From sequence record NC_041877.1: 64,000 bases of DNA; one strand, given 5' to 3'. The DNA is from Pseudomonas phage SM1. Both the position numbers and the translations under genes were made by a program. Below the pieces are notes generated by a model. That model made no database searches. It was given only the letters and a program-made list of their open reading frames with translations, and had not been told where the DNA came from. Below, in pieces: positions 1 to 64,000 of this stretch. The number at the start of each line of letters is the position of its first letter. The first letter of the stretch is position 1.

Positions 1-4
1 TGGA

Positions 5-1114
5 GTGATTGCGGCAGACGGTACACGGGTTTGTAGCGGCGTAGGAGTGTCACATAACACACTCCGTACAGCTCTCGAAGGGCTGGTAGATAAGGGAATA
101 GTTGATATTCACGCGTTTTTGGACGGTAAAACCGAGACGATATCGCGTGTTTACGAGGTAAAAACAGCCAAAATAGTGGCTGATAGAGATACCGAAGGGG
201 TTCGAAGTATGCTCATCAGGTCCCGGAAAACCATGGAAAAACAGCCAGATAGAGACGGTTTTGAGGAGTCTGGGAGGGGGTCCAAAATTTGGCACACCCC
301 CCTCCAAAATTTGGCACACAATAAAGAGATACTACGTATCTCTAAAACATCTTCTAAAGAAGATGTATCCGGATCGGGGGAAAAAGTTGTAGAGCGGGCT
401 TTCAAGCTACCTATGGCCAAGAGGGTTAGGCGTGCAAGCGTTTGCACAGAGCCCACTACTATGTCTGCCCGTGAACGGGCAGAGCAGATACTTGGTGCCG
501 CCAAGGCGAAGCGCAATGATCGGGCGGTGAACACCAAGGTACCTACGAAGAAATGGGAGACCCGAACCCTACAGGCCCTATTGGATAAAGCGCGGGAGTC
601 TGTAGGCACCTCGTGCCCTCGCATCACGGTAGTCTCTAAGGGTATCGGGGTACTCCATCGGCGTATGTTGGAAAGCGAGGTAGAAGACGTAGTTGATTTC
701 TTCTCTTGGGCTCTAACGAACTGGACGTTGGTTGCCAGTGCAAACCGAAAAGCCAAAGCGACCCAGTTGCGTAATAAGGCTACCAAGGCTGCGCAATCGG
801 AAATGCACATGGCACCTAACTTCAGTGATCTGGCGTATCGGTTCCCCTACTTCTTCCGGTTCTACCAAGACCGCTGCTATACCGAGAAGCAACTAGCTAG
901 CGAACTGAAAGCGAAGCAAGAAAAAATACAAACAGCCAAGCGCAAGGAATCCGAAGCCAGCATAGCCCGTCGTAATGAGGTGCGCCGCAGGGACGAGGAA
1001 GCGGAACGTCAGCGTCGCAGGGAAGAAGAGGCATTCCGTAAGCGCAGGGCAGTAATGGCGCAGGATTCTGATGATGATCTGCCAGAGTACGAAGCTCCGG
1101 CATGGGGAGGTTAA
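5..1114 (+). CDS. hypothetical protein with a Lys/Arg/Glu-rich C-terminal coiled-coil region; open at the window edge, with a possible true start at the in-frame ATG at 413
   Basis: ORF of 369 codons open from the window start; strongly charged C-terminus (RRRDEEAERQRRREEE); the 281-343 repeat/palindrome lies inside the N-terminal part, so that part may be non-coding. Confidence 0.4.
   Translation: MIAADGTRVCSGVGVSHNTLRTALEGLVDKGIVDIHAFLDGKTETISRVYEVKTAKIVADRDTEGVRSMLIRSRKTMEKQPDRDGFEESGRGSKIWHTPLQNLAHNKEILRISKTSSKEDVSGSGEKVVERAFKLPMAKRVRRASVCTEPTTMSARERAEQILGAAKAKRNDRAVNTKVPTKKWETRTLQALLDKARESVGTSCPRITVVSKGIGVLHRRMLESEVEDVVDFFSWALTNWTLVASANRKAKATQLRNKATKAAQSEMHMAPNFSDLAYRFPYFFRFYQDRCYTEKQLASELKAKQEKIQTAKRKESEASIARRNEVRRRDEEAERQRRREEEAFRKRRAVMAQDSDDDLPEYEAPAWGG
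281..343. repeat. two 17-bp direct repeats TCCAAAATTTGGCACAC followed by the perfect palindrome AGAGATACTACGTATCTCT
   Basis: Repeat copies at 281-297 and 303-319; palindrome at 325-343. Confidence 0.8.
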
Positions 1115-1115
1115 A

Positions 1116-1682
1116 ATGAAGAAAGTGAATATCCCTTCTCAACTGCGCAAGGCTGGGGTTCCTCGCTCTTGCTGGGCTATTAACTGCGACGACACGGGCC
1201 GTGGGTATATCAACACTTGGGCTGAAGATGTGTATAAGCGTTTCGATAGTCGTGAGAGCCGGCTTGGCGTCTACGTTCGGCCAGCGAGCCGGGAGTCCTC
1301 CATGCTCGCTATCGAGGCCGTGGAGTTGCATGCCCGTCAGGCTGTAGTGCATGGCGTGCCCGGGAAGTACCTAACTTTCTCTCGCCTCGTCCAATTGTTA
1401 CGTCTCTCTGAAACACGAGAGGCTAGCGACGAGGACATCCACTCGTTGGTAGGTCGTGGCTTTTTCGCGATACCGGTCCTGCCTACTGTCGTCAGTTGGC
1501 CGGGCGGCCAGCAACACGCTTACAACGAAGCCATGGGTTTCCTGCATTCCCACATTTGCGAAGGAGGGATTCTTCTGACCTCGGCGGCGCACAAGCTACT
1601 CACTGAGTACAAAGGAGGTGTGGGTTTCCCCCTGGAGCTGGAAAAATTGATCTTTGACACATCGGTAATCGTGGAGGTGTGA
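1116..1682 (+). CDS. hypothetical protein
   Basis: ATG at 1116 lies 6 nt after GGGAGG; ORF runs to the TGA at 1680-1682, immediately followed by the next gene. Confidence 0.5.
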   Translation: MKKVNIPSQLRKAGVPRSCWAINCDDTGRGYINTWAEDVYKRFDSRESRLGVYVRPASRESSMLAIEAVELHARQAVVHGVPGKYLTFSRLVQLLRLSETREASDEDIHSLVGRGFFAIPVLPTVVSWPGGQQHAYNEAMGFLHSHICEGGILLTSAAHKLLTEYKGGVGFPLELEKLIFDTSVIVEV

Positions 1683-1683
1683 T

Positions 1684-2961
1684 GTGACAGTAGGTCTTAA
1701 TTTCCTTGCTACCGTTGTGGCCTCCGAGACAGGATCATCCCTAGCTAGGCTGGAGGAGGATTTGTTTGTAGGTGAGCAGGAGCAGGCTGCTTTCGAGTTC
1801 GTGCGCCGCTACTACCGGCAGTACCGGTCCGTCCCTGACGCCAGGACTGTGCAGGAGCATACCGGGGTACGGCTGCCTACTCCTCGGGGGGATGTCGAAT
1901 TCCACCGAAACAATCTGTATGACCGTCGCACGTTTGACGTGATCCGCGATACGTACTCAACCCTACGCGATGCGATAGGTACGCGGCAGCCCGCCCCGGC
2001 TATTCAGGCCCTTGAATCCGGGCTGCGGCGCGTACGTAGCACACAGCGTAATGCTGGACTGGTAGACCTTGCCCAGGGCATGGCGGAGGTCCGCCAGCGC
2101 CTTGTACGGGTGCAAGCCATGGGAGGTATGTCGGGGGTTCCAACACCATGGCCCACTCTGAACGCAGAGACCGCAGGTTACCAAGACTCGGACCTCATCA
2201 CGTTTGTGGGTCGTATGGGTACTGGTAAAACTATGACCCTTCTCTGGCAGGCCAACCACGTCTACGAGGAAGGCTACTCCGCATTGGTAGTTACAACCGA
2301 GATGGGGTCGGAGCAGATAGCTCGCCGATGGATGGCGATGCATTACGGCCTGGATGCCAAGATGCTGAAGTCCGGCATGGTCTCTACTCGACTTCTACGT
2401 CAGATAGAACAGTACGAAGCTGAGTTGCTGGGGCGAGAGCGTTTCCGGATTCTGTCGCTCGGCACCGGGGCGCAGATATCACAGATTGAGGCGGCAGTGG
2501 AGGAGTTAAGTCCTGATATCGTATTCATCGACGGTGCTTATTTGCTCAAACCGAGTAAGCAGAGCCGACCGCTCAACCGTAATGAAACAGCCGCTTATGT
2601 GTTTGATGAGATAAAGCAGCTAACCATCGACACTAACCGCCCTTGGGTAGTCAATACCCAGTTCAACCGCGCAGCGGGCAAGGGCGGTAAGGATGGCACC
2701 CTGGAGTCCATCGCTATGTCCGATGTGATTGGTTATCACAGCTCGATTGTAGTAGCAGTAAAGCACGGACCCACGGAGAACCCGTATGAGTCTCGTGAGC
2801 TTGATATTCTCAAAGGACGGGAAGGGGAATTCGGGTCATTCTTTACGCACTACCGTTTCAAGCCTGCAAACCTCAACGAGATGACGGCGGAGGAGGTTGA
2901 GGCCGTGTCGGCTGGTCCGGCGGCTGCCGAAGAAGACGATCAAGGATACGCTTGGAGGTAA
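1684..2961 (+). CDS. DnaB-like replicative DNA helicase (RecA-fold ATPase domain)
   Basis: GTG start 7 nt after GGAGG; Walker A FVGRMGTGKT; the segment LVVTTEMGSEQIARRWMAMHYGLD resembles the DnaB H1a/H2 region (SLEM..EQI..R). Confidence 0.65.
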   Translation: MTVGLNFLATVVASETGSSLARLEEDLFVGEQEQAAFEFVRRYYRQYRSVPDARTVQEHTGVRLPTPRGDVEFHRNNLYDRRTFDVIRDTYSTLRDAIGTRQPAPAIQALESGLRRVRSTQRNAGLVDLAQGMAEVRQRLVRVQAMGGMSGVPTPWPTLNAETAGYQDSDLITFVGRMGTGKTMTLLWQANHVYEEGYSALVVTTEMGSEQIARRWMAMHYGLDAKMLKSGMVSTRLLRQIEQYEAELLGRERFRILSLGTGAQISQIEAAVEELSPDIVFIDGAYLLKPSKQSRPLNRNETAAYVFDEIKQLTIDTNRPWVVNTQFNRAAGKGGKDGTLESIAMSDVIGYHSSIVVAVKHGPTENPYESRELDILKGREGEFGSFFTHYRFKPANLNEMTAEEVEAVSAGPAAAEEDDQGYAWR

Positions 2962-2963
2962 TT

Positions 2964-5870
2964 ATGGCATTTGATGAAACACTATGTGATGGCTGCCCGA
3001 TCCAGGGCGAGTTCACACCGTACCGTGGCGTAGACGGGAACGAGGATGCCCCCTACCTGATAGTTACAGATTTGCCTAGCCAAGCTGGCGCGAGAAAAGG
3101 CCGCATGCTTCCCGCCAATCAGGGCAAATTGCTCGCTAAGTGCCTGAAGGATGAAGAGTTCGATACAGCGGATTTCCGCCTAGTTCCTATGTGCCGTTGC
3201 CCGTACAACAAGGATTCCTACAAGACTGCTTTCAAGAAGCAGATTAACCGCCACTGCCGGCGGCACCTAGAAGATTATATCGACGAGACCAAGCCGGCTG
3301 CGATTATCACGCTGGGGGCAGATGCCACCGGTCAGGTGATGAACAAGAACGTCAAGATCACCAAGGTACGCGGCCTAGCGCATCACTCTGAGGAGTTTGG
3401 GGTACCGGTATTCCCGATGCAGTCTATCGCCGTAGCGGTTAACTATCCTCAGAACGAGCCGTTGCTAGCCGCAGACTGCGCGAGTTTTGGCCGTCTTGTA
3501 GATGCCGATCTAGATATCGATACCGCTGACGCCTTCACCACCGGGGAATACACGCTGGTAAAAGACCTGCAATTCCTCATCGATATGGACCCTGAGATTC
3601 TGTCGTTCGATACTGAGACTACTGGATTGCGTTGGTACCAACGTGGCGTCGATGTACGGAGCTACCGTAAGCACCTTCATGAGGGCAAAGCTTGGTTTCA
3701 GCCGCGTTTCCAGATACTCACTATGCAGTTTACCGTCGAAGCTGGCAAATCCTACGTACTGGCCTGGGACCACCCGGAAGACCCAATACCGGAGGAGGAT
3801 AAACCTCGCCTGCGTAATCAGCTCCGCCAGTTGTTATGTGCGCCTAATCGGATAGTGGTAGGCCAGCGTCTCAAGTTCGATAACGTAGCTTTGTGGATGA
3901 CCGAGGGCATTCGCTTCCGCATCGGCGGCGATACTTCGATGATGGCTGCTATCGTGGACGAAAACCTACCCGAGAAAAACTTGGACGTATTGACCAAGCT
4001 GTTCGTGAAGGATATGGCCGGGTACGCGGATCGGTTCAATCAAATCGTGCAGAAAGATCGGATGTGGGAGACCACCTTGGATAGTCTTGTCCCCTACGGC
4101 GGTGGGGATACCGATGCGGTTTTTCGTCTATACCATATTTTGGAGGACAAGATCGCGAGCGACGAGGGGCTCTGGACTCACTACACCCAGGTCTCCATCC
4201 CTGGCCTGAATGCCATGGCTCGCATCGAAACCCATGGTATGTATGTGGACATGGAGGAGGCGATGCCGCAGTTCCAGGCCTACATGGAGGAGGAAGTTGA
4301 GAGGCAGCGGCTTAGCTTGCTTTCGCAGCTTGACCGTGGCTTGAAGCGGGATGTGGTAAGGGACTTTTTGAGCAAATCCCAGAATAAAAATAAGTCCGCG
4401 GAGGAGGCGCTGTCTTTCGGGCGAACTGATTTCCTGAAGGAGATTCTGTTCTATCACCCGAAAGGGTTCCGGCTCAAACCGGTAGTCTTTACAAAGACTA
4501 CTGACAAGCTGGAGGACCCGAACCTAAAAGAACCAAGCACCAGTTCGAAAGACCATCTTCCGTTCTTCTTCGACACATGCCCGTTCACGCTGGAGTTGGC
4601 CCAGTATGTGAAGGATAAACGGATGTTGGAGACGAACATCCTGGGTTTCCAAGAAAAGTTCGTCGTAGACGGTATGGTGCGCCCTACCTACTATCTGGAT
4701 GTCACGGTGACCCGACGTACGGCATCTCGCGACCCCAACGGGCAGAACTTCCCGAAGCGCGGCAAGAAAGCCAAGATGTACCAGAAATCCTTTGTGGCGC
4801 CGAGGGGGTGGGTCATCATCTCTTGCGACTTGTCGCAGGCTGAGCTGCGTATTGCGGGGGACATGGCTCGTGACCCAGAGATCATCCGTATCTACAACGA
4901 GAATGGGGACATTCACATAACCACGGCATGTATCGTGGCCCGCATTAGCGAGGAGGAATTCCATAGACTGCCCGAGGAGCAGAAGAAGGACCTACGTACT
5001 AAAGCGAAAGCGGTGAACTTCGGTTTCCTCTATGGCATGTCTTGGCGGAAGTTCATCATTTACGCCAAAACCCAGTACGGCGCGGTATTCACTGAGCAGC
5101 AGGCGAAGCGTATTCGTACGGATTATTTCCGCCGCTACAAGAATCTGGAGGTATGGCACAAGAGAGTACGGCAGATTGTACAAGAGCGGGGATGGATTCG
5201 GTCTTACTCAGGTCTTATCCGCCATCTCCCTACCGTGTGGAGCCATGAGGAGTACATCCAGGCAGAAGCTATTCGCCAGGGCATTAACAGCCCTGTGCAG
5301 GAGTTTGGCTCGACCCTCGGGGTTATGGCCCTGGGTCGCATGGACGAGGAGTTGGACCCAGAGTACATCAAGCTCATTGGTTTTGTGCATGACGCGATTT
5401 ATGCCTATGTCAGGGAGGAGCATGTTGACTGGGGCTTGAAGACCTTGAAGCGCTACATGGAGACCAACCCGCTGGAGGAAACTTTCAATTTGCGCATGCG
5501 TATCCCGATTGTTGCGGATGCTTCCTTCGGCTGGAATCAGGGCGAAATGTTCGAGTTGAGTAATTTCCGTCTCGACGAGCCTTATGACTTCTCGACAATC
5601 CAAGACAAGGAAGGTAGGCAGCTGTTCGAACTTCCAGAGCAGGTCGCTCCCGCTAATGATGGTTACTTGGTCGGTTCACCGTACACGGAGCCTGATGAGT
5701 TTGAGGATGAGAATGTGGTCTCCATCGCTCGCGTCCGCCGGATACGCGGAGCCAGTGTGAGTAGCACAAAGAAACAGGGCCACCGGAAAGGTCAAGCGCC
5801 GGTCAAAGTGCGTTTCGCGGAAGATAGCGAGACAGCACCAGCAACCTCGCGCATCCGTAGGAGCAGGTAA
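2964..5870 (+). CDS. family-A DNA polymerase with 3'-5' exonuclease domain and an N-terminal family-4 uracil-DNA-glycosylase-like domain
   Basis: RBS GGAGGTAATT then ATG; Exo I motif LSFDTETTGL; Pol A motif A ISCDLSQAELRIAGD, motif B KAVNFGFLYGMS, motif C FVHDAIYAY; first ~180 aa align to the family-4 UDG pattern (GNEDAPYLIVTDLPSQ.. G.ML.AN.GKLL .. C.CPYNK .. ITLGADA .. RG..H). Confidence 0.85.
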   Translation: MAFDETLCDGCPIQGEFTPYRGVDGNEDAPYLIVTDLPSQAGARKGRMLPANQGKLLAKCLKDEEFDTADFRLVPMCRCPYNKDSYKTAFKKQINRHCRRHLEDYIDETKPAAIITLGADATGQVMNKNVKITKVRGLAHHSEEFGVPVFPMQSIAVAVNYPQNEPLLAADCASFGRLVDADLDIDTADAFTTGEYTLVKDLQFLIDMDPEILSFDTETTGLRWYQRGVDVRSYRKHLHEGKAWFQPRFQILTMQFTVEAGKSYVLAWDHPEDPIPEEDKPRLRNQLRQLLCAPNRIVVGQRLKFDNVALWMTEGIRFRIGGDTSMMAAIVDENLPEKNLDVLTKLFVKDMAGYADRFNQIVQKDRMWETTLDSLVPYGGGDTDAVFRLYHILEDKIASDEGLWTHYTQVSIPGLNAMARIETHGMYVDMEEAMPQFQAYMEEEVERQRLSLLSQLDRGLKRDVVRDFLSKSQNKNKSAEEALSFGRTDFLKEILFYHPKGFRLKPVVFTKTTDKLEDPNLKEPSTSSKDHLPFFFDTCPFTLELAQYVKDKRMLETNILGFQEKFVVDGMVRPTYYLDVTVTRRTASRDPNGQNFPKRGKKAKMYQKSFVAPRGWVIISCDLSQAELRIAGDMARDPEIIRIYNENGDIHITTACIVARISEEEFHRLPEEQKKDLRTKAKAVNFGFLYGMSWRKFIIYAKTQYGAVFTEQQAKRIRTDYFRRYKNLEVWHKRVRQIVQERGWIRSYSGLIRHLPTVWSHEEYIQAEAIRQGINSPVQEFGSTLGVMALGRMDEELDPEYIKLIGFVHDAIYAYVREEHVDWGLKTLKRYMETNPLEETFNLRMRIPIVADASFGWNQGEMFELSNFRLDEPYDFSTIQDKEGRQLFELPEQVAPANDGYLVGSPYTEPDEFEDENVVSIARVRRIRGASVSSTKKQGHRKGQAPVKVRFAEDSETAPATSRIRRSR

Positions 5871-5932
5871 TCGGTGTAGGTCAGCATTACCGGCTAAACA
5901 GGTATAATCCTAACAAATGGAGAACACTACCC

Positions 5933-6397
5933 ATGGCAATCATGCGCAATCCGCAAGTCCGCCGGCTGCGCCGTCCCGCAGCCACGGTCGAGCGGGAAGA
6001 CAAGGCGAAAGCTGAGAAAGAACTCAACACCAAGCTCCAGCTCATTGCGGTTGAGCTAGCTAAGGTCGAGGCGGCGACCGATGCTATGGAAGCTTTGCGC
6101 AATCGCGTTGGTGAGCTTTTGAAAACGCTGGGTAAATCTGACCACGAGTTTGCCGGTATATCGGCAGCCTGGAAAGACGAAATGACCAGGGCCAGCCGTG
6201 AAGTCGATCCGCACAAGCTCTACAACAAGCTCGCAGAGAAGGATTTCTTCGCTGTAGTAAAAGTGAGTTTGGGGGAGCTTGGTAAGGTTCTGACCGAAGA
6301 CGAAATTGATGCTATAGCTAAAACGATACCGGCCACTAAAAAGGGACAAAAGCTGGTCGTGGAGCGTAAGAAGGCGGCAGCCGGGAGGAGGAAATGA
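5933..6397 (+). CDS. hypothetical protein (Lys/Glu-rich, predicted helical)
   Basis: 154-aa ORF, compact spacing, no recognisable motif. Confidence 0.5.
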   Translation: MAIMRNPQVRRLRRPAATVEREDKAKAEKELNTKLQLIAVELAKVEAATDAMEALRNRVGELLKTLGKSDHEFAGISAAWKDEMTRASREVDPHKLYNKLAEKDFFAVVKVSLGELGKVLTEDEIDAIAKTIPATKKGQKLVVERKKAAAGRRK

Positions 6398-6585
6398 ATA
6401 ATTTGCGTGAGCGTATTCGTAACGTGGTCAATCGTTACCGGGACGCCAGTAGCCGGCCCGACGTTATCGTCTTGCTCGCGGAGGCCGCAGTCGAGATCGA
6501 CAGCCTAACCGACATCATCGCTGCCTACGCTGAGAAAGAAGTGCAAGCGCTTGCACGGGCTAAGGACAAAGAGGAGTCGAAGTAG
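6394..6585 (+). CDS. hypothetical small protein
   Basis: 63-aa ORF with ATGA overlap to the upstream gene; contains one copy of the 14-bp palindrome (6542-6555). Confidence 0.4.
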   Translation: MNNLRERIRNVVNRYRDASSRPDVIVLLAEAAVEIDSLTDIIAAYAEKEVQALARAKDKEESK

Positions 6586-6588
6586 GGT

Positions 6589-7620
6589 ATGGATCGCGGA
6601 ACGATAAAAGAGGTCGTCCGCGATGTGTTCGGGCGTTCAACGGAAATGATCGACACTGGCGATTGGGTCAGTATGCGATGCCCGTTAGCGCCCTGGACAC
6701 ATGATAGCGGGTCGGACACGCACGCTTCTGCCGGGGTATCCGTGGTAGAGGACGGCACCAGTATTTTCAACTGCTTCACTTGCAAAAATACGGCACCGTT
6801 CCATGTGATGCTAACCCGGTACGCTGAGTTTACCGGGGAGGACCTGGACGACCTTATCGAGGAGCTGGAGGAGGGCGAGTTTCTGGGCCCACGAACCATA
6901 TCCAGCATGGATGCGTGGCTAACGGACAACCTCCAAGAAGTGCTAATGCCCATCAATGAGGGCATTTACATGGACCTATATGATTCTGCCGTTGGGCACC
7001 CATACCTGCGGCAGCGGGGTATATCTAACTCCACCGCCCGTAAACTGGAGCTATTGTTCGACCCCTCCGATAGCGAAGGCGAGCCTAGAATACTTTTCCC
7101 GGTACGGGGGCCGGGGGGAGAACTGTACGGGTTCAGCGGACGTGCTACGAGGGATACCGCCCGCCTCAAGGTGCGGGACTACCACGGTCTGGCCAAATCG
7201 CATTGCGTGCTCGGGGCCCATCTCGTAGGCCCTTCTGATGACGTGGTAGTCGTAGAGGGTTTAGTGGACTACGCGGTAGTTCACGACATGGGGGCTTGCG
7301 GCTGCGCGGTAATGCACTCGACCATGACCAAGTTCCAAGCCGCAATTGTGGCAGGGTTCGGCGCGCCAACCTATTTGTTTTACGACAACGACAGCGCGGG
7401 CCAAAAAGCGATCCCGATAGCAGCGAATCAGCTATGCCAGCATGTGAGCGTATTCCGACCGACCTACCCCAAAGTTTGGATACCTAACAGCGCAGAAAAA
7501 GAAGGCGGCCATTTCTTGAAAGACCCGGGAGAAATGACCGATGAAGAGTTTTGGGAGATGAAGAGAACCGCTAGGCTATGGGATAAACCAAACTGGCTTA
7601 AAAGCAGACGCAACTATTGA
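6589..7620 (+). CDS. DnaG-like DNA primase (zinc-binding plus TOPRIM domains)
   Basis: CHC2-type zinc motif CPLAPWTHDSG...FNCFTCKN; TOPRIM motifs VVVVEGLVDYAVVHDMG and LFYDNDSAGQKAI. Confidence 0.65.
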   Translation: MDRGTIKEVVRDVFGRSTEMIDTGDWVSMRCPLAPWTHDSGSDTHASAGVSVVEDGTSIFNCFTCKNTAPFHVMLTRYAEFTGEDLDDLIEELEEGEFLGPRTISSMDAWLTDNLQEVLMPINEGIYMDLYDSAVGHPYLRQRGISNSTARKLELLFDPSDSEGEPRILFPVRGPGGELYGFSGRATRDTARLKVRDYHGLAKSHCVLGAHLVGPSDDVVVVEGLVDYAVVHDMGACGCAVMHSTMTKFQAAIVAGFGAPTYLFYDNDSAGQKAIPIAANQLCQHVSVFRPTYPKVWIPNSAEKEGGHFLKDPGEMTDEEFWEMKRTARLWDKPNWLKSRRNY

Positions 7621-7645
7621 CATACGCAGGGCTATAGCCTAGTAT
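7617..7645 (+). promoter_or_regulatory. sigma70-like promoter candidate (TTGACA-17-TAGTAT)
   Basis: -35 at 7617-7622, 17-nt spacer, -10 at 7640-7645; lies very close to the 7655 start codon, so the leader would be very short. Confidence 0.35.
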
Positions 7646-7654
7646 GGTGAGCAG

Positions 7655-7990
7655 ATGACTACTGGTCATGTAGATGAACCGAACTACCTACTCCAGACCC
7701 TTTTGCCGTTACGCAACGGCCAGACTGCGAAGTTGGTACAGGTTACTAAATCCCGCCACGGTAAGTTGGCGGTAGAGCGGACGACTAATACTGGAATTCT
7801 TTTTGCCCCTGGTCAGCTTTATGGATTGGACCCGAGGGCCGTTGTGATTTCCCTCCTGGGGAGGGGTAGCTGTGTGATCTTCCCTGGATCACGTAAAGGA
7901 GCGGGCGACTTGGTTCGAGCTGGGGTAGCCCCATCGCTGGCCAAAGCCTTACTTGAAACATTGACTGAAGTGTACGGAGTGAATCGATGA
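7655..7990 (+). CDS. hypothetical protein
   Basis: 111-aa ORF downstream of the predicted promoter at 7617-7645. Confidence 0.45.
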   Translation: MTTGHVDEPNYLLQTLLPLRNGQTAKLVQVTKSRHGKLAVERTTNTGILFAPGQLYGLDPRAVVISLLGRGSCVIFPGSRKGAGDLVRAGVAPSLAKALLETLTEVYGVNR

Positions 7991-9201
7991 GTCGTACTCA
8001 ACGCCCTAGCCGGACCTCTGCGTCCCGTAAGCCGGCAACTACTACCAAACCCCTTCGCTCCACCTACGGCGCCGAAGATGGCCGCCGCCAGATGCAGGAG
8101 GAAGCTCGCCGGCAGGAGGCTCGCCGAGAAGCGCAGAAGCAGCGCTCGTCTGAGCCTCGTCGCTTCTGGATGAAACCGGGAGAGACCCGGGAGCTGATCA
8201 TCGTCGATGAAGAGCTGTCTTTCTTCCGCTATGAGCACGCTCTTCGCAACACAGCAACTGGCCGTTTCGACCTTTTCGTACCGTGCGTCAACGAGAATGC
8301 CAATTGCCCGGTGTGCGCTAACAGCGAAAACAAGCCGTCGTATTTCGCCGCGTACCTCACCGTGATCGATACCACTCCGTACGAGAACTCCAACGGCGAA
8401 GTCATCGAATGGTCCAAGCGCCTGATGGTAATCAAGCCTGCGCAGCAGAAGAAATATCTTCGTTTGCAGGAGCGTGAGAAGAGCCTGCGAGGGCTCGTGA
8501 TCGAAGTCACTCGCGACCGCGAGACCGATGCTGCCATCGGCAACGATGTGGAGTGCGTTGGCGATATCAGCGAAGATGACCTGCTCGCGTACGAGACGGT
8601 TTATGTGGACAAGGATGGTAAAGAGCATGACGTTATCGGGCATGAGCCGTTCGACTACGAAGAGGCTTTCCCGGAGTGGACCGAGAAGCAACTCGTAGCG
8701 GTAGCCGGTGGTCGCTCTCGTTCGACCATGGGTAATCGAGACGATATCGACCGCGATCTTGGTCGTCGCTCTCGTCGCTCCAGCGAAGAGCAGGAGGAGG
8801 ACGAGGATAGCGGCACCCGTGGCCGGCGGTCGGCCAGCCGGGACTCTAGCCGATCTGGAAGTCGTCGCGCTGCCCGCGAAGAGCCGGAAGAGCAGTACGA
8901 GGAAGAAGAGGAAGCTGAAGAGGCTGAAGAGCGCACTCCGAGGCGTTCGGCTGGCCGTACCTCGGCCCGCGCCGCTTCACGTTCCGCCCCTCGCCGGCAG
9001 CCGAGAGAAGAGGCGGAGGAGCCGGAATACGAGGAAGAAGAAGCCGAAGAGCAGCAAACCCCGCGACGCTCCAGTCGCGCGTCTTCTGCTCGTTCGAGGG
9101 ACGAATATTCGGTAGAAGATACCCTGCCTGATGAGCGCCCACAACGGCCCGCTCGCTCCGGTGGCGCTGCCAACCGCCGCGAAGCTCTACGGCGTCGCTA
9201 A
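7987..9201 (+). CDS. hypothetical protein with a CxxC zinc-ribbon-like motif and a long Arg/Ser/Glu-rich disordered C-terminal tail (possible ssDNA-binding or nucleic-acid-associated protein)
   Basis: ATGA overlap with the upstream gene; CPVCANSEN motif; C-terminal ~170 aa are low-complexity RS/E repeats (EEEEAEEAEE, RSSRASSARSR). Confidence 0.5.
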   Translation: MSRTQRPSRTSASRKPATTTKPLRSTYGAEDGRRQMQEEARRQEARREAQKQRSSEPRRFWMKPGETRELIIVDEELSFFRYEHALRNTATGRFDLFVPCVNENANCPVCANSENKPSYFAAYLTVIDTTPYENSNGEVIEWSKRLMVIKPAQQKKYLRLQEREKSLRGLVIEVTRDRETDAAIGNDVECVGDISEDDLLAYETVYVDKDGKEHDVIGHEPFDYEEAFPEWTEKQLVAVAGGRSRSTMGNRDDIDRDLGRRSRRSSEEQEEDEDSGTRGRRSASRDSSRSGSRRAAREEPEEQYEEEEEAEEAEERTPRRSAGRTSARAASRSAPRRQPREEAEEPEYEEEEAEEQQTPRRSSRASSARSRDEYSVEDTLPDERPQRPARSGGAANRREALRRR

Positions 9202-9204
9202 ACC

Positions 9205-10941
9205 ATGCGCCCGGCTATCCTAGCGGGCGCCATGAAAATCCCCGTCGCTCGGATTAACGCAAAACTTGTCGAAAAGCATACTACCTACCTCTATAGACCA
9301 ATGGGGGCGGAGGATGATATCGAAGTTAAAGCGTTTTTCTACGACGGGGATTTTATATGTGTGCCCAGGCAGTATGGTCTTGCGCTATGCAATAAACTAG
9401 GCATTGAGTGGGAGGACCACACCTCATCCGGGGTACCTGTTTCTTTCCCTAAAGTACCGGTACCTCGCGAATACCAAATCCAGACCTTGGACGATATAGT
9501 TCAAGCCTGTGACAACTACTACGATTTTCTTTTCCGAGCGCACACGGGATGGGGCAAGACCATCGGCGCGCTTATCGTGGCCGCCCGTTTGGGTGTATCT
9601 ACCCTCATTATTGTCGATCAAGATAACTTGGCGGACCAATGGGTAGAGCGGCTCACTGACCCTAGCCTCTTCGGTCTTAACCCAGAGGATATAGGGCGAA
9701 TTCAGGGAAAAAAGTGTGACTACGAAGGCAAGCCCGTAACTATTGCGATGGTGCAAACGCTTGCACAAAAAAAATTCGATGAGGAGGTCTACCGCTACCA
9801 CGGTTTGGTAATATCGGATGAGGTCCATACTATTGGAGCCCCGACCTTTAGTCAGGTTCTGACTCAGTTCGCGGCTACATGGAGGATTGGGATATCCGCT
9901 ACTCCGAAACGCCGGGACGGTTTGCAGAAGGCTCTAGATCATAACCTGGGCAAGGTAAGGGTGGCCGCTGACAAAGAACACAAAGAGTCTGCGGTATACA
10001 TGATCTACCATGACACCGTTTATTCGTGGTATGGGAATGTGTCGCCGAAGGTTGGACGGATATTGACGGAAATCGCAGACGATGGTTTTCGAAATCTCAA
10101 GTTGGCTGACGCCGTAGTATGGTTGTACGAGACCGGTAGGGATGTGCTTGTCCTGGGCGACCGAATAGAGCAACTCAAGGAACTCGGTTGTTTGCTGAAA
10201 TACATGGGCGTGGAAGAAGATCGCATAGGACTTTATACTGGGGAAGACCCGGTATTCCGTCTTACCAAGGACCCACGTCCTGCGCGCCGCCCGAAAGGTT
10301 ATGTGCGAGATACGGAGTACACTCCTCTGAAATACGAGCGAGTCCGTAAGAAAGTGCCAAAGGCCCGCCTGAAGCAAGTCTTGCGGGAGTCTAAAATTAT
10401 CCTGGCTACGTATGGGATGTTTCAAAAAGGTGTGGATGAACCGAGGTTGGCTGGGGGCGCTGACGCCACGCCGCGAGGAACCTCTGAGCAGCAAATGGGT
10501 CGTATCCAGCGGGAGGTCGCCGGGAAGCATATGCCCATTTGGGTAACTATCGTGGACAGGCAGAACTACCGACTTCTGAACTCGTTCCTAGGGAGGGCTC
10601 AGGAGTATGTCAAAAACAACTCTCGCCTCTTCGAATGGGGCGAAGACGGGGGACTTACTGAATGCGAACCAAAGCGCCTATTCGCCGAGATACGAAACCG
10701 AATAAACGAACTGAAAGCAATGAGGATCGAAACGAACTCAGACGGTATAAATATGCTAACGACAGCACCCTGCGCGAAGACCAAAGGGCAAAAGCACGAG
10801 ACCGATATACGCGAGTGGGCCAAGCGCCTCTCCCGTCAGCGGTCCGAGGGCGAGGCACGCGAAGGGAAATCACCTTCGAAGGTGCGCCGAGGCCCACCAC
10901 CATCGAAACCTTCAGCATCGCCGAGGCTGCGCAGGCGTTAG
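9205..10941 (+). CDS. superfamily-2 DEXH-box DNA/RNA helicase
   Basis: Motif I FRAHTGWGKT, motif II ISDEVH, motif III ISATPKR, motif VI QQMGRIQRE; the low-complexity C-terminal tail may reflect a mis-called stop or an overlap with the next gene. Confidence 0.75.
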   Translation: MRPAILAGAMKIPVARINAKLVEKHTTYLYRPMGAEDDIEVKAFFYDGDFICVPRQYGLALCNKLGIEWEDHTSSGVPVSFPKVPVPREYQIQTLDDIVQACDNYYDFLFRAHTGWGKTIGALIVAARLGVSTLIIVDQDNLADQWVERLTDPSLFGLNPEDIGRIQGKKCDYEGKPVTIAMVQTLAQKKFDEEVYRYHGLVISDEVHTIGAPTFSQVLTQFAATWRIGISATPKRRDGLQKALDHNLGKVRVAADKEHKESAVYMIYHDTVYSWYGNVSPKVGRILTEIADDGFRNLKLADAVVWLYETGRDVLVLGDRIEQLKELGCLLKYMGVEEDRIGLYTGEDPVFRLTKDPRPARRPKGYVRDTEYTPLKYERVRKKVPKARLKQVLRESKIILATYGMFQKGVDEPRLAGGADATPRGTSEQQMGRIQREVAGKHMPIWVTIVDRQNYRLLNSFLGRAQEYVKNNSRLFEWGEDGGLTECEPKRLFAEIRNRINELKAMRIETNSDGINMLTTAPCAKTKGQKHETDIREWAKRLSRQRSEGEAREGKSPSKVRRGPPPSKPSASPRLRRR

Positions 10942-11171
10942 GCAAGTCGCTGAGTACCTTCCGACGGTGGCTCCGAGAGGACATGCTCCCTGAGCCGTAT
11001 TTGGAGGAGACCAGTTCCGGCTACCACGTCTATAGCCGTGGGGAGCTTGAGGTGATTGCTGCGGTTCTGTCCGAGCATGCGCAAACCTTCGCGAATGCAT
11101 GCCGGACCCATACGCATGTATGGCACCAGATACAGCAGCGCATTAGCGCATATCGCGCCGAACGACTATGA
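10662..11171 (+). CDS. putative HTH (MerR/excisionase-like) DNA-binding protein; the start is uncertain and the ORF overlaps the helicase 3' end in another frame
   Basis: HTH-like segment FSIAEAAQALGKSLSTFRRWLRE in the C-terminal half; no clear in-frame ATG after the helicase stop. Confidence 0.35.
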   Translation: MRTKAPIRRDTKPNKRTESNEDRNELRRYKYANDSTLREDQRAKARDRYTRVGQAPLPSAVRGRGTRREITFEGAPRPTTIETFSIAEAAQALGKSLSTFRRWLREDMLPEPYLEETSSGYHVYSRGELEVIAAVLSEHAQTFANACRTHTHVWHQIQQRISAYRAERL

Positions 11172-11179
11172 GGTGAGTT

Positions 11180-11533
11180 ATGGCACTACCACGCCGGATC
11201 AATACCAAGAGACCGAAACCTTCTACAACCCACAAGGGCTCCGTGGTAAGTAACTCGGCTTTACGACATCGAAAAGCCCTACTGGACGAGCAAGAACTTC
11301 GCGAAGACCTCGACGAGGTAACGTTCCCCGCCGGGGAGGAACCCGCGTTTATACGGGTAGGCGTAGGCCAAACGTACAACATGGGCGACTTTAACTCTCT
11401 GCGGCTAGAAGTCTCCGTAACTCTCCCTTGCCGGGTTGATCGGCTGGAAGATACTTATCGGGAAGCTTCCGATTTCTGTAATGAAAAGCTGGCAGAAGAA
11501 GAAGCGCTTTGGTTTCCTAAAAGGGGTAAGTAG
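11180..11533 (+). CDS. hypothetical protein
   Basis: RBS GAGGTGAG then ATG; 117-aa ORF directly upstream of the recA-like gene. Confidence 0.45.
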   Translation: MALPRRINTKRPKPSTTHKGSVVSNSALRHRKALLDEQELREDLDEVTFPAGEEPAFIRVGVGQTYNMGDFNSLRLEVSVTLPCRVDRLEDTYREASDFCNEKLAEEEALWFPKRGK

Positions 11534-11535
11534 AA

Positions 11536-12738
11536 ATGGCTGTACAGCGGAGAGCGCCGAAGACCTCGCGTAAGATGACCAATGCGACCAGAGACAACCC
11601 CAGGACCGGAGCCGAGCTTACTGCGGCCCTGAAAGCCATCGAGAAGAAACTCGGAGAGCACGTAGTAACTCGGGCCTCTGACTTACGGACGGCCAAGCGA
11701 TTCCCGTCAGGGGTGTTCACCTTCGATGTGGCCACTTGCGGCGGCATACCGATTCAAGGTATGACAGAGATTCACGGTATACGCTCTAGCGGCAAAACGA
11801 CTTTTGCTTATCTGGTAATTGCCCAGGCCCAGATGCACTACCCGGATAAGGTATGTGTACTTGTCGATCAGGAGCGTAGTTTCGACTCGGTGTGGGCCGA
11901 GAAGTGTGGCGTCGATTTGGCCCGTCTGGAAGTTATCACCGCAGATACTGGCGAAGATGCGGTAGACCTCATGGAGGGTATGGTGCGGGTGGCTGAGGTG
12001 TGTTTGGTAGTTTTGGACTCCATCGGTACGCTTACTCCCCACAAGGAAATCGAAGGGGCTTCGGAGGACCAGCACGTTGGTATCCACGCCAAACTCTGTA
12101 CCCGTTTGGTGCGGAAACTTACCACGGCTTTGGGGGTTGAGAAATCGCGAGGACATGAGGTTTCAGTGCTCTGCATCAACCAGCAGCGAGCCGGCGTTGG
12201 CAAATGGGCCCCACCGGGCCAGGAAGCCGTTAGCCTGCCGGGCGGTAAAGCCCTGGAGCATGCTTTCCTCATAATCGCGAGGTTTAAAAATAAGGAAAAT
12301 ATGCGCAAGGACAGTGACGGATTCGACCTCCTTGATTACAACGAGCACGCCTTCACGCTTGAGAAGAATAAAATCTGTGCAGGTATGCGGCAGGGTGAAT
12401 ACCAGCTAATGCGTCGTGACCATGACGAGATCGAGGACCTCCGCGAGGGCATGGTAGACAATGTGCCGACTATGATCGCGTACGCTAAGAAGATGGGGGT
12501 ATATGCGGGGGCTGGCCGTAGCTGGACGTTGTATCTGCCGGACGAGGAGATCACGCTGGGTAGTGCCGACGAACATATCGCAAACATCTATGGCGATCCT
12601 CTGTTGTACTGGCGGTTCCGTAACCACCTAATAGCTCTGCATGCTGCAAAATTGCGGATGCCAGATTACTTCATCGAAAGTTTCTACGGTGACGACGCGC
12701 CGGGGATTGCCTTCTATGAATCGCTTGAGACGGAGTAG
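11536..12738 (+). CDS. RecA-like recombinase
   Basis: GIPIQGMTEIHGIRSSGKTTFAYLVIAQAQ closely matches the RecA P-loop region (G.ESSGKTTL.L..IAEAQ); Walker B CLVVLDSIG. Confidence 0.75.
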   Translation: MAVQRRAPKTSRKMTNATRDNPRTGAELTAALKAIEKKLGEHVVTRASDLRTAKRFPSGVFTFDVATCGGIPIQGMTEIHGIRSSGKTTFAYLVIAQAQMHYPDKVCVLVDQERSFDSVWAEKCGVDLARLEVITADTGEDAVDLMEGMVRVAEVCLVVLDSIGTLTPHKEIEGASEDQHVGIHAKLCTRLVRKLTTALGVEKSRGHEVSVLCINQQRAGVGKWAPPGQEAVSLPGGKALEHAFLIIARFKNKENMRKDSDGFDLLDYNEHAFTLEKNKICAGMRQGEYQLMRRDHDEIEDLREGMVDNVPTMIAYAKKMGVYAGAGRSWTLYLPDEEITLGSADEHIANIYGDPLLYWRFRNHLIALHAAKLRMPDYFIESFYGDDAPGIAFYESLETE

Positions 12739-12938
12739 GCCAGCCGTAGTGACGGAAACCAAACACGAGCGCCTTAAACAGGCGCTCCGCTGGTATCCAA
12801 AGATGCATGAACAGGGGGCCTCCTTCTCCTCTTTGTTATATACCGCTTCTGTATGGCACGGCAGCCGCGCTAACGTACGGGGCGAGACGTGGAGTGATGA
12901 GGAGATATCTAAAGCCTTAACAGAGCTAGGGATTGAGT

Positions 12939-13304
12939 ATGAGCAACCCAGTATTCGACCGGTTCGAAAAGAAATCGAATCTCACCAAGAGCCATCGCAG
13001 GAGCAAGACCCAAGAGCGGGAAGTGGCGAAGCGAGTAGGCGGTCGTTTAACTCCCGCGTCAGGCGCCCGAGAAGTGAAAGGGGATGTGCGGGTAAAGAGA
13101 GTGGTTCGGATAGAATGCAAAACGACGAAGAACAAATCGTTCTCTGTCACGCGCGAGATGATAGAAAAACTGGAAATGGCGGCCACCTTGTCAGGGGAGA
13201 TGCCAGTGCTAGTCGTAGAGTTCAACGACGGCGCTGGGCGCAAGCAAGGTGAGTTGGTCATTTGCCCTAGCTATGTTTTGGACGATCTAGTAGAGGTAAA
13301 CTGA
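12939..13304 (+). CDS. Hjc-like PD-(D/E)xK Holliday-junction resolvase or nuclease
   Basis: Motifs E(ERE)...KGDV...RIECKTTK match the archaeal Hjc-type E / GD / (I/L)ExK arrangement; an overlapping frame-2 ORF (12641-13252) was judged less likely. Confidence 0.5.
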   Translation: MSNPVFDRFEKKSNLTKSHRRSKTQEREVAKRVGGRLTPASGAREVKGDVRVKRVVRIECKTTKNKSFSVTREMIEKLEMAATLSGEMPVLVVEFNDGAGRKQGELVICPSYVLDDLVEVN

Positions 13305-14311
13305 TGCCAACTATTCGCCGCCCTACTTCCGGAAAGCCACCAGCCACCAGAACGGAAGAGGTACTAAAGCGCCGCCGGTCGAGCCCGGAGGAAAAGCCCT
13401 CCACCCGTTTGCGCATACGAGCTGCTCGCAATTTAGTGCAGCCTGCGTCTAGCGGTTTGGGTGAGGTAGTCCGGGCACCCAACACCGATTACGTATACGG
13501 AGATGCGATCCGCCCGGCAGCACGCCAGAGCAAGCCAATGCGAACGGGCGAGTACCTTCACGTTTCGGACTTGATTCATCGGTGCGTTCGAGCCCGCGCA
13601 TTGCATGAGTTGCACCAGTTGTCGCTACCGCAGCAGCGACTTACTGTGTCGGACCTGACCACGTTCGCTCAGGGCGATGCGATACATGACGTTGGCAAAT
13701 CCCTGGCGCGCGATGGGGCGCCATACCTCACTTGGGGTAAGTGGTCGTGCAAATGTGAATACCTCAAACACGAAGACCCCTGCCTGTACGAAGAAATCGA
13801 TCAGGAAGAGGTTTGCCCGCATTGCCACACGCATGTGGATCAGTACCACGAAGTGAGTTTCTTCGACGAGGAGTATGGCGTAGTCGGCAACCCGGACCTT
13901 CTCTTCTACATTCCGCGATCCTCTGCCTACCACGTCGTCGAACTTAAATCGATTTCGCATGAACAGTGGAAGGAGCTGTCCCGCCCTAAGCCGGAGCATG
14001 TCTTGCAAGTAGTGTGGTATTGGCTACTCATGCGCCGGGCCGGAAAGCGGATGACGGATCGATGCAGCATAGTTTACTACACAAAGGGATGGCTGTTCGG
14101 TGACCAGATCAACAATAAAGAGTTTCTGGTAGAACCTGAAAAGGAAGTGAAACGTCTGGACGATATGATCGAGGACGCCAAACGCTATCGGGCACACCGT
14201 AAAGCCCTAATTGCGAAAACGTCGGCACCGCTTCCGACCCGCACTTGCGCCAGGGAGGATGTCAAGGCAGCTAAAGCCTGCCCTGTATGCGAACTCTGCT
14301 TCAGGAGCTGA
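13304..14311 (+). CDS. Cas4/RecB-like PD-(D/E)xK nuclease with Cys-rich clusters
   Basis: GNPDLLFY...HVVELKS (D ... ExK); Cys clusters CKCEYLKHEDPC...CPHCH and C-terminal CAREDVKAAKACPVCELC suggest metal or Fe-S binding. Confidence 0.5.
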   Translation: MPTIRRPTSGKPPATRTEEVLKRRRSSPEEKPSTRLRIRAARNLVQPASSGLGEVVRAPNTDYVYGDAIRPAARQSKPMRTGEYLHVSDLIHRCVRARALHELHQLSLPQQRLTVSDLTTFAQGDAIHDVGKSLARDGAPYLTWGKWSCKCEYLKHEDPCLYEEIDQEEVCPHCHTHVDQYHEVSFFDEEYGVVGNPDLLFYIPRSSAYHVVELKSISHEQWKELSRPKPEHVLQVVWYWLLMRRAGKRMTDRCSIVYYTKGWLFGDQINNKEFLVEPEKEVKRLDDMIEDAKRYRAHRKALIAKTSAPLPTRTCAREDVKAAKACPVCELCFRS

Positions 14312-14313
14312 TT

Positions 14314-14928
14314 ATGCGGATACGACGTACTAAGTCTGATGGTCAGTTGTTCGTTCTGGGCGTAGACCCGTCATTGGGGTCTACCGGCTACTGTTATGAG
14401 CTTGACGGTCGCCCGGTAGTGGGTAGGCTCTGTACTAAGTTTCGTGGAATGCAGAGGCTGGAACACCAGTTAAACCAGTTTCGTGGGCTGTTGGATACGG
14501 TGATGGAGGAGGCGACCGATTACCGGATAGTTTGCGTATACGAAGGGTATGCAATCGGCGCCAAGGGGGTTGGTCGTTGGGAATCCGCAGAGTTGGGCGG
14601 GCAATTCAAGCTGGAACTTTACAAACGCGGGATTCCGGTTATCCTAGTGCCTCCTACTACCCTAAAGCTGGTATTCACTGGCAAGGGGAACAGCAAGAAG
14701 CCTGCGATGAAAGCTGCCGCTATTGAGCACTTCGGTGTAGATAGCAGTTTGAATAACGATGAAGTAGACGCGTATGCTTTGTATCGATTGGGCCATGCGT
14801 TACTTCACGGGATCGGACCGGCGGAGTTTTTGCAACGTGCGTTACGGGCGAAAAGTAAGGTAACATTGCACCCAGGCAAGGGAGCCTTCGAGATGCAAGC
14901 GCTTGCACATTTGGCTTCTGTAGGTTGA
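14314..14928 (+). CDS. RuvC-like Holliday-junction resolvase
   Basis: RBS CAGGAG then ATG at 14314; LFVLGVDPSLGSTGYCY matches the RuvC N-terminal catalytic motif; downstream DEVDAYAL acidic motif. Confidence 0.65.
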   Translation: MRIRRTKSDGQLFVLGVDPSLGSTGYCYELDGRPVVGRLCTKFRGMQRLEHQLNQFRGLLDTVMEEATDYRIVCVYEGYAIGAKGVGRWESAELGGQFKLELYKRGIPVILVPPTTLKLVFTGKGNSKKPAMKAAAIEHFGVDSSLNNDEVDAYALYRLGHALLHGIGPAEFLQRALRAKSKVTLHPGKGAFEMQALAHLASVG

Positions 14929-15010
14929 TTGCGATATACTTTTGACCTACGATCTGCATCGTAAATTCGATAACCAACGACCGGCTTGCCGGTAAAACCA
15001 ACGAAACAGG

Positions 15011-16360
15011 ATGGAAGACACCATGGCACAGACCAAGCCCAAGACCGCCCCGGTCGTGGAACAGGCGGAACAAGAAATCGTAATCGGCAGCCGAGTCAAG
15101 TTCCTCGGCTACGACGAGCAGACCAAGGAAGAGGATCGTATCCTCGAAGACGGCGGCATCTACCTCGTGGTCGGCTTCGAGCCGGAGCAGGAAGGTGACG
15201 ACGATGAAACCCTGCCGGTCCTTCAGGCGCCGAACCCGGGCTTCAATCCGAAGAAGAAGAAGCACCCGGAAACCAACCCGGAATTCCTCGAAGTCGTCTG
15301 CTTCCCCGAGGAAGTAGAGCTTTCTGACGAGGCCGACGAGGCCGAGGAAGAAGCCGAGGAAGAAGAAGTCGAAGAGCAGCCGGAAAAACCGGCGCGCGGC
15401 GCCAAGGGTAAGGCCGCCGACAAGGGCAAAGCTGCCGACAAGGGCAAGGCGCCGGCCAAGGGCAAGGCTGCCGAAAAAGCGCCGGCCAAGGGCAAAGCAG
15501 TGGCCAAGCAGGTCGAAGAAGAGCCGGAAGACGCGGGCGACCCGGTACTGGCCGACGTTCCCGATCTGGAGCAGGAAGACCCGTCCGTTCTCGATCTGGT
15601 AAACGACAACGACGATCTGATCGCTGCCGTCCAGACCATGGAAAACGAGATCGCCACCACCGAGTTCCAGATCGGCGGCATGCTGTACCACATCAAGCGC
15701 GAAGTGCCCTGGCGTGACATGGACCCTGCCTACGCAGAGCAGGGCGGTTGGGGCAAGTTCGTCGAGGCCTACTTCAACCTCGGCGCGCGTAAAGCCACCC
15801 AACTGATCGCGATCTACGTTCAGTTCAACCAGGCCGGCATCGCCAACCCGTCGGAAGTCGTATCGACCCTCGGCTGGTCCAAGGCGGCCAAGCTGTGTGG
15901 CTACCTCAACGAGGAAGGCGTCGATGCCGGCGAACTGATCGAACTCGCAGGCGAGACCGCCACCAACGACCTGTCCACGGTCCTCAAGGAGACCTACCGC
16001 GAAGGCGGCACCGGCGGCACCCCGGGCGAGAAGAAGGTGCGGGTTAAGGTGAACCTGTCCTTCGAGCAGGAGAAGGGCGAGCTGGTTCAGGACATCATCT
16101 CGGAAGCCGTCTCCACCTTCGGCGCGGCCACCGAAGAAGAAGCTCTGTTCCAAGTTCTCGTCGAGTGGCGCGCCAGTAACACCGCCGGCGGCGCGGCTGT
16201 CGATGCCAAAGAGAGCGGCAAAGAGGTGGCAGAAAAAGCGGTAGCGGACGCCAAGGCCAAGCGCGCCGGCGCCAAGCCCGCTTCGAAGCCCGCCGCCAAA
16301 CCGGCAGCCAAGCCAGCGACCAAACCGGCGACCAAGCCGGCCAGCCGTGGCCGTAAATAA
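15011..16360 (+). CDS. hypothetical protein with acidic N-terminal region, KGKA repeats and C-terminal KPA repeats (histone-H1/AlgP-like low complexity)
   Basis: GKAADKGKAADKGKAPAKGKAAEKAPAKGKAVAK and AKPASKPAAKPAAKPATKPATKPAS; followed by a strong intrinsic terminator. Confidence 0.55.
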   Translation: MEDTMAQTKPKTAPVVEQAEQEIVIGSRVKFLGYDEQTKEEDRILEDGGIYLVVGFEPEQEGDDDETLPVLQAPNPGFNPKKKKHPETNPEFLEVVCFPEEVELSDEADEAEEEAEEEEVEEQPEKPARGAKGKAADKGKAADKGKAPAKGKAAEKAPAKGKAVAKQVEEEPEDAGDPVLADVPDLEQEDPSVLDLVNDNDDLIAAVQTMENEIATTEFQIGGMLYHIKREVPWRDMDPAYAEQGGWGKFVEAYFNLGARKATQLIAIYVQFNQAGIANPSEVVSTLGWSKAAKLCGYLNEEGVDAGELIELAGETATNDLSTVLKETYREGGTGGTPGEKKVRVKVNLSFEQEKGELVQDIISEAVSTFGAATEEEALFQVLVEWRASNTAGGAAVDAKESGKEVAEKAVADAKAKRAGAKPASKPAAKPAAKPATKPATKPASRGRK

Positions 16361-16386
16361 CGCCCGGCGCATCCTGTAACCCCGAA

Positions 16387-16420
16387 GGGGCTCTCCATAG
16401 CGGGGAGCCCCTTTTTCTTT
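16387..16420 (+). terminator. rho-independent terminator
   Basis: GGGGCTCTCC-ATAGC-GGGGAGCCCC 10-bp stem followed by TTTTTCTTT. Confidence 0.7.
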
Positions 16421-16433
16421 GAGGAGAGAAAAC

Positions 16434-17144
16434 ATGGCTCTACAACGTAGCCGGCGCTCGGCGTCTTCGTCCAAAACCAACGCGAAGCCCCGACGTGCGG
16501 CTGAGCCCGTACGGATCAAAATCGACTATATCCCTATCGAGGAGATTGTCCCCTACGAGTTCAACGCCCGTAACAATGAGCAGGCCATCGAAGCGGTCAA
16601 AAAGTCTATTCAGCAATTTGGCTTTCTGAACCCGATTGTCCTCGACGAGAACAACGTGCTGGTCGCGGGCCATACGCGAACGGAAGCGGCCAAGCAACTA
16701 GGCTATATCGAGCTTCCGTTCGTAAGCGCAGCCCACCTTACTCCGGAGCAAGTACAGGCCTTCCGCCTCGTAGACAACAAAGTAGCTGAGATTGCTACAT
16801 GGGATGACGCACTCTTGGCGCAGGAAATGTATGCGATCAAGGAGATGTTTGATTTCACTGATTTCGGTTGGGACGCGGCAGAGATCGATTGCCTGGGCCA
16901 GCTTGTTTCTGACGATTGCCTACTCACTGCTGGTCTAGCTACGCCGGAGGAGGATGAAGAAGGTAGCGCCCGCCTTCCTGTGCGGCGTTCCCCGGCAACT
17001 GCGCGTATTGTGATCGGAGAGTTCGTCTTTTTCCGTCCGGCATCCTCAGTTCGCAATTTCCTCGACGGTCTGCGGCGTGCCCACAACGCCGACAGTGCGG
17101 CGATGGAAGAGGATATCGCTAACCGGCTTGGGCTACTGGATTAA
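16434..17144 (+). CDS. ParB-like nuclease-domain protein
   Basis: RBS GAGGAGAGAAAAC then ATG; IEEIVPYEFNARNN...NPIVLDENNVLVAGHTRTEAAKQLGY matches the ParB N-terminal (ParB/Srx) domain. Confidence 0.65.
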   Translation: MALQRSRRSASSSKTNAKPRRAAEPVRIKIDYIPIEEIVPYEFNARNNEQAIEAVKKSIQQFGFLNPIVLDENNVLVAGHTRTEAAKQLGYIELPFVSAAHLTPEQVQAFRLVDNKVAEIATWDDALLAQEMYAIKEMFDFTDFGWDAAEIDCLGQLVSDDCLLTAGLATPEEDEEGSARLPVRRSPATARIVIGEFVFFRPASSVRNFLDGLRRAHNADSAAMEEDIANRLGLLD

Positions 17145-17154
17145 GGAGCACCAA

Positions 17155-18711
17155 ATGGCACTTCGTCAGCGCCGCACCAGGGTGAGTGCAGCCGATAAAC
17201 TTACCTCGATTACTGTCGTCAATGTACCTACGGAGAACCACTCGCCCGACATCAAGAACCCGCGAAAGGCGGACCCTGCGCGTCTGGGCCTGCTTCGGTT
17301 GTCTATCGTCAAATTAGGGTTCCTGATGCCGATATTCGCGCGAGAACAGGACGGAACTTTGTTGTCTGGGCACCAGCGACAAAGGGTATGCCTGGAGGCG
17401 GGAATCCCCACCATGCCGACCGTGTACGTATCGCTCACGGAGCAGGAGATGATGGGTATCAACATACTCTTCAACCGCGTCACCAACGACTTCAGTGCTT
17501 TCGACACAGGCAGCACCGGAGTGGCCCGGATCAACATGAAACAAACACTGGAAGCGCTGGAGTCTTTGCCCGACTGTGACTTCAGTAACTTCTATGCAAA
17601 CGCTTGCAAAAACGAACCGATCAAAGTATTCGCGGCGGGTTGCGTAGACCAGTACGATAAAAAGGCCATTGTCACCGCCGGGGCGTTCGTTCGAATGGGG
17701 GTCAAAATCCCACTCGTAGTCAGTGAGTCTGGGGAGGTAGTAAATGGGGTCCACCGCCTATTCGCCGCTATTGAGAAGGGTTTGGATCAGTGGCCTGTAG
17801 TCCGTATCCCGGATCGCATCGCCGAGGTCGCTAAGATTGTTCTCAACTACCTGAGCATGGACTTCCACATCGACGAGGACTTCAAGGACCTTCTCCGTGG
17901 TGGTGCCTTCCGGCGAGTTTCAAATAACCGAGGTTTGGTGCCGAAGAGTTTTCGTTTCTGGGCCAATGGCGAACGATCTCTACTTGACAGGGATAGCTAC
18001 AGCACGGAGTTTTGGCTACGTTTCCGTGAGATACATGGTAACTCCATTCTCGATTTCGGAGCTGGGCTTTGCCGTGTAGCCCCCTACCTGCGGACCAAGG
18101 GATTCGAGGCAATGGATTTCGAGCCCTATCGCGTCGATCCCGTACTTAACGAAGCAGAGCCTAGCCCCGACTATAGCCGGTCCATGGCGAAGCAATTCCT
18201 GTCCGCTATCGCTGATCCTAGGCACAAATTCGATTCTATTTTTATGTCGGCAGTGATGAATTCGATTCCTTTCCCGGAGGATCGATTGAAGGTATTGGTT
18301 ATTGTGCATGCACTCTGTCGGCTGGATACTTCGGTTTACGGAACGTGCCGAGATATTTCCGATTTCTCCTACGAGTATGGCGGGGTAAGGAACGGTAACT
18401 ACTTCGTGATGGACGGAGAGCCGGGCATACGGTTGGGTGACATCAACTCTAGGCCTAAAATTCAGAAATTCATGACGCAGGACGAAGCTCGTAGCTACTT
18501 TGACCGCTTCTGGAACAAAGTCGAATTTTGGGAGGGTGGCAACGTTTTCTTCTTCCGTTTGTCTGCTCCCAAAGCACCGAATCTGAAAGCTCTGGGCCAG
18601 AGTTTGGATTTCGAATTTGGCGATCTGCCTTTTCTTGACGGCTCGCGTATGGGTTTAGCTAAAGAGGCTCGTGCGGCTTTCGCAAAGCGATTGGGGCGGG
18701 CGATTCCCTAG
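17155..18711 (+). CDS. ParB-like domain(s) fused to a class-I SAM-dependent methyltransferase domain
   Basis: AGGAG RBS then ATG 17155; ParB-like segments LSGHQRQRVCLEAGIPTMPTVYV and VVNGVHRLFAAIEKGLDQWPVV; MTase motif I ILDFGAGLCRVAPYL; no DPPY/NPPY motif seen. Confidence 0.6.
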   Translation: MALRQRRTRVSAADKLTSITVVNVPTENHSPDIKNPRKADPARLGLLRLSIVKLGFLMPIFAREQDGTLLSGHQRQRVCLEAGIPTMPTVYVSLTEQEMMGINILFNRVTNDFSAFDTGSTGVARINMKQTLEALESLPDCDFSNFYANACKNEPIKVFAAGCVDQYDKKAIVTAGAFVRMGVKIPLVVSESGEVVNGVHRLFAAIEKGLDQWPVVRIPDRIAEVAKIVLNYLSMDFHIDEDFKDLLRGGAFRRVSNNRGLVPKSFRFWANGERSLLDRDSYSTEFWLRFREIHGNSILDFGAGLCRVAPYLRTKGFEAMDFEPYRVDPVLNEAEPSPDYSRSMAKQFLSAIADPRHKFDSIFMSAVMNSIPFPEDRLKVLVIVHALCRLDTSVYGTCRDISDFSYEYGGVRNGNYFVMDGEPGIRLGDINSRPKIQKFMTQDEARSYFDRFWNKVEFWEGGNVFFFRLSAPKAPNLKALGQSLDFEFGDLPFLDGSRMGLAKEARAAFAKRLGRAIP

Positions 18712-18777
18712 CCACTGTAGCTAAGGCGTAGAGACAAGCTGTATAGTGCAAGCGTTTGCATTCAAGGAGCGGCGATC

Positions 18778-19515
18778 ATGCTGACAAGAAAAGATGACAG
18801 GCCGGTGCATATGCCGGCCAACCCAGCTAAGTTTGAATTCGATGCCGAGGTGGCTGCTATTTTTCCGGACATGGCGTGCCGGTCCATACCGGATTTCCTG
18901 CGGGCTCACGACCTCCATGCGGAGTTATGCAGAGAGTTGTTCGAAGTTGGCCGTAACTCCGTAGCTGACCTGGGCGCCAGTCGCGGCCACTTCCTCGGGG
19001 CATTAAGTAGACGCTACGGTAAAGAGTTCCATGCTTACGCCTGCGACTATTCACTGCCAATGGTTGAGCATCTGCGCAAGGATTTTCCCTGGGCGGATGT
19101 GGAGCTGGTTGATCTGACCGCGCCCACTTTCTTCCATGATCGTCGTACGTATGACGTAGTTAATCTGTCGTACGTATTGCAATTCATCACTCCTGCAATG
19201 CAGCGCAGAGTGCTCGCCAAGGTGGTAGAAATGGTTAGGCCGGGTGGGTTGCTATTTATCGGGTCGAAATACGAGGTGCTTGGACAAGTAGGGGAAATGC
19301 TCCATCGTCAGTACATAGAGTGGAGAATGGAGCGTGGCTACTCTCGTGAGGAGATTGAAGCCAAGACCAAGGCACTAGCCGGAAGTATGTGGCCGCGCAC
19401 GCGTAATGCACTCCTCATCGACTTGAAGGATTTCGGTATGGAGAATATCTCTGATACTACCTACAACATGGTGTTCGGCAATATCGTGTGTCGTAAAGGC
19501 GGAGAACGAGAATGA
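18778..19515 (+). CDS. CmoA-like (carboxy-SAM synthase family) SAM-binding methyltransferase-fold protein
   Basis: N-terminus FDAEVAAIFPDMACRSIPDFL parallels CmoA [20 protein letters not shown]; motif I VADLGASRGHF; motif II-like YDVVNLSYVLQFI. Confidence 0.55.
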   Translation: MLTRKDDRPVHMPANPAKFEFDAEVAAIFPDMACRSIPDFLRAHDLHAELCRELFEVGRNSVADLGASRGHFLGALSRRYGKEFHAYACDYSLPMVEHLRKDFPWADVELVDLTAPTFFHDRRTYDVVNLSYVLQFITPAMQRRVLAKVVEMVRPGGLLFIGSKYEVLGQVGEMLHRQYIEWRMERGYSREEIEAKTKALAGSMWPRTRNALLIDLKDFGMENISDTTYNMVFGNIVCRKGGERE

Positions 19516-20354
19516 CAGATCGGACCGAAGATGGGCGTCGCCCAGTTGCGCGCCGCAATTTGCGCCGGGTGCGGGGTGGGGCACGCTTCGCCTCCAACTC
19601 TGGCAGTAGTAACTTGCGAACTCCACGAGATTTCGATGAGCAGGAGCACGATGACGTAGATGACGCCATTGATCCCCTCGCCGTACATCGCGGTGTAGTA
19701 TCCCGTGCTCGTGCAGATGATGCCGAGCCTGGGACGGATGTCTCTCCGGCTCAGCGGATGTTTGATGTGCAGCGAAATGCCCCAGCCAGTGTTTCACGGG
19801 AATACCGCCTGAATCTAGTTGGCCGGTTGTTGATGCGCAAGATTCCATTGGATCGGATCGCCCAACAACTGAACGTGTCTGTATCGACGGTAGAGAAAGA
19901 TAGGGCGGCCTGGAAAAAGATGCTAGCTGAACGGGCCCGCCAATTCGATGTGAACGAGTACATCGGCATTCAGTCGGAGTTCTACGACGAGGTGAGCGGT
20001 CAGGCAATGCAGATCGCCTCTATGGCAGCGGGTGAGAATGCCGTACCTACGGCCATGCGTTTGGCTGCGATGCGGACTGCGCTGGCTGGCCAAGCCGACA
20101 AGACTCGTACACTACAGTCTGCCGGCGTATTTGAGGCCGCGCGCTTCCGCCGAACTACGGACGGCTCTGCCATGAGCGATGTACAGATGCTTATGGCTCG
20201 GACTATGGAAGCTCTGGAAGACCTGATGCAGGCTGACGAGCCTCCACCTCCGCCGCCGCGCGGTGGGCCCCCGACAACCCGCCGACGTGACGGAAGCGGT
20301 TTCGACGATCTGACGTTGGATGACCCGGAGGAAGGGGAGGTTATGGAGCTATGA
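19512..20354 (+). CDS. putative terminase small subunit (HTH-containing); alternatively a sigma-region-4-like regulator
   Basis: Lies immediately upstream of and overlaps (ATGA) the large terminase; HTH-like LDRIAQQLNVSVSTVEKDRAAWKKM. Confidence 0.35.
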   Translation: MTDRTEDGRRPVARRNLRRVRGGARFASNSGSSNLRTPRDFDEQEHDDVDDAIDPLAVHRGVVSRARADDAEPGTDVSPAQRMFDVQRNAPASVSREYRLNLVGRLLMRKIPLDRIAQQLNVSVSTVEKDRAAWKKMLAERARQFDVNEYIGIQSEFYDEVSGQAMQIASMAAGENAVPTAMRLAAMRTALAGQADKTRTLQSAGVFEAARFRRTTDGSAMSDVQMLMARTMEALEDLMQADEPPPPPPRGGPPTTRRRDGSGFDDLTLDDPEEGEVMEL

Positions 20355-22282
20355 ACGTGAGTCCCATGAAGAAAACACGCCGTGTTCAAGCTTTTCTGCG
20401 CACCATAGAAAGCGTGTCGAAGGATATCGATAATGCGTTTTTTGGCCTGCTCTACCGTACGGCCATGGAGCGCATGGTCGATGGGGAGGCTACGCTGTTC
20501 GAGTTCCTTGGGCAGCTAGAGCATATGCCTGTGAGCATTGAAACCTTCCTCGACAGCGCGGAGTTCTTGGGCGCTACTGACTTGGTGATGTGGCCCGAGG
20601 TTCGAAAGGCAATCGTCGAGGAAAATCAGAACTGGTGGCGAGGCCTCGATACCGCTCCTGGCGCTCTCGGTGGGGCCTTTGATACGGCCTGCCTGATGGG
20701 TTGTACGCGTTCTGGTAAGTCTACCCAGGCCATCGTGGGGTTCATGTACCAGCTTCACATTCTGTTGTGTATGAAGAACCCGCAAGGCTGGTACGGGCTG
20801 CCCTCCGCTACCTCGATTGTCATGGCGATCATGGGCGCCAAACCTCATGTTACCAAGAAAGTGGTTTACGCGCCGATGAAGAAGTATATCGAGCGTATGC
20901 CATGGTTCCAGAAGTATGGAGTACCGGACAAGAATATCGACAGCGAAATGCTGTTCATCGAAAAGAACATTCGTGTTGTGCCGGTAGCGGGTAATGAAGA
21001 CGCGGTTCTCGGTGAAGCCTTGATCGCGTGTTTGATTGACGAGATCAACTTCATGAACGTGGTGCAGAAGTCCAAAAAGGCAGAAGTATCCACGGGGCGC
21101 TCTGGCGTATACGATCAGGCGCAAACGGTCTACGATACCGTGGTACGTCGTCGGCGTGGTACTTTCCCTAAACGGTACCCCCAGATCGGCATCATCTACG
21201 CCAGTTCGTCTACCCGGTACAAAGGTGATTTCACTGATAAGCTGAAGGCGGAGACCGAGAAGTTCAACCATAACAACGTCTACATTTTCAACAAGAAGCA
21301 GTACGAAGTTCAGCCCAAAGAAAACTTCTGCGGAGAGACGTTCCGTCTACTGATCGGCAATGATGTACAGCACGATACTCGTGTTCTAGGGCCGGACGAG
21401 GCGGTGCCGGAGGGGTCCTGGGTAGAGCTGGTGCCTATCGAATATTTGCCGGACTTCCAGCGTAAGCCCTATGACGCCATGCGAGACGTTCTTGGTATAT
21501 CCTCGAACGCGATCAGCCCGTTCATCAAAATGCGCTACCGGGTCTACGAGTGCGTTGAACTCGGCCACGAGAAGCGGTTGGAGTCGTTCCTTGAGAAAGA
21601 TCACGTCATTCTTGGCGTTGACGGTATGCCAAAAGTTCGACATGGGCACGTATGCACCAACCCGAGCAAGCCTCGGTACGTCCATATCGACCTGTCACGT
21701 ACTGGAGACCGCTGCGGTGTAGCGATGGTTCGCTTCGACGGGATGAGTAACTTTGAGCGGGCCGGGGACCAGTCAGAGCGGTTGCCGTTGGCTACGGTGG
21801 AGATGGCACTTTCCATCGAGCCAGATGCGAATAACGAGATTCAGATTGCAGAGGTGCGGTCCTGGGTTCGATCCCTTATTAAAGTGCATGGCTACCCGAT
21901 TAAAGGCGTTTCGTACGACGGCTTTGATAGCCGCGAGTCCATCCAGCAATGGCGTAAGGACCGCATGCCGTCCAAGGAGGTTTCGGTGGATCGTACCAGC
22001 GCGCCGTACAAGCAATTCCGCGATGCACTCTACGACAGGCGTGTAGCCCTTCTCGATGATCCCATCTTGCTGAATGAAATATTGGAGTTGGAGTACGACA
22101 CGCATAAGGACAAGATAGATCACCCGATGATGGGTAGTAAGGACGTATCCGATGCTGTATGCGGCGCGTATTGTAATATGCTGGAACGCCGAAGCACTTG
22201 GGCTGCCGTTCACGAGATCGATGGCGGTGATATGGCCGGCAGGTTCGAAGGCGAACGTTTTGACGATGATCGACGTTTTTAA
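20351..22282 (+). CDS. terminase large subunit
   Basis: 643 aa; Walker A GCTRSGKST; Walker B-like LIACLIDEINFM; C-terminal acidic nuclease-like region. Confidence 0.7.
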   Translation: MNVSPMKKTRRVQAFLRTIESVSKDIDNAFFGLLYRTAMERMVDGEATLFEFLGQLEHMPVSIETFLDSAEFLGATDLVMWPEVRKAIVEENQNWWRGLDTAPGALGGAFDTACLMGCTRSGKSTQAIVGFMYQLHILLCMKNPQGWYGLPSATSIVMAIMGAKPHVTKKVVYAPMKKYIERMPWFQKYGVPDKNIDSEMLFIEKNIRVVPVAGNEDAVLGEALIACLIDEINFMNVVQKSKKAEVSTGRSGVYDQAQTVYDTVVRRRRGTFPKRYPQIGIIYASSSTRYKGDFTDKLKAETEKFNHNNVYIFNKKQYEVQPKENFCGETFRLLIGNDVQHDTRVLGPDEAVPEGSWVELVPIEYLPDFQRKPYDAMRDVLGISSNAISPFIKMRYRVYECVELGHEKRLESFLEKDHVILGVDGMPKVRHGHVCTNPSKPRYVHIDLSRTGDRCGVAMVRFDGMSNFERAGDQSERLPLATVEMALSIEPDANNEIQIAEVRSWVRSLIKVHGYPIKGVSYDGFDSRESIQQWRKDRMPSKEVSVDRTSAPYKQFRDALYDRRVALLDDPILLNEILELEYDTHKDKIDHPMMGSKDVSDAVCGAYCNMLERRSTWAAVHEIDGGDMAGRFEGERFDDDRRF

Positions 22283-22306
22283 TGCAAGCGTTTGCACGGA
22301 GATACT

Positions 22307-22867
22307 ATGACCATTCTTTCCTATACCCGTCTTTGCGAAGTAGTGGACCGGGGCTATCTTAGTGGCCTTGAGGATCGGAGCCAGATAAACGCTGCAAGCA
22401 TAGACGTTCGTCTGGGTTGCACCTTTCTAGTAGAAGACGCACCTTTCGACGAGGACTATTTCACAGAACCTCCTTTGCTGAATGTAGATTTGGCGGCCAG
22501 GGAATCTGTGTGTTTCAGGGAACATAAGGGACGGATCAGGCTGGAGCCAATGGAATTTGTACTGGCCCATACTGTGGAGCAGTTTAACCTCCCGGACTGG
22601 TTATCCTGTGAATTCTCATTGAAGTCCTCCATCGCCAGGAATGGCTTGGAGCACCTCAACGCGTGTTGGGTGGATGCCGGGTTCAGTAGCTCGGTACTCA
22701 CCCTTGAACTGAAGAACATGACCCGTCATCATGCGCTGGTGCTAAGGCCCGGTATGCTGATCGGGCAGCTCAAGTTCTTCGAGCATGAACCGGTGCCGGA
22801 AGAGCAGAGCTATCGCAATCGCGGTCGCTACAACGGTGATGCTTCGGTGAGCACTATCAAACCGTGA
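22307..22867 (+). CDS. dcd: dCTP deaminase family protein (dUTPase superfamily)
   Basis: SIDVRLG, RSSIARNGLEHL...DAGFSSSVLTLELKN, LRPGMLIGQL align along the length of bacterial dCTP deaminase. Confidence 0.75.
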   Translation: MTILSYTRLCEVVDRGYLSGLEDRSQINAASIDVRLGCTFLVEDAPFDEDYFTEPPLLNVDLAARESVCFREHKGRIRLEPMEFVLAHTVEQFNLPDWLSCEFSLKSSIARNGLEHLNACWVDAGFSSSVLTLELKNMTRHHALVLRPGMLIGQLKFFEHEPVPEEQSYRNRGRYNGDASVSTIKP

Positions 22868-22882
22868 GCAAAGGAGTAACAC

Positions 22883-23698
22883 ATGGCTAAAGGTGAACAG
22901 GGCAAAGCTCGAAACGGTAGCCGTAAAAATCGCCGCGATGACGATGTGATGCGGGATGACTTCGAGGCCAGAATGGAGGGGCCCGTAAAGAAGTCTTGGA
23001 CATTGCATGATCTGGTACCGCTGGAGCCGGGTTCGGATAACCAGCGTGCGGCTATCGAGGCCTACTGCCAAGGTGACCATCTCGCCATGCTCGGCTCTGC
23101 CGGGGCGGGCAAGACTACCTTAGCGTGCTATCTGGCAGCAGGGTCTTTAGTGAGGAATGAGGTTGAGAAAATCATCCTTGTTCGTTCTGCCGTAGAGCAG
23201 CGAGAGCAGGGCTTCGTACCCGGTACCCAAGAAGAGAAAGATGCCAAATTCGAAGAGCCGTATGTCTCGGCCTTCGGCCACATCTTTGGCCACCCCACCA
23301 CTTACCAGTGGATGAAGCGGCGTGGATTGATCGAGTTCCGTACGACTGGCAATCTACGGAGTCTGAATTTCGATAATGCGGTAGTCGTGGGTGATGAAGT
23401 GCAGAATCTCAATTTCGAGGAGTTGCATACTTTCATAACCCGTCTAGGCCCTCGTTCTAGGTTGATCATGTGCGGAGACCAAGCGCAGTGCGACCTGAAG
23501 CGGTTCGAGATCAAAGGGCTGCCGATTTTCGAGGAGCTGGCAGGCGACTTGCCAAACCTCACAGTTGTGAAGTTCAGCAGACATGACTGCCTTCGTCATG
23601 GATTTGTCCGCGCATGGCTCGGTGCCGTCGAGGACTGGCACAAGCGTCGGGAGGAAACACGACCCGTAGCCGATATAACCACGAAGGTAGCCGGCTAG
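22883..23698 (+). CDS. PhoH-like P-loop ATPase
   Basis: AAGGAG RBS; Walker A MLGSAGAGKTTLA, Walker B VVVGDEVQNL, and GDQAQCDL (PhoH signature GD.xQ.D). Confidence 0.7.
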   Translation: MAKGEQGKARNGSRKNRRDDDVMRDDFEARMEGPVKKSWTLHDLVPLEPGSDNQRAAIEAYCQGDHLAMLGSAGAGKTTLACYLAAGSLVRNEVEKIILVRSAVEQREQGFVPGTQEEKDAKFEEPYVSAFGHIFGHPTTYQWMKRRGLIEFRTTGNLRSLNFDNAVVVGDEVQNLNFEELHTFITRLGPRSRLIMCGDQAQCDLKRFEIKGLPIFEELAGDLPNLTVVKFSRHDCLRHGFVRAWLGAVEDWHKRREETRPVADITTKVAG

Positions 23699-23750
23699 TA
23701 GACACCAGCCACTATAGCCGTCCTTCGGGGCGGCTTTTTACGGGGAGCGG

Positions 23751-24081
23751 TATGGGATACAAACTGTTCAGCACTTTCCAGGCAACGCCTAGTACGCTGG
23801 GAGAAGTAAAGCCTGTTTTCTATCTTGATTTAGCTGGCCCGTCGCATAAATGTTTATGGCGATTTGAGGGGCAAGTGGCATCCTCTGTTTCTCACGATAG
23901 TAATCTACAGTGTGTTGTCGAGGTTGAGTTCGAAGTAGCAAAACCGATCAGCTATTCGGCCCTTGCTCCGTTGGCTATCTCGGTGATGAGGGACGCGATA
24001 CGTGAGGCGGAAGAGGAGCCGGGAGGGTGGGCTGCTATGAAGTGGAGCGTCTATGCCAAACCGCGACACAGCCATGTGTAG
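23751..24081 (+). CDS. hypothetical protein
   Basis: ATG after GGGGAGCGGT; 110-aa ORF; longer ORF-track version 23614 overlaps the phoH-like 3' end. Confidence 0.4.
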
Positions 24082-24109
24082 TTGACACTACTTTTCAAAA
24101 GAGTATTAT
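24082..24109 (+). promoter_or_regulatory. sigma70-like promoter (TTGACA-16-TATTAT)
   Basis: Consensus -35 TTGACA at 24082-24087, 16-nt spacer, -10 TATTAT at 24104-24109; reads into the ORF-free RNA region. Confidence 0.55.
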
Positions 24110-24122
24110 TGAGGGCGTAGAG

Positions 24123-24168
24123 CGGGCTCGGCGTTATTTTCACTACTTCCGTCGAGCCCGTTTTCTCC
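24123..24168 (+). terminator. terminator-like hairpin downstream of the promoter (possible short RNA or attenuator)
   Basis: CGGGCTCG ...22-nt loop... CGAGCCCG followed by TTTTCTCCCC. Confidence 0.4.
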
Positions 24169-24767
24169 CCATACGTGTGGGTCCTGGGTTCAACCTAGCT
24201 GGGCTGAATCAACCGCCTAGGGCTCACACGTATGGCGAGACCCGGTAGCACCGGGGTGATAAACGCAACACGCTACGAAACGTGAGGCTCCCATCCAATG
24301 GTGACATTGGCTAATATGGGGAGTAGGTGGCAGGGCGGAAAGCACGTTAGCGCTGACGTTAGGCACTCCAATTTTGGAATGCGTAGCACGGCCCTGGGAA
24401 GTAGGCACAATGCGCCCGCGCTCTAGTTGTAGCAACAGAGCGCCCACGCGACTAGGCACGTTTGCGTCAATCCCCTCCGAGCAGGTTAGTAGGAGGGTGA
24501 GGGCCTCTACCTCAAAACTCTGCGGATGCGCGCTGGTCGTTGCGGGGGTCGTCTAGAGGCTCTAAACTGTAGCTAGTCGGGGTAGCGTCCGACCGCCATA
24601 TTTGATCTGTTGTTACGGGGTGGCAGGTTGTTCAGGACCTGATGCTCTATGGCTACGTATCGTAGCCACGGCTGAAACACTGAACCGAGGGGCTGGAAGG
24701 GGCCCCTGCCAAACAAATGCAAGCGTTTGCACTCTACGTAGAACGGATCACGGGAGGCAAAACTTGG

Positions 24768-24839
24768 GGGGTGGTAGCTCAGGGGTAGAGCGAGCGTTTT
24801 CTAAACGCTTGGGCGTGGGTTCGAATCCCACTCACTCCA
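24768..24839 (+). tRNA. tRNA-Arg (anticodon TCT)
   Basis: Manual cloverleaf: acceptor GGGGTGG/TCACTCC, D arm GCTC-AGGGGTA-GAGC, anticodon arm AGCGT-TTTCTAA-ACGCT, T arm GTGGG-TTCGAAT-CCCAC, discriminator A; CCA not encoded. Confidence 0.8.
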
Positions 24840-24907
24840 TCTAGAAGTTTAGATGCCACGGAAGGCGTCTACCTAGAATTGCTGTAATCCCTTCAAAGGG
24901 GAAACGT

Positions 24908-24942
24908 GGCGGACGGGGGTTCGATTCCCCCCAGCTCCACCA
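24908..24942 (+). ncRNA. tmRNA (ssrA) 3'-end-like segment: T arm, acceptor 3' strand and encoded CCA
   Basis: GGCGGACGGGGGTTCGATTCCCCCCAGCTCCACCA closely resembles the 3' end of proteobacterial tmRNA (…GGACGCGGGTTCAACTCCCGCCAGCTCCACCA); no canonical tRNA 5' half could be paired upstream. Confidence 0.4.
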
Positions 24943-25266
24943 AAGACATTCTCGGCCAGCACGTTCGTTCCTAGGTGTGAGAAGGTGGCTGCGATACTGC
25001 CGGGTGGTTGCTAGGAACATCATTCGGAAAGTCCAGCTAGAGAGTGTCTCTGATGGGGCTGTTCAGGATTCGACGCCGCGCGTACTTAGCGAAGGCAGCA
25101 AGGAAAGGCGACGCACCTTGACGCGCGCAAATCGATAAACGCCAACGATACTTCGTTCGACGTTCGCCTCGCAGCCTAAACCCCTGCGGAGTGACGGGTA
25201 GCCTCCGGGCTTCCTCCCCCTGCTACGGCTAGTACCCGTAGTTGCCTTGGAACAGAAAGGGGAGGG

Positions 25267-25342
25267 CCTTCGCGTAGGCGCACTGACGGTCGGCACTCCA
25301 CCGCACGCCTGTCAGGGGGCTGTCAGTGCGCCTACGCGAAGG
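25267..25342. repeat. 21-bp perfect inverted repeat (CCTTCGCGTAGGCGCACTGAC / GTCAGTGCGCCTACGCGAAGG) with a 34-nt loop
   Basis: Exact reverse-complement arms at 25267-25287 and 25322-25342. Confidence 0.85.
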
Positions 25343-25665
25343 TAGCGATAGTGACCTTCGATCACAAGTGGATATTTCTGCTACGCAACGGGCAGTGCCC
25401 GTCACTCTGTCTAACCTTCGGGCGAGACTGGCAAGGCCACCACCGGCATAGCCGGCGCTGGAAACAGAAGGTGGCCAATTTCAGGAATCAGTGAGCTAGA
25501 GCCTGCGGGCCATGACTAGGGGACACACTTCAGTGTGGACGGTAATGCTCGCCGGGCGCCGCGCTAGCCTCTCTCGTCAAGAGGTACACCCCAGGGGGGT
25601 AACGTTGACCACCCCGCCGGCTCTAGCTCAGTGATCCCTACCCACACCAGACAGAGGATCGGAAA

Positions 25666-26493
25666 ATGTCTGATGTACTTGAGCCCTTCTATCGGACGGG
25701 CCGCACCACCCGAGCGCTACACTACGTCGCCATGTGCGCGGTCGAAGGCCAGAAGATTGCCTTTCACTGCCCCAATAAAGAGTCTACTTCGCTTAGCGTC
25801 CAAGCTTTCATGGGGCTTCTCTGCGCCTCATTTGTACGTTACGAGGCCAAACAGCTAGACAAGGGATACCTATTCGGTACCCACGAGATCACGGTGATAG
25901 ACGACGTAGGCCGCTCTCGTGGCTCAGTCGCGTTCTTCACATACCGCAACGGCAGTCTAGGGCCTGACGGTAATCACCGGGAGCTTAGCGAATTCAAGAA
26001 CGTCTTCGATCCGTCCTGCTTCGAGCAGGACCCAAGACTGAGGAAGATTCTCTACGCATACCATGCCTTCGACGATCAGAACGAAACCACGACTCCACGC
26101 AACGTGCGCAACGCTATGTCGGCGCAGAAGGGTCTGCGGGGTAACTCCAGCATCCGCGACGACGGTGCGTATTGGGAGCGCCGTATCGTTCGCAAACTCG
26201 CTGAGGCTGGCGTCAAGGATGTTGTACCGGGCAAGAACAAGGTAGACGACATCGGCTATGGCCATCGTTTCTCCATTCCGTTCAATGCGGCCACATCGCT
26301 ATCGATTCCGGACGAAGCAGCCAAAGGCGAGTACCTCCCCGACTGGCAGGCCTGCCTGGGCATCTCCAACGAGCCGCCGGTACACGAGGCCCTGTCCAAC
26401 TTCTCCGAAGACCAAACCGAGAATAACGCTGTGTGCGTGATTCGGGCTATTGTTACTTCCATCCGGGCCCGAATCTTCAAGGCGTTTCCCTGA
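25666..26493 (+). CDS. hypothetical protein
   Basis: RBS GAGGATCGGAAA then ATG; 275-aa ORF; no recognised motif. Confidence 0.5.
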   Translation: MSDVLEPFYRTGRTTRALHYVAMCAVEGQKIAFHCPNKESTSLSVQAFMGLLCASFVRYEAKQLDKGYLFGTHEITVIDDVGRSRGSVAFFTYRNGSLGPDGNHRELSEFKNVFDPSCFEQDPRLRKILYAYHAFDDQNETTTPRNVRNAMSAQKGLRGNSSIRDDGAYWERRIVRKLAEAGVKDVVPGKNKVDDIGYGHRFSIPFNAATSLSIPDEAAKGEYLPDWQACLGISNEPPVHEALSNFSEDQTENNAVCVIRAIVTSIRARIFKAFP

Positions 26494-26542
26494 GCGATGG
26501 AATGGAAGTACGTACTCTGATTGAGAATGCCAACGACGAGAC

Positions 26543-26854
26543 ATGCCTATGACCGACCACGCAGAGTTGCGGAGGCTTGCTGAACAGGCTAGCTATTTCG
26601 ATATAACTACGGATTGGATGTTCAAGCCAGTTATAGCCTTTCAAAAAGCATCCGACCCCAAGATCGTCCTCGCCCTTCTGGACGAGATCGACAGGCTCAA
26701 GTCAGAAAACGATGCGCTGCGCAAGGATGCTGCGCGATACCGCGCATTGCGGCAGGAGGGTCGTGGAGTTGTAGTTGTACGAGACCGAGTATCTCATTTG
26801 TTCGAAAACAAGCTCGACGCTGCAATTGATGCAATCATAGAAGGAGATAAGTAG
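26543..26854 (+). CDS. hypothetical protein, Ea22/Ead-like coiled-coil N-terminal family
   Basis: PKIVLALLDEIDRLKSENDALRKDAARYRALRQ is typical of lambdoid Ea22-like N-terminal domains. Confidence 0.4.
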   Translation: MPMTDHAELRRLAEQASYFDITTDWMFKPVIAFQKASDPKIVLALLDEIDRLKSENDALRKDAARYRALRQEGRGVVVVRDRVSHLFENKLDAAIDAIIEGDK

Positions 26855-28863
26855 TGGCTGATCAAGAGAATACTCAACCTACCCAAAGGGAAGGGTTGTG
26901 TGGGCCTACGATAGTAGCCTATTTGCTCGTTAGACCGGATGGAAGCCTGTCGATGGATGCAGTCAGGCACAAGCCGAAACAACCCGCCGTTGCAGTTATG
27001 GCCGTAGATGAGCACGCTGCTAGTGTTGCCAGATGGGCAGAAATGTTCAATCGTGCTATTGAAGGGCATGGGCATGTTTTTCCGCGTGCGGATGGAGTAA
27101 AGATGCGGTGCGGCGGCCCTGGGCTCTGCTCGAAATGCACTGCCGACGCTTCTCTCGTCCATCCGTGCCCGGCACATCCTGCGGTAGAGCAGGCAGGCGG
27201 AGATGCGCGCAAACTGTCAGACCTCGGTAACGAATTGCACAACCTTTCGTGCTCGATCATTCACGAAAACGAGGAATGGGCTGAACAGATCGGCGGCATT
27301 GCCCGCGAGCTTTGGAATTGGCCACAAGCCCGCGCTGCCCTGGCGCACGACGAACAAGAACAGGCAGCACATGAACTCAGGCTGCTGGCAAACGCACTTG
27401 GCGAGTGCATTCAGGCGGCTGGCATTACTGCGCCCGGAGTGCCATTGACTGGGCCGCAGCTTCTCATGTTCGCCGAAGACCTGAAGCGCGATCTGCAACG
27501 CTCCTCCCTAGCGCAACCCTCCCCGAAGTGCGCGACCTGCAACGGCTCGAAAGTCGTTTCCACGACGGACACCGATCACAACGGCGACTACATCGAAGCG
27601 CCCTGTCCGAAGTGCTGCGGCACTGGCGAAGCAGATTCCGGTGGCGCCCACCCATGGGGAGAGCCGGTCTTGATCCCCTGTGACTGCGAGACAGAGCAGG
27701 CAGAGCCGGAACTGGAGCCGCATATACCTGCACAGAACATCGCTGAGGCCGCAATAGAGCAGTTGATTAAGTCTGGCGCCAAACACTATCAGGAATTCCA
27801 TTTCGACCTCCACCTTGATGGTCAGGAAGGGGCACGCCCTGTTGTCGTGACAGTAGCGTTTTCTGATGGGCCGTCTGCGCACGAACTACGCATGAAAGCA
27901 GAGCAAGAGCGCGACGCCGCTCTGGCCGAAGTCGAGCGCCTGAGTGAGTCAAAAGGTGACCCTGTTGGCAGCCTCGAAAAGTGCATGAAAGTGATGTACG
28001 AGCGCGACGAAAACGCTAAGCGGCTGGAAGCCGCCCTGGCCAGGGTGGCGGAGTTGGAAGGGAAGTTGACGGACTGGGTGCACGAAGGGTTCCGGCTCAA
28101 CGAGGCGCTAGCGGTCGCCAAGGCTCAGCACAGCGTGCCGGATGACGACATGATCTTGCAGATTTTTGCCGATAATGCTGAGCACTCGGAGCAAGGCGAC
28201 GAGCATGGTTACTGTATCGTGCGCGAACAGCATGCTCAAGCAATTGCGCGAAAACTGCTCGCCGCCGCGCCCGGCAACTCGGCTCAGCACAGCGTACCGG
28301 AGGGCTGGAAGCTGGTTCCGATTGAGCCGCTTCTCAACATGATGAGCGACAAGGACCACGACACCCGAATTACGGCTGAGCGCCAACTGCTTTCGATACT
28401 CGCCGACGCGCCCGCCCAGGCTCAGCACAGCGCGCCGGAAGTGTCAGGGATCGGACGCGACACTGGTCATCCGCGCGCGGTCGTTCTGTACCTACGCAAG
28501 GAGCCGACCGACGATGATCTGCGAGCCATCCATGATGCTCTGCGCTCTCTCGCCGCCGCGCCCGGCAAGGAAGTGCCACAGGCATGGCTCGACGTGCAGG
28601 CAGAGCGCCGCCGGCAGATCACCGCCGAGGGATGGACGCCGGAGCACGACGACCTCTATTGCGCCGCCGAACTTCCGCGCGCCGCAGCGGCATACATCCT
28701 CAACGGAGCCAATGACGAGGCGCCGGCTATCTGGCCGTTCTCGGCGAAGTGGTGGAAACCCCGCGACGCGCGTGCCAACTACGTGCGGGCAGCCGCCCTG
28801 ATCCTGGCCGAGATCGAGCGACTGGACCGCGCCGCGCCCGGTAAGGATGTAGGCCATGAGTAA
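26854..28863 (+). CDS. large hypothetical protein with a DnaJ-type CxxCxGxG zinc-finger-like motif and internal AQHSVP/AAPG repeats
   Basis: GTG start abutting the previous stop; CATCNGSKVV...CPKCCGTGE; three copies of GCTCAGCACAGCG(T)(G/A)CCGGA at about 150-bp spacing (28124, 28272, 28423). Confidence 0.5.
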   Translation: MADQENTQPTQREGLCGPTIVAYLLVRPDGSLSMDAVRHKPKQPAVAVMAVDEHAASVARWAEMFNRAIEGHGHVFPRADGVKMRCGGPGLCSKCTADASLVHPCPAHPAVEQAGGDARKLSDLGNELHNLSCSIIHENEEWAEQIGGIARELWNWPQARAALAHDEQEQAAHELRLLANALGECIQAAGITAPGVPLTGPQLLMFAEDLKRDLQRSSLAQPSPKCATCNGSKVVSTTDTDHNGDYIEAPCPKCCGTGEADSGGAHPWGEPVLIPCDCETEQAEPELEPHIPAQNIAEAAIEQLIKSGAKHYQEFHFDLHLDGQEGARPVVVTVAFSDGPSAHELRMKAEQERDAALAEVERLSESKGDPVGSLEKCMKVMYERDENAKRLEAALARVAELEGKLTDWVHEGFRLNEALAVAKAQHSVPDDDMILQIFADNAEHSEQGDEHGYCIVREQHAQAIARKLLAAAPGNSAQHSVPEGWKLVPIEPLLNMMSDKDHDTRITAERQLLSILADAPAQAQHSAPEVSGIGRDTGHPRAVVLYLRKEPTDDDLRAIHDALRSLAAAPGKEVPQAWLDVQAERRRQITAEGWTPEHDDLYCAAELPRAAAAYILNGANDEAPAIWPFSAKWWKPRDARANYVRAAALILAEIERLDRAAPGKDVGHE

Positions 28864-29179
28864 AGTGAAGCGATTCTACGCCCCTGGCCTGGATTGCCTT
28901 TACCGCAGCGATGCAGACGCACCCCGGCAACTGATTGCTCTGGTTCTGGGGTCGGATTACGACGCACTCGCCGCCAAGCTGGCCATGGCCGAGGACGCAG
29001 CAGCAAAGGGAGATGCTGCTCGCCAGCAATGCGGCGGAATGGGGATGGAGATCGAGGAACTTCGCGCTGAACTAGCGGAACTGCGCGCAAGGGTGGTGGT
29101 TTTGCCGGAGCCGTTGAACGAAGGCGATGCTCGACGAGAATGCGGGGGAGTACGGAGCGGCCATGCAGCGTGGATATAA
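28856..29179 (+). CDS. hypothetical protein
   Basis: ATG 28856 overlaps the upstream stop; 107-aa ORF. Confidence 0.4.
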   Translation: MSKVKRFYAPGLDCLYRSDADAPRQLIALVLGSDYDALAAKLAMAEDAAAKGDAARQQCGGMGMEIEELRAELAELRARVVVLPEPLNEGDARRECGGVRSGHAAWI

Positions 29180-29354
29180 CGCATGCCTGCGCGAACTGGC
29201 GCGCATCAACGGTATGACGGTCAGCGAAGGACTACTGCGACGTACTTTGGAGTTCGTCAAGGTTACCAATTGCAAGGGCTCTATCCCGCTCGGACTGATC
29301 GAAGAGTTGAGCGAGCTGCTCGGTGAGGTGAATGATGTCAGCCGTACTAAGTGA
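29163..29354 (+). CDS. hypothetical small protein
   Basis: GGAGCGGCC then ATG; 63 aa; overlaps neighbours at both ends. Confidence 0.3.
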   Translation: MQRGYNACLRELARINGMTVSEGLLRRTLEFVKVTNCKGSIPLGLIEELSELLGEVNDVSRTK

Positions 29355-29847
29355 ATGTGGTTTGTACCGCTACCGGCTAGAACGGAGTGTAAACCTTGGC
29401 CGCCCATTTGAGCCTAGGTCAGTCGCCTTCATAGGGGTCAATCCCTCTACTGCCGATGCTGTATCAGATGACCCTACTATCCGGAAGATGGTCGGCTTCG
29501 CCCGGCAATGGGGCTATAGCCGTATCCTTGTCGGTAATCTGTTTGCTTACCGCGCGGCAGATGTGCGGGAGTTGCGTCGAGTCTATCTCGATCCGTTCGG
29601 GGCCGGAACTCTGTTCGAAACCGAGTCTGTCTATCTGCTTGATATTTTGCAAGAAGCGGAGCTGTTGGTACCTTGCTGGGGTGATCGTAAAAAGCTTCCC
29701 AGGGTGTTGCGTGAGCGTGTTATTGACGTTCTCAGCATGCTGCGCCAGCAGCTTAAGCCTGTTTGCCATCTTGGCTTGACCGCTGGGGGAGACCCCAAAC
29801 ACCCGCTCTATCTACCATACTCTACGGAGCTACAGCTATGGGAGTGA
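29332..29847 (+). CDS. DUF1643-like protein (family I recall as belonging to the UDG-fold clan)
   Basis: YRYRLER...IGVNPSTADAVSDDPTIRKMVGFARQWGYSRILVGNLFAYRA matches the DUF1643 signature (G.NPSTAD ... DPT.RR..GFA ... NLFA.RAT). Confidence 0.45.
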   Translation: MMSAVLSECGLYRYRLERSVNLGRPFEPRSVAFIGVNPSTADAVSDDPTIRKMVGFARQWGYSRILVGNLFAYRAADVRELRRVYLDPFGAGTLFETESVYLLDILQEAELLVPCWGDRKKLPRVLRERVIDVLSMLRQQLKPVCHLGLTAGGDPKHPLYLPYSTELQLWE

Positions 29848-30263
29848 TAAAGAAAATAGTCGGTAAGGTTACAATCGCACGTAACTCCAATGGCCGTATG
29901 AGCATTCAAGTAGTCGATAGCGCGTCTAAGCTTCAAGTGATCGATATAGACATGGACTTGACTTTGTTCGCTATGGCCCTTACGGGCATTGCCCGCCAAG
30001 AGGCAGAATGTGAAGTCAACATCGATCCGGACATTGGCCAGCTTCTGGTTCGGGAACCGCGCAGCGTGGTAGTGCCCGGTAGTGTACCTACTGAGCAGCG
30101 GGAAAAATACTTGTTGGAGCATTGTAAAGAGGATGGCTGGCGTGTAGACCCGTATCTGCGTTCTCAGAACTCTGTACAGCACGTACCAGAGGGTGTGCGT
30201 TTGAACTACCACGTATACAAGTATGTGGATTCCGTTGCTTCTCGGAAAAGAATCAGGCGGTAG
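29838..30263 (+). CDS. hypothetical protein
   Basis: ATG 29838 overlaps the upstream stop by 10 nt; 141 aa. Confidence 0.45.
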   Translation: MGVIKKIVGKVTIARNSNGRMSIQVVDSASKLQVIDIDMDLTLFAMALTGIARQEAECEVNIDPDIGQLLVREPRSVVVPGSVPTEQREKYLLEHCKEDGWRVDPYLRSQNSVQHVPEGVRLNYHVYKYVDSVASRKRIRR

Positions 30264-30401
30264 TGCAAACGCTTGCACTAGGTCTGTGTAGCTATACGTA
30301 GTTTGCAATACAGCATAGTCTAGACCGTATCTAGAATCCGTCGTTGGACCCCAGCCGGGCGGGGCAAGGCCCGGCAACTATTACGAACCGAGGAAATAGA
30401 C

Positions 30402-30842
30402 ATGACTGTAAGCAAAAAGAAAGGGGTAGGCGCGAGTCTGGTCCGGTCGAACCTGAGCGAGGAGGAAGCGAAGGATGCTGCGGCTGCCTTACAAAATGTG
30501 GTCTTCGTCCCGTCAGGCGGACCGTACCTGCGCCATGGCCACCCCTACGCTCTTCGTTGCGATGAAGATGGCGATGGTACCTTTATTTACATTCGTGACG
30601 AAAAAGACGACAATGTAGACCTCCGGTGCGTGCCGGAATCCGGCGATATTCGGACCTACTGCGGTAAGTTCTATCTTCAAGAAGTCTGGGACGAGATAGA
30701 GCGAGAATCCGACCCGGATAAAAACGAACTGAGCCAGATGAGTTCCGACGAACTGATGGCTCTGTATAAGGACTGCGAGAAGCGTATGACCATTGCGAAA
30801 AACTTGCTTACTCGCCGTCTTTCCGGTATTTTATCGAAGTAG
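30402..30842 (+). CDS. hypothetical protein
   Basis: RBS GAGGAAATAGAC then ATG; followed by an intrinsic terminator. Confidence 0.5.
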   Translation: MTVSKKKGVGASLVRSNLSEEEAKDAAAALQNVVFVPSGGPYLRHGHPYALRCDEDGDGTFIYIRDEKDDNVDLRCVPESGDIRTYCGKFYLQEVWDEIERESDPDKNELSQMSSDELMALYKDCEKRMTIAKNLLTRRLSGILSK

Positions 30843-30856
30843 TTTGTTTTGACATA

Positions 30857-30883
30857 AAGCCCCGTTCGCTCGGGGCTTTTTTA
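30857..30883 (+). terminator. rho-independent terminator
   Basis: AAGCCCCG-TTCGCT-CGGGGCTT stem followed by TTTTTTAT. Confidence 0.7.
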
Positions 30884-30933
30884 TGCCTGGGATTTGAGCT
30901 ACTGTATGGACCATTTACAGGAGGAGATACGTT

Positions 30934-31254
30934 ATGAATGGCCCAACGATGTGCCACACCCGTGGCGATAGCTTTGTTGTACAGGGCCGGGTGAGCCAGG
31001 ATGGAATTCCAGTAGATATCACGGACTGGGTTATTCGTTCCCAAGTCCGCAATGGTAGTGAAGTGGTTGCGGAGCTGGTTATCTCGATGACGGATGCGAC
31101 CAAAGGTCTGTATCGAGCGGAGGCTTTGGATACCACGAACTGGCCGTTGGTCACATTGGATATCGACATCCACTATGCCATGCCCGGAGGCTACAAGTAC
31201 ACCACGCCGACCGGGAAGGTGGCTGTAAAGCCGGGGGGTTATTATGCCCCTTGA
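30934..31254 (+). CDS. hypothetical protein, possible virion or tail-associated beta-sandwich protein
   Basis: RBS CAGGAGGAGATACGTT then ATG; first gene of the tail-fibre block. Confidence 0.45.
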   Translation: MNGPTMCHTRGDSFVVQGRVSQDGIPVDITDWVIRSQVRNGSEVVAELVISMTDATKGLYRAEALDTTNWPLVTLDIDIHYAMPGGYKYTTPTGKVAVKPGGYYAP

Positions 31255-31534
31255 GATGACGCTCATACCGGTGATGCGGTACGAAACAGCTTGGACACTG
31301 GGAGATGGGGCGGTGGTCCAATTTGGTCCGGCCCTAGAGCCGATGATCCTGCTGACTGAGGTATCTGTAGGCCCTCCTGGGCCGCCGGGCAAGGACGGAA
31401 ATATAGACAATTTGGAGGCGGCGATAAGCACAGACCCTGGGAACAATCTGGCGCTGGGCTCCGATAGTAAGTTGTACACTCCGGACGACATAGCGTCCGA
31501 TCCACTCGCATATTACATACTCGCAAAGGGGTAA
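31244..31534 (+). CDS. hypothetical protein with collagen-like GPPGPPGKDG triplets (tail-fibre-associated)
   Basis: GPPGPPGKDGNID motif; lies directly upstream of the tail-fibre genes. Confidence 0.4.
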   Translation: MPLEMTLIPVMRYETAWTLGDGAVVQFGPALEPMILLTEVSVGPPGPPGKDGNIDNLEAAISTDPGNNLALGSDSKLYTPDDIASDPLAYYILAKG

Positions 31535-31538
31535 TGCC

Positions 31539-32222
31539 ATGAGTCTCGAAACTAAACTCAATCAGCTCGCTACGGCAGTCGGTACCGATGTCAAAGGTAT
31601 TTTAGTGTCTATTGGCAATCTGGCAGACCTGGGCATCACTCCCACTCCTGCTAGTTTGGTCGCCGCTCTACTCCTGTATAAAGCTGATATCGATGGCAAC
31701 ACGAACAGCATAGGCGACCTCAGTGCCCTGACCACGACGGCTAAGAGCAACCTCGTAGCCGCGATCAACGAAGTAAAAAGTCTGATCGGGCAGTCTGGCG
31801 CGGTGATCGACGATAACGCTGGCATCGGCGACACGGACGTAACTTGGTCTGCCGACAAGTCAGCTACGGAACTCGCTGGTAAATTGGCCATCACCAGCAA
31901 AGCCACTGGCGACGACGTGATTGCAGGTACCGATGACGTTAAGTACACCACATCCAAAGCTGTCGCTGCGGGTATCGCCAAGGCAGTAGGTGATCTGGTA
32001 AATGGCGCGCCCGAGGTACTGGATACTCTGAAAGAGCTGGCTGACGCCCTCGGCAACGATCCTAACTACGCGGCCACTATCGCAGAGGCGTTGGGCAAGC
32101 GTGTACGGGTAGACGCAGCGCAGACTTTCACCACCGCCGAGAAGCTTCAAGGTTGTCAGAATCTGGGTGTTGGCGACCCAGAGCAGGACCTCGTAGCCGT
32201 ATATAATGCAGCTAAGGCGTAA
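31539..32222 (+). CDS. tail fibre protein (N-terminal conserved fibre domain)
   Basis: GAPEVLDTLKELADALGNDPNYAATIAEALGKRV is a widespread tail-fibre N-terminal motif; N-terminus paralogous to the next gene. Confidence 0.6.
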   Translation: MSLETKLNQLATAVGTDVKGILVSIGNLADLGITPTPASLVAALLLYKADIDGNTNSIGDLSALTTTAKSNLVAAINEVKSLIGQSGAVIDDNAGIGDTDVTWSADKSATELAGKLAITSKATGDDVIAGTDDVKYTTSKAVAAGIAKAVGDLVNGAPEVLDTLKELADALGNDPNYAATIAEALGKRVRVDAAQTFTTAEKLQGCQNLGVGDPEQDLVAVYNAAKA

Positions 32223-32227
32223 CAACT

Positions 32228-33958
32228 ATGAGCCTCGCACAACGTCTATCAGCACTAGCCCAGGCGATAGCTCAGGATGTAAAAAACATCATCCTTAACT
32301 ATCGTTTGAAGACCGATCTGTACGAGGAGAAGACTACTGCGGTAACAGTGGCACCTTCTACTTTCGACCAAGTTAAGCAGGCTCGATGGCTAAAGGCGAC
32401 CTGGGCGCCCTCTTCTGCCAGCAATGGAGGGGTAGTAGCTGCTGACTTCGTAGATATGATCTTCAACGGGGCTAACGGAAGCGTAACTGGGGGCGGCCAC
32501 TACGTTGGCCGCTTTACCTATTTGCAAGCGATTGGCGGCGGCGCGCTCGATCAAGGCTTTCTCGAAGAGCATCGAGTAGGCGTCCGCAACAGCACTACGG
32601 TAAACACGGTCATAGGACGTAAGTGGGTTATCGATAAGAACTCGGAAGCTAGCGGTACTATAGGCAAGTTGGCGTTGGAGGTATTCGACGACATGCGCGC
32701 CGATGTCAGTTACGTGCAGCGATTCACTCGCGAGTTCTTAGACCCGCGTATGGTTACGTTACATGCTGGCGGGGTAATACAGACTGGAGTCATCATAGGG
32801 GACGAAACTACAACAGTCTCCATTGCGGACTATTGGTCAGGTAAGTCTGTCTACCTCAATAGTGCCAGTAATCGAACTCTATCGGTACCTGCCTCGATCA
32901 CTGAAGGCTTCTCTTTGAAGCTGATCCAGGGATCGTTAGGTGGTAAATGGTCGATCACCGCTCCGGGCCGTACGATTCTGTCTAACACTGGAGCAACAGC
33001 CACTGTTAACGCCTACGATATAGTCACCTTGAAGGTCTACCCCGGAGGGATAGTGTGGCTAGAGTTCGAGGCTAATCCGGCCACCAGTTACGACACTTCC
33101 AAGGTCGTGCCGATTATTAATGGCGGTACTGGCGCTACGAGTGCCGCTGCCGCGCGGTCGAATCTATTCGATACCCGTTTGCAGAACTTCAGTTCGCTAT
33201 CGGGTGGCGTTGACCAACTCCCATATCAGACTGGGGCCAATACCTGGGCGCAGACCCCTCTCACCTCGGTAGGGCGGGGCGTTTTAGGTGGAAGTACAGT
33301 TGCTAACGTCCTTTCTTACCTTGGCGGCGTACCCAAAAGTCTAGCGTCTAACCGGACGGTCTCCGATCCGAATACTGTGCCGGATGAGTGTGGTTTTTAC
33401 AGCATAGGTTCGAGCCCGTGGTCTAACTTACCGGCGGGCGTAGACTCTCTGAACCCCATAGGTTCAATGCTGTATCACCATCCGTACGATGCAGCTACCG
33501 CAGTTCAAATGTTGGTGGTTCGTACATCTAACTTGATGTACTTCCGACGGCGCGCGGCTGGGTCGTGGCAGGCGTGGAACCGTGTTTTGTCGGATACTCA
33601 GCTACTCGGTATTGTCGCCCAGACTGGAGGCGTTCCTGTAGGTTCCGTGATAGAGCGTGGTAGTAACTCTAACGGCCAGTATGTTCGTTTTGCTGATGGG
33701 ACTCAGATTTGCATAATTAGCTTGCTAGGGGCGAATGACCGGACTGCTGGCGTAGGCTACACGCTCACGTTGCCTGTATCTTTCACTCCAGATTGGACCG
33801 TGGGGGTATCGGTGTCCTGGGTGTCGCACGCAACGAACCCGTCAACATACAACGGCACGCGTGTTGCTTATGCTAACGGTAACGCCTTGACGTTTATACT
33901 CTCTGAGAACCTGACAACTAACCGATTAATTTTTACCTGCATAGGAAGGTGGTTCTAA
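32228..33958 (+). CDS. tail fibre / receptor-binding protein
   Basis: 576 aa; N-terminus MSLAQRLSALAQAIAQDVKNI paralogous to the 31539 gene; Gly/Ser/Thr-rich beta-like composition. Confidence 0.55.
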   Translation: MSLAQRLSALAQAIAQDVKNIILNYRLKTDLYEEKTTAVTVAPSTFDQVKQARWLKATWAPSSASNGGVVAADFVDMIFNGANGSVTGGGHYVGRFTYLQAIGGGALDQGFLEEHRVGVRNSTTVNTVIGRKWVIDKNSEASGTIGKLALEVFDDMRADVSYVQRFTREFLDPRMVTLHAGGVIQTGVIIGDETTTVSIADYWSGKSVYLNSASNRTLSVPASITEGFSLKLIQGSLGGKWSITAPGRTILSNTGATATVNAYDIVTLKVYPGGIVWLEFEANPATSYDTSKVVPIINGGTGATSAAAARSNLFDTRLQNFSSLSGGVDQLPYQTGANTWAQTPLTSVGRGVLGGSTVANVLSYLGGVPKSLASNRTVSDPNTVPDECGFYSIGSSPWSNLPAGVDSLNPIGSMLYHHPYDAATAVQMLVVRTSNLMYFRRRAAGSWQAWNRVLSDTQLLGIVAQTGGVPVGSVIERGSNSNGQYVRFADGTQICIISLLGANDRTAGVGYTLTLPVSFTPDWTVGVSVSWVSHATNPSTYNGTRVAYANGNALTFILSENLTTNRLIFTCIGRWF

Positions 33959-34260
33959 TGTACATAAAACTATCCCCGTACGTAGTGATCCCTGGCGACA
34001 GCACGGATATGGAGGTTTCCGTATCTGGCGATTTGATCGCCATCAACGGTACCGACTTCGACTTTTCGCCGTTGCCGGAGGGTGCAGAGCTGCCAGCCGT
34101 AGCTACAGGCTCGGACTACTTTGAGGGCTCTATTACCCGCGTTGATGGGGAAATCCGCTTGACCTTGAAGTTGCCTATCTCCTCGGACGCAAGCGAAGAG
34201 GCGCGATTCCCGGCGCCGATTCACGTAACGTGGAGCGGTCCAGTGGAGTTGCCGAAATGA
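33949..34260 (+). CDS. hypothetical protein (possible tail-fibre assembly or accessory protein)
   Basis: 103-aa ORF overlapping the tail-fibre 3' end. Confidence 0.4.
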   Translation: MVLMYIKLSPYVVIPGDSTDMEVSVSGDLIAINGTDFDFSPLPEGAELPAVATGSDYFEGSITRVDGEIRLTLKLPISSDASEEARFPAPIHVTWSGPVELPK

Positions 34261-34472
34261 CTATCGATTGGGGTCATTTGAAAACTCCCGAGGAACTGTT
34301 GGAGGAGAAGCGACAGCTTGTCAGGCAGCAGCGGAGAGAAGCCTACGGCATAGAATCACTCCCGCTGTATATGGAGGCCCAGTACGAAGCGGCCAAGACG
34401 GGACAACCTGCTGACCTAACCGAATGGGTAGCTAAGGTTGACGAAATCGTAGCGCGCTATCCGATGCCGTAG
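34257..34472 (+). CDS. hypothetical small protein
   Basis: ATGA overlap with the upstream gene; 71 aa. Confidence 0.4.
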   Translation: MTIDWGHLKTPEELLEEKRQLVRQQRREAYGIESLPLYMEAQYEAAKTGQPADLTEWVAKVDEIVARYPMP

Positions 34473-34486
34473 AGGTAGAAAGGAAA

Positions 34487-34590
34487 TCCTGTGTGGGCAT
34501 GGACGCTCCCCTACTAAATCCTGTGTGGGCATACGCCTTCCCCTACTGTCCAGATTCTGTGTGGGCATACGGGCTCCCCTACTACACCCC
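34487..34590 (+). repeat. three tandem 32-36-bp repeats (TCCTGTGTGGGCAT...TCCCCTACT)
   Basis: CTGTGTGGGCAT at 34489, 34521 and 34557, each followed by a CCCCTACT half; the CTGTGTGGGCAT core also occurs at 42811 and 43904. Confidence 0.8.
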
Positions 34591-34838
34591 AGTGCAGTTT
34601 TGTGCTTATTCGCCGGCGTCAGTGTTCGATTACTGGCAGCTCCCGCTGGCCGCTGGGTGGTCTCCTTCTGGTTACTGGTGTTGAGCTGGTGAACTCTTCT
34701 TGTGCTACCCCACTGACTGTCAGATTTAGCTTTCTGGTAGTAGGCCTCTGGTATTCGCTCGCTGTAGCAGCACACAATCCCATATCGCGTATAATGCAAG
34801 CGTTTGCACTAATTCAGTCACCCAGAGGGGATGCTTAG

Positions 34839-35105
34839 GTGAAACTTACAGAACAAGATATCCGCAAAGCATTGGGGCTCCCGGAACCTAAGAAAGCCAA
34901 AAAGGCTGCGCAGAGCCGACCCCATAAAGGTCCGACTATAGTAGTAGTATTAAATGTCCGCCGACCGAATTCCTGGCCGCCGGAGCGAAAACTTTATCGC
35001 ATGCCTACTATATTCGAAACGCAAGCTATCGTAGCGGCGCACCAGCAAGCCCGCGCGGAAGGTTATATAGTTCATGCGCACCTCGACACGTACATAGAGG
35101 ATTGA
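34839..35105 (+). CDS. hypothetical small basic protein
   Basis: GTG start 7 nt after the conserved TCACCCAGAGGGGA leader motif. Confidence 0.45.
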   Translation: MKLTEQDIRKALGLPEPKKAKKAAQSRPHKGPTIVVVLNVRRPNSWPPERKLYRMPTIFETQAIVAAHQQARAEGYIVHAHLDTYIED

Positions 35106-35179
35106 TCTCTGTCTATTGTCGAACTAATTAGACGGCTCCATAATGGGGCCATATACCTACAGTACCCAGAGGGGCTAGC

Positions 35180-35824
35180 ATGAAAACGAAAACTGAAATT
35201 GCATCGATGGTACGGGAAGGGTTGACGAGCCTTTCTGAGAAAGCACTCGCTGAACTTACCCGTCTTGAGAAAAATAATGGTGAAACCTTCAAACGCCTGA
35301 TGCAACGGCAGGAGAAAGTAGGCGCCGCTGAAGCTGCCGCCGAGTTGCTGCTAGCTATCGCGATTAGCGCGGCTGCGGAGTTTCGGCCAACTAATGTCCA
35401 GCTCACTGCTAAGCCTGGAAATTGCCTATCGTCAGCGTCTGCGCAAAGATCGCGTGAATCCGCCGGGCAGGTTTTAGATTTTCTTTGGCGACTCGAAAAT
35501 GAACCAACGGTAGATACCTCATACTCGCTGGTATACCTCGGTACCTGCCTGCCGGACTATTTTCTAGGTTTTGGCGGGCATGTGTTCGCCGTTCCGCTCT
35601 CGGCCCGGCCACGCAAGCGCGACGTTAAAACCGGGCTGCTATCGAGTATTAACGTCGAAGAAATTTACGACGAGAGTGGCGAACCCGTCGGTGAAAGTGC
35701 GTACCTAGGTCTGGCTCAAGCAGTAGAAGAACTGTTTGCTGGAGAAAACATGATGGAGTCTTGGATGCGCTCTATTGTGGACCTGAGCGAGAGCTACGCT
35801 TATTTCGGTGTTGTCCGGGTTTGA
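35180..35824 (+). CDS. hypothetical protein
   Basis: ATG preceded by TACCCAGAGGGG leader motif. Confidence 0.5.
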   Translation: MKTKTEIASMVREGLTSLSEKALAELTRLEKNNGETFKRLMQRQEKVGAAEAAAELLLAIAISAAAEFRPTNVQLTAKPGNCLSSASAQRSRESAGQVLDFLWRLENEPTVDTSYSLVYLGTCLPDYFLGFGGHVFAVPLSARPRKRDVKTGLLSSINVEEIYDESGEPVGESAYLGLAQAVEELFAGENMMESWMRSIVDLSESYAYFGVVRV

Positions 35825-35893
35825 TCATTATACTCTAACTCGCCAGTTCGACGCTGACTGTTATTCAATATTCGTTACCCAGAGGGAACAATC

Positions 35894-36469
35894 ATGGAAA
35901 AGCTTAAAATTTCTGATCTAGAGTCCGGCGATATTACTCTGAAGATTCTGGCTTCCGTCGATACCGAACATAGGGATTATCTTCGTGTTCTTCATCGGCT
36001 CGGTTTGTTCCGGTTACGTACGGAGGCCGACTCTAGTTGTAGTTTCGAGGACTTGTGTGGCGACTCTTATAACCCTGAAGTAGTCACTGATATTGACGCG
36101 GATGAGCTTAAAAAACAGAAAGAAAAATTCCGTAGGGAAGTAAAGGCCTCTGGAGTCTGGGGCGTGATTTTGGAGGCTCGGCCCAGCTCCTCTGTTCCCT
36201 GGGAGGATGCTGAGCACGTTGATTCCATATGGGGTTTTGTTGGTACTAGCTTCCAGGGATCAGGCTATGATAGGGATATGTTGGCGCTAGCCTATGAGTG
36301 GTTGGCCCAACATAGCACCGACGAAATCCATAATCTGTATGTCCAGTGCCTGTATAGCCAAGCGGTTCTCGCTGAACTTTCGGATCGTCTACCGGTTGAG
36401 GAGTGCGCCATACTGAAGGATATACAAGCGCGTCTTTCGGTTGCCGTGCGCAAGCTAACTAATCCGTAA
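35894..36469 (+). CDS. hypothetical protein
   Basis: ATG preceded by TACCCAGAGGGAA leader motif. Confidence 0.5.
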   Translation: MEKLKISDLESGDITLKILASVDTEHRDYLRVLHRLGLFRLRTEADSSCSFEDLCGDSYNPEVVTDIDADELKKQKEKFRREVKASGVWGVILEARPSSSVPWEDAEHVDSIWGFVGTSFQGSGYDRDMLALAYEWLAQHSTDEIHNLYVQCLYSQAVLAELSDRLPVEECAILKDIQARLSVAVRKLTNP

Positions 36470-36524
36470 CTGGCCGGCGTGCAAACGCTTGCACGCCTAC
36501 GTGTCCTGAAAAAGGGGTTTAGTA

Positions 36525-37043
36525 ATGAGCAAATTTATTATTGAGTGGGGACGTTTGGACGAGACTCTACCGACTTCTGTACCCATGGCTACTGCCATGT
36601 TTGAAGTAGAGTCGCTCTCTGGGGCTTTCCGAATGGTGGGAAGCCTCGCCCATACGCTCACCACTGATCGGGTGGAAGATAGCGCCGTTTTGAGTAATAT
36701 CTACGGATGCGTAGCGCATCGGTTCAATTCTGCTCTGAAGGCGAACGGGCGTGCAGTCTTCTGGGGCGCGAGAGATGACTGGTTCATCTCCATAACCAAC
36801 CGGGACAAACATCCTCTGGATGGAGGTTACCGCTCAGTAGCGCAGACGAAAGTAAAGGCCAAGTGGATGGCCACGCTTAGCCTTCGTCGAGAATTCCCGC
36901 TGAAGGAACAAACGCGCAAACTCGTGCAGCAGCTAATAGCAGAGCATGAGCGTTGTCATTCCTATTGCGAGGGCGACTGCCGTATGGGGATCGCTATTCG
37001 CGATGCGGAGATAGCTCTGAACGCCATGGAGAGTCCGCTGTGA
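36525..37043 (+). CDS. hypothetical protein
   Basis: 172-aa ORF after an intergenic palindrome copy (36480-36493). Confidence 0.5.
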   Translation: MSKFIIEWGRLDETLPTSVPMATAMFEVESLSGAFRMVGSLAHTLTTDRVEDSAVLSNIYGCVAHRFNSALKANGRAVFWGARDDWFISITNRDKHPLDGGYRSVAQTKVKAKWMATLSLRREFPLKEQTRKLVQQLIAEHERCHSYCEGDCRMGIAIRDAEIALNAMESPL

Positions 37044-37249
37044 TCACTATCCTGGGCCCTCTGGCGGTAATGGTAGTCACGGTATGCACGCCAGAGAATG
37101 GATGTGCTACGGCTACCAGTAAGGTAGTTCCTCTCGTGGAGTGCGAGGCAAGAAAAGAGATGGTTCTATCCGGCGCAGACGGGCGGCGCCCGCTAAGGTA
37201 TGATAAGTCTGTAAGTATTGAATGCCGGAGAGTCCAGCATGGCAACTAA
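37040..37249 (+). CDS. hypothetical small protein with a hydrophobic N-terminus
   Basis: GTG overlapping the upstream stop; VITILGPLAVMVVTV hydrophobic start. Confidence 0.35.
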   Translation: MITILGPLAVMVVTVCTPENGCATATSKVVPLVECEARKEMVLSGADGRRPLRYDKSVSIECRRVQHGN

Positions 37250-37448
37250 ACTCTATATCGTCGAGGTGCGGGATTCCGATGGGAATCTTGTATTGTCCCC
37301 GCAGTCTCCCCCGCCATTCGCTACGGCTAGCGAGCGCCAATTGCAGGAATACCACGACGAGGTTACCGGAGACTACATGGCGGAATTTAGGGATGTTCTG
37401 GGATGGTACAGAACGCAAGGTTGGCACGTACGGCGGCGGCCATGGTAG
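37239..37448 (+). CDS. hypothetical small protein
   Basis: ATG 37239; 69 aa. Confidence 0.4.
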   Translation: MATKLYIVEVRDSDGNLVLSPQSPPPFATASERQLQEYHDEVTGDYMAEFRDVLGWYRTQGWHVRRRPW

Positions 37449-37563
37449 GGGGAAAGCATGACCGAGGGTATCCTAGCACTATGGCGACTTTCAAAGCTGG
37501 CGGCCATGGTATTTGCGTTTTGTTTTCTATGGCGTCTTAACCTTCACCTAACGGATTCACCGA

Positions 37564-37878
37564 ATGAACCTACTGTTCGACACGCCGCAGTTTCGGCTGG
37601 TACCGGCGGCGCAGAAAATGAATTACGCGAACGTATCGAACCTGCTGGAGGTAAGCTACAACGGTAAGGAGGTTTACCATCCGATTGAGGTAAATACTCT
37701 AATTTTCCACTTGATGGACACGCTCGGTGTAGCCGTCGAGAGCCGAGTTACTCTCTATCTGGACAAAGCCTCTGTAGGTTGGGTATTTGGAATATGCGTG
37801 GATGAGGAGGCGATATTCGACCTTTGGCGCTATTCTGAAACAGAGTTCCCGCCATGGTTGGAGATTGAGCCTCTGTAG
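37564..37878 (+). CDS. hypothetical protein
   Basis: 104-aa ORF with a globular-looking composition; the overlapping 37458-37667 ORF was judged less likely. Confidence 0.4.
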   Translation: MNLLFDTPQFRLVPAAQKMNYANVSNLLEVSYNGKEVYHPIEVNTLIFHLMDTLGVAVESRVTLYLDKASVGWVFGICVDEEAIFDLWRYSETEFPPWLEIEPL

Positions 37879-37942
37879 GCGCCCAAGCACGCAAGGCTGC
37901 GTTATACTTCGTTTATCGCATACTACCCATGAGGGGGTTACC

Positions 37943-38698
37943 ATGAGCTTTGCAGGCAAGACCGTTAATTTCACTTGGCAGGACGCTTCCGAAAACGAAC
38001 GCGGGGTTTCCGGCTGGGTTATGTCCACCATGCCGCACTTCGATCCTGTACAGGGTATGGGCGCCGCGCATGACATCCTTGAGCACTTCACCCCGCGTGC
38101 AGGCAACGCCGGCGAAGCCGAGGCGTTCGGCGCTATCGTGTGGATTCGCCTCGACGGCGGGTATTGGGCGGCATTCGCCGATAACCCGCATACCAGCCGC
38201 ATGAGCGTAGAGGAGCACGCTAAGGGTCTGGGCCAGGAGTTCGGTGACTTCCTGCACTACAGCGATTACGAAATGGCCGAGCCTCTGGACTTCGAGCGGG
38301 TAGAAGAGCCTGACGACGAAGACGGCACCCGCTCCATTCTGCGCCTTATCTGCGCCCACGCGGCACGGCACTGTCGCAACGAACATGGCATGGACCCCAG
38401 CAAACGCCATTGCATCAAGCTGATGTACCAGTGGCTATGCAGCGGCTATGCCAAGGTGCAGGAGTTCTACGGCAACAACGCGCCGAACATGGCCGCGCTC
38501 TTCTGGGAGCTGGAGAAGGCTATCGACGACAATATCAAGTATGTGGAGCACTACTCCGGTGATCGTATCGAGGTTCGAATCGACCCCGACTACACCTGGG
38601 CGCTGACCACCATCACGGGCATCGACGAGAATGGCGACATCTGGGAGGATGGCGTCTTGTGGGGAAACGGGGAACCCGCCTACGCCGATGCCGACTAA
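37943..38698 (+). CDS. hypothetical protein
   Basis: ATG preceded by the TACCCATGAGGGGG leader-motif variant. Confidence 0.5.
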   Translation: MSFAGKTVNFTWQDASENERGVSGWVMSTMPHFDPVQGMGAAHDILEHFTPRAGNAGEAEAFGAIVWIRLDGGYWAAFADNPHTSRMSVEEHAKGLGQEFGDFLHYSDYEMAEPLDFERVEEPDDEDGTRSILRLICAHAARHCRNEHGMDPSKRHCIKLMYQWLCSGYAKVQEFYGNNAPNMAALFWELEKAIDDNIKYVEHYSGDRIEVRIDPDYTWALTTITGIDENGDIWEDGVLWGNGEPAYADAD

Positions 38699-38773
38699 TC
38701 ACTGTACGGCCCAAACCTCGTATATTTTGCTATAGTCACTTCGTATTCGTCAGTCACCCAGAGGGGATAAACA

Positions 38774-39292
38774 ATGCATAGGCCTATTCTTTCCGCAGAC
38801 GGCACCGTAGAGCTTAGCTTTATGCCGTCTTGTGTTAGCTATCGAGACTCCGCCCGTCCGGATGTACGACAGGTATTGGATGGCATTCTGTCCATGATTG
38901 GGGTCTACACGCTCACCGAGTTCGCGTCAGTGAAGCGCCTTAAAAAAGCCGAGCCTGTAGAGTACGATTACATATGGTCCAGACACGGTAGTCGTCTCTC
39001 GCCCTCGTGGCAAGAGTTCGAAGCGGCCAGGAAGCCCTACGTTGGTGCATACCTGATCAGTGGAAACTTTCGCGAAATCTCGTGCGCTTTTCGGTTCATC
39101 ACTTCTGATCGCACGTTGGCTTCCAAGTTCATCCGGGCGATGGAGCGCAATCCCGGTTGGCCAGACGCTTGCCGCTGGAGCGAAGAATTTGCACTGAAGT
39201 ATCAGGTATTCGTCGATAACTATGAGCGCTGGAAAGAATTTCGTACGGCGCGCAACCAGGGGGTGCCCAGTGAACAACAAAAACTCCATTAA
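38774..39292 (+). CDS. hypothetical protein
   Basis: ATG preceded by TCACCCAGAGGGGATAAACA leader motif. Confidence 0.5.
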   Translation: MHRPILSADGTVELSFMPSCVSYRDSARPDVRQVLDGILSMIGVYTLTEFASVKRLKKAEPVEYDYIWSRHGSRLSPSWQEFEAARKPYVGAYLISGNFREISCAFRFITSDRTLASKFIRAMERNPGWPDACRWSEEFALKYQVFVDNYERWKEFRTARNQGVPSEQQKLH

Positions 39293-39623
39293 AGCCGTAC
39301 CAGTCCGCGTATTCACCCGTGAACGTCCGTGCGACAAGGTGGACCTGTATCTGTGCTTTACCAATGGCGGCGGGGCCTATGTTCCTCGTGCCGTTGTAGA
39401 GGCCAGGGGTGAAATAGGCTTGAATGCAATAAAGTACCTGAAGAAGAACGGCCTCGCCGTGCAATTCGAGTCGGGCTCGGTGGACTACTGGCAGCTTACC
39501 CCGCCCGGTGAACAATGGTTGCAAGAAGGTCTTGCCCGGTTTCTGGAGTTACACCCGGACGCGGCTGCGCGTATACCCAAGCGCCAGGCTTCTGCTCGAA
39601 CGCGCGTGCGCCGGGCAAAGTAG
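39268..39623 (+). CDS. hypothetical protein
   Basis: GTG start overlapping the upstream gene; 118 aa. Confidence 0.4.
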
Positions 39624-39724
39624 TAAAATTCTATTAAACCCCGAAAGTTTAGAAAGTTTGCGATTTTTTGCGATAAATTCCGGACGTGCAAGCGTTTGCA
39701 CGCCTCACATCAATAGGTAAATTT

Positions 39725-40057
39725 ATGTCGAAACGTACTGAGAACGGACGCGCAGTAATTCGCGTCTGCGGGCTGGAGCCCGTAGTGCCCTTAGATATCG
39801 TGGGTAAGCTGGCGCGGGTTAGTCCGTCTGACATCATCCGCATTGCCGCAGCTATTCAGGTATTGAGCGCGGTAACCGGGATCGATAAGGCCACTCTGCT
39901 CGATTGGGATAGCTTGCCTACGGCGCAGGCTGACCCCGAACGCGCACGCGCTACGGAGGCTTTGTTTTCCGGTATCCTGGCGAATATCGACTATGAGGAG
40001 GAGTGTGCGAAAGCGTTGCAATTGCGCCGCCGGTCGAGGAAACGCCATGCCGAGTAA
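39725..40057 (+). CDS. hypothetical protein
   Basis: ATG 39725 chosen over the palindrome-embedded ATG at 39686. Confidence 0.45.
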   Translation: MSKRTENGRAVIRVCGLEPVVPLDIVGKLARVSPSDIIRIAAAIQVLSAVTGIDKATLLDWDSLPTAQADPERARATEALFSGILANIDYEEECAKALQLRRRSRKRHAE

Positions 40058-40129
40058 AACCGAGCTTTTGGTTAGCGCCGCTCTATTGGTATTGGTTTTC
40101 TCCCTTTTTTACGTACTGGGGCCAGTTCA

Positions 40130-40423
40130 ATGACTGAGATGAAGTATGTAATGTTCAGGCTCACCCACAAGGAATCTGGAATCTATAAGCTAGTCCCTGT
40201 CATATTCCCGACCTTGCTAGTTCACGCCTCGGTGGCTCATGCCAATCTGGCCTTACTGATGCAGGATTTTCCGAGGTTCGATGTGTGGGTAGATAGTGCA
40301 GGGTTCGTGAACCTCGAAGATGCCCACTGCTTCGGTGAGTCTGAGACGCTGAATAAGAAAGCGGATGGAGAGCGCGATTCTCTGGTAATCAGCACGTACA
40401 ACTATACGCACGGAATGGTCTGA
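40130..40423 (+). CDS. hypothetical protein
   Basis: 97-aa ORF. Confidence 0.4.
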   Translation: MTEMKYVMFRLTHKESGIYKLVPVIFPTLLVHASVAHANLALLMQDFPRFDVWVDSAGFVNLEDAHCFGESETLNKKADGERDSLVISTYNYTHGMV

Positions 40424-40498
40424 TCGCTGTATCTTGCGCCCCTTAGCCGGGGCGTTATAATTTCGCTATATCCATCTACTACCCATGAGGGGGTTATC

Positions 40499-40882
40499 GT
40501 GACTCGTGTAGCCGCAAGTATCGAAAAGTTCGATTTGGTTAAAAATGTGGACCGCGCTCTGGCCAAGCGGATTCGTGCCATCTGGAGAGGCGATCTTGAC
40601 GAAGTGCGCAAACACTTCCCGGAGACCGATACTCTGATCGAGGAATATTACACCCAGCCCGGGGCCCGTGAATTACGCCGTGTCATCATTGACCGCCTGT
40701 TGGACACCTGTGGCGTAGAGTACCTGGGCCAATACAAGCGCTCTGGAGAGCACGTTCACTATTGCAACGCGGGTGATCCGTACGTTACTACGGTCATGTT
40801 CTTCGATCAGAGGTTGGTTATTGGCTGTTGGGGAGACCTTGTAGAGCGTAACCTAATCCGCGAACCGGCCACCGCTTACTAA
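40499..40882 (+). CDS. hypothetical protein
   Basis: GTG preceded by the TACCCATGAGGGGG leader-motif variant. Confidence 0.45.
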   Translation: MTRVAASIEKFDLVKNVDRALAKRIRAIWRGDLDEVRKHFPETDTLIEEYYTQPGARELRRVIIDRLLDTCGVEYLGQYKRSGEHVHYCNAGDPYVTTVMFFDQRLVIGCWGDLVERNLIREPATAY

Positions 40883-40920
40883 TGCAAGCGCTTGCACCTA
40901 CTTAGAAAGGGCGAAACATC

Positions 40921-41604
40921 ATGATCAAAAATCGAGCCTACTACTACGGATTCGGGTATGAGAACGCCGGTGCGTTGCATGCTCTCGGTTGCCTGGAGCC
41001 GGAAGGTTACCCCGTGACCTTCGGAAATTTGGCTATTGCCATGAATGGTTCATGGCAGGCTAAGGCTTTCAAAGAAGGCTTTGATGCCAAGCGCGATCTG
41101 CTCCGTGACACTAAAGAGTATGCGGCGGATATGGATCGTTTCAACCGCTCTACGATCAAGAGCAGGGTAATCTCTGACCGTATCGGGAAAATGGCAAAGG
41201 GTTATATCGCTTGTGCATTGTGGGCGTCCGACGGTATACATCCTGAAACTGAAAAATTTCTCGATTCGCTGGAAGGCTTCGAGGCTGCTCCCTCATTCCT
41301 CGCCCACGCCGAGCGTACCTGCTCTGCCTTCTATGCGCAGAACATGACCGATTGCGCCGCCTTTGTCGATTTGTACCCATCGCGGGTCAGTAGCGAGTCT
41401 GACCCGTGGGAAGGCCTGGGCCACGATCTCTGGCTCACTCGCAACGGGCACGGCGCCGGTTTCTGGGATCGCGGCATGGGTAGGGTTGGTGAGCGTCTTT
41501 CTGGTAAATGCGGGCACGGTAAAGCCTTCGCCCCGCTATATCCCTACCTCACTGACGAGATTCTCGTAGACGTGGATAAGCCGTATCACAGTAAAGTCGA
41601 TTGA
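40921..41604 (+). CDS. hypothetical protein
   Basis: 227-aa ORF after palindrome copy 40883-40896. Confidence 0.5.
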   Translation: MIKNRAYYYGFGYENAGALHALGCLEPEGYPVTFGNLAIAMNGSWQAKAFKEGFDAKRDLLRDTKEYAADMDRFNRSTIKSRVISDRIGKMAKGYIACALWASDGIHPETEKFLDSLEGFEAAPSFLAHAERTCSAFYAQNMTDCAAFVDLYPSRVSSESDPWEGLGHDLWLTRNGHGAGFWDRGMGRVGERLSGKCGHGKAFAPLYPYLTDEILVDVDKPYHSKVD

Positions 41605-41674
41605 TCGCTGTAAGTAGCGCGGACGACTTGCCGACGCTACTATGCACCTACTAATCACCCAGAGGGGATAAACA

Positions 41675-42265
41675 ATGGAAATGCGTACAAAGAGTTTTAT
41701 GAATGTGTGGTCCTTCAGAGGTCGTCGGATCGAGTCCCTGAAGTTCTACACCCGCGAGGCTGGCGTTTTGGCTACTTCTGACACCGGCTATCTCCCGCAC
41801 TCGGCGGATCGATACTGCTACGAGGCGGCCACTGAAGTTAAACAGATTGCCGAGGTACGGCCAGCACGCGCCGAGCTATCCAATATCGCCCGTGGCGGTC
41901 ACTTCGTAATAGGCGGTACTCTTTATTTGGATTTGTCCGAGTTCGATTACTGGAGTATCGAAGAGCAGCAGGTAAGCTCTGGGGCTGGTTACACTCTGCA
42001 CGCTCGTGGAATAGTTTTGCAGTATGACGCTTCGGGCAGCTCCCTGGTCGGGGCTAACGAGTTTCTCAATATTCAGCGGTTCGTTTATGACCGCAGTAAA
42101 ACCGAGGAACGCGCATCCGAAAACAGGGCCAAGCTGGAAGCTGTGGCAGAGTGGTATAACCGCAATGTAGCGGACCATAGTAACCGGTACCTAAGCTTGG
42201 CCGGGGCTGAACGCCTTTTGAGCAAATTCCGGGAACTGAAGGCTATAGTAGAGGGGGAGCTATGA
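41675..42265 (+). CDS. hypothetical protein
   Basis: ATG preceded by TCACCCAGAGGGGATAAACA leader motif. Confidence 0.5.
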   Translation: MEMRTKSFMNVWSFRGRRIESLKFYTREAGVLATSDTGYLPHSADRYCYEAATEVKQIAEVRPARAELSNIARGGHFVIGGTLYLDLSEFDYWSIEEQQVSSGAGYTLHARGIVLQYDASGSSLVGANEFLNIQRFVYDRSKTEERASENRAKLEAVAEWYNRNVADHSNRYLSLAGAERLLSKFRELKAIVEGEL

Positions 42266-42388
42266 TGAGTCCCGCACCGTTCGAAGCCTTGCGCAATTTC
42301 GATGAGGCGCACGTCGCATTGTTGGGGAGAATCAAGCGAGGTAAGAAACGCTAACCCTGTATAGGCAATTGCAAGCGCTTGCACAGCA

Positions 42389-42417
42389 GCCCCGGGTCAC
42401 TCCGGGGCTTTTCTTTT
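42389..42417 (+). terminator. rho-independent terminator
   Basis: GCCCCGG-GTCACT-CCGGGGC stem followed by TTTTCTTTT; preceded by a palindrome copy (42370-42383). Confidence 0.7.
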
Positions 42418-42429
42418 CCGGGCCGAACA

Positions 42430-43100
42430 TTCGGGGGCCCGAACGCTATACAGGAAATACCTATATAGACCTTCTATATGTACTTCCCCCCTTTGAGCCC
42501 TCTTATCCCCTATCCCTCCTATACAGTCCAGCCAGGGCGATCCGGGGGCCCTCCTACCTAACTTTCGGGGCCAGAACAAAAAGAAATACATATATAGGAG
42601 AGAATCCATATAGGACTATATAGATACATAGAGAGAGTATAGAGGAAGTAGATAGCTTGTGTTCTACCTGTGGAATGTTTGCAGCAAAAATTTTGTGAAC
42701 AGGCAAGGGGTGGCCTCTGCTGTAGCTATCTGTGTCCTTCTGCTGGCTGGCGTGACTTGTGTCCTAGCTAACGTGAGCTACTGACTGCTGGATGGTAGCT
42801 ATCGTGGATTCTGTGTGGGCATGTGATATGTACTACTGTTCTCTCTGCTGTCCTATATAGGGTACTTGCTGGTGGTATGGCTCCCTGGTGATGGCTGGTG
42901 ATAACTGGTGCTGCCCGCTGATCGCTGCTGGTGACTGGTGGTCTCTGCTGCTGGTGGCTGCTGGTGAACCCGGGCCGCTGGGTGGAGCCGCTCCTACTGA
43001 TGCTCTCCTATATAGGGCGTGTGGCAATTACGACCTGGGCTTCTGGTAGGTATTGCACTCCTATATAGGGAGACCATAATGGGGCCTACGAAATACACAG
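42430..43100. other. ~670-bp ORF-free repeat-dense hub (candidate early promoter cluster or origin)
   Basis: Contains the TATATAGG family motifs, CTGTGTGGGCAT, eight CTGGTG repeats including two exact GCTGGTGG, and three TCCTATATAGGG copies; no credible ORF on either strand. Confidence 0.6.
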
Positions 43101-43121
43101 TCACCCAGGAGGGGACACATC

Positions 43122-43367
43122 ATGCCGAGCACCTATCCCAATCTTGTCTTTTGCACCCTGCCGCAGGAGATCGACGGCGACCTGTATGTAGAAGGGTTCG
43201 AAGCTTCCAATGGAATGATCGATGTAGGTAGCTTCATCCTTTCCCAGGGAATGATCCAAGGTCTGGCCCCGCTCTGCGTTACTACCAGCGTCGAGGCTGG
43301 GCTTTCGTTCCTCGATAGCTTGGAACCGCCGACCGAATTGGATATCGCTTACCTCGACAGCCTCTAA
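43122..43367 (+). CDS. hypothetical acidic small protein
   Basis: ATG preceded by TCACCCAGGAGGGGA leader motif. Confidence 0.45.
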   Translation: MPSTYPNLVFCTLPQEIDGDLYVEGFEASNGMIDVGSFILSQGMIQGLAPLCVTTSVEAGLSFLDSLEPPTELDIAYLDSL

Positions 43368-43400
43368 TGCAAGCGCTTGCACCTATATAGGAGAATCATT

Positions 43401-43853
43401 ATGTACGCCATCTATGTACACGAACGCGCAGAGAACGGCGGCGCCGGAAAGCTGGTAGACCTGATAGTGCGCGAAAGCATGTCAGAGGCGCACCGCGCCG
43501 CCTGCCGCCAGTATGGTTTTAAAAAGATGGTTTTCAAGCCGGGCGATCTACCCTTGTCCACCATCGCGGAGCTATACGAAAATCTCGACACCCGTGAGCG
43601 CTTTTTCGAACGCGTCAATACTCTGGAGCTGCGCCAGGGCGACATCGTTGTCCATACCCTCGGCTTGATCCACCTAGGCGAGCGGCTCATCAGTGAAGCT
43701 CATAACGACGTGAAGGATGATGGCGGATGGTGCGAGTATGGGCCGGACGACGAGCTGCTCTGGGCGTGGCCTTCCGGCATCTCTACCTCTACCCGGAAAT
43801 ACAATATCCAAGGTAACGGCCTCGCCAACTGGATTCGGTTCAAACGTACTTAG
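43401..43853 (+). CDS. hypothetical protein
   Basis: ATG after GGAGAATCATT; the start embedded in the palindrome/TATATAGG motif was rejected. Confidence 0.45.
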   Translation: MYAIYVHERAENGGAGKLVDLIVRESMSEAHRAACRQYGFKKMVFKPGDLPLSTIAELYENLDTRERFFERVNTLELRQGDIVVHTLGLIHLGERLISEAHNDVKDDGGWCEYGPDDELLWAWPSGISTSTRKYNIQGNGLANWIRFKRT

Positions 43854-44145
43854 TGGATCGGGGCCCGGTGTGGCCCCATCTCTGTTATTACTCCCTGGTG
43901 ATCCTGTGTGGGCATGTGTATTTAATTACTGGTGACTGGTGAAGCTTCCGGCCCAGTGATCGCTGGTGAAGTGGAAACCCCTGTAGCACGCCATTGACGT
44001 GCTTCACCGCTGGTCGAGGGGTACAGACGTGCTACAACTTTTGGCACGGTCCGTGCTACGCCCGCGCGCACCCGTTTCCTCCTTCTGGTAGGGAAAGCAG
44101 GTGCAAGCGCTTGCCTTGTGTTATGAAATTATTTTGAAAATATGC

Positions 44146-44174
44146 TTGACCTGGCTCTGTGAGGTACATATTAT
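44146..44174 (+). promoter_or_regulatory. sigma70-like promoter (TTGACC-17-TATTAT) with an AT-rich UP-like element
   Basis: -35 TTGACC at 44146-44151, 17-nt spacer, -10 TATTAT at 44169-44174; upstream AT-rich TTATGAAATTATTTTGAAAATATG. Confidence 0.55.
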
Positions 44175-44227
44175 GACTTCCAAGCCAGGCAATACCGCCT
44201 AGGCAAGTCACCCAGAGGGGACGTACC

Positions 44228-44794
44228 ATGCAAGCTCTCATTGAAAAGAACATCGCCGAAACCGCCGCCCAAGTTACTGAAGCTCCGGCCAAGGCCAAAA
44301 AAGCCACTGCCGCCAAGCCCGCAGCCAAGCCCGTCAAGAAAGCGGCAGCCAAGCCCAAGGCAAAAGCTCCGGCCAAAGCAAAAACCGCAGCCAGCAAAGG
44401 CGCAGCCAAGCCCCGCGCGGCCAAGGCGAAAGCAGCCACTACCGCAGCTTTCTTTATCCATCCGCAGTTCCGTCCGGTAGCCGGGGCCCGTCTCGCAGCT
44501 CATACCGAGGCCGTTCTTCAGTATTTCGGTCTGTACGGCGAAGGCGTCAAAGTTTCCCGCCGGGAGCTGGCGCGCGTAATGGGCGATACCGCAGTCGGTT
44601 ACCACCTTAACAAGACTCGCAATTTCGAGGAGTCCGACAAGATGATCAGCCTGAGCAAAGTAGGCCGTATTGCCTTCGGGGCCCGTCAGGGTAACGTACG
44701 CGACGAAGAACGCGATGCGTTCCTGGCCATCTTCCGGACCGGCAAGGCGAACGAGATTGCCCATATCCCGCAAGACTTGATCCTGGCCGCGTAA
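44228..44794 (+). CDS. histone-H1/AlgP-like DNA-binding protein (AKP-repeat N-terminus plus globular C-terminal domain)
   Basis: ATG preceded by TCACCCAGAGGGGA leader motif; N-terminus AKAKKATAAKPAAKPVKKAAAKPKAKAPAKAKTAASKGAAKPRAAKAKA. Confidence 0.55.
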   Translation: MQALIEKNIAETAAQVTEAPAKAKKATAAKPAAKPVKKAAAKPKAKAPAKAKTAASKGAAKPRAAKAKAATTAAFFIHPQFRPVAGARLAAHTEAVLQYFGLYGEGVKVSRRELARVMGDTAVGYHLNKTRNFEESDKMISLSKVGRIAFGARQGNVRDEERDAFLAIFRTGKANEIAHIPQDLILAA

Positions 44795-44848
44795 CCTCGA
44801 ACGGGGCCCATAGCGGGCCCCACTACCTAACCCTATAGGAGATATCCC

Positions 44849-45073
44849 ATGGCACGTAAACCTCTCGTAGTGAGCGCCGTAGCTCGCATCTTCCGCGTCC
44901 AGGCTAATGAGACCGTCATAGTTGAGGAACTGGCCTATAGCGATCTTACAGCAGAGCAACGCGCCTACTTCGAAGGCCTGAAAGAGCGTGATCGCCTGGA
45001 CAGCATTCGGGCAAAGGCTGAGGCCTACGCGCTAGCTAACCCGCAGCCCCGCGCTATGTTCCTTATCGACTAA
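44849..45073 (+). CDS. hypothetical small protein
   Basis: RBS AGGAGATATCCC then ATG; 74 aa. Confidence 0.4.
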   Translation: MARKPLVVSAVARIFRVQANETVIVEELAYSDLTAEQRAYFEGLKERDRLDSIRAKAEAYALANPQPRAMFLID

Positions 45074-45086
45074 AGGAGTCAATACG

Positions 45087-45434
45087 ATGTCCGCACCTAT
45101 CGTTATTCACCATCCGGTACACTCCAGCCACCCGAACGGGGGAGCTGAACAAGTAACCCATATCTATGAGCCGTTGGACCTCTCCGACAAGGGGGCCATT
45201 GAACATTTCGCGGCCACCTACAATCGCGCATTGCGACACGCTCAAGGCGAAGGCGTGCATTCCGTAGATATCTATCTGGGGGAACGTACTCAGCCTAAGA
45301 TCATTGACGGCGAAATAATGATCCAAGGGGGATGGCTGGAGCATACGATTGTCGTTCGGTATACCGAGGGCAAGTCGTTCACCATCGGCGCCATTCAACG
45401 CAAGCCGAATGATGCGAGCGAATTCCATAGCTAG
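45087..45434 (+). CDS. hypothetical protein
   Basis: RBS AAGGAG then ATG; 115 aa. Confidence 0.45.
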   Translation: MSAPIVIHHPVHSSHPNGGAEQVTHIYEPLDLSDKGAIEHFAATYNRALRHAQGEGVHSVDIYLGERTQPKIIDGEIMIQGGWLEHTIVVRYTEGKSFTIGAIQRKPNDASEFHS

Positions 45435-45680
45435 CGCAAGCGCTTGCACGGGGGCTCCAATCGGGGCCCTTCTTTATGCACCCCCTATGCCATATAGGAA
45501 TAATCCACCATAGAAATTCTCTATCCAAGAACGGTCGTGGCGCAGCACAGTTTTTATACCCATGGGATTTTGAATACCCCCTATTCACTTTTTTCGTCAA
45601 CGGGCAGACCACCAGACCACCACGCGAAGTTGGCAGACAGCATCATGACTCTCTCATGATTTGGGCAGCTCTCATCGCAA

Positions 45681-45733
45681 CAGGGTCATGTCCAGGGTCA
45701 TGCTCTTTTCATGATCAGGGTCATGATCAGGGT
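45681..45733 (+). repeat. CAGGGTCATG direct repeats (three full copies plus one partial) inside a 520-bp ORF-free region
   Basis: CAGGGTCATG at 45681, 45693 and 45716; CAGGGT at 45728. Confidence 0.7.
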
Positions 45734-45959
45734 TTCTGAACTAATGCGAAAAATCGCTTCAGGGTATGGGAAATTTTCAAATTCAATTAGTGTCCAAGCC
45801 AGCTTTCCAGCAAGCTTCCATCGCGATATAGGCAGGACACTATCATGAGTCACTGTAGGATGATGGCGCATCAGTTTCAGGATAGAATCCAAAAAACGCA
45901 CGGTTTAACATTCTCATGAGCTGCGGGCGCATAAGAGCCCCGAAATAGGTTAAGGAACC

Positions 45960-46406
45960 ATGTCTCTACCCATAGTCCACCAGACCCAGCCTCTACCCGA
46001 TGCCTGCGCATGCACCTGCCTAGCAATGCTATCAGGGCAGCCGGCGGCCACTATCATTGACAGCTACCATGCGGGGTACCGCGACGGAAGCATGTCCGTA
46101 TTCGAGATCATGGATAAGCTGGGCATCTGCGCAGAGTACGCGGAAGGCCATACGCTGTACCCAGGAAATCTCTACCTTCTATACGTAGCGTCGCTGAATT
46201 TGCGAGGAGTTCTCCATCAGGTAATTGCCGATATGCGCGAGGGGAGTTTGGTCATATTCGATCCGAACAAGGGCCGAGCAGGTAAGAGTTACTACTATGT
46301 AGGCCACGAGCAGCTTCCGCCTGACCCTTTAGCGGTGCCGCTCACAGACTGGGGAGTGGATGCCAAAATAGTCGTAGCGCCTGCGCTGCAATTTTCAATA
46401 CGTTAA
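45960..46406 (+). CDS. hypothetical protein (Cys-containing, possibly peptidase-like)
   Basis: RBS AAGGAACC then ATG; 148 aa; N-terminal DACACTCLAM. Confidence 0.45.
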   Translation: MSLPIVHQTQPLPDACACTCLAMLSGQPAATIIDSYHAGYRDGSMSVFEIMDKLGICAEYAEGHTLYPGNLYLLYVASLNLRGVLHQVIADMREGSLVIFDPNKGRAGKSYYYVGHEQLPPDPLAVPLTDWGVDAKIVVAPALQFSIR

Positions 46407-46416
46407 AAACGCGAGG

Positions 46417-46638
46417 TTGAATAGTATGGACGAAATGACAATGCTGGGCGCCCTGGGCTGTGTGCTCGTAGTAGTGGGGGTGATGGCCGGGTACGTAGCT
46501 GCCGACATGTCGCAGTACAACGCGCTCTCTTCGGTAACGGCTGCCGTCATATTGGTGGTATCCATGGTCTTCGTTGTAGTGGGCGGGTCCGCCGTGGCGC
46601 TAGCCGTGTACGGTACTGTCCACCTCTATTTTATGTAG
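46417..46638 (+). CDS. small membrane protein
   Basis: Two predicted transmembrane helices (LGALGCVLVVVGVMAGYVAA, AAVILVVSMVFVVVGG). Confidence 0.4.
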   Translation: MNSMDEMTMLGALGCVLVVVGVMAGYVAADMSQYNALSSVTAAVILVVSMVFVVVGGSAVALAVYGTVHLYFM

Positions 46639-46646
46639 GAGGCAAC

Positions 46647-46934
46647 ATGCTCATCTTCAAGATTCTGGCTACTCAGTTAGTGCTCGCCGTAGGGGTATGG
46701 CTGGCCCTGTGCATAAACGAAAAGTACGTTAGCCGTTGTTGCGAGCAACTTAAGCGCCAGCGCCTGCACCGTGACTGCTTCACCGGGGAGACACAGGCTG
46801 AGCGTGATGAGCGTTTGGGCCTGAGTAAGAGCCTGCGTAACCGGGAAAGGCTGCGCTCCATCTTGGTAGTATCTGAGTGGTTGATACTCTACTCTGCCAT
46901 GCTGGTAATCGTGATCGCCGTATGGGGTGCGTAG
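46647..46934 (+). CDS. small membrane protein
   Basis: Hydrophobic N- and C-terminal segments. Confidence 0.4.
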   Translation: MLIFKILATQLVLAVGVWLALCINEKYVSRCCEQLKRQRLHRDCFTGETQAERDERLGLSKSLRNRERLRSILVVSEWLILYSAMLVIVIAVWGA

Positions 46935-46936
46935 CT

Positions 46937-47161
46937 ATGAGCGGTGGTCTGTCTTTCTTCAAAGCGGCGGTAGTGTATTTGTTCTTGGGAGGCCTGTTAT
47001 TGGGGCCTGTAGCCGGCGACCGAGCCAGAGCTTGCCCCAATGAGCCAATGCAGTTTTCATTGGTTGTAGCGGTCGTTATATGGCCTGCCATGCTCGGTAT
47101 GTCTGTCACAGCCGGCAAGCTACCGAAATCCAACGTCTCCAATTGCGAGGTGCCGCTATGA
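46937..47161 (+). CDS. small membrane protein
   Basis: ATG overlaps the upstream stop; LSFFKAAVVYLFLGGLLLGPVAG. Confidence 0.35.
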   Translation: MSGGLSFFKAAVVYLFLGGLLLGPVAGDRARACPNEPMQFSLVVAVVIWPAMLGMSVTAGKLPKSNVSNCEVPL

Positions 47162-47490
47162 GAACGGAGGTGCGTACCTACGATGGTACCCTGGTCCATC
47201 TGGAGTGCTTCGATCTGGACTACGACGAAAAGCGCGGAACCTTAGTGTTTCGCCGGCTGGACGGGGCTTGGGCCTGCATTCGTTTCTTGCACGAAAACCA
47301 CGGTCTAGTAGTGGTCGCCGCAGCGCCACAAGACGAGATAATGAGCACGGTAGCTCGTTTAAGAACGGCTGCTAGTCGAAGGGCCGCCGAGGCCCGAATC
47401 GGAGAGGCCCTAAAGGCGCTACATCGGTTCTTCTACTCCAACTGGAAAGAAGAAACCGGCTTGGCTCGATTCAAAGAAGTGAAACTGTGA
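47159..47490 (+). CDS. hypothetical protein
   Basis: ATGA overlap; 110 aa. Confidence 0.4.
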
Positions 47491-47491
47491 G

Positions 47492-47833
47492 GTGACTATG
47501 CGTTTGACACTGGCTACATGGGACGACAAGCCTCTGGGTTTGCCGGGGTTCGAGATGAACTACGATGTGGTAACTCAGGGTGTTCAGTTCGTTAAGCACG
47601 GCGCCGTCTATGAGTTTAGCTGCTCCTTCGGTAGCGTGACCGCCACGGCGGGGCGTACGGATTCGGAGTGCCGGTTGAGGGCTCGTGGGTATGTCAATAC
47701 CAGACACATCGACGCCGAGAAACTCATCGACGCCAAGCTGTTGGGTGCTCTGGAGTTGGTTCGGCGGTTTTTCTCGGGAGACCCCTCGGACCCTGAGTGG
47801 GTGGCGTTCTTCTCGAAGGCGCATGCACTATGA
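47492..47833 (+). CDS. hypothetical protein
   Basis: 113 aa. Confidence 0.4.
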   Translation: MTMRLTLATWDDKPLGLPGFEMNYDVVTQGVQFVKHGAVYEFSCSFGSVTATAGRTDSECRLRARGYVNTRHIDAEKLIDAKLLGALELVRRFFSGDPSDPEWVAFFSKAHAL

Positions 47834-48096
47834 AACGGCTGAGACCCTGGATGCCGCAGCGAGCCTTCTGGTCCGGCGGTAACTGCCTGATGAGGGGCCG
47901 AACCCAGGTGCGTGGCGGGCGAGAAACCTTCTACATGGAGCGCTTACTATACCGGCGAGTGCGCTCTGGTTATCGGGTAGTAGAGCGCGGCGTATCTTGC
48001 AGCCATAAGCATGTGCCTTCTTTCGGCAAGGCGGTGCCTGGATGGAGGCGAGCCCACTACAAATATCCCAACTCACCCTACTCCCGGCGTAGTTGA
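47830..48096 (+). CDS. hypothetical basic protein
   Basis: ATGA overlap; Arg-rich, so could be a GC-driven artefact. Confidence 0.3.
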   Translation: MKRLRPWMPQRAFWSGGNCLMRGRTQVRGGRETFYMERLLYRRVRSGYRVVERGVSCSHKHVPSFGKAVPGWRRAHYKYPNSPYSRRS

Positions 48097-48186
48097 CCAC
48101 TGAGGGTCGATAGCGCGAGCGTCTTGAGTTAACATCAGGTTGTCCCTAGAGGGCACCCATTAACCAGGGCGCTACGCGCCGGAGAC

Positions 48187-48372
48187 ATGCACATGTCTGT
48201 AGTTAGCATAGTCATCACAGGGGCAATAATGCTCCTCTTGATCGCTCTCTGTGTACTGATTGCCGATCTAGGCGACCGAGGCCCACTGCACTACCTCGCC
48301 GCCTCTCTTATCTTGGTAGCCGTCGTATTCCTCGCCGCGCTGCTCTCCATCACACTACGCATGCAATCGTGA
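48187..48372 (+). CDS. small membrane protein
   Basis: 61 aa, two hydrophobic helices. Confidence 0.35.
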   Translation: MHMSVVSIVITGAIMLLLIALCVLIADLGDRGPLHYLAASLILVAVVFLAALLSITLRMQS

Positions 48373-48605
48373 GGCCCCGCATGGAACTCCACAACCAGGG
48401 GATGGCCTTGTGGCTGTCCGTCGCTTACGTACTCGTCCTGCTCCTGCTCACCACCTTCGTCAATCGCCGGGTGCTCAAGTACACCATGGCCGATTCATAC
48501 GCCAGGGCTCACCGGCTGGTTCGATGGTACGCGTTCTGTGTTACCCCGATCCTGTTCTCGGCGGTAGTAATCATCGGAACCCTACTTCTCGGGCCAGAGC
48601 TATAG
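48369..48605 (+). CDS. small membrane protein
   Basis: ATGA overlap; hydrophobic helices. Confidence 0.4.
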   Translation: MRPRMELHNQGMALWLSVAYVLVLLLLTTFVNRRVLKYTMADSYARAHRLVRWYAFCVTPILFSAVVIIGTLLLGPEL

Positions 48606-48614
48606 GAGGTCGTC

Positions 48615-48914
48615 ATGCTTGATATCGCTTTCGGGGTAGTGAGCCACCCAGGCTACTTGATCCTTTTCAATCTGCTGCTCATGGTGGGGTGTTTGCTACT
48701 GGTTAGCGCCTCGGTTACGTGCGCTCGCTATATACGGGAGAACTGCGATTGCCATGGTGGCCGCCGTGATCCTGAGCTGATGCTCCAGCGGCAGAAGACT
48801 GTAAATTTCTGGTACCGAGTAAGCTACGTTGTACTTACCATCGCGGCGGTGCTTGGCTTGTTGTATATCGCCATCCGTAGCTATCTCCTGCTCTTGGTCT
48901 TGGGGGCAGTATGA
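48615..48914 (+). CDS. small membrane protein
   Basis: GGAGG RBS; hydrophobic helices. Confidence 0.4.
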   Translation: MLDIAFGVVSHPGYLILFNLLLMVGCLLLVSASVTCARYIRENCDCHGGRRDPELMLQRQKTVNFWYRVSYVVLTIAAVLGLLYIAIRSYLLLLVLGAV

Positions 48915-49153
48915 TTCTGGCGCAGGCCATGCTTTGCCTTTTTATGGCGATTGGGTGCCTGTTTTACTCACTCGCGCGTGAAGACTTCGTGCGTTTTGCG
49001 TGCATTTGGTCTGCGGGACGTAATCGGAGAGGTATCGCCCTCACGCGGCATCTTCTCAAAGTGGCGGCCATAGCTACCCTCTGGGTTATGGCCGTTCGTC
49101 TGCTTGCTATTCTGTGTCTAGGTACGGGGTTATGGCTATTGGCTACACTATGA
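48911..49153 (+). CDS. small membrane protein
   Basis: ATGA overlap; hydrophobic helices. Confidence 0.4.
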   Translation: MILAQAMLCLFMAIGCLFYSLAREDFVRFACIWSAGRNRRGIALTRHLLKVAAIATLWVMAVRLLAILCLGTGLWLLATL

Positions 49154-49182
49154 TGGCCACTTCAAACTACAGGGAGTAATCC

Positions 49183-49485
49183 ATGGCCCAGCGTCCCCCA
49201 TACTTCGAGCATGTCTGCAAAGCAGCAGACCGTTTGGTAGCAGAAATCAAGAAGGACAACCTTCCCGCAGCATCGATTCACTTCGAAACGTTCAGAGTGT
49301 TGCTTGACCTGCCTGACATGATCGAATCTGATCCGCAGTTCTCGGCGTTCCGTACCCAGGTGCGCATCCGGGGCTACAAGATAGTCCATGTCGTAAAAGG
49401 CCGGTACTGTGTACTGGAACACGAGTTCTTGGTCCGCAGTTTGCCCAGTCTCGTGTTCCAAGAAGAAAGTCGCCAATCGGCATAA
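49183..49485 (+). CDS. hypothetical protein
   Basis: RBS GGGAGTAATCC then ATG; 100 aa. Confidence 0.4.
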   Translation: MAQRPPYFEHVCKAADRLVAEIKKDNLPAASIHFETFRVLLDLPDMIESDPQFSAFRTQVRIRGYKIVHVVKGRYCVLEHEFLVRSLPSLVFQEESRQSA

Positions 49486-49795
49486 CTGGAGCAATCGCAT
49501 GGACCTTAATATCAAACATGTCCCGGCCACCTGCGCTATCGTCTACATACCGCAGGCGCCGGTCTCTTTCTTCGCGCTTTATGAGGCCTGAATATGGACC
49601 GTGAGCTGGAAATGCAAACGCTTGCACGCCCGCTCTCGCGCATAAATTTTTTGTTCTTTGCCGCCGGGGTTCGCATGTCGAATGCCCGGCTGCGGCGCGA
49701 AAAGCGGCTACTCGATAGCCTTGTTGAACGCTGTGCAGACTTGGACCTGTATTACGCAGGTCTGGTAAGTCAATTCCCGTATAGGAGCCCTAGCA

Positions 49796-50104
49796 ATGCC
49801 AAAAGCAGTACGACCCGCGAAAGAAACTGAAGCAGAGAAGCTCAAGCGGGAAACCCTGGACCAGTTCCTCGCCGCCGTCGAGGAGACGGGTATCGCCGTA
49901 GTTGTTATCCCGGAATATGCCCGGCGGCACCATGCGGCTATTTTCAATCGAGACTATTCGGCATTACTGAGCGTGGACGCTCGGGTATTCCAGTGGCTCG
50001 ATGAGCTTGTAGAGCGGGGCATGGTGCATAGGGGTCCGTACGGGCATGATATAGCCTATTACTCCCCGCTGGGTACTAGGTCTTTCGGGCCCAACGCTGT
50101 TTAG
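49796..50104 (+). CDS. hypothetical protein
   Basis: 102 aa; the upstream palindrome-embedded ORF 49594 was rejected. Confidence 0.4.
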   Translation: MPKAVRPAKETEAEKLKRETLDQFLAAVEETGIAVVVIPEYARRHHAAIFNRDYSALLSVDARVFQWLDELVERGMVHRGPYGHDIAYYSPLGTRSFGPNAV

Positions 50105-50126
50105 TTGCTTTGGTTTATAGGACTCC

Positions 50127-50936
50127 ATGGAGAATATAGAAATGTCTGAGAATGAAAGACCGAAAGTAGATATCACGGCCAAAATGCGCCAGGAGATCAG
50201 CCTGTTCGTAGCCAAAAGGCGGGTGTTGGATACTCCGGCTTCCGAGTGGTTCTCCAGCGGAAGTTTGGTGCAGGTTTATTTGCGGGCCGGTAGGTACGCG
50301 CACGACCGGCAGACCGATAGTTTCGAGTACGCAATCGGGCTGTCAAATATCTCGGTAAACCCAAAGTTTCATTGCCGAGGCGTGTTCTCGCGAGTTCTCG
50401 AACATCTGGAGGCCATGGCGAAAGAGCTGAACTACAGCTACGTGCAGGTTGAGCAAGTAATGCATCCCTGGCTTGGTGCGCGCCTCGAAGCTCGCGGGTA
50501 CAAGATACTGCACGCGGGTGAGCTGGCCCCGATTTATCGGAAACCTGTAGCTTGGGATGGCCGTATAGACAGTGCCGAGCTATCGATCTACACCTACCCA
50601 ATACCCAACGGGGAAGGTAGCTGGGCCCGTGCTATGGCTACTAAAACAGGGGTAGCGGTTTGTCATAAACCGTCAGGGATCGAGGTGCGATCAAGTCTTC
50701 AGTTCTCCGTACATGCGAACCGGCATATGGCTTTCTCGGTTTTGCATAACGGCCTGGGGCGGTCGGATGCGGTAGTATTGGAGCAACAATTGAAGAAGGC
50801 TTGCGACCTCCTCCATAACGCAACGCTTACGCTCCATTCCGGCGAGAAACGCGCAGACATCACCGAGTTTCTCAACGAAGTCCAGTACACCGGAACCCGA
50901 GGATTGGCGCAGCGGGACGAAGAAGAGTCCGAATAG
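50127..50936 (+). CDS. hypothetical protein, possibly a GNAT-like acyltransferase
   Basis: Weak GNAT motif-A-like NISVNPKFHCRGVFSRVLEHL. Confidence 0.35.
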   Translation: MENIEMSENERPKVDITAKMRQEISLFVAKRRVLDTPASEWFSSGSLVQVYLRAGRYAHDRQTDSFEYAIGLSNISVNPKFHCRGVFSRVLEHLEAMAKELNYSYVQVEQVMHPWLGARLEARGYKILHAGELAPIYRKPVAWDGRIDSAELSIYTYPIPNGEGSWARAMATKTGVAVCHKPSGIEVRSSLQFSVHANRHMAFSVLHNGLGRSDAVVLEQQLKKACDLLHNATLTLHSGEKRADITEFLNEVQYTGTRGLAQRDEEESE

Positions 50937-50938
50937 CC

Positions 50939-51652
50939 ATGAGCGATGCACTCTTTGTCACCCTCTTAGGCGCTAGCCTGCTGGTCTACGCATTTTACCA
51001 ACCCGTACGTAGGCTGTGCTTGATACTTCGGGCTATGCATCGCTACCGGCTAGGGCTATCTCGGGCTAGCGAGATCGTCGAGGCAGAACCTAGCGGGTCT
51101 TTGCCGGCCCGAATGTCCGCAGTGCGTGACGTTGCAATGTCGAACGAGGGGTACAGGAAAGACGACTGGGCAATGCGCGGTATGCTCGACTACTGTTGTA
51201 CGTACGAGAGAGAGGACGCTATCTCAGTCTCCCGAGAAGGTGAAACCCTATCGGATTTCCAGTTGAGTCAGTATTCCAGTGACCCAACCATGGAGTGCAT
51301 CACACGCCTCGCGAACGCCTGCATAGCTGAAGTGGAGGAGAGCCATACGCGGCCATGGCGCGTCCCGAGTGCGAGGCTGGAGGTAGAGAGATTCATCGCC
51401 GGAACTCAAAGTTTTGTCTACGAAAAACTCAATCGCGTAGAGCTGGCCGTACACGCGGAGGCAGAAATAGACAGAGTAGTAGCCGCTTGGCGAGGGCGGT
51501 TAGCGAGCCAGGCCAGGGCCGCATCAACCATCTCGATACCGAATGAAGAGACCCCGCAGACCGTACCCGCCTCTGCGATAGAGCCGATCAGGGTTCTAGC
51601 TCGGGTTCCCCGCCGCAAGCGGAGAGGCCCGGATCAATGTAAGGAGAATTGA
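50939..51652 (+). CDS. hypothetical protein
   Basis: 237 aa; hydrophobic N-terminus. Confidence 0.45.
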   Translation: MSDALFVTLLGASLLVYAFYQPVRRLCLILRAMHRYRLGLSRASEIVEAEPSGSLPARMSAVRDVAMSNEGYRKDDWAMRGMLDYCCTYEREDAISVSREGETLSDFQLSQYSSDPTMECITRLANACIAEVEESHTRPWRVPSARLEVERFIAGTQSFVYEKLNRVELAVHAEAEIDRVVAAWRGRLASQARAASTISIPNEETPQTVPASAIEPIRVLARVPRRKRRGPDQCKEN

Positions 51653-51653
51653 A

Positions 51654-51920
51654 ATGCAAACGCTTGCACCGAATGAAGTGACTTTCGAGGTGTATCAAGA
51701 GAACGGGCTGACCGTATGCATGATCCGGTCCGACGATACGGCCTACGAAGTTGGGTTCGCTGTCGCCCCAGGCTTCGTATGCACAGACTGCTTGGTGTAC
51801 GACCGCTACAAGTTTGTCGTCGGGCACGAATCGCGCTATGGGCAGAAATCCATTACCAAAACAATAACTGAACTAGGCTGTCTGACAGGTATGGACGGCG
51901 CTAATCGCATACCTGTGTAG
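51654..51920 (+). CDS. hypothetical small protein (start may be GTG 51678)
   Basis: The annotated ATG lies inside a palindrome copy; an in-frame GTG sits 24 nt downstream. Confidence 0.35.
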   Translation: MQTLAPNEVTFEVYQENGLTVCMIRSDDTAYEVGFAVAPGFVCTDCLVYDRYKFVVGHESRYGQKSITKTITELGCLTGMDGANRIPV

Positions 51921-51972
51921 CTAGCCAACCGTAGAAGGTTGGGGTAGTCTGCCGTAGACAAGGAGGAGTAGC

Positions 51973-52215
51973 ATGACGACCGTTACTTCAGCACCGGAAG
52001 AATTTCAAATTGTCGATCCGGATATAAATGAGCGCATCCAAGCGGGTGACCTACTTTGGGACCCTAGCGAGTTCGATTGGCTTCCTGCCTGCCGATCTGA
52101 GATAGGCGAATATGTATACGGATTTGCTGCCGTAGCACGTCGTAAAGCGGAACAACCCAAACCAGAACTGCCGGCAGTTAAGAGACTGCCGCGACGAGTC
52201 AGACCAACCAAGTAA
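51973..52215 (+). CDS. hypothetical small protein
   Basis: RBS AAGGAGGAG then ATG. Confidence 0.4.
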   Translation: MTTVTSAPEEFQIVDPDINERIQAGDLLWDPSEFDWLPACRSEIGEYVYGFAAVARRKAEQPKPELPAVKRLPRRVRPTK

Positions 52216-52226
52216 GGAGTAACCAA

Positions 52227-52544
52227 ATGCCAGTTTTCGCTAACGACTCCGAGTTGCACGAGTTTTACGGGCCCGATATTCGTTTCGTAAACCTGCGGCT
52301 TCCGCAGGCTTTCGATCAGTGGATCGAGGGGCGGCAAGCCCTCGCAAAGGACAACCCCGGCATGCCGGCGCTGGTTGCAGCCGACCACGACATCGGTCTG
52401 CTGCTCGATTCGGAGGCCAACGTTCTGGGTTACGTGGCTTGGGCCGGTAAGCGCTGGTACACCAGTCTGCACGCTCAGCCGATCCGCCCCAGCCCCTCGG
52501 TACTGGTTTCGGCTGCGGTGTGCAAGGCCAACGCGTCCTTGTGA
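52227..52544 (+). CDS. hypothetical protein
   Basis: RBS AAGGAG; 105 aa. Confidence 0.4.
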   Translation: MPVFANDSELHEFYGPDIRFVNLRLPQAFDQWIEGRQALAKDNPGMPALVAADHDIGLLLDSEANVLGYVAWAGKRWYTSLHAQPIRPSPSVLVSAAVCKANASL

Positions 52545-52609
52545 AAACCGCCACCTGTACCGGTAGTTGAAGTTGTATCTACTTTGAGGCAGAAATTGAG
52601 AGGAAGAAA

Positions 52610-52990
52610 ATGAGCAAATTCGACACGCGTAATGCTGAGAAGTTCGTGGTCCGTATGCCGCCTGGGATGCGCTCCGAGATCGGTAAACTGGCCTCGCAAA
52701 ATCACCGCAGCATGAACTCCGAAATCCTCGACAGGCTGACGGCCAGCCTCGCGGGTCTGCCGCTCGATGGCGGACCTCCCCAGGAGAAGGTATGGACGCC
52801 GGTACGCGGTATGTTGGTGGAGCACCCAGGCGGGTTCGGTATTATCGAAGATTTCTACCTGAGCGCCGGGCAAGTTTTTGCTGAAGTGGAAACCTTCAAT
52901 CGTGCCGGGAAGGTAAGTGCCAACTACCCGTTGAGCAGTCTCAGGCCACTGATAGCCCGCCAAGGGCTTGCCGACATCTACGAGTCCTGA
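52610..52990 (+). CDS. ribbon-helix-helix (Arc/CopG family) transcriptional regulator
   Basis: N-terminus KFVVRMPPGMRSEIGKLASQNHRSMNSEILDRL is a typical RHH beta-strand plus two-helix motif. Confidence 0.55.
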   Translation: MSKFDTRNAEKFVVRMPPGMRSEIGKLASQNHRSMNSEILDRLTASLAGLPLDGGPPQEKVWTPVRGMLVEHPGGFGIIEDFYLSAGQVFAEVETFNRAGKVSANYPLSSLRPLIARQGLADIYES

Positions 52991-52998
52991 ACCTTGAC

Positions 52999-53021
52999 TG
53001 TGCGATCTGGCCGTCGCACAG
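52999..53021. promoter_or_regulatory. 8/9-bp inverted repeat ACTGTGCGA-N5-TCGCACAGT (operator-like or hairpin) directly after the RHH gene
   Basis: CTGTGCGA and its reverse complement TCGCACAG separated by about 8 nt; TTGACT lies immediately upstream. Confidence 0.4.
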
Positions 53022-53050
53022 TGTTCACAGGTAGTTATCAGGAGTAGAAG

Positions 53051-53701
53051 ATGGATCAGATAGACCGCAATACCCTAGGCGACGCTGTAGCTGCCTTTCT
53101 CGCCAATGGTGGCTCGGTTGAACAGTGCCCGCCCGTCGAGCCCAGTAGTAGAAAGCCGAAAACCACGCGCCGATCCAAGTCACCTCGGGCTAGTGGATTG
53201 CCAGAAACCCACCCGTTTGATGTTCCTCTGAGCCTTGGTGAACGTACCCATGCGAGCGCCGTTAAACGCTGCGTAGAGCAAGGGTACAGCCTGACGCAGG
53301 CAGTGAAGCACCTGGGGCTCCCTCGTGATGTTGTCCTGCGAATCTGCCGAGAGTATCAATTTCGACTACGCGGCCCTCGCCCAGAAAGCGAAACCCAGGC
53401 TATACAGGCTCTAGCAGAACGGTACGCCATAGGAGACTGTCACGCGGTAGCCTGTCGAAAACTGGGATTGGACCAGGGAGTTTACCAAACCGCCTACGCC
53501 CGCTACCGGGCCGCCGACCCTTCTCTACCGGAGCCTCCCTCCGCGTCTAGCTATTCTGAAGCTCAGATTCTTTCTATGCTGCTGCTAGGTCTTCGACAGG
53601 GCCGCAAACTGATAGAGATCATAGACGACAACGGCCTGAATACGGCTGAGGCTATGCGCATCTACGACCGGCATAGGCGCGCTCGCCGCCGATTACTGTA
53701 G
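53051..53701 (+). CDS. hypothetical protein with HTH-like segments
   Basis: GYSLTQAVKHLGLPRDVVLRICREY HTH-like segment. Confidence 0.45.
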   Translation: MDQIDRNTLGDAVAAFLANGGSVEQCPPVEPSSRKPKTTRRSKSPRASGLPETHPFDVPLSLGERTHASAVKRCVEQGYSLTQAVKHLGLPRDVVLRICREYQFRLRGPRPESETQAIQALAERYAIGDCHAVACRKLGLDQGVYQTAYARYRAADPSLPEPPSASSYSEAQILSMLLLGLRQGRKLIEIIDDNGLNTAEAMRIYDRHRRARRRLL

Positions 53702-53758
53702 GTAGGCTAGGGTGCGATAGATGGTAAAATTTAGGGAACGTATCCATGGAGTTCAGAA

Positions 53759-54490
53759 ATGCAAGAACAAAGAGTTGAGATACTGTTGAGGGCGATTGGC
53801 TCCAGCTTCGACGAAGGTAAAATTCGAGCGCGCATGGATGATCTGGCCAAAGGTCGTGGCCCCCAAACGGCAACAATGCGGCAAGAGCTGGCCATGGAAG
53901 CCGGGTATACGGAAGGGGCGGCAATCGCGGTAGGGACGCTTTTGGGCATGACGGACCAGCTCACTTCCTGCATGGCTCACGGGTACAAGCTGTCTGAGCG
54001 CGCTTTGGCTCTGACGGGTGATTTGCCGTCCGGTCCGCTGTTGGACACCCTTTTGGAGCTTCGCAATTACCACATTGCAGAGGGTAACAAAATCTGGAAT
54101 GGCATATGGAGCCGTATGGAGGGCTTGGTAGTCATGCTCTCGGGAATGGCGCCGAGCATTCTCAACGGCAGTGCAACCCCGGTCTACTCGGAGTTCGTAG
54201 ACATAATCAAGCAGATGTACCGGACCAGAGAGCTGCACTATTTCATGGTGTGGCTCGATATGCGGCACGAAGGCAAATCGCCGTCCTTCGCCAACCACGC
54301 GGGTGGCTTAGCCGAGACCGTGAAAGACCGGCAGAACGAGGTAGACGAAGAGTTGTTGAGGGAATACGTTGAGTGGGGCCGTGCGGAGTACAAAAGACTC
54401 GGCGGGGCGCTGGCGAAGATTCAGAGAGAGTGCCCGTTCCCGGACAGGGACGCCGAGTTGAAAATAGCCAAATTATTCGGAGTTTACTGA
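53759..54490 (+). CDS. hypothetical protein
   Basis: 243 aa. Confidence 0.45.
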   Translation: MQEQRVEILLRAIGSSFDEGKIRARMDDLAKGRGPQTATMRQELAMEAGYTEGAAIAVGTLLGMTDQLTSCMAHGYKLSERALALTGDLPSGPLLDTLLELRNYHIAEGNKIWNGIWSRMEGLVVMLSGMAPSILNGSATPVYSEFVDIIKQMYRTRELHYFMVWLDMRHEGKSPSFANHAGGLAETVKDRQNEVDEELLREYVEWGRAEYKRLGGALAKIQRECPFPDRDAELKIAKLFGVY

Positions 54491-54491
54491 T

Positions 54492-54797
54492 ATGGAGAAA
54501 GCCAATATCAGCCGGGCTCATAAGCATCTGGAGTCCTTACTGAAGGAGCAGAAGGAATGGGTAGCCTACGCTCAGCAGGTTCTCAATACGTGGCATAAAG
54601 AGACGGATTTCCTAGTAACAGCTATCGCGACTGGTCTAAAGGACGCGTACGAGCGTGGGGCAAAAGGTCTACCGCCGCCAACGGCAGCGGGCGCAGGGGA
54701 CGTGGCGAAGCCGGCAAGAGTACGACCGGCGAAACCCACCATCTCCAAAAACGAGAGCAAATCTCCTGCGATACGCAGGGTTCGGAGGGGCACGTAA
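54492..54797 (+). CDS. hypothetical protein
   Basis: 101 aa. Confidence 0.4.
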   Translation: MEKANISRAHKHLESLLKEQKEWVAYAQQVLNTWHKETDFLVTAIATGLKDAYERGAKGLPPPTAAGAGDVAKPARVRPAKPTISKNESKSPAIRRVRRGT

Positions 54798-55210
54798 TGC
54801 TAGGGGTGGAGGAGGTAAAAATACTTCCGCCTAACTTACTTGTCTCCCACTACCTGCTAGCCTCGTATTGTTACTACTGGCAGGACGAATCACCTATGAC
54901 GGATGCAGCGTATGATTTAATGTGCAAACGCTTGCACGCGGCGTGGGATCAAATAGACCACCAACACAAGCATCTAGTAGATCGGGAGGCGCTGTCCGCT
55001 GGTACTTGCCTATTGCCGGCGTGCGACTACCCGAACGTGGTCTACAACGGTTGGGAGTCGTATTTGCGTAATTGTCTATCCGGTAGGGCCCGCGTCGATC
55101 TGCACACCCTCTACGCCGGTAGATTACCTACCCCTCTAGCACCTACAATGGCACCAAAGCCAGTGTGCCGCCGGATATCCACGACCCGAGTAAGACGGCG
55201 CTCTAGGTGA
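54797..55210 (+). CDS. hypothetical protein
   Basis: 137 aa; contains a palindrome copy in frame. Confidence 0.4.
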   Translation: MLGVEEVKILPPNLLVSHYLLASYCYYWQDESPMTDAAYDLMCKRLHAAWDQIDHQHKHLVDREALSAGTCLLPACDYPNVVYNGWESYLRNCLSGRARVDLHTLYAGRLPTPLAPTMAPKPVCRRISTTRVRRRSR

Positions 55211-55264
55211 CTTTAATCCTCGTTTTTCGATATAATGCGCAGCATTAGACCCCGGAGTTAGTCA

Positions 55265-55702
55265 ATGGACCAGTACAACCAAGAAATGCTTAGCGCGGAG
55301 TTCGACCGGATTCTCGCGCAAGCCATCCCTCTAGGGGATTTTTTGAATACGGCGCAGCTTTTTATCGATGCAGATGATTTCCAAAAACTCGGGATGAATC
55401 TGCATCACTCGGCGCTTATCCAGGCTGCGGCGGAGCTGCATCACCCTGATGATAGCTTTATCGATGAAGGAGTAACTACGCAGACGGAGGTTTATTTCGA
55501 GACCTACCGCCGTGCCTTCTTTGACGTGCTCCACGGCGCCCGCTTGGGTACCCTGGAGATTGTCAGAGACAGCGCACAACGGGAGTATGTAGCGTCTACG
55601 CTATATGCCCGGATTGCGGAGCATGCACCCGATGCCGGTAATCCGGCCACGGACAAGTGCATCGGCAAGGTAGTGGATATTTCATCGCGTCGGAAGCATT
55701 GA
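55265..55702 (+). CDS. hypothetical protein
   Basis: 145 aa. Confidence 0.45.
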   Translation: MDQYNQEMLSAEFDRILAQAIPLGDFLNTAQLFIDADDFQKLGMNLHHSALIQAAAELHHPDDSFIDEGVTTQTEVYFETYRRAFFDVLHGARLGTLEIVRDSAQREYVASTLYARIAEHAPDAGNPATDKCIGKVVDISSRRKH

Positions 55703-55703
55703 A

Positions 55704-56855
55704 ATGCGGATACTCAATCCTACTGAAACCCGTCTATCCCCGCATTTCATGCTTTCGGATTTTATGGGATGCCACTCCGTTTACTCGAAAGGGTATCGCA
55801 ATGAGTTCGAGAGCGGCGATGCGCTGGTAGATGTTCGTCTGGAGAACGCGAAAGCACTTTGCGAGTTTGCGTTAGAGCCCGTCTTAGGGACAGCCGGTCC
55901 CATCTCGATCTCCTATGGCTATATCTCACTTGAGCTTTCTGAGCGGATAGTCAGGTATCAAGACCCCAGGAAGCCTAGCCACCACATGTGGAACCTCGGG
56001 GCAGCCGCAGATATCTGCGTGCATGAATGGGTGCAAACGCTTGCACCTGGGGCGCAAGACAGAACCGGCGCACCGCTCGAATTCGCTCTACTGCATATGG
56101 CGGACTTGCCACTTTCTAGGCTCATCACCTATAGCGAATCGCCGTTCTTCTGCGTCGCGGTATCGCAGCAGGAGGTGCTCAGTGGCCTGCCGCGTAAGAT
56201 GTGGTACGAGAACGAATACGGTGGCGTGCCCGGGGCTAAACCGCATTTTCGGAAGTTGGCTTCCGATCCCGCCCGAGAGCTGAGACTGCACGACATCACG
56301 CAAGACGGCTTTGAGCATGGGTGGCAGGGGGCGGGCTTCCCTACGTACCACGGCGGCGGCAAACGCCAGTATCAACATTTTCGAGTAAGCGCTTATACGA
56401 TGCTCAGCGATTGGCTCTTTGATGAGCTGTTTGTCAGGGTCGGCATAAGCAATGAACCGCAGATGGGTAACCCGCTAACCAGGGAAGCTTTCTACCTCGC
56501 GGGATACGCGTACGACTTACTCATAAAAGTTTTGGGCGTTCCGCGTCTGTCCATTGTGAGCGCCTACACCAACCCCAGAAGTAGCAATAAATGGATAGAA
56601 GGGCGCGATTGGGCCGGCAGCTCGATTGTCTTCGAGTTGGTACCGCCGGAGTACCTCAGCCCAGAAGACGCCCAGGCCTCTTGCCTACAGCATCCTAGCA
56701 TCTCGGAAATTATGAACATAGAAGTAGACGAAGATCGTCTAATAGTTATAGTGGAGCGAGAAAATGCGAAAAACTCCAAGGGATTTAAGGCAAGCACCTC
56801 CGCCGTGCTTGCACATGCAAGAGCCAGTTCCGGGCAAAGAATACGTCGTAGTTAG
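55704..56855 (+). CDS. protein with N-terminal peptidase M15A-like (zinc D,D/L,D-peptidase) domain; possible cell-wall hydrolase
   Basis: HFMLSDFMGCHS and SHHMWNLGAAADI resemble the M15A/YcbK H..G.A.D zinc-binding motifs. Confidence 0.4.
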   Translation: MRILNPTETRLSPHFMLSDFMGCHSVYSKGYRNEFESGDALVDVRLENAKALCEFALEPVLGTAGPISISYGYISLELSERIVRYQDPRKPSHHMWNLGAAADICVHEWVQTLAPGAQDRTGAPLEFALLHMADLPLSRLITYSESPFFCVAVSQQEVLSGLPRKMWYENEYGGVPGAKPHFRKLASDPARELRLHDITQDGFEHGWQGAGFPTYHGGGKRQYQHFRVSAYTMLSDWLFDELFVRVGISNEPQMGNPLTREAFYLAGYAYDLLIKVLGVPRLSIVSAYTNPRSSNKWIEGRDWAGSSIVFELVPPEYLSPEDAQASCLQHPSISEIMNIEVDEDRLIVIVERENAKNSKGFKASTSAVLAHARASSGQRIRRS

Positions 56856-57507
56856 CAGTGATTTGGCTATCGGCGCAGACGAAATGGTGCTCAATATACG
56901 TGGCTCCGCATCGGCGATTTTAACTATAGATGAGCTTTCATCAGAGTTCTTTGACGCCCTTTTCTACGACCAGACTGCGCATCAAGAGAGAGCGCAGAGC
57001 ACAATTCGCGGAAGTTTCATAAATGCCGCCTTGGATCGACTCCGGGGTAAAATTACTTTCGTGGAATCTGCGGTATCCACCCTGGAAGACGCAGCGAGAG
57101 CCGAAGGGTGGAGGCTGGGGCGTGACAATAAAAAGTCCCCTGGTTTGGTAGTCATTCGGGCGGCGGCAAACGCTTTCTACGAATACATCGAAACTCTTAG
57201 TCGCGAGGAGCCAGAGATTAGGTACGCCGCTATCCACGGGCAGGGCGCCGGTCGGCATGTAGTATTCGTGGCGCTTACGCCCTCTGCGGCTATGTCTTAT
57301 GCGACTTCCGGTTTGCCTAATTCGCACCCTATCAGGCAGTACATGCCGCTAGAGGCGACCGACACGCCAGAGGAGGAGAGAGTTGCGCTGGCCGTAGGTT
57401 CCGTAGTTCTGGCTATCCGCCGTCGAGCGTACCAGCCTCCCAGCAGGGCTCCCACTTTACGCGAATCGCTTAGGGGGACTCGAAGATTCGGGTTTGTACG
57501 GGAATAG
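56813..57507 (+). CDS. hypothetical protein
   Basis: ATG 56813 chosen; overlaps the upstream 3' end. Confidence 0.4.
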
Positions 57508-57514
57508 AACGTCC

Positions 57515-57934
57515 ATGATTAACAAGGAACGGAAACATTTTGGATTAGTCGGTCTGTCTAGGGCCCCCAGAAAACGCCACTCGGTAATCAGCAACACCTG
57601 CTTGGTGCAGGATGGGGAGACTTCCGGATATTGCTACATAAAGTTCAGTGAGAGTTTCGTGACTTTTGTAGGTAAAAAACTGCATCGCGGGGTAGCCGTT
57701 TTCGATCCAGCTTTTGTGGAGGTCGTAAAGGTAGGGGAGTCGTGGGAGGTATGGGCCTGCTATCATAGGGACGCACATCGAACGATGTTATGGGTGACGG
57801 ATAGACAGCCGTCGTGGATTGAAACAGTCAAAAAGGTAAGAGCAAATGGCAACGTCCAGTCGCATCCGACCGAAAAGATCGGCTCCGGTAGGGCAGGAAG
57901 CTCAAGAGAAGAAAACCACTCTAGCGAGACCTAG
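57515..57934 (+). CDS. hypothetical protein
   Basis: 139 aa; overlaps the next ORF by about 90 nt. Confidence 0.35.
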   Translation: MINKERKHFGLVGLSRAPRKRHSVISNTCLVQDGETSGYCYIKFSESFVTFVGKKLHRGVAVFDPAFVEVVKVGESWEVWACYHRDAHRTMLWVTDRQPSWIETVKKVRANGNVQSHPTEKIGSGRAGSSREENHSSET

Positions 57935-58259
57935 AGTCCGCGTAAGACCGGCGCGGGGGGTAGAGGAGCCCGTAAAACCGGTAGAGTTGATCCCCGTACG
58001 CACCGAAACACCACCGGAGCGCGAGGTAGTTCATTCTTGGTCGGACCGTGTTGATTATGATGCGATCATCCAGAACTACAAGTCTAAGGCCACCAGTTAC
58101 AAAACTGCGATACGCTCCCATTGTGTGGATTGTATGGGCGGCCTGGTACAGTCGATCAAGGATTGCACGTCCTACGACTGCTCGTTGTACCCCTTCCGGA
58201 TGGGCGAGAACCCGTACGACGCCCGGACCGTTAAGGCCAGGGAAAAGAAAGAGGGCTGA
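57846..58259 (+). CDS. hypothetical Cys-rich (zinc-ribbon-like) protein
   Basis: CVDCMGG...CTSYDC motif; basic N-terminus. Confidence 0.4.
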   Translation: MATSSRIRPKRSAPVGQEAQEKKTTLARPRVRVRPARGVEEPVKPVELIPVRTETPPEREVVHSWSDRVDYDAIIQNYKSKATSYKTAIRSHCVDCMGGLVQSIKDCTSYDCSLYPFRMGENPYDARTVKAREKKEG

Positions 58260-58263
58260 CAGC

Positions 58264-58917
58264 ATGCAGATAGTAGGACTTACGGGTCTTCCTCGCAGCG
58301 GGAAAGACACTCTGGCCAATCTAATGGTGGCAAGGCATAGCTGGATTAGGATGGCCTACGCCGAGCCGCTGTACGAGGAGGTAGCGGAAGCCTTCGGGGT
58401 CACGGTGGTTCAGCTACTTAGCAACGAGTGGAAGACACAGCCTCAAGCGCGCTTGGTAATCGACCGCTGCACTGACAAGGAATTTTTCGATGTATTCGAA
58501 AAAGCCATGGATGGTGATTGTCTCTACCGGTACAACACCTCTCGAACCATTTTGCAGTTGTGGGGGACTGAGTACCGGCGCCTGTCTTGCCGCCAATCAT
58601 ACTGGACCGAGAAGATGGAGCAGCGCATCATGGAGGCCTATCACAACGGGCACTCAAGGATCGTCGTGTCAGATGTGCGGGTCTTTCTCGACGGGCAGGG
58701 CCAACCCGTTTACGATGAGTTTGAATGTCTGGATTCCTTGGCATTCGAGCTGGGAGGTTCTATGAAGTTGGTAGAAGTCCTCCGGGAGGGTACTACGAGT
58801 AACGGCCATAGCAGTGATTCGCGGTTCCCTGACCATCTGATATACGCCAAACTCAACAACAACCGGACGCCGGAAGAGTTATTCTTCCAGGCTGGAAAAA
58901 TGGGAATAGTCACATGA
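58264..58917 (+). CDS. dNMP-kinase-like P-loop nucleotide kinase
   Basis: MQIVGLTGLPRSGKDTLANLM parallels the T4 gp1 dNMP kinase N-terminus (MKLIFLSGVKRSGKDTTADFI). Confidence 0.6.
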   Translation: MQIVGLTGLPRSGKDTLANLMVARHSWIRMAYAEPLYEEVAEAFGVTVVQLLSNEWKTQPQARLVIDRCTDKEFFDVFEKAMDGDCLYRYNTSRTILQLWGTEYRRLSCRQSYWTEKMEQRIMEAYHNGHSRIVVSDVRVFLDGQGQPVYDEFECLDSLAFELGGSMKLVEVLREGTTSNGHSSDSRFPDHLIYAKLNNNRTPEELFFQAGKMGIVT

Positions 58918-59660
58918 CCATTGCAAAAGATAGCAACGCCGACGCCGCGTTTTCTCAAATGTTTCCCAAGGGTTTGGACATGTGCGAGCTGGATGCGCGC
59001 ATGCACCAGCTTTTTGGCAACCGCGAAGGCAATAAGTTCTCCCCGAGCTGGGCCGACCTACAGCGGTATACTGACATTCTGAAATCCGAAGTTGAGGAAC
59101 TGGAGAAAGGAGTAAACGAGCAGGATTTCGTCGAAGTTCTCGATGGCCTTGGTGATATTCTGACCGTTCTCCACGGCTTGGCCAACTTGGCTGGCGTCGA
59201 TATTCGAGAAGTATGGATGCGGGTGTTCGAGTCCAATCTCACTAAATTCTGCCGTAACGCCGGTGAGATGGAGGCCACCTTGGAAAAATATAAAAACCAG
59301 GGCGTATCAGTAGAGGCGGGCGGCGTATTCCCCTTTGCCTACGTCACAACTTCGGAAGCTCAGGTAGTAAACGGGCGTCAGGTGCCGAAGGGCAAGTTTC
59401 TCAAGTGCGTACGCTTCACGGAGCCGGATTTTTCGGACCTCTTATCAAGTGAGTACAAAGGCACCCGTAGCCTTGTAGGTATGTTGGATAGTTTCGATGT
59501 ACCGCTACAGCACCGGCTTCGGAGTATGCTGACGGGAGCCAAACCACGACAGGCCTCCGAGCGTATCCTTCTACAGCTCGAAAGCCAAGGTATGCTGAGC
59601 CCTGTAAGCCAGCCGTCGAACGCGAAGCCGACCCCCAGGGTCCGAGATATCCTGAGATAG
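58914..59660 (+). CDS. MazG-like nucleotide pyrophosphohydrolase
   Basis: LKSEVEELEKG...EVLDGLGDILTVLHGLA matches the MazG EExxE / E..D..GD metal-binding helices. Confidence 0.6.
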   Translation: MTIAKDSNADAAFSQMFPKGLDMCELDARMHQLFGNREGNKFSPSWADLQRYTDILKSEVEELEKGVNEQDFVEVLDGLGDILTVLHGLANLAGVDIREVWMRVFESNLTKFCRNAGEMEATLEKYKNQGVSVEAGGVFPFAYVTTSEAQVVNGRQVPKGKFLKCVRFTEPDFSDLLSSEYKGTRSLVGMLDSFDVPLQHRLRSMLTGAKPRQASERILLQLESQGMLSPVSQPSNAKPTPRVRDILR

Positions 59661-59678
59661 TGCAAGCGTTTGCACAGA

Positions 59679-59705
59679 GCCCCGCCAAGTGCGGGGCTTT
59701 TTATT
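59679..59705 (+). terminator. rho-independent terminator
   Basis: GCCCCGC-CAAGT-GCGGGGC stem followed by TTTTTATT; directly preceded by a palindrome copy. Confidence 0.7.
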
Positions 59706-59761
59706 GCCCGGGATTCAGTTTGTGTTGTAAGCTCGCGCCAGTTTGGAAAGGGAGAAACGAT

Positions 59762-60121
59762 ATGGGCAATGAAACTGCGTCCGTATTTCCTGCGTTGGTG
59801 CAAGAAGTGTTGTCCGGAGACGATCTGGTTTTGTTGGTAGACCTGGGAGTTGATGGCTTGCATAAGCGCGTGCGGGTACGGCTTAAAGATGTGGATGCAC
59901 CCAATGCGATACGGCAGGGTTCGGATACGGAAGCTGGAAAACTGAGGGACCGAGTTGCAAACCTTTGCAACCACTCGAAGGTTACGGCCACTGTAGTCAA
60001 GAAAACTGCACATGCTTGGGTAGTGATCCTCAACCTTGAAACTTCTGACGGGCAGAACATCGACCTGAATGAAATGCTCAAGAGCGAAGGCTACGTCTAC
60101 CGGGGGCTACGAAATGAGTGA
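59762..60121 (+). CDS. hypothetical protein
   Basis: RBS GGGAGAAACGAT then ATG. Confidence 0.4.
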   Translation: MGNETASVFPALVQEVLSGDDLVLLVDLGVDGLHKRVRVRLKDVDAPNAIRQGSDTEAGKLRDRVANLCNHSKVTATVVKKTAHAWVVILNLETSDGQNIDLNEMLKSEGYVYRGLRNE

Positions 60122-61736
60122 AACAACCCAACGAGTTCCGCGCCGTCGCCGGGCCTCCGCGATCACTGCGCGTTCGACCGTAATTCAGGTCAAACGTGCA
60201 GACGCTGATACCTCGCGACAAGTGGATTTTCTAGAGGACTGGACCGGCATTGATTCTGCCGGCGGGATTATTCTGCTTCCGCCGTACGACCCGGGTCGTC
60301 TTTTCGAGATCATCGAAACCTCTAACGCCTTGCGGCCCTGCATCGACGCCTACGTGACAAACGTAGTCAAGCCGGGGTGGGAAGTAGGGCCGATTCGTCG
60401 TGGCGCCAAGATCAATGCTGGCGAGGCTGACGAGCTTCAGTCTTTTATCGAGTACGCAAACAGCGACCAGAACCTGGAAGCGGTCTTGGATGCGGCTGTG
60501 CGTGACCGGGAATCAGTAGGCTACGGATTCGTAGAGGCTATTCGCGACCTATCCAACAATCTCAGTCTTTTCCGCCATGCGCCTGCGCTGCATACGCGCC
60601 TTGGGGTCAAGCACCCGCAGGAGGTTGAGGTTCGCTACACGATAGCCCGTGGTCGTCGAGTTACGACCGTTACCGAATTCCGCCGTTTTCGCAAATTCGT
60701 TCAACGAGTGAACGCAAGGACCGTGTGGTTCAAAGAGTTTGGCGACCCGCGCCGCATGAACCGCAATACTGGTCTCTTCGAGGGCGAAGACGGCTATACC
60801 CCCGGAGCCGATGCCACTGAAATTCTGCACCTGAAACTGCCGTCCAACGAGCCTTACGGAGTGCCGCGCTGGATTAACCAGCTTCCCTCGATCATCGGCA
60901 GCCGCGAGGCTGAAGAAGTAAACATGCGCTATTTTCAGGAAAACACGGTGCCCCCGATGATGCTGACGGTTTCGGGTGGCCGGCTTACTGCCTCGTCGTT
61001 CAAGAACCTGACCAACATGTTCACGCAGAACACCGGCCAGGAGCGCCAGAACCGCATCATGATCGTGGAAGCGGTAGGTGAAGGAGACAGTCTGGATAAC
61101 AAAGGCTCTACTATCCAGATGAAGGTCGAGAAACTTACCGATGCCCGCCAGTCGGACGCGTTGTTCAAGGACTATGACGCAGCCAACATGGCTAAAGTAC
61201 GGTCTTCCTGGCGCCTAGGTGCGGTGCTTGTCGGTATGGGTAATGAGACCAACTACGCTAACGCGCAAGTGGCAATTGCGCTGGCTGAAGCCCAGGTATT
61301 CGGGCCCGAACGAAGTGACATGGATGAGCTTCTGAATAAGTTGGTTGTCAACGGTTATCGAGGTCTGGCCCTGAAGACCTGCAAGTTGGTATCTCGCGTT
61401 CCGCCGATCAGCAGTCCGGAAATGGTCATCAAGGCGTTGACCGCACTGAACGTGATGGGTGGCGTAACTCCGCGTAGCGCTATCGATGCGGCAAATACCT
61501 TCTTGCAAACCGAGCTGCCGCAATATCCGGAGAAAGGGGAGGCCGGCTATGAACCCTGGATGGACCAACCTATGGCGAGGTCCATCAAAAACAGCGGCGG
61601 GGAGTCCACTACTGGCAAGCTCCCGACAACTCATGCCGGCCAGAGTCTCAAAGATGACGCTACCAAGTCATTGGAGCAAGATGGCGATATCGAGTTCCGG
61701 GCCCCGGAGCATGGTAGGGAGGGTGAAAGCCTATGA
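60114..61736 (+). CDS. putative portal protein
   Basis: 540 aa; first gene of a head-morphogenesis-like block ending in an HK97-like capsid gene; no motif-level support. Confidence 0.4.
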   Translation: MSETTQRVPRRRRASAITARSTVIQVKRADADTSRQVDFLEDWTGIDSAGGIILLPPYDPGRLFEIIETSNALRPCIDAYVTNVVKPGWEVGPIRRGAKINAGEADELQSFIEYANSDQNLEAVLDAAVRDRESVGYGFVEAIRDLSNNLSLFRHAPALHTRLGVKHPQEVEVRYTIARGRRVTTVTEFRRFRKFVQRVNARTVWFKEFGDPRRMNRNTGLFEGEDGYTPGADATEILHLKLPSNEPYGVPRWINQLPSIIGSREAEEVNMRYFQENTVPPMMLTVSGGRLTASSFKNLTNMFTQNTGQERQNRIMIVEAVGEGDSLDNKGSTIQMKVEKLTDARQSDALFKDYDAANMAKVRSSWRLGAVLVGMGNETNYANAQVAIALAEAQVFGPERSDMDELLNKLVVNGYRGLALKTCKLVSRVPPISSPEMVIKALTALNVMGGVTPRSAIDAANTFLQTELPQYPEKGEAGYEPWMDQPMARSIKNSGGESTTGKLPTTHAGQSLKDDATKSLEQDGDIEFRAPEHGREGESL

Positions 61737-62335
61737 GTAATGAAATTGCTTTACGCCGGATATCCAGGGATGGCTACGAGTGGGAGCAAGTAGCGTGGGC
61801 CGAGTTGTTGGTGCCGGATACCCCAAACGTCTACGGCGACGTGTATACCAGAGAGGCCATCGTAGGGTTCCGCGATGCCTACATGGAGGCCAACTACGGT
61901 CTCGATTTGGAGCACGACGGGGAGGATATCCGTAATACCGGGTACTACATTGTGGAGTCGTTCATCGCCAGGGAAGGCGATCCTGATTTCATCCCAGGTT
62001 CGTGGGTGCTCGGGGTAAAAGTTCTGGACTCGGACATCTGGAATCGCATCCTTACGGGCGACTTGAATGGATTCAGCTTCGAGGCTCTTGTCGGTCTAGA
62101 GCCGATAACTCTGTTGTATTCGGACGAGATGGAGCAGGTATTGGTGCATGGAACTACTGAGCCTGACCCTTTCGACGGACATACCCATTCTTTTTCAGTG
62201 GTACTAGGGCCACTGAATAAGGTAATCTCCGGCTCAACCGGAGAAACGGATGGGCATTTCCACCCTATAACCACCCATACGGTAACCGGGCACGCAGCCG
62301 GGCATAACCATCGATTCCAAGTCCTGGGAGACTAA
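61733..62335 (+). CDS. hypothetical head-morphogenesis protein (possible prohead protease)
   Basis: 200 aa between the putative portal and scaffold; ATGA overlap. Confidence 0.3.
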   Translation: MSNEIALRRISRDGYEWEQVAWAELLVPDTPNVYGDVYTREAIVGFRDAYMEANYGLDLEHDGEDIRNTGYYIVESFIAREGDPDFIPGSWVLGVKVLDSDIWNRILTGDLNGFSFEALVGLEPITLLYSDEMEQVLVHGTTEPDPFDGHTHSFSVVLGPLNKVISGSTGETDGHFHPITTHTVTGHAAGHNHRFQVLGD

Positions 62336-62336
62336 A

Positions 62337-63719
62337 ATGAGTAAGAACCAACGTATTCGTCGGTCCACTGAAGTGGAAGGAAACCTCGTCACGATCAGCA
62401 AACCGGCGTTCATTACCATGTGCAAGAAACCGGCTAACCAGCGTGGTTTCTCTGTACTTCGTTCCGATGGTGACGAGCCGGCGACCTCCAAGCGCGTCCG
62501 CCCGGCTCGGGCCCGCCGTAGCGACACCGCCAATCTCGTGCGTCTGGAGTTCCCGGCAGATTTGACCGAGGAGCAGGTAAAGGAGAGTCTGCAAAGCTTC
62601 GGCCTGGGGGAACTCCAGATCACCCGTAACGAAGGAGAGCCGTGGAAAGCCGTCAATAGTGCAATCGCTTGCACGGACGACGAGCTGGTTGCCCATAAGA
62701 TCACGGAAGATGGAGTAACCGCATTCGTTAAACGTTCCGAAGCGGTTAGCGGAACTCCGGGTAAAAACAAAATCGTGGTCAATGCCATTCGTTTCGACGA
62801 CAAAGATGCGTCGCGAGAAGAAGTCGAAGCATGGCTCGCTGAAAATGGTGTTGACTTCGATGAAAAAGACCTCAACAATTCGTCCGGCAAATTTGTGTTG
62901 CAGCGGGCGGAGTTGGAGGATGGGGTAGAAACTCGCCAAGTGGAGTTGTCCGAGGGGGTTGTCGCAGTTATTTCGCGAGGTGACTCCCAGGATATTCCGG
63001 CGGGTTTCGTACTGGTCGTGAATGAGTTGGCTTACTCCGGCTACGGCTGGGGGCAGTTGGATTTCAACTCCTACATGGCCGACCGTACTGTTGGTGAGGC
63101 TGTTCGGGATGCGATGTACAACCTCGACAGCGTTATTAACAATATCCTGTTCTGGAACACGGAATTGACGGTAGAGGCGAAAAAGACCTTGGTTACCCGC
63201 AGCGTGAATCAGTTCGCTGAATACGTTAACGGTTTCCTCGACAGCTTGCCGCGCTCGCTGCTGATCCCGGTAACCCCCGAAACAATTTCTGCTCAACGTA
63301 GCGATACCGTCAAGGAGTCCAAAGAGATGAATATGAAGTCCACCCCCACCGCGTATGTAACCAAGGAGGATTTGGCCTCCACCGTCGCCGAGGTGCTGCG
63401 TTCCGAGCGCGAAGCCGAACGTGAGCGTGAGCGTCAGGCTGCTGCCGAAAAAGAGCGCCTGGAGCAGGAAGCGCAAATTCGCCGCAGCGAAACCGAGGAA
63501 GTGGTAAAGGCCGCCGTCCAGCCTCTGCTGCAACAGATCGAAGAGCTGAAGGGCACCACCGTCGTTCGCAGCGGCGAAGAGCCGATCACCAAGCCGCGCA
63601 AGGAAGAAGATGTAACCCGTAACGACGGCAGTGTCTTCTCCGGCATGCTGGGTGACATCCACGGCCTGCGGGACATCAGCGAACTGGAAGACGAAGCCGA
63701 CGAGAGCGGCGACGAGTAA
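62337..63719 (+). CDS. putative scaffolding protein
   Basis: C-terminal coiled-coil REAERERERQAAAEKERLEQEAQIRR and acidic tail DEADESGDE; lies immediately upstream of the capsid gene. Confidence 0.4.
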   Translation: MSKNQRIRRSTEVEGNLVTISKPAFITMCKKPANQRGFSVLRSDGDEPATSKRVRPARARRSDTANLVRLEFPADLTEEQVKESLQSFGLGELQITRNEGEPWKAVNSAIACTDDELVAHKITEDGVTAFVKRSEAVSGTPGKNKIVVNAIRFDDKDASREEVEAWLAENGVDFDEKDLNNSSGKFVLQRAELEDGVETRQVELSEGVVAVISRGDSQDIPAGFVLVVNELAYSGYGWGQLDFNSYMADRTVGEAVRDAMYNLDSVINNILFWNTELTVEAKKTLVTRSVNQFAEYVNGFLDSLPRSLLIPVTPETISAQRSDTVKESKEMNMKSTPTAYVTKEDLASTVAEVLRSEREAERERERQAAAEKERLEQEAQIRRSETEEVVKAAVQPLLQQIEELKGTTVVRSGEEPITKPRKEEDVTRNDGSVFSGMLGDIHGLRDISELEDEADESGDE

Positions 63720-63776
63720 TTCAACCCGGCGCGTGCTGTAAGGCAAGCCATCAGTAAAGCAACAGGAGAGACAGAG

Positions 63777-64000
63777 ATGTCCAAGAAAGCGTACGAACTC
63801 ATGAAAAAGCGCGCCGACCTGTCCATCGGGCAGATCACCTCGGCGGGCGGTGTTCTGCTGCCGCAGCAGTCGAACCGCTTCATCGACTTCATCCTCGAAC
63901 AACCGACCGTGATCCGGCAAGCCCGTGTAATCCGCATGGGCGCCCCCGAGGTCAACATCAACCGCATGGGCTTCGACAGTCGTGTACTGCGCGCCGCGCG
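63777..64000 (+). CDS. major capsid protein, HK97-fold family (5' partial; continues beyond the window)
   Basis: RBS AGGAGAG; N-terminus ...SIGQITSAGGVLLPQQ...VIRQARVIRMG matches common HK97-like major-capsid N-terminal patterns. Confidence 0.5.
   Translation, partial: MSKKAYELMKKRADLSIGQITSAGGVLLPQQSNRFIDFILEQPTVIRQARVIRMGAPEVNINRMGFDSRVLRAA

Follow-up and report, generated by a model that had tools for sequence, protein, structure and literature searches.

A 14-base palindrome repeated at even intervals in Pseudomonas phage SM1 and its relatives, a predicted family of binding sites for a phage protein

The genome of Pseudomonas phage SM1 carries a 14-base palindrome, TGCAARCGYTTGCA, in many dispersed copies. 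In the window (64,000 nucleotides of record NC_041877.1, the whole stretch analysed) we found 20 exact matches, against 0.00 expected from 100 dinucleotide shuffles, and four copies with one mismatch, for a total of 24 where 0.73 would be expected with up to two mismatches. A complete genome holds 28 exact and four one-mismatch copies, and the motif recurs along the Pseudomonas phage genome roughly once per 3 kb. The repeat is real and non-random; a literature search returned no published description of it. We see a somewhat better than even chance that the copies are a predicted family of double-stranded DNA binding sites for a phage protein, most likely of MerR type, acting in genome-wide control. 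Among the 24 window copies, the base flanking the motif on the 3' side is C in 20; on the 5' side it is mostly G (13 copies) or A (9) and in no case C. The first-pass annotation had listed 21 positions, 18 of which hold exact copies; those at 44102 and 45435 carry one mismatch, and the copy placed at 56022 really begins at 56032. Absent from that list were one exact copy, at 433, and two copies with one mismatch, at 59956 and 62660 (Table 1).

Table 1. Copies of the palindrome in the window and the gene of the candidate reader
Feature	Coordinates	Strand	Context
Exact copy TGCAAGCGTTTGCA, in-gene	433..446		within 369-aa ORF (5-1114); PA_L9 55679, frame 2
Copy TGCAAGCGCTTGCA, in-gene	6542..6555		stop of 63-aa ORF (6394-6585) 30 nt downstream
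Copy TGCAAACGCTTGCA, in-gene	9752..9765		within SF2 helicase gene; encodes VQTLA; RcDurkin copy in same alignment column
Candidate reader, 169-aa MerR-type winged-helix protein	10662..11171	+	gene overlaps helicase 3' end; clade core gene
Copy, in-gene	14894..14907		within RuvC-like gene; stop 21 nt downstream
Copy, in-gene	17595..17608		within ParB-N/methyltransferase gene (17077-18711)
Copy, intergenic	18747..18760		next ATG 17 nt downstream
Copy, intergenic	22283..22296		directly 3' of TerL stop codon, then cGGAGatact-ATG
Copy, intergenic	24718..24731		3' of terminator-like hairpin, upstream of tRNA/tmRNA region; ACGT in PA_L9
Copy, intergenic	30264..30277		adjoins stop codon, 3' side
Copy, intergenic	34795..34808		overlaps TATAAT; upstream of early-gene leader ACCCAGAGGGG
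Copy, intergenic	36480..36493		stop 10 nt before, next ATG 30 nt after
Copy, intergenic	39687..39700		next ATG 24 nt downstream
Copy, intergenic	40883..40896		adjoins stop codon, 3' side
Copy, intergenic	42370..42383		intrinsic terminator (42388-42409) 4 nt downstream
Copy, intergenic	43368..43381		adjoins stop codon; next ATG 19 nt downstream
One-mismatch copy TGCAAGCGCTTGCC, intergenic	44102..44115		centre ~-72 of promoter-like TTGACC-17-TATTAT (44146-44174)
One-mismatch copy CGCAAGCGCTTGCA, intergenic	45435..45448		adjoins stop codon, then terminator-like hairpin
Copy, at start codon	49613..49626		5' end of small gene (49594-49830)
Copy, at start codon	51655..51668		codons 1-5 (MQTLA) of gene 51654-51920; good Shine-Dalgarno sequence
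Copy, in-gene	54923..54936		within gene 54797-55210
Copy, in-gene	56032..56045		within gene 55704-56855
Copy, intergenic	59661..59674		adjoins stop codon, then terminator hairpin + T-run
One-mismatch copy TGCAAACCTTTGCA, in-gene	59956..59969		in-gene
One-mismatch copy TGCAATCGCTTGCA, in-gene	62660..62673		within gene 62337-63719

The context of each window copy was assigned from the annotation of PA_L9. The window comes from the genus Samunavirus and is 99% identical to UF_RH6/PA_L9. Thirteen copies are intergenic, two lie at or adjoin a start codon and nine are in genes, close to the 15 intergenic and six in-gene copies counted earlier. As had been noticed for several copies, the motif can follow a stop codon directly, with 0 nt between the two in six window copies, and the usual layout is stop codon, motif, 1–2 nt, GGAG, 6–8 nt, ATG. 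Intergenic copies make up 17 of 32 in PA_L9 and 20 of 43 in RcDurkin, against ~8% non-coding sequence; since the genome is 91.5% coding, this enrichment is strong, and the in-gene share of copies is about a third to a half. The MQAFA/MQALA reading-frame starts created by ATG-containing copies had been taken as spurious, which does not hold for all: the ATG at 51654, with AGGAG 8 nt upstream, is where PA_L9 has its annotated start. The copies are also spaced more evenly than chance (coefficient of variation 0.49–0.60 vs 0.95–0.99 for random placement, P <= 0.001). This evenness survives a null model in which gene boundaries are respected and extends genome-wide, even within long genes, that for the tape measure among them.

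In the first-pass annotation, absence of the motif from related genomes was to count against it. We found the opposite: the motif is a hallmark of the whole of a large clade, made up of phages of ~80–105 kb, in which centre and flanks are lineage-specific ('dialects'). The core TGCAA-N4-TTGCA occurs in 25–50 copies per genome in relatives with 25–77% protein identity, and is present in phages with only 36–38% DNA polymerase identity. Rhodobacter phage RcDurkin uses the form TGCAATCGATTGCA (21 exact copies, ~50 including variants), Agrobacterium phage JP1 uses TTGCAAACGTTTGCAA (23 exact copies plus nine of a CG-to-CA form) and Aeromonas phage HJ05 uses TTGCAAC(C/T)GGTTGCAA (~25 copies). Among IMG/VR loci with 26–77% TerL identity, 27 of 32 carry the motif, mostly at 0.2–0.3 per kb, and it occurs in further contigs of 44–61% GC; taken together, the contigs that share the half-sites range in GC content from 34 to 61%. 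Some relatives keep the half-sites around a centre that lacks CG (TCAA, ACAT or ATAT). Degenerate centres show a strand bias (ACAT 9 vs ATGT 0 in JP1; CTGG 11 vs CCAG 3 in HJ05), for which a perfectly symmetric dimer fails to account, and we count this against our preferred explanation. Individual positions can be kept as well. The copy at 18747 has counterparts in loci L134–L136, L140 and L157 (53–72% TerL identity), placed ~3.2–3.5 kb upstream of where TerL ends, and the shared position of the helicase-gene copy is partly due to a conserved peptide, [VI]Q[ST]LA.

The best candidate reader is the 169-aa MerR-type protein encoded at 10662–11171; its link to the motif is unproven and rests on a co-occurrence common to every core gene of the clade. 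The protein matches PF13411 (MerR_1) at 22.4 bits. The best PDB fold matches of its AF2 model, which has a moderate pLDDT of 69, all belong to the MerR family of winged-helix DNA-binding domains (MtaN, BldC, RacA, NmlR and CadR), although the Foldseek E values of 0.025–0.3 are weak. Homologues are present in all four complete genomes (RcDurkin gp76, JP1_076 and HJ05_82 in the relatives) and in every IMG/VR relative whose locus extends to the syntenic position, with full-length homologues at 62–65% identity. In the RcDurkin and JP1-like lineages a copy of the motif lies at homologous codons 18–23, at the 5' end of the MerR-type gene itself, which is compatible with autoregulation; the Samunavirus gene contains no copy. 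The earlier proposal of an operator for a dimeric phage regulator is thus supported as a class, with half-sites whose sequence is conserved across very deep divergence and that vary independently, and with a conserved MerR-type HTH protein at 10662. For two other regulators put forward with it, the Arc-like RHH protein at 52610 and the HTH protein at 53051, no homologue was detected in either RcDurkin or JP1.

We propose that the half-sites TGCAA and TTGCA, whose 4-bp separation puts the hexamers at a distance of one helical turn, would be read by a phage-encoded protein, either as a dimer or through two adjacent subunits. Sites would be maintained at roughly regular 2–3 kb intervals throughout the genome, preferentially where a stop codon and the following Shine-Dalgarno sequence leave a few non-coding bases between them, or within genes where the encoded Q-[AST]-[LIF]-A is harmless. 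The MerR-type protein, a replication-module product whose gene follows that of the SF2 helicase, may occupy all sites once it is made. Some sites could then be operators, as suggested by the few copies at ~+2 to +16 or at ~-50/-72 of sigma70-like promoters, and elsewhere a bound site might be a roadblock to elongation or an anchor that organises the chromosome. Operator-like placements include the window copy at 44102 and, in PA_L9, the copy at 49707 just downstream of TTGCCT-17-TATAAT, and promoter-proximal copies are in excess in HJ05 (7 vs 1.6 expected). Enrichment near promoters is not significant in PA_L9, RcDurkin or JP1, so most copies have no obvious promoter to regulate. We infer both the binding of the MerR-type protein to the motif and the effect of that binding, whether transcription control or genome organisation.

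That the copies are themselves promoters, or -35 substitutes for middle or late transcription, seems extremely unlikely to us. TTGCAA is similar to TTGACA, RcDurkin has 10 instances of TAnnnT 16–18 nt downstream of a half-site (vs ~1.6 expected, mostly at the early right end), and one of its copies is flanked by TTGACT and TATCAA. However, the absence of a -10 element at a fixed distance in PA_L9, JP1 and HJ05 argues that the motif is not a promoter; many copies stand just 10–14 nt from the next ATG with only a Shine-Dalgarno sequence between, and a third to a half are in genes. The early promoters of the phage seem to be separate 70-nt modules, and no phage RNA polymerase or sigma factor was seen among ~25 scanned proteins (a minority of the ORFs) or among the names given to the gene products of RcDurkin and JP1. 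The earlier suggestion of a phage-specific promoter element is not supported. Of the two promoter contexts reported with it, the copy at 44102 does lie 30 nt upstream of the promoter-like sequence, while the copy at 34795 overlaps its TATAAT as described but with no acceptable -35 found. Very improbable, too, is that the motif works through a hairpin in RNA or single-stranded DNA, whether as a stabilising element, a site for RNase processing, part of a terminator or, beside the Shine-Dalgarno sequence, a translational operator. The motif regularly falls between a stop codon and GGAG-ATG, several copies adjoin intrinsic terminators, the palindrome can form a 5–6 bp stem with a tetraloop, and in lineages L145 and L142 both halves have changed jointly to TGAAA/TTTCA. 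Against this, the hairpin has little stability (-3.5 to -5.6 kcal/mol, z -1.1 to -2.8): the 6-bp stem and tetraloop drawn in the first-pass annotation has the right geometry but reaches only -5.6 kcal/mol (z = -1.6). The common natural variants TACAA and TGAAA fold at 0 kcal/mol, and at stem pair 3–12 we counted 201 C-G, 38 A-T double changes and 60 non-pairing hybrids, the hybrids being as common as the matched double changes. The two halves assort independently within genomes of mixed lineages, the sequence itself is kept, beyond pairing, across 25–77% protein identity, about half of the copies are in genes, and Rfam gave no match to the motif. Terminators, counted by eye from a listing, are no commoner in motif-bearing intergenic regions (~27%) than elsewhere between genes (~29%). 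Independently varying half-sites and common non-folding variants point to selection on a protein-read sequence, and the proposed mRNA hairpin is not borne out.

The motif might instead be a genomic 'self tag' for DNA transactions other than transcription, read by another phage protein: the terminase-adjacent ParB-N-domain proteins, or the helicase, Cas4-like nuclease and UvsX-like recombination set. Packaging, Chi-like recombination, nuclease protection, site-specific nicking and coating or condensation have been considered as uses. We regard this as unlikely, though worth keeping in view. It would suit the even spacing across the whole genome, long genes included, the shortage of nearby promoters at most copies, the T4-like recombination gene set of the clade and the ParB-N-domain proteins in all three compared lineages, encoded upstream of TerL in RcDurkin and JP1. 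It would also suit the frame-biased in-gene copies and lineage dialects, features shared, as are strong over-representation and even spacing, with uptake sequences (USS/DUS) and Chi. Those elements, however, are asymmetric, bacterial-chromosomal and read by uptake receptors or RecBCD/AddAB, and both Chi and KOPS are oriented as well as asymmetric, whereas the motif is palindromic. The ParB-like proteins have GHTR where clamp-type ParB proteins carry the CTP-binding box GERRxRA, with no HTH demonstrated; the RcDurkin record has at its left what is described as the pac end, and this does not coincide with a copy, the first one found being at 1152; and no computational tie of the sites to ends, nicks or packaging emerged. 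A host protein, such as a LacI/GalR-type repressor or IHF, for which the sites would be decoys or recruiters, is a decidedly improbable reader. A central CG is a hallmark of LacI-family sites, and the Samunavirus and JP1 forms fit TGnAAnCGnTTnCA, as do LacI/GalR-family operators (PurR box, cre, CytR half-site). The GCAAACGTTTGC of JP1 is the PurR/MalR box core, and its published occurrences are solely as an operator of the PurR/MalR type; CAANNNNTTG within the sites allows for IHF, and dialects differ among phages of different hosts. Yet the central CG is dispensable in relatives, the phages encode no LacI-type HTH and titration does not require even spacing. The same half-sites recur in Pseudomonas, Rhodobacter, Agrobacterium and Aeromonas phages and across contigs of widely differing GC content, and this constancy favours a reader carried along by the phage; the LacI/GalR resemblance is probably convergent geometry. 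Finally, we give hardly any credence to a repeat without cis function, whether a mini-palindrome that is selfish or spreads passively or a recombination 'linker' joining gene modules. Variant forms found in one genome have the same orientation and, in some cases, extended flanks in common (TGCAAACATTTGCAACGGAGCAACGA in two JP1 copies), and copies sit at gene boundaries, but such a repeat sits poorly with even spacing, with positions kept across 53–72% TerL identity and with very long retention in every lineage, and we saw no transposase or RAYT-like gene.

The known systems closest to the proposed family of sites are the KorB operators, the mycobacteriophage stoperators and RacA with its ram sites. 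KorB OB of IncP plasmid RK2 and CIR of Streptomyces phage phiC31 are palindromic 13–17 bp operators in 12–18 copies, some at promoters and others promoter-distant or terminator-adjacent, like the motif. The motif is 2–4 times more numerous, regularly spaced and conserved through a phage clade, and KorB is a ParB-family CTP clamp and the phiC31 repressor that of a temperate phage, unlike our candidate. Stoperators of Cluster A mycobacteriophages (L5, Bxb1) are likewise dozens of near-identical 13–14 bp sites, genome-wide and mostly in very short gaps by stop or start codons, where one phage protein binds and blocks elongating RNA polymerase (PMC9283540, PMC6550527). They are asymmetric, transcription-oriented and bound by the monomeric immunity repressor of temperate phages, whereas the motif is palindromic with a MerR-type candidate reader; an immunity function of this kind is unlikely because these phages are reported to be lytic. 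In the RacA system of Bacillus subtilis sporulation, the ram sites cluster around the bacterial replication origin for polar anchoring, whereas the phage sites are even over the whole genome, the half-site sequences differ, and the phage reader is a candidate only. Nonetheless, the ram site TGACGCCGGCGTCA is, like the motif, a 14-bp palindrome that starts with TG, ends with CA and occurs in ~25 dispersed copies or regions (PMC4914108), and its reader, with a MerR-like winged-helix domain followed by a coiled coil, is one of the structures whose fold the phage candidate matches best.

The palindrome TGCAARCGYTTGCA occurs as 20 exact copies in the window, compared with 0.00 in shuffled sequences, and four more copies differ from it by one mismatch. 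The over-representation claimed in the first-pass annotation is thereby borne out. Its list of positions was mostly right, except that the copy placed at 56022 lies at 56032, that those at 433, 59956 and 62660 had been overlooked, and that the copies at 44102 and 45435 are present with one mismatch each. The complete genome of PA_L9, a closely related Samunavirus, carries 28 exact and four one-mismatch copies, eight of them in the structural-gene region beyond the window. Intergenic copies make up 17 of the 32 in this genome although 91.5% of it is coding, so that the earlier description of the copies as mostly intergenic captured a strong bias. Nine of the 17 intergenic copies start 0–1 nt past a stop codon, and in most the distance to the next start is 10–30 nt. 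Of the 24 window copies, 20 are followed by C; the preceding base is G in 13, A in nine and C in none, which gives (G/A)TGCAA-RCGY-TTGCAC as the full form. Copies within genes favour the frame xTG-CAA-NCG-NTT-GCA, which reads Q-[AST]-[LIF]-A, and long genes, the tape-measure gene among them, contain internal copies. Because the motif lies partly in coding sequence and now and then supplies a start codon, it has consequences for gene calling in such genomes. Two genes that otherwise look unrelated, at 51654 in the window and at 29893 in PA_L9, both begin MQTLAPN, their first codons being the motif plus a CCGAA flank. The idea that RTG-CAA starts micro-ORFs (peptides MQALAPI and MQALAPT, each ending at a stop) was dropped, as reading lengths differ between copies.

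The copies are also spaced more evenly than expected. The coefficient of variation of the gaps between copies is 0.49–0.60 in PA_L9 and in the distant relatives RcDurkin (Rhodobacter) and JP1 (Agrobacterium), versus ~0.96 for random placement (P <= 0.0004). A null that confined intergenic copies to gene boundaries gave the same outcome, with spacing still more even (P <= 0.001).

The first 20 kb of the window are 99.4–99.7% identical to phages UF_RH6, PA_L9, PaMx31, FBPa45 and the BHU phages, whose host is Pseudomonas aeruginosa. These phages are members of the genus Samunavirus with genomes that measure ~94 kb, and nearly all annotated genes lie on the + strand. Gene functions in the window were assigned by PHROG scans (see table). 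GenBank product names of UF_RH6 (OQ383211; fetched as loci L003 and L004) were left out of the analysis because they are apparently offset from their genes, with 'putative phosphoesterase' given for the DNA polymerase gene, for example, and 'minor tail protein' for the terminase region.

Features of the window and their coordinates
Feature	Coordinates	Basis or detail
DnaB-like helicase	1684-2961	PHROG scan
DNA polymerase	2952-5870	PHROG scan
SF2 helicase	9205-10941	PHROG scan
MerR-type candidate reader	10662-11171	169-aa ORF; PF13411, 22.4 bits
UvsX-like recombinase	11536-12738	PHROG scan
ParB-N/methyltransferase protein	17077-18711	PHROG scan
Large terminase (TerL)	20351-22282	PHROG scan
tRNA-Arg(TCT)	24768-24839	
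tmRNA, Rfam beta_tmRNA match	24828-25219	
tmRNA, Rfam RF04321 match	24880-25179	118.6 bits
ACCCAGAGGGG leader before early-gene start codons	34820, 35164, 35877, 38756, 41657, 44210 (each +10 nt)	
Portal	60069-61736	PHROG scan

IMG/VR was scanned with one exact form of the motif. The contigs retrieved have a GC content of 44–61% and several copies apiece, and their portal, capsid, DNA polymerase, helicases and recombinase are just 25–39% identical to those of the window. The closest GenBank relatives by DNA polymerase (36–38% identity) each have their own version: TGCAATCGATTGCA in RcDurkin (21 exact copies, ~50 counting variants; 20 of 43 intergenic), TTGCAAACGTTTGCAA in JP1 (23 exact copies, plus nine as TGCAAACATTTGCA) and TTGCAAC(C/T)GGTTGCAA in the Aeromonas phage HJ05 (~25 copies). 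Among 32 IMG/VR loci fetched with TerL identities of 26–77% and a GC content of 34–61%, 27 contain the motif core, mostly at 0.2–0.3 copies per kb and with TCAA, TCGA or TTGA as the centre. Three of the five core-less loci have just 26–27% TerL identity, and the core-less loci L142 and L145 have TGAAA-N4-TTTCA in place of the core. Judged by this enumeration across related phages, which the first-pass annotation had proposed as a check, the motif is characteristic of a clade and offers a simple sequence marker to spot its members in metagenomes. From the cross-lineage comparison, the invariant part is therefore TGCAA and TTGCA, 4 bp apart, the centre and flanking base forming lineage 'dialects' in which the co-evolution of site and reader could be followed as a natural experiment.

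Certain copy positions are retained across 53–72% TerL identity, such as that of the copy at 18747, ~3.2–3.5 kb upstream of the TerL end, where the usual layout is a stop codon, the motif, 1–2 nt, GGAG, 6–8 nt and ATG. Within a genome, degenerate centres show a strand bias (ACAT nine versus ATGT zero in JP1; CTGG 11 versus CCAG three in HJ05), and TCAA centres outnumber TTGA in the TerL relatives, many of which are near-duplicate loci. This bias, seen in JP1, HJ05 and the fetched loci L129 and L133–L159, varies in direction by lineage and is not explained by a symmetric binding site. Half-site variation falls mainly in the left half in HJ05 and RcDurkin, in the right half in JP1 and in neither in PA_L9; a general half-site polarity was rejected, since the varying half differs between these phages. 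Other short repeats are also abundant in JP1 (GTATATAC, 28 copies; CGATATCG, 15 copies) and HJ05 (CCAGCTGG, 17 copies), and RcDurkin has seven copies of GGACAGTAAATG. A non-coding region of RcDurkin at 87.4–88.0 kb contains half-sites in tandem, GATTGCAAG.

An mRNA processing or stability hairpin had been among the roles suggested for the motif. Its fold as RNA is weak, at -3.5 to -5.6 kcal/mol, and no fold (0 kcal/mol) is obtained for TACAA and TGAAA, natural variants that are frequent in RcDurkin and HJ05, respectively. At the third stem pair, the lineages together have 201 C-G sites, 38 A-T sites in which both halves are altered and 60 non-pairing hybrids (A-G or C-T), so that base pairing is not maintained by compensatory change; in genomes with both states, the two halves assort independently. 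The centre letters in the window (G..T, A..C and G..C, near-equal) follow no pairing rule. An Rfam search at the motif gave no match, and no T-run, or U-tract in the transcript, was seen directly 3' of the motif itself. Taken together, the hybrids, the independent assortment and the non-folding variants show that it is the sequence of each half-site that is under selection. A protein that reads both half-sites on double-stranded DNA would be expected to leave such a pattern; an RNA or DNA hairpin would not. With neither a stable stem nor maintained pairing, we consider a hairpin element very improbable.

A phage-specific promoter element fares no better. Many copies leave space before the ATG for a Shine-Dalgarno sequence only, and TAnnnT was not found 16–18 nt past a half-site in PA_L9, JP1 or HJ05. 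A -10 element follows the half-site only in RcDurkin, whose early region is a partial exception and speaks for a promoter role; lacking a -10-like element at a fixed distance with leader room elsewhere, this role appears highly doubtful. Association with promoters is significant in HJ05 only, where seven promoter-like sites have a copy near -50 or -72 versus 1.6 expected. In PA_L9, the copy at 49707 covers ~+2 to +16 of TTGCCT-17-TATAAT, ahead of a replication-gene block. The window copy 44102 does lie upstream of a sigma70-like promoter, as first noted, its centre being at ~-72 relative to TTGACC-17-TATTAT. Operator-like placement is a feature of a minority of copies.

The early promoters and 5' UTRs probably reside in modules of ~70 nt that are separate from the palindrome and contain a TATAAT-like box as well as the conserved leader ACCCAGAGGGG. 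Six among seven matches to the degenerate pattern ACCCAKRGGGR stand immediately before start codons of early genes, versus 0.3 expected, and the leader-bearing intergenic modules start TCGCTGTA-like. The early region also includes two long non-coding stretches (42266-43121 and 45435-45959), each of which begins with a motif copy and a terminator hairpin. The former has many TATATAG/TATAGG-like short repeats and might represent an origin or a regulatory hub of another kind.

Only ~20 proteins are common to PA_L9, RcDurkin and JP1. A further shared protein, overlooked by phmmer, is of the MerR-type winged-helix class; its homologues include RcDurkin gp76, JP1_076 and HJ05_82, and full-length homologues with 62–65% identity were found. 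Back-translated patterns used to seek relatives of this HTH protein in IMG/VR gave zero confirmed loci, and the protein database and TerL-anchored loci succeeded. The gene occupies a syntenic place in all TerL-relative loci that reach far enough. An AlphaFold model of the protein (pLDDT 69) shows a winged helix with two long helices after it; the top fold matches of the model in the PDB (MtaN, BldC, RacA, NmlR and CadR) are without exception DNA-binding domains of the MerR family, with probabilities of 0.9–0.99 and E-values of just 0.025–0.3. Residues of the recognition helix read S-T-F-R-R-W in one form and L-G-F-[KR]-R-W in another. In RcDurkin and JP1-like phages, the MerR-like gene carries a motif copy at homologous 5'-end codons (VQSIAK, LQTFAK), which would suit autoregulation; the Samunavirus gene is without a 5'-end copy of its own. 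The case for this protein as reader of the motif is circumstantial and it is a candidate only, with ParB-N-domain proteins or any other core protein as alternatives. The ORF overlaps the helicase 3' end by ~280 nt (10662-10941) in a different frame, and the PA_L9 annotation includes only its last 62 codons. In the related locus L131 (62% identity), the helicase and MerR-like genes do not overlap.

We found no description of this repeat in the literature under phage names or literal motif strings; papers on Samunavirus and the RcF cluster leave it unmentioned, and the literal strings match no phage paper. KorB operators and phiC31 CIRs are among the closest known systems. The others are RacA/ram and the Cluster A stoperators (PMC9283540). 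From defining features of each of these the motif departs, in being palindromic and not oriented, evenly spread and not clustered at an origin, and carried by phages reported as lytic, not temperate. RacA recognizes a 14-bp palindrome with TG/CA ends in 25 dispersed chromosomal regions, and the motif resembles the ram consensus in length, symmetry, terminal TG/CA steps and tens of copies (PMC4914108). RacA combines a MerR-like winged helix with a C-terminal coiled coil, and the candidate phage protein is predicted to be of that fold class; unlike ram, which is origin-clustered, the motif is spread over the whole genome. As with Cluster A stoperators, many near-identical 13-14 bp sites lie across the phage genome, mainly in short intergenic gaps. 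However, stoperators are asymmetric and oriented with transcription, whereas strand bias in the motif is restricted to degenerate centres. Stoperators also serve a temperate-phage immunity repressor, whereas UF_RH6 is lytic according to a published report and no evidence of lysogeny was found in the RcF cluster. None of the products named in the records of RcDurkin and JP1 is an integrase; the names given for PA_L9 and UF_RH6 are too sparse or unreliable to judge its presence.

With ParB-parS, Noc-NBS and KorB-OB, the motif shares a 14-16 bp palindrome in multiple copies. ParB-N-domain proteins are present, in the window at about 16419-17144 and 17077-18711; their box reads GHTR versus the GERRxRA CTP-binding box, the N domain alone aligns to Noc, and no HTH came to light in them. 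Like uptake sequences and Chi tags, the motif is over-represented, evenly spaced, frame-biased in genes and divided into lineage dialects, but those tags are asymmetric and orientation-biased and act through an uptake receptor or RecBCD/AddAB. The LacI/GalR operator pattern TGnAAnCGnTTnCA fits the motif in the window, and the JP1 core is that of the PurR/MalR box. The invariant central CG of this pattern is dispensable in relatives (TCAA, ACAT and ATAT centres), and an HMM built from the DNA-binding heads of LacI, PurR, CytR and CcpA gave no match in the phage proteomes of PA_L9 and RcDurkin. A LacI-type phage reader was rejected, and the resemblance is treated as convergent on these two grounds. 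An AlpA-like antiterminator, a monomer on a 6-bp element by a sigma-dependent pause and with another domain order, is at best a distant prospect.

On balance, we lean towards the copies being putative docking sites dispersed on the DNA, at which a dimeric protein encoded by the phage would bind. The MerR-like protein is the likeliest candidate; across the genome it would serve as operator and roadblock, organise the chromosome, or do both. More tentatively, a large, previously unnoticed clade of ~80–105 kb Proteobacteria siphoviruses might bear a regular TGCAA-N4-TTGCA 'bar code', read by a clade-specific MerR-like protein that organises or coats the genome or gates elongation. This would amount to RacA/ParB-like chromosome handling in a virulent phage, or to genome-wide gating of transcription elongation, and site dialects and reader would co-evolve like uptake-sequence dialects. 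The main rival assigns the sites, via another reader, to DNA transactions such as packaging, recombination, protection or nicking and strikes us as rather unlikely, and a host factor or a selfish element would each be a quite improbable explanation. If one protein does read 30–50 evenly spaced sites, it would offer a master handle on the workings of the Samunavirus phages, which are in therapeutic use against P. aeruginosa (e.g. PA_L9 and UF_RH6), and the handle would extend to a broad, poorly studied phage clade.

Several other features of these genomes were observed. A PDB sequence search with a conserved 433-aa protein was empty, and PHROGs and Pfam yielded no DNA-binding assignment for other conserved small proteins. 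A 137-aa protein (57846-58259) has a zinc ribbon, CxxC-x10-CxxxxC, followed by PLYPFRMGxNP, and matched nothing in Pfam, PHROG or PDB; it and its paralogues are kept upstream of the portal (RcDurkin gp27 and gp28; JP1 011 and 012). A clade-wide trio consists of a 574-aa AAA-ATPase and, ~1.5 kb downstream, DUF1257 and DUF2997 proteins side by side (fetched locus L002, 3046-3632, and PA_L9 49776-51500, outside the window). In PA_L9, the AAA-ATPase gene has a good sigma70-like promoter ahead of it, with a motif copy at the promoter's start site. Finally, the 24768-25270 region of the window encodes a permuted tmRNA of the two-piece type, whose tag according to ARAGORN is ANDTSFDVRLAA followed by a stop; a short distance upstream of the tRNA-Arg(TCT)/tmRNA is motif copy 24718.

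Follow-up and report, generated by a model that had tools for sequence, protein, structure and literature searches.

A ParB, ParB-methyltransferase and CmoA-family gene triad upstream of the terminase genes of Pseudomonas phage SM1: a candidate carboxy-SAM-dependent DNA modification module

Results

The window, which is the whole stretch of 64,000 nucleotides of Pseudomonas phage SM1 that was analyzed (NC_041877.1), was 100% identical to the Samunavirus Pseudomonas phages PA_L9 and PaMx31. Three ORFs on its plus strand, g1, g2, and g3 (Table 1), all matched annotated CDSs in these identical phages, and their position as three consecutive genes before the packaging genes, as indicated in an earlier note on this DNA, was confirmed, with the genes for the putative small terminase (TerS) and the large terminase (TerL) lying directly downstream. 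All three genes have good Shine-Dalgarno sites, such as those ahead of g1 (GAGGAG, before 16434) and g3 (AAGGAG, before 18778), and the true start of g2 was found to be 17155, not inside the 17077 ORF. A strong hairpin resembling an intrinsic terminator marks the end of the upstream gene and the beginning of a g1-g2-g3-terminase unit, in which the stop of g3 overlaps the start of the TerS gene and the terminases are translationally coupled to g3. The terminase genes are syntenic with the module in all clade-1 loci.

Table 1. Positions of the module, its domains, and the flanking features in the window.
Feature	Position	Strand	Details
Intrinsic-terminator-like hairpin	16384..16414	+	13-bp stem, 8 G-C pairs, T tract
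g1, stand-alone ParB/Srx-like protein, 236 aa	16434..17144	+	ParB_N, phrog_620
g2, ParB-MTase fusion, 518 aa	17155..18711	+	phrog_5475
g2 ParB/Srx domain 1	17209..17496	+	ParB_N 27.6 bits; PDB ParB/Noc/Spo0J matches
g2 ParB/Srx-like domain 2, degenerate duplicate	17569..17871	+	hhalign; AF2-model secondary structure
g2 class I (Rossmann) methyltransferase-fold domain	17872..18708	+	
g3, CmoA-family protein, putative carboxy-SAM synthase, 245 aa	18778..19515	+	TIGR00740, phmmer, fold
Putative small terminase (TerS), HTH	19512-20354	+	
Large terminase (TerL)	20351-22282	+	

The product of g1 had been described as a stand-alone ParB/Srx-like domain, and the profile searches agreed with this description, giving matches to ParB_N (E 9.7e-6; 26.0 bits, just under the cut-off of 26.3) and phrog_620 (E 1e-52). 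It also matched the N-terminal part of phrog_498, annotated as DNA methyltransferase (E 1e-39), and the N-terminal region of PADLOC MTase_II (PDLC03229; E 1e-25), and g1-like ParB genes adjoin CmoX in loci L120 and L125. For g2, the number of ParB-like domains, left at one or two, was settled as two by hhalign and the AF2 model. The first domain, with a score over the ParB_N cut-off and with NPR, SGHQR, and NRxTND motifs that are invariant across clades, accounts for the sole PDB sequence matches of g2 (ParB/Spo0J/Noc); the second (about residues 140-240) carries the motifs NGVHR and NYLSMDF and was aligned with the first at 89.8% probability (E 1.8e-6), and in the model (pLDDT 85), the Rossmann fold is preceded by two units of the ParB type. 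With regard to the recurrence of ParB-like domains in DNA modification systems, the type found in g1 and g2 is that of phrog_498 and PADLOC MTase_II. In the phrog_498-type fusions, the catalytic domain is an N6_N4-type DNA methyltransferase with a DPPY motif. These ParB fusions to N6/N4 methyltransferases, which share the N-terminal ParB type of g1 and g2, are likewise phage-borne and often close to packaging genes; however, their catalytic domain has no detectable relationship to that of g2, which is tied genetically to CmoA.

The module lies directly upstream of the TerS and TerL genes in Samunavirus-like phages, HJ05, Evaa, and clade 2, which would fit a packaging or partition accessory, with the ParB-like proteins working next to the terminase, either on the packaging site or in the role of nucleases, and the methyltransferase folds being regulatory or vestigial. 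We regard this as scarcely credible, as both g2 and g3 have kept their SAM-binding motifs without variation, modules of CmoA and CmoX with ParB genes are well established as systems for DNA modification, and the CmoA-CmoX module of Streptomyces phage TurkishDelight is also located at a genome end.

With respect to the catalytic part of g2, a very divergent class I methyltransferase domain, the protein matched phrog_5475, a family of unknown function (E 2.3e-184, profile positions 1-457 of 458), and gave a weak match to Methyltransf_23 (24.5 bits, residues 294-379). A total of 631 relatives were found, constituting a narrow family (235 clusters at 50% identity) in which nearly all members have the same architecture and about 500 aa, and the methyltransferase domain occurs almost solely in the tandem-ParB architecture. 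Motif I reads DFGAG (18052-18066). The absence of the DPPY/NPPY motif of amino-methyltransferases held in the literal sense, the motif IV position being occupied instead by an invariant N-S-[IV]-P-F (18259-18273) within the invariant post-beta4 loop NSIPFPEDR (18259-18285). It resembles the S-P-P-F of N4-C enzymes and the N-[IL]-P-Y of KsgA/Erm, but its interpretation as a degenerate (D/N/S)PP(Y/F) motif was kept only as a lead because, by our own reading, the generic Methyltransf_11/23 families have a similar "..h.pd" stretch at this position. The catalytic domain resembles small-molecule, peptide, and tRNA methyltransferases, not DNA methyltransferases, and the assignment of g2 as a classical DNA amino-methyltransferase, which gained no support from the sequence and fold searches, was rejected. 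When g2 was checked for the features of CmoX, neither a PF00145 match nor the SPPC motif with the catalytic cysteine was found, and Arg350 was likewise absent, and a relationship to CmoB was rejected, the hhalign alignment covering only the 20-column glycine-rich motif I. Selectivity for carboxy-SAM would call for a basic residue placed to bind its carboxylate, such as Lys91/Arg315 in CmoB and Arg350 in CmoX; the basic residues invariant across clades in the methyltransferase domain and the preceding linker of g2 are R248, R253, R254, R377, K435, and R512.

The likeness of the N-terminus of g3 to CmoA (FDxxVAxxFPDMxxRSxP), which was recognized earlier, proved to be real and to extend over the full length, with TIGR00740 matching at positions 13-239 of 239 (91.7 bits, E 5.7e-26). 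A phmmer search against the PDB gave the CmoA/YecO structures 1IM8 (2e-16), 4GEK (1e-15), and 4IWN (6e-15), followed by a next match at 4e-4, and a Foldseek search with the AF2 model (pLDDT 95) gave CmoA/YecO at all of ranks 1-6 (TM 0.78-0.86), with 4GEK, 1IM8, and 4IWN as the best (TM 0.80-0.86). By profile, sequence, and fold, g3 is thus in the CmoA family and not in a generic methyltransferase family. Its score is below the equivalog cut-off of TIGR00740/NF011995 (193.3 bits), which delimits bacterial orthologues rather than activity, given that SpCmoA, a phage enzyme with biochemical validation, also fails it at 115.6 bits; the score of g3 is in the range of that of SpCmoA, and the other phage proteins scored 120.8 (HJ05), 105.4 (Evaa), and 89.5 bits (TurkishDelight). 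The view that a CmoA-family enzyme is unusual in a phage is outdated, as the gene is present in 83 deposited phage records and 4,257 phage CmoA have been counted (PMC12783734).

The CmoA residues were only partly conserved in g3. Among those contacting the SAM moiety in CmoA, which are Tyr39, Asp62, Gly64, Ser66, Asp89, Asp117, and Asn132 (PMC3663124), D62, G64, S66, D89, and D117 are identical in g3, whereas position 39 is Phe, as in 28 of the 58 family members (the other 30 have Tyr), and position 132 is Ser (Leu in SpCmoA). The family-specific residues Q136, F137, K165, and K198 are also kept. On the other hand, Arg199, which forms a salt bridge to the cofactor carboxylate, and Glu164, which is highly conserved with Asp as the sole alternative (PMC3663124), are both replaced. 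At the position of E. coli K198-R199-S200, g3 has K-T-K (19363-19371), but the loss of Arg199 was rejected as a disqualifier, as Glu199 followed by Lys200 is found in the validated SpCmoA (identical at 100% to the S-B05 copy), indicating that phage CmoAs can do without Arg199. In both TurkishDelight and Evaa, these two positions are Ala199 and Arg200, and the families of g3 and SpCmoA are alike in having K198 and K/R200 with Arg199 missing. Glu164 is replaced by Ser in g3, the residues in the 58-member family being mainly Gln (25) and His (22), along with Ala (5) and Glu (4), whereas it is retained in SpCmoA, HJ05, Evaa, and clades 2 and 3 (as Asp in L058). From these sequence and model comparisons, g3 is a CmoA-family member and a putative carboxy-SAM synthase, with carboxy-SAM as the predicted product.

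In being homologous to CmoA over its full length, in structure as well as in sequence, and encoded next to a class I enzyme, g3 would follow the logic of the bacterial tRNA cmo5U pathway (E. coli, P. aeruginosa), in which the CmoA synthase is followed by the adjacently encoded, carboxy-SAM-selective transferase CmoB. The differences are that g3 departs from E. coli CmoA at Arg199 and Glu164 and that g2 is not a CmoB homologue and carries ParB domains. It could be supposed that the module is directed to RNA, with g2 as a CmoB analogue placing carboxymethyl marks, of the cmo5U type or another, on tRNA or rRNA by the use of carboxy-SAM from g3. This is very improbable in our estimation: g2 aligns with CmoB over motif I only, the sole phage tRNA is Arg(TCT), which is outside the listed P. 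aeruginosa cmo5U/mcmo5U tRNAs, and the host has its own CmoA and CmoB. Furthermore, all three ParB domains belong to a type that goes with DNA methylases, and the closest characterized phage CmoA system modifies DNA.

The g1-g2-g3 triad was found to be kept across very distant phages. Every one of the 62 IMG/VR loci that contain a g2 relative and could be evaluated carries a CmoA-like gene, which is located downstream on the same strand in 61 of them (within 1 kb in 56 of those) and 7.3 kb downstream on the same contig in the other. Locus L047 was rejected as an exception, the same contig (L102) having a CmoA-like gene past inserted tail-fibre-like genes. The gene for g2 is present in the cultured P. 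aeruginosa phages PA_L9, PaMx31, UF_RH6, FBPa45, and the BHU phages and also in Aeromonas and Gordonia phages, and its linkage to CmoA persists to 32-37% identity and is seen in the cultured Aeromonas phage HJ05 and Gordonia phage Evaa. In two of five distant relatives (L126 and L129/L130), no CmoA-like gene was present in the DNA examined, which included little flanking DNA, and a comparison of the g2 relatives with and apparently without a linked CmoA-like gene brought out no residue that separates the two groups. When the scan was run the other way, the CmoA-like genes were paired with g2 or with an Arg350-type CmoX (G-R-x-V-P-P), but never with both. The true CmoX neighbors elsewhere have SPPC plus G-R-x-V-P-P, and the C5-methyltransferase in the sole locus that has one along with g2 (L127) is of the ordinary G-N-S-V-P-P type.

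Amide ligases are encoded in or near some g2 modules, Amidoligase_2 with GGACT in L074/L078 and Asn_synthase-like genes in L101 and L107, as would be expected if the product carries a carboxyl handle. By tblastn of the 94-kb PA_L9 genome and the window, neither a C5-methyltransferase (three CmoX query proteins; best E 0.25) nor a CmoY/Asn-synthetase-like ligase (two queries; best E 0.06) was found, and the genes for the HAD-like protein, Amidoligase_2, GGACT, and AdoMet decarboxylase of other clades are absent from this phage.

The pattern of partners bears on the alternative that g2 and g3 are two ordinary SAM methyltransferases, the former being a ParB-tethered DNA methyltransferase of an unusual lineage using plain SAM and the latter a CmoA-fold enzyme that has lost the synthase chemistry and methylates another or the same target. 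The second-best structural matches of g3, ranking right below CmoA, are the CmoA-fold proteins CysG and BelI (PDB 9FCL and 9FCE; TM about 0.72-0.86), which we take to be ordinary methyl-transfer enzymes; their identity to g3 is 17-19%, compared with 25-26% for CmoA, and they are not phage-encoded and are without linkage to ParB or a transferase partner. This alternative is also favored by the Thr and Ser at the Arg199 and Glu164 positions of g3, with Gln or His at the latter in its clade, and by g2 keeping the standard motif I/II residues with no demonstrable carboxylate-binding residue. However, CmoA is the top match of g3 by every method, and Arg199 is dispensed with in SpCmoA too. The strictness of the g2-CmoA linkage across lineages so divergent, the mutual exclusion of g2 and CmoX as partners, and the amide ligases argue further against it, and we consider it unlikely.

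Another possibility is that g3 serves in counter-defense by draining SAM or making carboxy-SAM as an inhibitor of SAM-dependent host defenses, with g1 and g2 being independent of it. Such a role has been raised for phage CmoA (PMC12783734), and the host already has CmoA and prephenate, but it would leave unexplained why the CmoA-like gene, in the loci scanned, is always with g2 or CmoX and never alone, and why it is translationally coupled within a late, terminase-linked operon. We hold this to be quite improbable.

Discussion

The explanation that we tentatively favor, at slightly less than an even chance, is that g1, g2, and g3 constitute one module that makes carboxy-SAM and uses it on phage DNA by way of g2. 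The module genes would be expressed together with the terminase genes, and g3, as a divergent CmoA, would convert SAM and host prephenate to carboxy-SAM or a very close SAM derivative. Between replication and packaging, the methyltransferase-fold domain of g2 could then transfer the carboxymethyl group to the DNA of the phage itself, with g1 and the paired ParB/Srx domains of g2 recruiting or holding the enzyme on the DNA, and we infer that the DNA thus modified may resist host restriction or other DNA-targeting defenses. We conclude that g2 is most likely a new, non-homologous candidate carboxy-SAM-dependent transferase. DNA is the likely acceptor, the ParB type of g1 and g2 being fused to phage DNA methylases and g1-like genes accompanying CmoX. 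The earlier suggestion of a DNA or tRNA modification module using SAM or a SAM derivative can therefore be retained for DNA, for which the CmoA-family g3, the conserved triad, and a precedent (PMC12783734) speak, whereas tRNA is unlikely. P. aeruginosa makes its own carboxy-SAM, so that the need for a phage copy of CmoA is an assumption about flux. A literature search on Samunavirus, PaMx31, and SM1 found no reports of modified or restriction-resistant DNA in Samunavirus. The "SM1" of the AXL3 paper is a different phage.

The first natural case of carboxy-SAM-dependent DNA modification was reported in December 2025 (Yang et al, Nat Commun 2025, PMC12783734), and it concerned solely the C5 position of cytosine, which is modified by CmoX. 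In Synechococcus phage S-B43, CmoA, the assay of which with SAM and prephenate gives carboxy-SAM at m/z 443.0, supplies the cofactor to CmoX, a C5-cytosine methylase homologue, in a CmoA-CmoX-CmoY system that produces 5-carboxymethylcytosine. ParB proteins are often near phage CmoA-CmoX, with 1,660 ParBc sequences on the contigs of 5,615 CmoX candidates (PMC12783734). The present module may be a functional analogue of this system, having in common with it a phage CmoA homologue adjoining a methyltransferase-fold enzyme in one operon-like cluster, frequent ParB (PF02195) neighbors, and optional amide ligases. In contrast to CmoX, g2 consists of tandem ParB domains fused to a domain like Methyltransf_11/23, and this phage differs from S-B43 also in having no ligase and in the Ser of g3 where SpCmoA keeps Glu164. 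Because g2 has no kinship with the C5-cytosine methylases, the atom that is modified, and perhaps the base as well, probably differs from that in S-B43.

Phage CmoA is already known, and the novelty here is in its partner, g2 in place of CmoX. The authors of the S-B43 study found no candidates for N6-adenine or N4-cytosine carboxymethyltransferases linked to CmoA (PMC12783734), and this locus offers a candidate for such a CmoA-linked DNA carboxymethyltransferase type other than CmoX. If the proposed role is correct, the kind of DNA modification that was first described in 2025 would be reached in a second, unrelated way, and both a novel DNA chemistry and a novel enzyme scaffold for placing carboxyl handles on DNA would be gained. 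The behavior of these phages against host restriction systems would also become easier to explain, and the ParB-plus-methyltransferase genes that are frequent beside terminases would be given a function.

In a wider reading, which is possible but doubtful, g2 would be the founder of a second class of natural DNA transferases that depend on carboxy-SAM, one with an independent evolutionary origin, installing a mark undescribed in nature, for example, N6-carboxymethyl-adenine or N4-carboxymethyl-cytosine, that is extended to an amide in the lineages with Amidoligase_2 or Asn-synthetase-like genes. As a more radical variant, the g3 clade without Glu164 and Arg199 may make a SAM derivative other than carboxy-SAM. 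The amide of N6-carboxymethyl-adenine with ammonia would be the same as the Mom-type carbamoylmethyl-adenine of phage Mu, but reached by another route.

The g1-g2-g3 genes and the published CmoA system

The three open reading frames of the earlier note, namely g1 (ParB-like), g2 (two ParB/Srx domains and a class I methyltransferase fold) and g3 (CmoA homologue), were borne out, each being preceded by a good ribosome-binding site. A strong terminator-like hairpin lies directly upstream of g1, the intergenic gaps are short (10 bases for g1-g2 and 66 bases for g2-g3), and the stop of g3 overlaps the start of an HTH-protein gene (19512), which is followed by the large terminase gene, indicating that g1-g2-g3 stand at the head of a unit running into the packaging genes. 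Over positions 16000-20400 the sequence matched Pseudomonas phage PA_L9 at 100% identity and UF_RH6, FBPa45, PaMx31 and the BHU phages at 99-99.8%; all are siphophages of ~94 kb in the genus Samunavirus. The three genes are labelled in related records as hypothetical, "DNA replication protein" or, wrongly, tail proteins.

The remark that a CmoA is unusual in a phage did not hold. In Synechococcus phage S-B43, carboxy-SAM is made by a phage CmoA (Yang et al., Nat Commun 2025, PMC12783734), and CmoA homologues were found in 83 deposited phage records; given the S-B43 precedent, a phage CmoA gene alone is not novel. In that system, 5-carboxymethylcytosine is the product of CmoX, which is homologous to C5-cytosine methylases, has an SPPC motif and binds the carboxylate through Arg350; glycine is added by CmoY, a ligase resembling Asn synthetase. 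ParB (PF02195) genes often lie nearby, and a preliminary search by the authors gave no CmoA-associated N6-adenine or N4-cytosine carboxymethyltransferase candidates (PMC12783734). A tblastn search of the complete PA_L9 genome with three CmoX and two ligases detected neither (best E 0.25 and 0.06). The SM1 genes are like the S-B43 system in that they would form a phage-borne carboxy-SAM module accompanied by ParB genes, but their transferase candidate, g2, comes from another, uncharacterised family. Systems of this kind have been known since late 2025, whereas the g2 family is unreported by the published survey.

Features and their coordinates
Feature	Sequence	Coordinates	Strand
Family A DNA polymerase, 972 aa	window	2952-5870	+
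phrog_17202 protein, 449 aa	window	15011-16360	+
Strong terminator-like hairpin	window	16384-16414	
g1	window	16434-17144	+
g2	window	17155-18711	+
g3	window	18778-19515	+
Terminase genes	window	19512-22282	
dCTP-deaminase-like gene	window	22292-22867	
PhoH gene	window	22883-23698	
tmRNA-like gene	window	24768-25270	+
beta_tmRNA (RF01850) match	window	24828-25219	
tmRNA_permuted (RF04321) match	window	24880-25179	
Portal-like gene	window	60069-61736	
C5-cytosine methylase	L127	2120-3100	
g2 homologue P0341	L126	6001-8676	
Amidoligase_2 (PF12224) and gamma-glutamylcyclotransferase-like (PF06094)	L074/L078	8645-10032	
Asn_synthase-like (PF00733)	L101	1288-2676	
Asn_synthase-like (PF00733) and S-adenosylmethionine decarboxylase (PF02675)	L107	6-794 and 1030-1659	
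HAD-like protein	L058	3392-3814	
HAD-like protein	L074	10034-10498	
HAD-like protein	L075	11183-11707	-
HAD-like protein	L006 (Gordonia phage Evaa gp4)	2633-3115	-

g3 as a CmoA homologue

The likeness of g3 (245 aa) to CmoA, previously noted for an N-terminal motif, was found to extend over the full length (TIGR00740, E 5.7e-26, positions 13-239 of 239). Its nearest solved proteins were YecO and CmoA, and its model (pLDDT 95) superposed best on 4GEK, 1IM8 and 4IWN, with a TM of 0.80-0.86. The NCBIfam (TIGR00740) score of 91.7 bits is far under the curated cut-off of 193.3; SpCmoA, the CmoA of S-B43, is likewise under it, although biochemically validated, with 115.6 bits as scored on the S-B05 copy, which is 100% identical. 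We then compared g3 by alignment with the ligand contacts of E. coli CmoA as given in PMC3663124. Arg199 is replaced in g3, and its replacement also in SpCmoA and the TurkishDelight and Evaa relatives shows that it is dispensable in phage enzymes. The serine in place of Glu164, as aligned, is a real caveat for g3 as a putative CmoA.

CmoA ligand contacts (E. coli numbering) in g3 and its relatives
Residues	g3	SpCmoA	Other relatives
SAM contacts D62, G64, S66, D89, D117	kept	mostly kept (E89, N117)	kept
Family-specific Q136, F137, K165, K198, L202	kept	kept	mostly kept (Met136 in L058, L115)
Arg199 (carboxylate salt bridge)	Thr, then Lys200	Glu199, Lys200	TurkishDelight, Evaa: Ala199, Arg200
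Glu164	Ser	Glu	most of g3 clade: Gln/His; Aeromonas, Gordonia, clades 2/3: Glu/Asp

g2 and its linkage with CmoA-like genes

Profile searches indicated that g1 (236 aa) is of the ParB/Srx type (ParB_N, E 9.7e-6; phrog_620, E 1e-52), and it also resembles the N-terminal ParB portion of phrog_498 (phage "DNA methyltransferase") and of a PADLOC type II methylase model. The 518-aa g2 protein carries a ParB_N domain (27.6 bits) and a second, degenerate ParB-like domain (domain 1 vs domain 2 by hhalign, 89.8%, E 1.8e-6), and its C-terminus has a Rossmann methyltransferase fold barely caught by Pfam (Methyltransf_23, 24.5 bits); the whole protein corresponds to phrog_5475, of unknown function (E 2e-184). 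A relationship with CmoB was considered and rejected, as only the glycine-rich motif I aligned with the E. coli protein. PF00145 gave no match to g2 in the profile search, and no solved methyltransferase akin to the catalytic domain was detectable by sequence, even with the family profile. Judged by sequence, this domain has no kinship with the carboxy-SAM transferases known so far. Its invariant basic residues, R377, K435 and R512 among them, are candidates for binding a carboxylate, and an invariant N-S-[IV]-P-F-x-x-D-R loop stands immediately after strand beta4, in the place of the (D/N/S)PP(Y/F) of amino-methyltransferases, a position that is only a lead to the acceptor atom.

Among cultured phages, only Samunavirus members, the Aeromonas phage HJ05 (36% identity) and the Gordonia phage Evaa (33%) had full-length g2 relatives. 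The gene order in HJ05 and Evaa is ParB gene, g2, CmoA-like gene and terminase, and their CmoA-like proteins score 120.8 and 105.4 bits, respectively, with TIGR00740. A large protein collection held 631 g2 relatives, and when the methyltransferase domain by itself was the query, an exhaustive search gave just 235 clusters at 50% identity, almost all of them ~500 aa long with the domain C-terminal, indicating that this domain is almost confined to the ParB fusion. A forward scan of IMG/VR from g2 yielded 70 loci, 62 of them evaluable in that they reach at least 1 kb past g2, and a CmoA-like ORF was present downstream on the same strand in 61 of the 62 (median gap 386 nt; 56 within 1 kb); in the remaining locus, L047, the CmoA-like gene follows on the same contig after 7.3 kb.

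In the reverse scan from the g3 family, CmoA-like genes adjoined g2 or a C5-methyltransferase homologue, never both, and all such C5-methyltransferases had SPPC and G-R-x-V-P-P, the CmoX Arg350 signature. The exception was L127, where a C5-methyltransferase of the ordinary SAM type neighbours three ParB genes, a split g2 and a CmoA-like gene; it has SPPC but Asn (G-N-S-V-P-P), indicating that SPPC alone is no CmoX marker. Genes like g1 were found in both kinds of module, with g2 and with CmoX (the latter in L120 and L125). Furthermore, some g2 lineages have carboxylate-amine ligases, as would be expected of a product with a carboxyl group: an Amidoligase_2 and a gamma-glutamylcyclotransferase-like gene lie within the g2 module of L074/L078, and Asn_synthase-like genes lie 3-4 kb upstream in L101 and L107. 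Taken together, the linkage, reverse-scan, shared-ParB and ligase patterns argue that g2 fills the functional slot of CmoX.

Among five distant g2 representatives looked up singly, two (L127 and L128) had a CmoA-like gene; none was found within the DNA covered for L126 (6 kb on either flank) or for L129 and L130, two short contigs that are nearly identical. These three keep almost all g2 invariants, so that no residue telling apart cofactor use could be derived. The serine in g3 bears on the main rival explanation, two ordinary SAM-dependent methyltransferases, which we consider unlikely beside the linkage and ligase patterns.

Proposed acceptor and mechanism

The hedged suggestion of a DNA or tRNA modification module using SAM or a SAM derivative was supported. 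DNA is the favoured acceptor, by analogy, because the three ParB domains are of the DNA-methylase-associated type and the sole characterised phage CmoA system acts on DNA. tRNA is an unlikely target, since the host has its own CmoA/CmoB and the only phage tRNA, Arg(TCT), is outside the set marked by the cmo5U family (Ala, Ser, Pro, Thr, Leu and Val). In the full mechanism, g3 would make carboxy-SAM and g2 would move its carboxymethyl group onto DNA, a reading that we hold tentatively and with slightly less than even confidence.

Other features of the modules and the genome

The L126 g2 homologue (891 aa) has an intein-like LAGLIDADG_3 insertion. A conserved 140-174-aa protein, with no Pfam match, HAD-like by eye (motif LLDLNYT) and labelled "phosphatase" in Evaa, always separates g2 from the CmoA-like gene in clade 2 and Evaa, and is absent from the Samunavirus genome. 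In L013, L035, L043 and L044, the module is split between these two genes by variable inserts that appear, from motifs by eye, ThyX-like, DHFR-like, HNH-like and RNase H-like.

In the Samunavirus-like clade, g1 is invariably preceded by the phrog_17202 protein, which has a Lys/Ala/Glu-rich low-complexity region and a weak DUF3102 match and itself follows a Cas4-like exonuclease and a RuvC-like resolvase. The terminase genes are ~38 kb away from the portal-like gene (PF04860 at 36 bits, under cut-off), indicating that the packaging genes are detached from the remaining morphogenesis module; between them lie the dCTP-deaminase-like and PhoH genes, a tRNA/tmRNA locus and dozens of small ORFs. At that locus, where deposited annotations give the tRNA alone or nothing, a tmRNA-like gene adjoins tRNA-Arg(TCT), with Rfam gathering-level matches to beta_tmRNA (111 bits, E 5e-33) and tmRNA_permuted (118.6 bits), and ARAGORN predicted a permuted tmRNA with the tag peptide ANDTSFDVRLAA. 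The DNA polymerase has a uracil-DNA-glycosylase-superfamily domain at its N-terminus (PF03167, residues 29-166), followed by the 3'-5' exonuclease and polymerase domains.

Follow-up and report, generated by a model that had tools for sequence, protein, structure and literature searches.

What is a dCTP deaminase (Dcd) gene doing directly after the large terminase gene of a Pseudomonas phage, and does its presence there say anything about the bases of the phage's DNA? The window, by which we mean the whole stretch of 64,000 nucleotides analysed here, comes from a Pseudomonas aeruginosa siphophage of the genus Samunavirus (PaMx31/FBPa45/UF_RH6), whose genome is about 93 kb long and has a GC content of 55% (0.551 as computed); that of the host is about 66%. 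The phage genus recurs in P. aeruginosa phage panels and in the phage-therapy literature. The Dcd protein is 98.9–100% identical in ten sequenced Samunavirus records, and in every annotated deposit of the genus its gene is unannotated or misannotated, being called “hypothetical protein,” “minor tail protein” or “DNA replication protein.” Also unannotated is a two-piece tmRNA at 24828–25219. A literature search on the DNA chemistry of Samunavirus and PaMx31 yielded only a genome announcement, and two host-range/defence papers on the genus are silent on DNA modification. An earlier note, made from the letters of the window, had seen in the Dcd gene a “re-routed pyrimidine pool,” with a hint of dU-, hmdU- or hypermodified-dT DNA. 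The reading reached here, to which we give a probability of roughly 80%, is that of a competent Dcd engaged in an ordinary dCTP→dUTP→dUMP→dTMP→dTDP supply, in a phage whose DNA, methylation aside, should be canonical according to this reading.

The Dcd gene and its neighbors

The genes and signals around the Dcd gene are as follows:

20351..22282, plus strand: large terminase subunit (TerL), 643 aa; weak matches to PHROG terminase-large-subunit families (E 5.6e-10, 2.5e-6 and 9.6e-6)
22298..22301, plus strand: Shine-Dalgarno sequence GGAG, read from the sequence, with a 5-nt spacer to the ATG at 22307
22307..22867, plus strand: dCTP deaminase (Dcd), 186 aa, ATG start, trimeric dUTPase-superfamily fold
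22883..23698, plus strand: PhoH-like ATPase (Pfam PhoH, E 2.2e-37), the conserved downstream neighbor of Dcd

The ATG at 22307 is preferred over an in-frame TTG at 22292 because of the Shine-Dalgarno sequence at 22298–22301. The resulting ORF contains both the AASIDVRLG and the LRPGMLIGQL motifs, and since it has strong family support, two minus-strand ORFs lying over it (22456–22719 and 22742–23080) were rejected as spurious.

The placement of Dcd directly after the large terminase, as the earlier note had it, is borne out by the PHROG terminase matches and by the TerL stop at 22282, which leaves a gap of 24 nt. The 643-aa protein has no Pfam match; its orthologues in related phages are 71–84% identical and include some with intein-like insertions (1024 and 955 aa, with a faint LAGLIDADG match in L008), a kind of insertion that is frequent in large terminases. 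Downstream, only 15 nt separate Dcd from PhoH. No terminator-like site occurs on the plus strand between 20759 and 25700, hence none from the end of TerL to PhoH, and this, together with the short gaps, fits co-transcription of TerL, Dcd and PhoH. The adjacency of Dcd and PhoH is kept in five related loci (L003, L005, L008, L009 and L016), while in L007 a GIY-YIG gene intervenes.

Family and fold of the protein

The first proposal, of a Dcd homologue of full length, is confirmed at several levels. The protein scores above threshold against the Pfam family DCD (PF22769, E 1e-24, 87.8 bits for a cutoff of 27) and matches PHROG 1663, “dCTP deaminase,” with an E-value of 5.9e-48; against the NCBIfam equivalog TIGR02274 it reaches 87.7 bits, 5 bits under the cutoff of 92.8. 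Among solved structures, its best matches by sequence are the M. tuberculosis Dcd:dut (2qxx, E 7.6e-14) and E. coli Dcd (1xs1, E 4e-10). An AlphaFold2 model was obtained with a mean pLDDT of 89.3 and a pTM of 0.83, the last ~20 residues falling to pLDDT 53–63. When this model was searched against the PDB with Foldseek, the best 25 matches were all Dcd or DCD-DUT enzymes (TM 0.67–0.80, E down to 7.6e-14), with a TM of about 0.8 to 2qxx/4a6a and of 0.78 to E. coli 2v9x. As modeled, 22307–22867 encodes an intact Dcd, with a predicted dUTPase-like beta-barrel subunit fold and a Dcd-type C-terminal arrangement.

Catalytic residues and type of reaction

The active site was compared in an alignment of 29 sequences, made up of 26 from the phage clade plus E. 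coli Dcd, M. tuberculosis Dcd:dut and M. jannaschii DCD-DUT, these three references having been checked residue for residue against the PDB. Ser107, Arg111, Ala119, Asp123 and Glu134 of the window Dcd are invariant throughout, as are the equivalents of E. coli Ser111, Arg115, Ala124, Asp128, Glu138, Tyr171 and Tyr179, and His116 is the conserved equivalent of E. coli His121. The residues of metal-independent deamination (Ser111/Arg115/Glu138 in E. coli numbering) are thus all kept. In the E. coli enzyme, Arg115 and Glu138 are said to be needed specifically for deamination, reportedly from the 2005 mutagenesis of Johansson et al., and Ser111 is also counted among the residues needed for it. Relative to E. 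coli Dcd, the nucleotide site shows some changes: Thr123 is replaced by Asn, Lys178 is Arg, and Gln182 becomes Asp in most of the phage clade. Around the nucleobase hairpin, the clade differs from cellular Dcds by a one-residue deletion and a one-residue insertion. Taken as a whole, the conserved residues point to a catalytically competent dCTP deaminase.

Could the protein be a dUTPase in a Dcd fold, of the type found in archaea (P45, Thermococcus, Sulfolobus), making dUMP from dUTP only and so sanitizing the pool with no deamination? Such enzymes are indeed retrieved with the window Dcd, both by sequence (9ln0, 8y1w and 2yzj, E 1e-8 to 2e-3) and by fold (8y1w, 2zdc and 9ln0), and deamination cannot be proved from sequence alone. 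Nevertheless, the equivalents of Arg115, Glu138 and Ser111 are invariant in the phage clade, full-length Dcd and DCD-DUT structures outscore the dUTPases, and the relatives already have a separate dUTPase, which makes a protein confined to dUTP hydrolysis quite unlikely.

For a deaminating enzyme there remains the choice between a monofunctional Dcd and a bifunctional dCTP deaminase-dUTPase. No sequence rule separating the two is given in PMC4827122. The best matches by sequence and by structure are bifunctional enzymes; since a gene of the dUTP-pyrophosphatase type is retained separately in the lineage, the window Dcd may lean slightly toward the monofunctional side.

A deoxynucleotide kinase and a MazG-like pyrophosphohydrolase

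Two further genes of nucleotide metabolism had been pointed out far downstream in the window, a dNMP-kinase-like P-loop kinase at 58264 and a MazG-like pyrophosphohydrolase at 58914, and both proved to be real:

58264..58917, plus strand: T4 gp1-like deoxynucleoside monophosphate kinase, 217 aa (phrog_139, E 3.1e-34; PDB 1dek, T4 gp1, E 2e-4)
58914..59660, plus strand: MazG/PRA-PH-type nucleoside triphosphate pyrophosphohydrolase, 248 aa (Pfam PRA-PH, E 2.2e-7; MazG, E 2e-4)

The kinase match begins at residue 73 of a longer ORF, which is position 58264 of the window. With the portal protein as an anchor for locating the corresponding loci, kinase orthologues 40–52% identical were found at the corresponding place in every relative examined. 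The MazG-like protein also matches phrog_671 (E 1e-25) and phrog_2144 (E 1.3e-21), and has homologues 41–45% identical in the near clade (L014, L015 and L017). In the more distant relatives L011–L013, loci on three of the same contigs that bear a ThyA gene before Dcd (see below), its slot is occupied by a dimeric dUTPase (dUTPase_2, PF08761); there the kinase orthologue (E 3e-52, 40% identity) comes first, then the dUTPase, and shortly after it the portal gene. This common position is all that the two proteins share, since neither BLASTP nor hhalign gave any signal of homology between them. We infer that dUTP is the predicted substrate of the MazG-like protein, which would make it a dUTP pyrophosphatase. 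A search for its homologues in an index of 5.8 billion proteins returned only the protein itself, and queries of IMG/VR with either the MazG-like protein or the kinase returned no related loci.

Thymidylate synthase: absent here, canonical in the relatives

The window had been described as free of any thymidylate-synthase-like gene, and this holds for the entire genome. Pfam scans covered the window ORFs of at least 200 aa (bar two that were read by eye and a further, likely spurious ORF on the minus strand) and the non-structural ORFs of the rest of the genome, and gave no match to Thymidylat_synt or ThyX. Likewise, tblastn with four ThyA and one ThyX sequences against the window and positions 1–50000 of FBPa45, which together make up the whole genome, gave a best E-value of 0.039. 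Across its whole genome the phage is without a ThyA, a ThyX or a recognizable dUTPase of its own.

Of six related loci from metagenomic phages, five have a canonical ThyA gene adjoining the Dcd orthologue on its upstream side, the order being TerL-(small ORF)-ThyA-(DNA ligase)-Dcd-PhoH in the five loci that keep Dcd beside PhoH. These ThyA proteins score 227–247 bits against TIGR03284, whose cutoff is 108, and are 43–45% identical to E. coli ThyA; they keep R21, E58, W80, Y94, C146, H147, R166, S167, D169, N177, H207 and Y209, as well as the C-terminal MAV. Among annotated phage proteins, those nearest to them are the thymidylate synthases of ~110–120-kb Escherichia and Salmonella siphophages, mostly adjoining DHFR. 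The possibility that the relatives' ThyA proteins are dUMP hydroxymethylases was rejected on the identity to E. coli ThyA, the conserved catalytic residues and C-terminus, and these nearest homologues.

Two loci of the near clade, L008 and L016 (TerL 82–84% identical), still have ThyA, and L008 comes from the same sample as L015, one of the loci with a MazG-like gene; ThyA and the MazG-like gene probably occur together in one near-clade genome. The metagenomic relatives of this clade derive from samples SRR27946904, SRR27947074 and SRR27946832. ThyA appears to have been lost in Samunavirus, which would now depend on the host enzyme. The relatives have ThyA, DNA ligase, ribonucleotide reductase (RNR) and dUTPase, all absent here, and the MazG-like gene occupies the dUTPase slot, an example of auxiliary metabolic genes being gained and lost as modules. 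This comparative gene-content result opens no new question.

Does the gene set point to modified DNA?

The Dcd/kinase/NTP-pyrophosphatase trio reads as an ordinary dTTP-supply module, because the relatives pair orthologues of its members with ThyA and with a dimeric dUTPase. The idea of a re-routed pyrimidine pool stands in the mundane sense that channeling dCTP to the dU/dT branch is what defines a Dcd, but not as a sign of modified DNA. The hint of dU-, hmdU- or hypermodified-dT DNA found no support, the relatives' Dcd lying beside a ThyA of the methylating type and their kinase beside a dUTPase. None of the enzymes named alongside that hint was encountered, be it a dUMP hydroxymethylase, a glycosyltransferase or an aGPT-Pplase (tblastn of the whole genome, Pfam scans of the examined ORFs). 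Scans with Pfam, PHROG and NCBIfam also gave no 5-hmdU DNA kinase, aGPT-Pplase or glycosyltransferase, several large ORFs matching no family, and the only P-loop kinase found is the gp1-type enzyme, orthologous to that of the ThyA-encoding relatives. Most likely, then, nothing about the Dcd speaks for unusual bases in the DNA.

A phage with dU in its DNA is nonetheless worth considering. In such a phage, Dcd would make dUTP, the MazG-like enzyme would destroy dTTP (or be directed at dTMP), and the kinase would serve as dUMP kinase, dU replacing part or all of dT after the loss of ThyA and dUTPase. Samunavirus does lack ThyA, ThyX and dUTPase_2, unlike its relatives, and dUTP is no more than a putative substrate of its MazG-like enzyme; moreover, known dU-DNA phages combine a Dcd with dT-nucleotide hydrolases from varied families, and PBS2 likewise induces a dUMP kinase (PMC12697855). 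The Dcds of the three characterized dU-DNA phages, however, have the zinc cytidine-deaminase fold and not the dUTPase-like fold of the window Dcd. Both Dcd and kinase are orthologous to genes that lie beside canonical ThyA and dUTPase in the relatives, and the MazG-like variant belongs to the near clade, in which L008 and L016 keep ThyA. Pfam scans of the examined ORFs gave neither a dT hydrolase of the HAM1, HD or 5′-nucleotidase type nor any dTMP phosphatase or dTTP pyrophosphatase of families PF06941, PF12917 and PF01725. No Ugi-like or dUTPase-inhibitor function was identifiable either, such inhibitors having no reliable sequence signature. All this makes dU-DNA very improbable; were it true, a fourth pathway to dU-DNA would have arisen independently, and for the first time from a Dcd of the dUTPase fold, in a P. 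aeruginosa phage genus of the phage-therapy literature.

A mainly non-metabolic role, such as signaling or anti-defence moonlighting, has been reported for some staphylococcal phage dUTPases, so that phage proteins of the dUTPase fold offer precedents; here it can hardly be credited, given the strictly conserved Dcd catalytic residues and the consistent linkage of the relatives' Dcd to the nucleotide-metabolism genes ThyA, ligase, RNR small subunit and PhoH.

For hmdU or hypermodified thymidine, the polymerase calls for a closer look. It carries an N-terminal domain of the UDG superfamily (Pfam, E 4.7e-8), in which motif A reads TDLPS instead of GE[AG]PG and the His of motif B is replaced by Ser; against TIGR00758 the domain reaches 52.8 bits for a cutoff of 125.3. 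Active UDG-polymerase fusions of the SPO1/SP15 type have been linked to T-modified phages, while the N4 type is inactive (bioRxiv 10.1101/2025.03.26.645540). From its motifs, the domain looks inactive and seems to resemble the N4 type rather than the SPO1/SP15 type, and on account of these degenerate catalytic motifs the fusion with PolA was set aside as an indicator that the phage has T-modified DNA. Besides a kinase and a homologue of thymidylate synthase, the T-modification pathway employs a dCTP deaminase and a dUTP pyrophosphatase (bioRxiv 10.1101/2025.03.26.645540). A phage whose Dcd feeds dUMP to a hydroxymethylase, whose kinase handles hmdUMP and whose MazG-like enzyme clears dTTP could be pictured from this pathway and from the polymerase architecture, which is common to SPO1 and SP15-like T-modified phages, but this has next to no chance of being right, and is already close to refutation by gene content: the essential Thy-like hydroxymethylase is missing from the whole genome, the relatives' Thy is a canonical ThyA, Pfam searches gave no aGPT-Pplase or glycosyltransferase family, the sole P-loop kinase is a gp1-type dNMP kinase, and the UDG motifs match the inactive fusion.

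A proposed role in thymidine supply

In the ordinary supply pathway that we favor, Dcd would deaminate dCTP to dUTP during infection or, if bifunctional, yield dUMP and PPi directly. The phage MazG-like pyrophosphohydrolase, host Dut or both would hydrolyse dUTP to dUMP, and host ThyA would methylate dUMP to dTMP, the phage lineage having apparently lost the ThyA of its relatives. The phage gp1-like dNMP kinase would then phosphorylate dTMP, and host Ndk would turn dTDP into dTTP. The downstream steps are assigned to the host or to the MazG-like enzyme because the phage has no ThyA, ThyX or recognizable dUTPase. The net effect would be a shift of the pyrimidine dNTP pool from dC to dT, suiting a phage of 55% GC in a host of ~66% GC, and such GC balancing may be the rationale for carrying a Dcd.

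With its annotation corrected, Samunavirus gains a small and coherent nucleotide-metabolism set, namely Dcd, dNMP kinase and NTP pyrophosphohydrolase. This set probably makes the phage dependent on host ThyA, and predicts sensitivity to thyA status and antifolates, as well as a shift from dC to dT in the pool during infection.

Comparison with known systems

Monofunctional E. coli Dcd (1XS1) shares with the window Dcd its fold (TM 0.77–0.78), about 33% identity, and the residues Ser111, Arg115, Glu138, Asp128, His121, Ala124, Tyr171 and Tyr179, and the expected reaction would be the same, dCTP→dUTP feeding thymidylate synthesis. In addition to the Thr123→Asn and Gln182→Asp exchanges, the phage-encoded protein has a shorter C-terminal tail, a one-residue deletion after the GL of S-S-x-A-R-x-G-L and a one-residue insertion before the strand of the catalytic Glu. 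The bifunctional M. tuberculosis Dcd:dut (2QXX/2QLP) is closer, being the best match both by sequence (E 7.6e-14) and by structure (TM 0.80), with about 38% identity, a common DxGF motif and a common Lys before Ser-Ser. A bifunctional enzyme would make the separate gene of dUTP-pyrophosphatase type in the phage lineage less necessary, although M. tuberculosis also has both.

Among annotated phage proteins, the closest homologues are the Dcds of Kuravirus, the phiEco32-like coliphages (e.g., Paul gp075), with 43% identity over 99% of the length, in a genome region that also holds a thymidylate synthase (ThyX) and PhoH. Kuravirus belongs to another phage family with another host, and encodes its own thymidylate synthase where the window phage has none. 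The dU-DNA phages PBS1, DSS3_VP1 and PhiR1-37 resemble the window phage in a nominal phage dCTP→dUTP reaction combined with nucleotide hydrolases. Their Dcds, however, have the metal-dependent cytidine/dCMP-deaminase fold and are paired with dTMP/dTTP hydrolases of PF06941, PF12917 and PF01725 (PMC12697855); the fold of the window Dcd is unrelated, and those hydrolases were not found here. Finally, unlike T4, the window phage has neither a hydroxymethylase nor a glucosyltransferase, but its gp1-like dNMP kinase adjoining an all-alpha NTP pyrophosphohydrolase recalls precursor gene sets of the T4/T5 type, which comprise the gp1 dNMP kinase, a dNTP pyrophosphatase and thymidylate synthase. The relatives add ThyA, the RNR small subunit and DNA ligase, whereas the set in Samunavirus is reduced to Dcd, the kinase and the MazG-like enzyme.

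The dCTP deaminase gene and its product

The earlier note had taken one ORF for a dCTP deaminase (Dcd) lying directly after the large terminase, and both points were borne out:

22307-22867 (+), Dcd gene

This ORF is real and is the gene described there. A GGAG ribosome-binding site precedes its ATG by 5 nt, the preceding gene stops at 22282 and PhoH begins at 22883, with no + strand terminator-like site found between the TerL, Dcd and PhoH genes. The 643-aa protein encoded upstream is a divergent large terminase (TerL), with PHROG matches only. The Dcd protein matches Pfam DCD (E 1e-24), PHROG 1663 “dCTP deaminase” (E 5.9e-48) and solved Dcd/DCD-DUT structures (2qxx, 7.6e-14; 1xs1, 4e-10), and scores 5 bits below the NCBIfam Dcd equivalog cutoff. 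Its AlphaFold2 model, built from 33 homologues, is confident (pLDDT 89.3) and best resembles the M. tuberculosis, E. coli, B. halodurans and M. jannaschii enzymes (TM 0.7-0.8).

E. coli, M. tuberculosis and M. jannaschii reference sequences, which agree residue for residue with the PDB, were aligned with 26 phage-clade sequences. The equivalents of Ser111, Arg115, Ala124, Asp128, Glu138, Tyr171 and Tyr179 (E. coli numbering) are invariant, while that of His121 is kept in the window Dcd and most aligned members. Mutation of Arg115 or Glu138 reportedly abolishes deamination in E. coli Dcd, in work by Johansson et al. from 2005. Features particular to the phage clade are Thr123→Asn, Gln182→Asp, a single deletion, a single insertion and a tail of reduced length. 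Nothing in the sequence suggests lost activity, and no feature separating a dUTP-releasing from a dUMP-releasing enzyme was found in Dcd. The phage gene is a genuine but ordinary dCTP deaminase; it is a new addition to a known family and has been mis-annotated until now.

Ten Pseudomonas aeruginosa phage records of 85-95 kb, including PaMx31, vB_PaeS_FBPa45, UF_RH6, PA_L9 and the BHU phages, match the segment 20351-23698 at 98.4-99.6% identity; FBPa45 is assigned to the genus Samunavirus. In GenBank, the Dcd orthologues (OQ383211, OL343755, OL473897, OL622073, PP869205, ON857939) are labelled “minor tail protein” (UF_RH6, BHU phages), “DNA replication protein” (PA_L9) or “hypothetical protein” (FBPa45), and TerL and PhoH are named “tail length tape-measure protein” and similar. 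The labels of all three genes look shifted or wrong.

Gene order in related phages

Comparison with relatives supplies the decisive evidence. In metagenomic contigs, many measuring 95-105 kb, homologues of 45-79% identity abound. In five of six related loci the order is ParB, ParB-methyltransferase, CmoA-like methyltransferase, small terminase, TerL, (small ORF), thymidylate synthase (ThyA), (DNA ligase), Dcd and PhoH, sometimes followed by an RNR small subunit or RNase H. The one exception is L007, whose Dcd is the nearest to that of the window (79% identity): like the window, it has no ThyA. TerL identity is 82-84% for a near clade (L007, L008, L016) but 71-72% for a far one (L003, L005, L009), and because ThyA occurs in both, its absence from Samunavirus is most simply a loss. 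The relatives' ThyA is canonical: it exceeds the TIGR03284 cutoff twofold, shares 43-45% identity with the E. coli enzyme and keeps both the catalytic residues and the C-terminus. Among annotated phage proteins, those closest to it are thymidylate synthases from Escherichia/Salmonella siphophages of ~110-120 kb, their genes mostly adjoining DHFR.

Mobile elements litter the relatives' Dcd and kinase modules: intein-like insertions in TerL of 1024 and 955 aa (L008:5929-9003, with a faint LAGLIDADG match, and L016:1614-4481), a GIY-YIG gene between Dcd and PhoH (L007:8958-9452), an HNH gene adjoining the MazG-like gene (L017:4115-4576) and a NUMOD4 protein (L013:1046-1582). In the window as in relatives, TerL (20351-22282) stands ~38 kb from the portal (60069-61736)/protease/capsid module, the terminase genes being embedded between DNA-methyltransferase and nucleotide-metabolism genes.

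Kinase, pyrophosphohydrolase and the proposed nucleotide route

The predicted dNMP kinase, T4 gp1-like and starting at 58264, and the MazG/PRA-PH-like gene after it were recovered as described. With the portal protein as anchor, the kinase regions of relatives were reached. In each of the three far-clade contigs shown above to have ThyA, an orthologous kinase (40% identity, E 3e-52) precedes a PF08761 dimeric dUTPase of 287-292 aa, after which come a small ORF and the portal. The slot between kinase and portal is occupied as follows:

58914-59660 (+), window, MazG-like protein, ~250 aa
L011:5651-6520, far clade, PF08761 dimeric dUTPase
L012:5647-6525, far clade, PF08761 dimeric dUTPase
L013:5680-6543, far clade, PF08761 dimeric dUTPase

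Near-clade loci L014, L015 and L017 likewise have a ~250-aa MazG-like protein here, and these proteins, the window's included, are 41-45% identical among themselves. No similarity to the PF08761 dUTPase is detectable in their sequences; the position is constant, but one gene has been replaced there by a non-orthologous one. We infer that the MazG-like protein replaces the dUTPase functionally, as another all-alpha NTP pyrophosphohydrolase that would act on dUTP.

The auxiliary enzymes of the lineage (Dcd, dUTP pyrophosphatase, ThyA and dNMP kinase, some members adding RNR and ligase) together spell the ordinary dCTP→dUTP→dUMP→dTMP→dTDP route. What Samunavirus retains is Dcd, the kinase and one pyrophosphohydrolase; ThyA, ThyX, dUTPase_2, ligase, RNR and RNase H are absent in any frame, in keeping with the earlier report of no thymidylate synthase, and host ThyA presumably serves instead. 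Genome GC is 0.551 and host GC ~66%, and Dcd most probably raises the dTTP supply of a phage 11 GC points below its host.

Other features of the window

The most notable side finding is a permuted tmRNA:

24768-24839, tRNA-Arg(tct), adjoining the tmRNA
24828-25219 (Rfam) or 24850-25270 (ARAGORN) (+), two-piece (permuted) tmRNA

It matches Rfam beta_tmRNA (111.2 bits, gathering 84, E 1.8e-34) and tmRNA_permuted (118.6 bits, gathering 47, E 5.4e-24), and ARAGORN independently predicts a permuted tmRNA carrying the tag ANDTSFDVRLAA; FBPa45 is annotated without it. A betaproteobacterial-type two-piece tmRNA is odd in a phage of a gammaproteobacterium. Phage-encoded two-piece tmRNAs are discussed in one article for a marine methylophage (PMC9004378). 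A near-consensus sigma-70 promoter at 24082-24109 (+) (TTGACA-16 nt-TATTAT, 11/12 matches) heads the ORF-poor stretch of ~1.5 kb (~24100-25650) that holds both RNAs and no convincing ORF.

Further upstream lie:

15023-16360 (+), 445-aa histone H1/AlgP-like protein
16434-17144 and 17077-18711, genes grouped with the next
18778-19515 (+), CmoA-like (carboxy-SAM synthase-like) class I methyltransferase

The 445-aa protein is highly acidic in the middle and bears Lys/Ala/Pro-rich repeats (KGKAADKGKA..., KPAAKPAAKPATKP) at either end; its gene is flanked by those of a RuvC-like resolvase (14314-14928) and a ParB-like protein. In FBPa45, two further genes that lie elsewhere, FBPa45_0003 and _0026, are labelled alginate regulators. 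The CmoA-like protein best matches CmoA/YecO in the PDB (E 2e-16) and phrog_4752 (E 8e-65), and reaches 91.7 bits against TIGR00740, under the cutoff of 193. The block of ParB_N protein, ParB_N-methyltransferase fusion, CmoA-like protein, small terminase and TerL recurs in every relative whose locus extends there. Past ~26 kb frames break and FBPa45 gene calls fail to transfer (window ~26500-30400 against FBPa45 76600-80300), the window having instead a 669-aa ORF (26854-28863) without family match; the region varies among phages that are 99% identical apart from it.

Possible DNA modification

From these genes a re-routed pyrimidine pool had been proposed and modified DNA hinted at; the gene observation stands, the interpretation only in a trivial sense. 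Gene content leaves a single modified-DNA reading, a dU-DNA phage, which we regard as very improbable. Known dU-DNA phages do combine a Dcd with a dT-nucleotide hydrolase of diverse families (PMC12697855), but their Dcds differ in fold from that of the window, whose Dcd and kinase are orthologues of genes beside ThyA and dUTPase. Moreover, near-clade ThyA loci (L008, L016) and near-clade MazG-like loci share sample series, L015 and L008 coming from the same run. Modification based on hmdU requires a Thy-like hydroxymethylase, and none was found in the window or in the rest of the genome (the window covers about two-thirds of ~93 kb, the remaining third being taken from FBPa45, where it holds structural, lysis and a few other genes).

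One further gene might have pointed to T-modified DNA:

2952-5870 (+), family A DNA polymerase with N-terminal family-4 UDG-like domain

T-modified phages include some with SPO1-like/SP15-like fusions whose UDG domain is active (bioRxiv 10.1101/2025.03.26.645540). This pointer is countered by degenerate motifs A and B: TDLPS replaces GE[AG]PG in motif A and the motif B His is Ser, several Cys being kept. With such motifs the window polymerase resembles the N4-type inactive UDG-PolA class of the same study.
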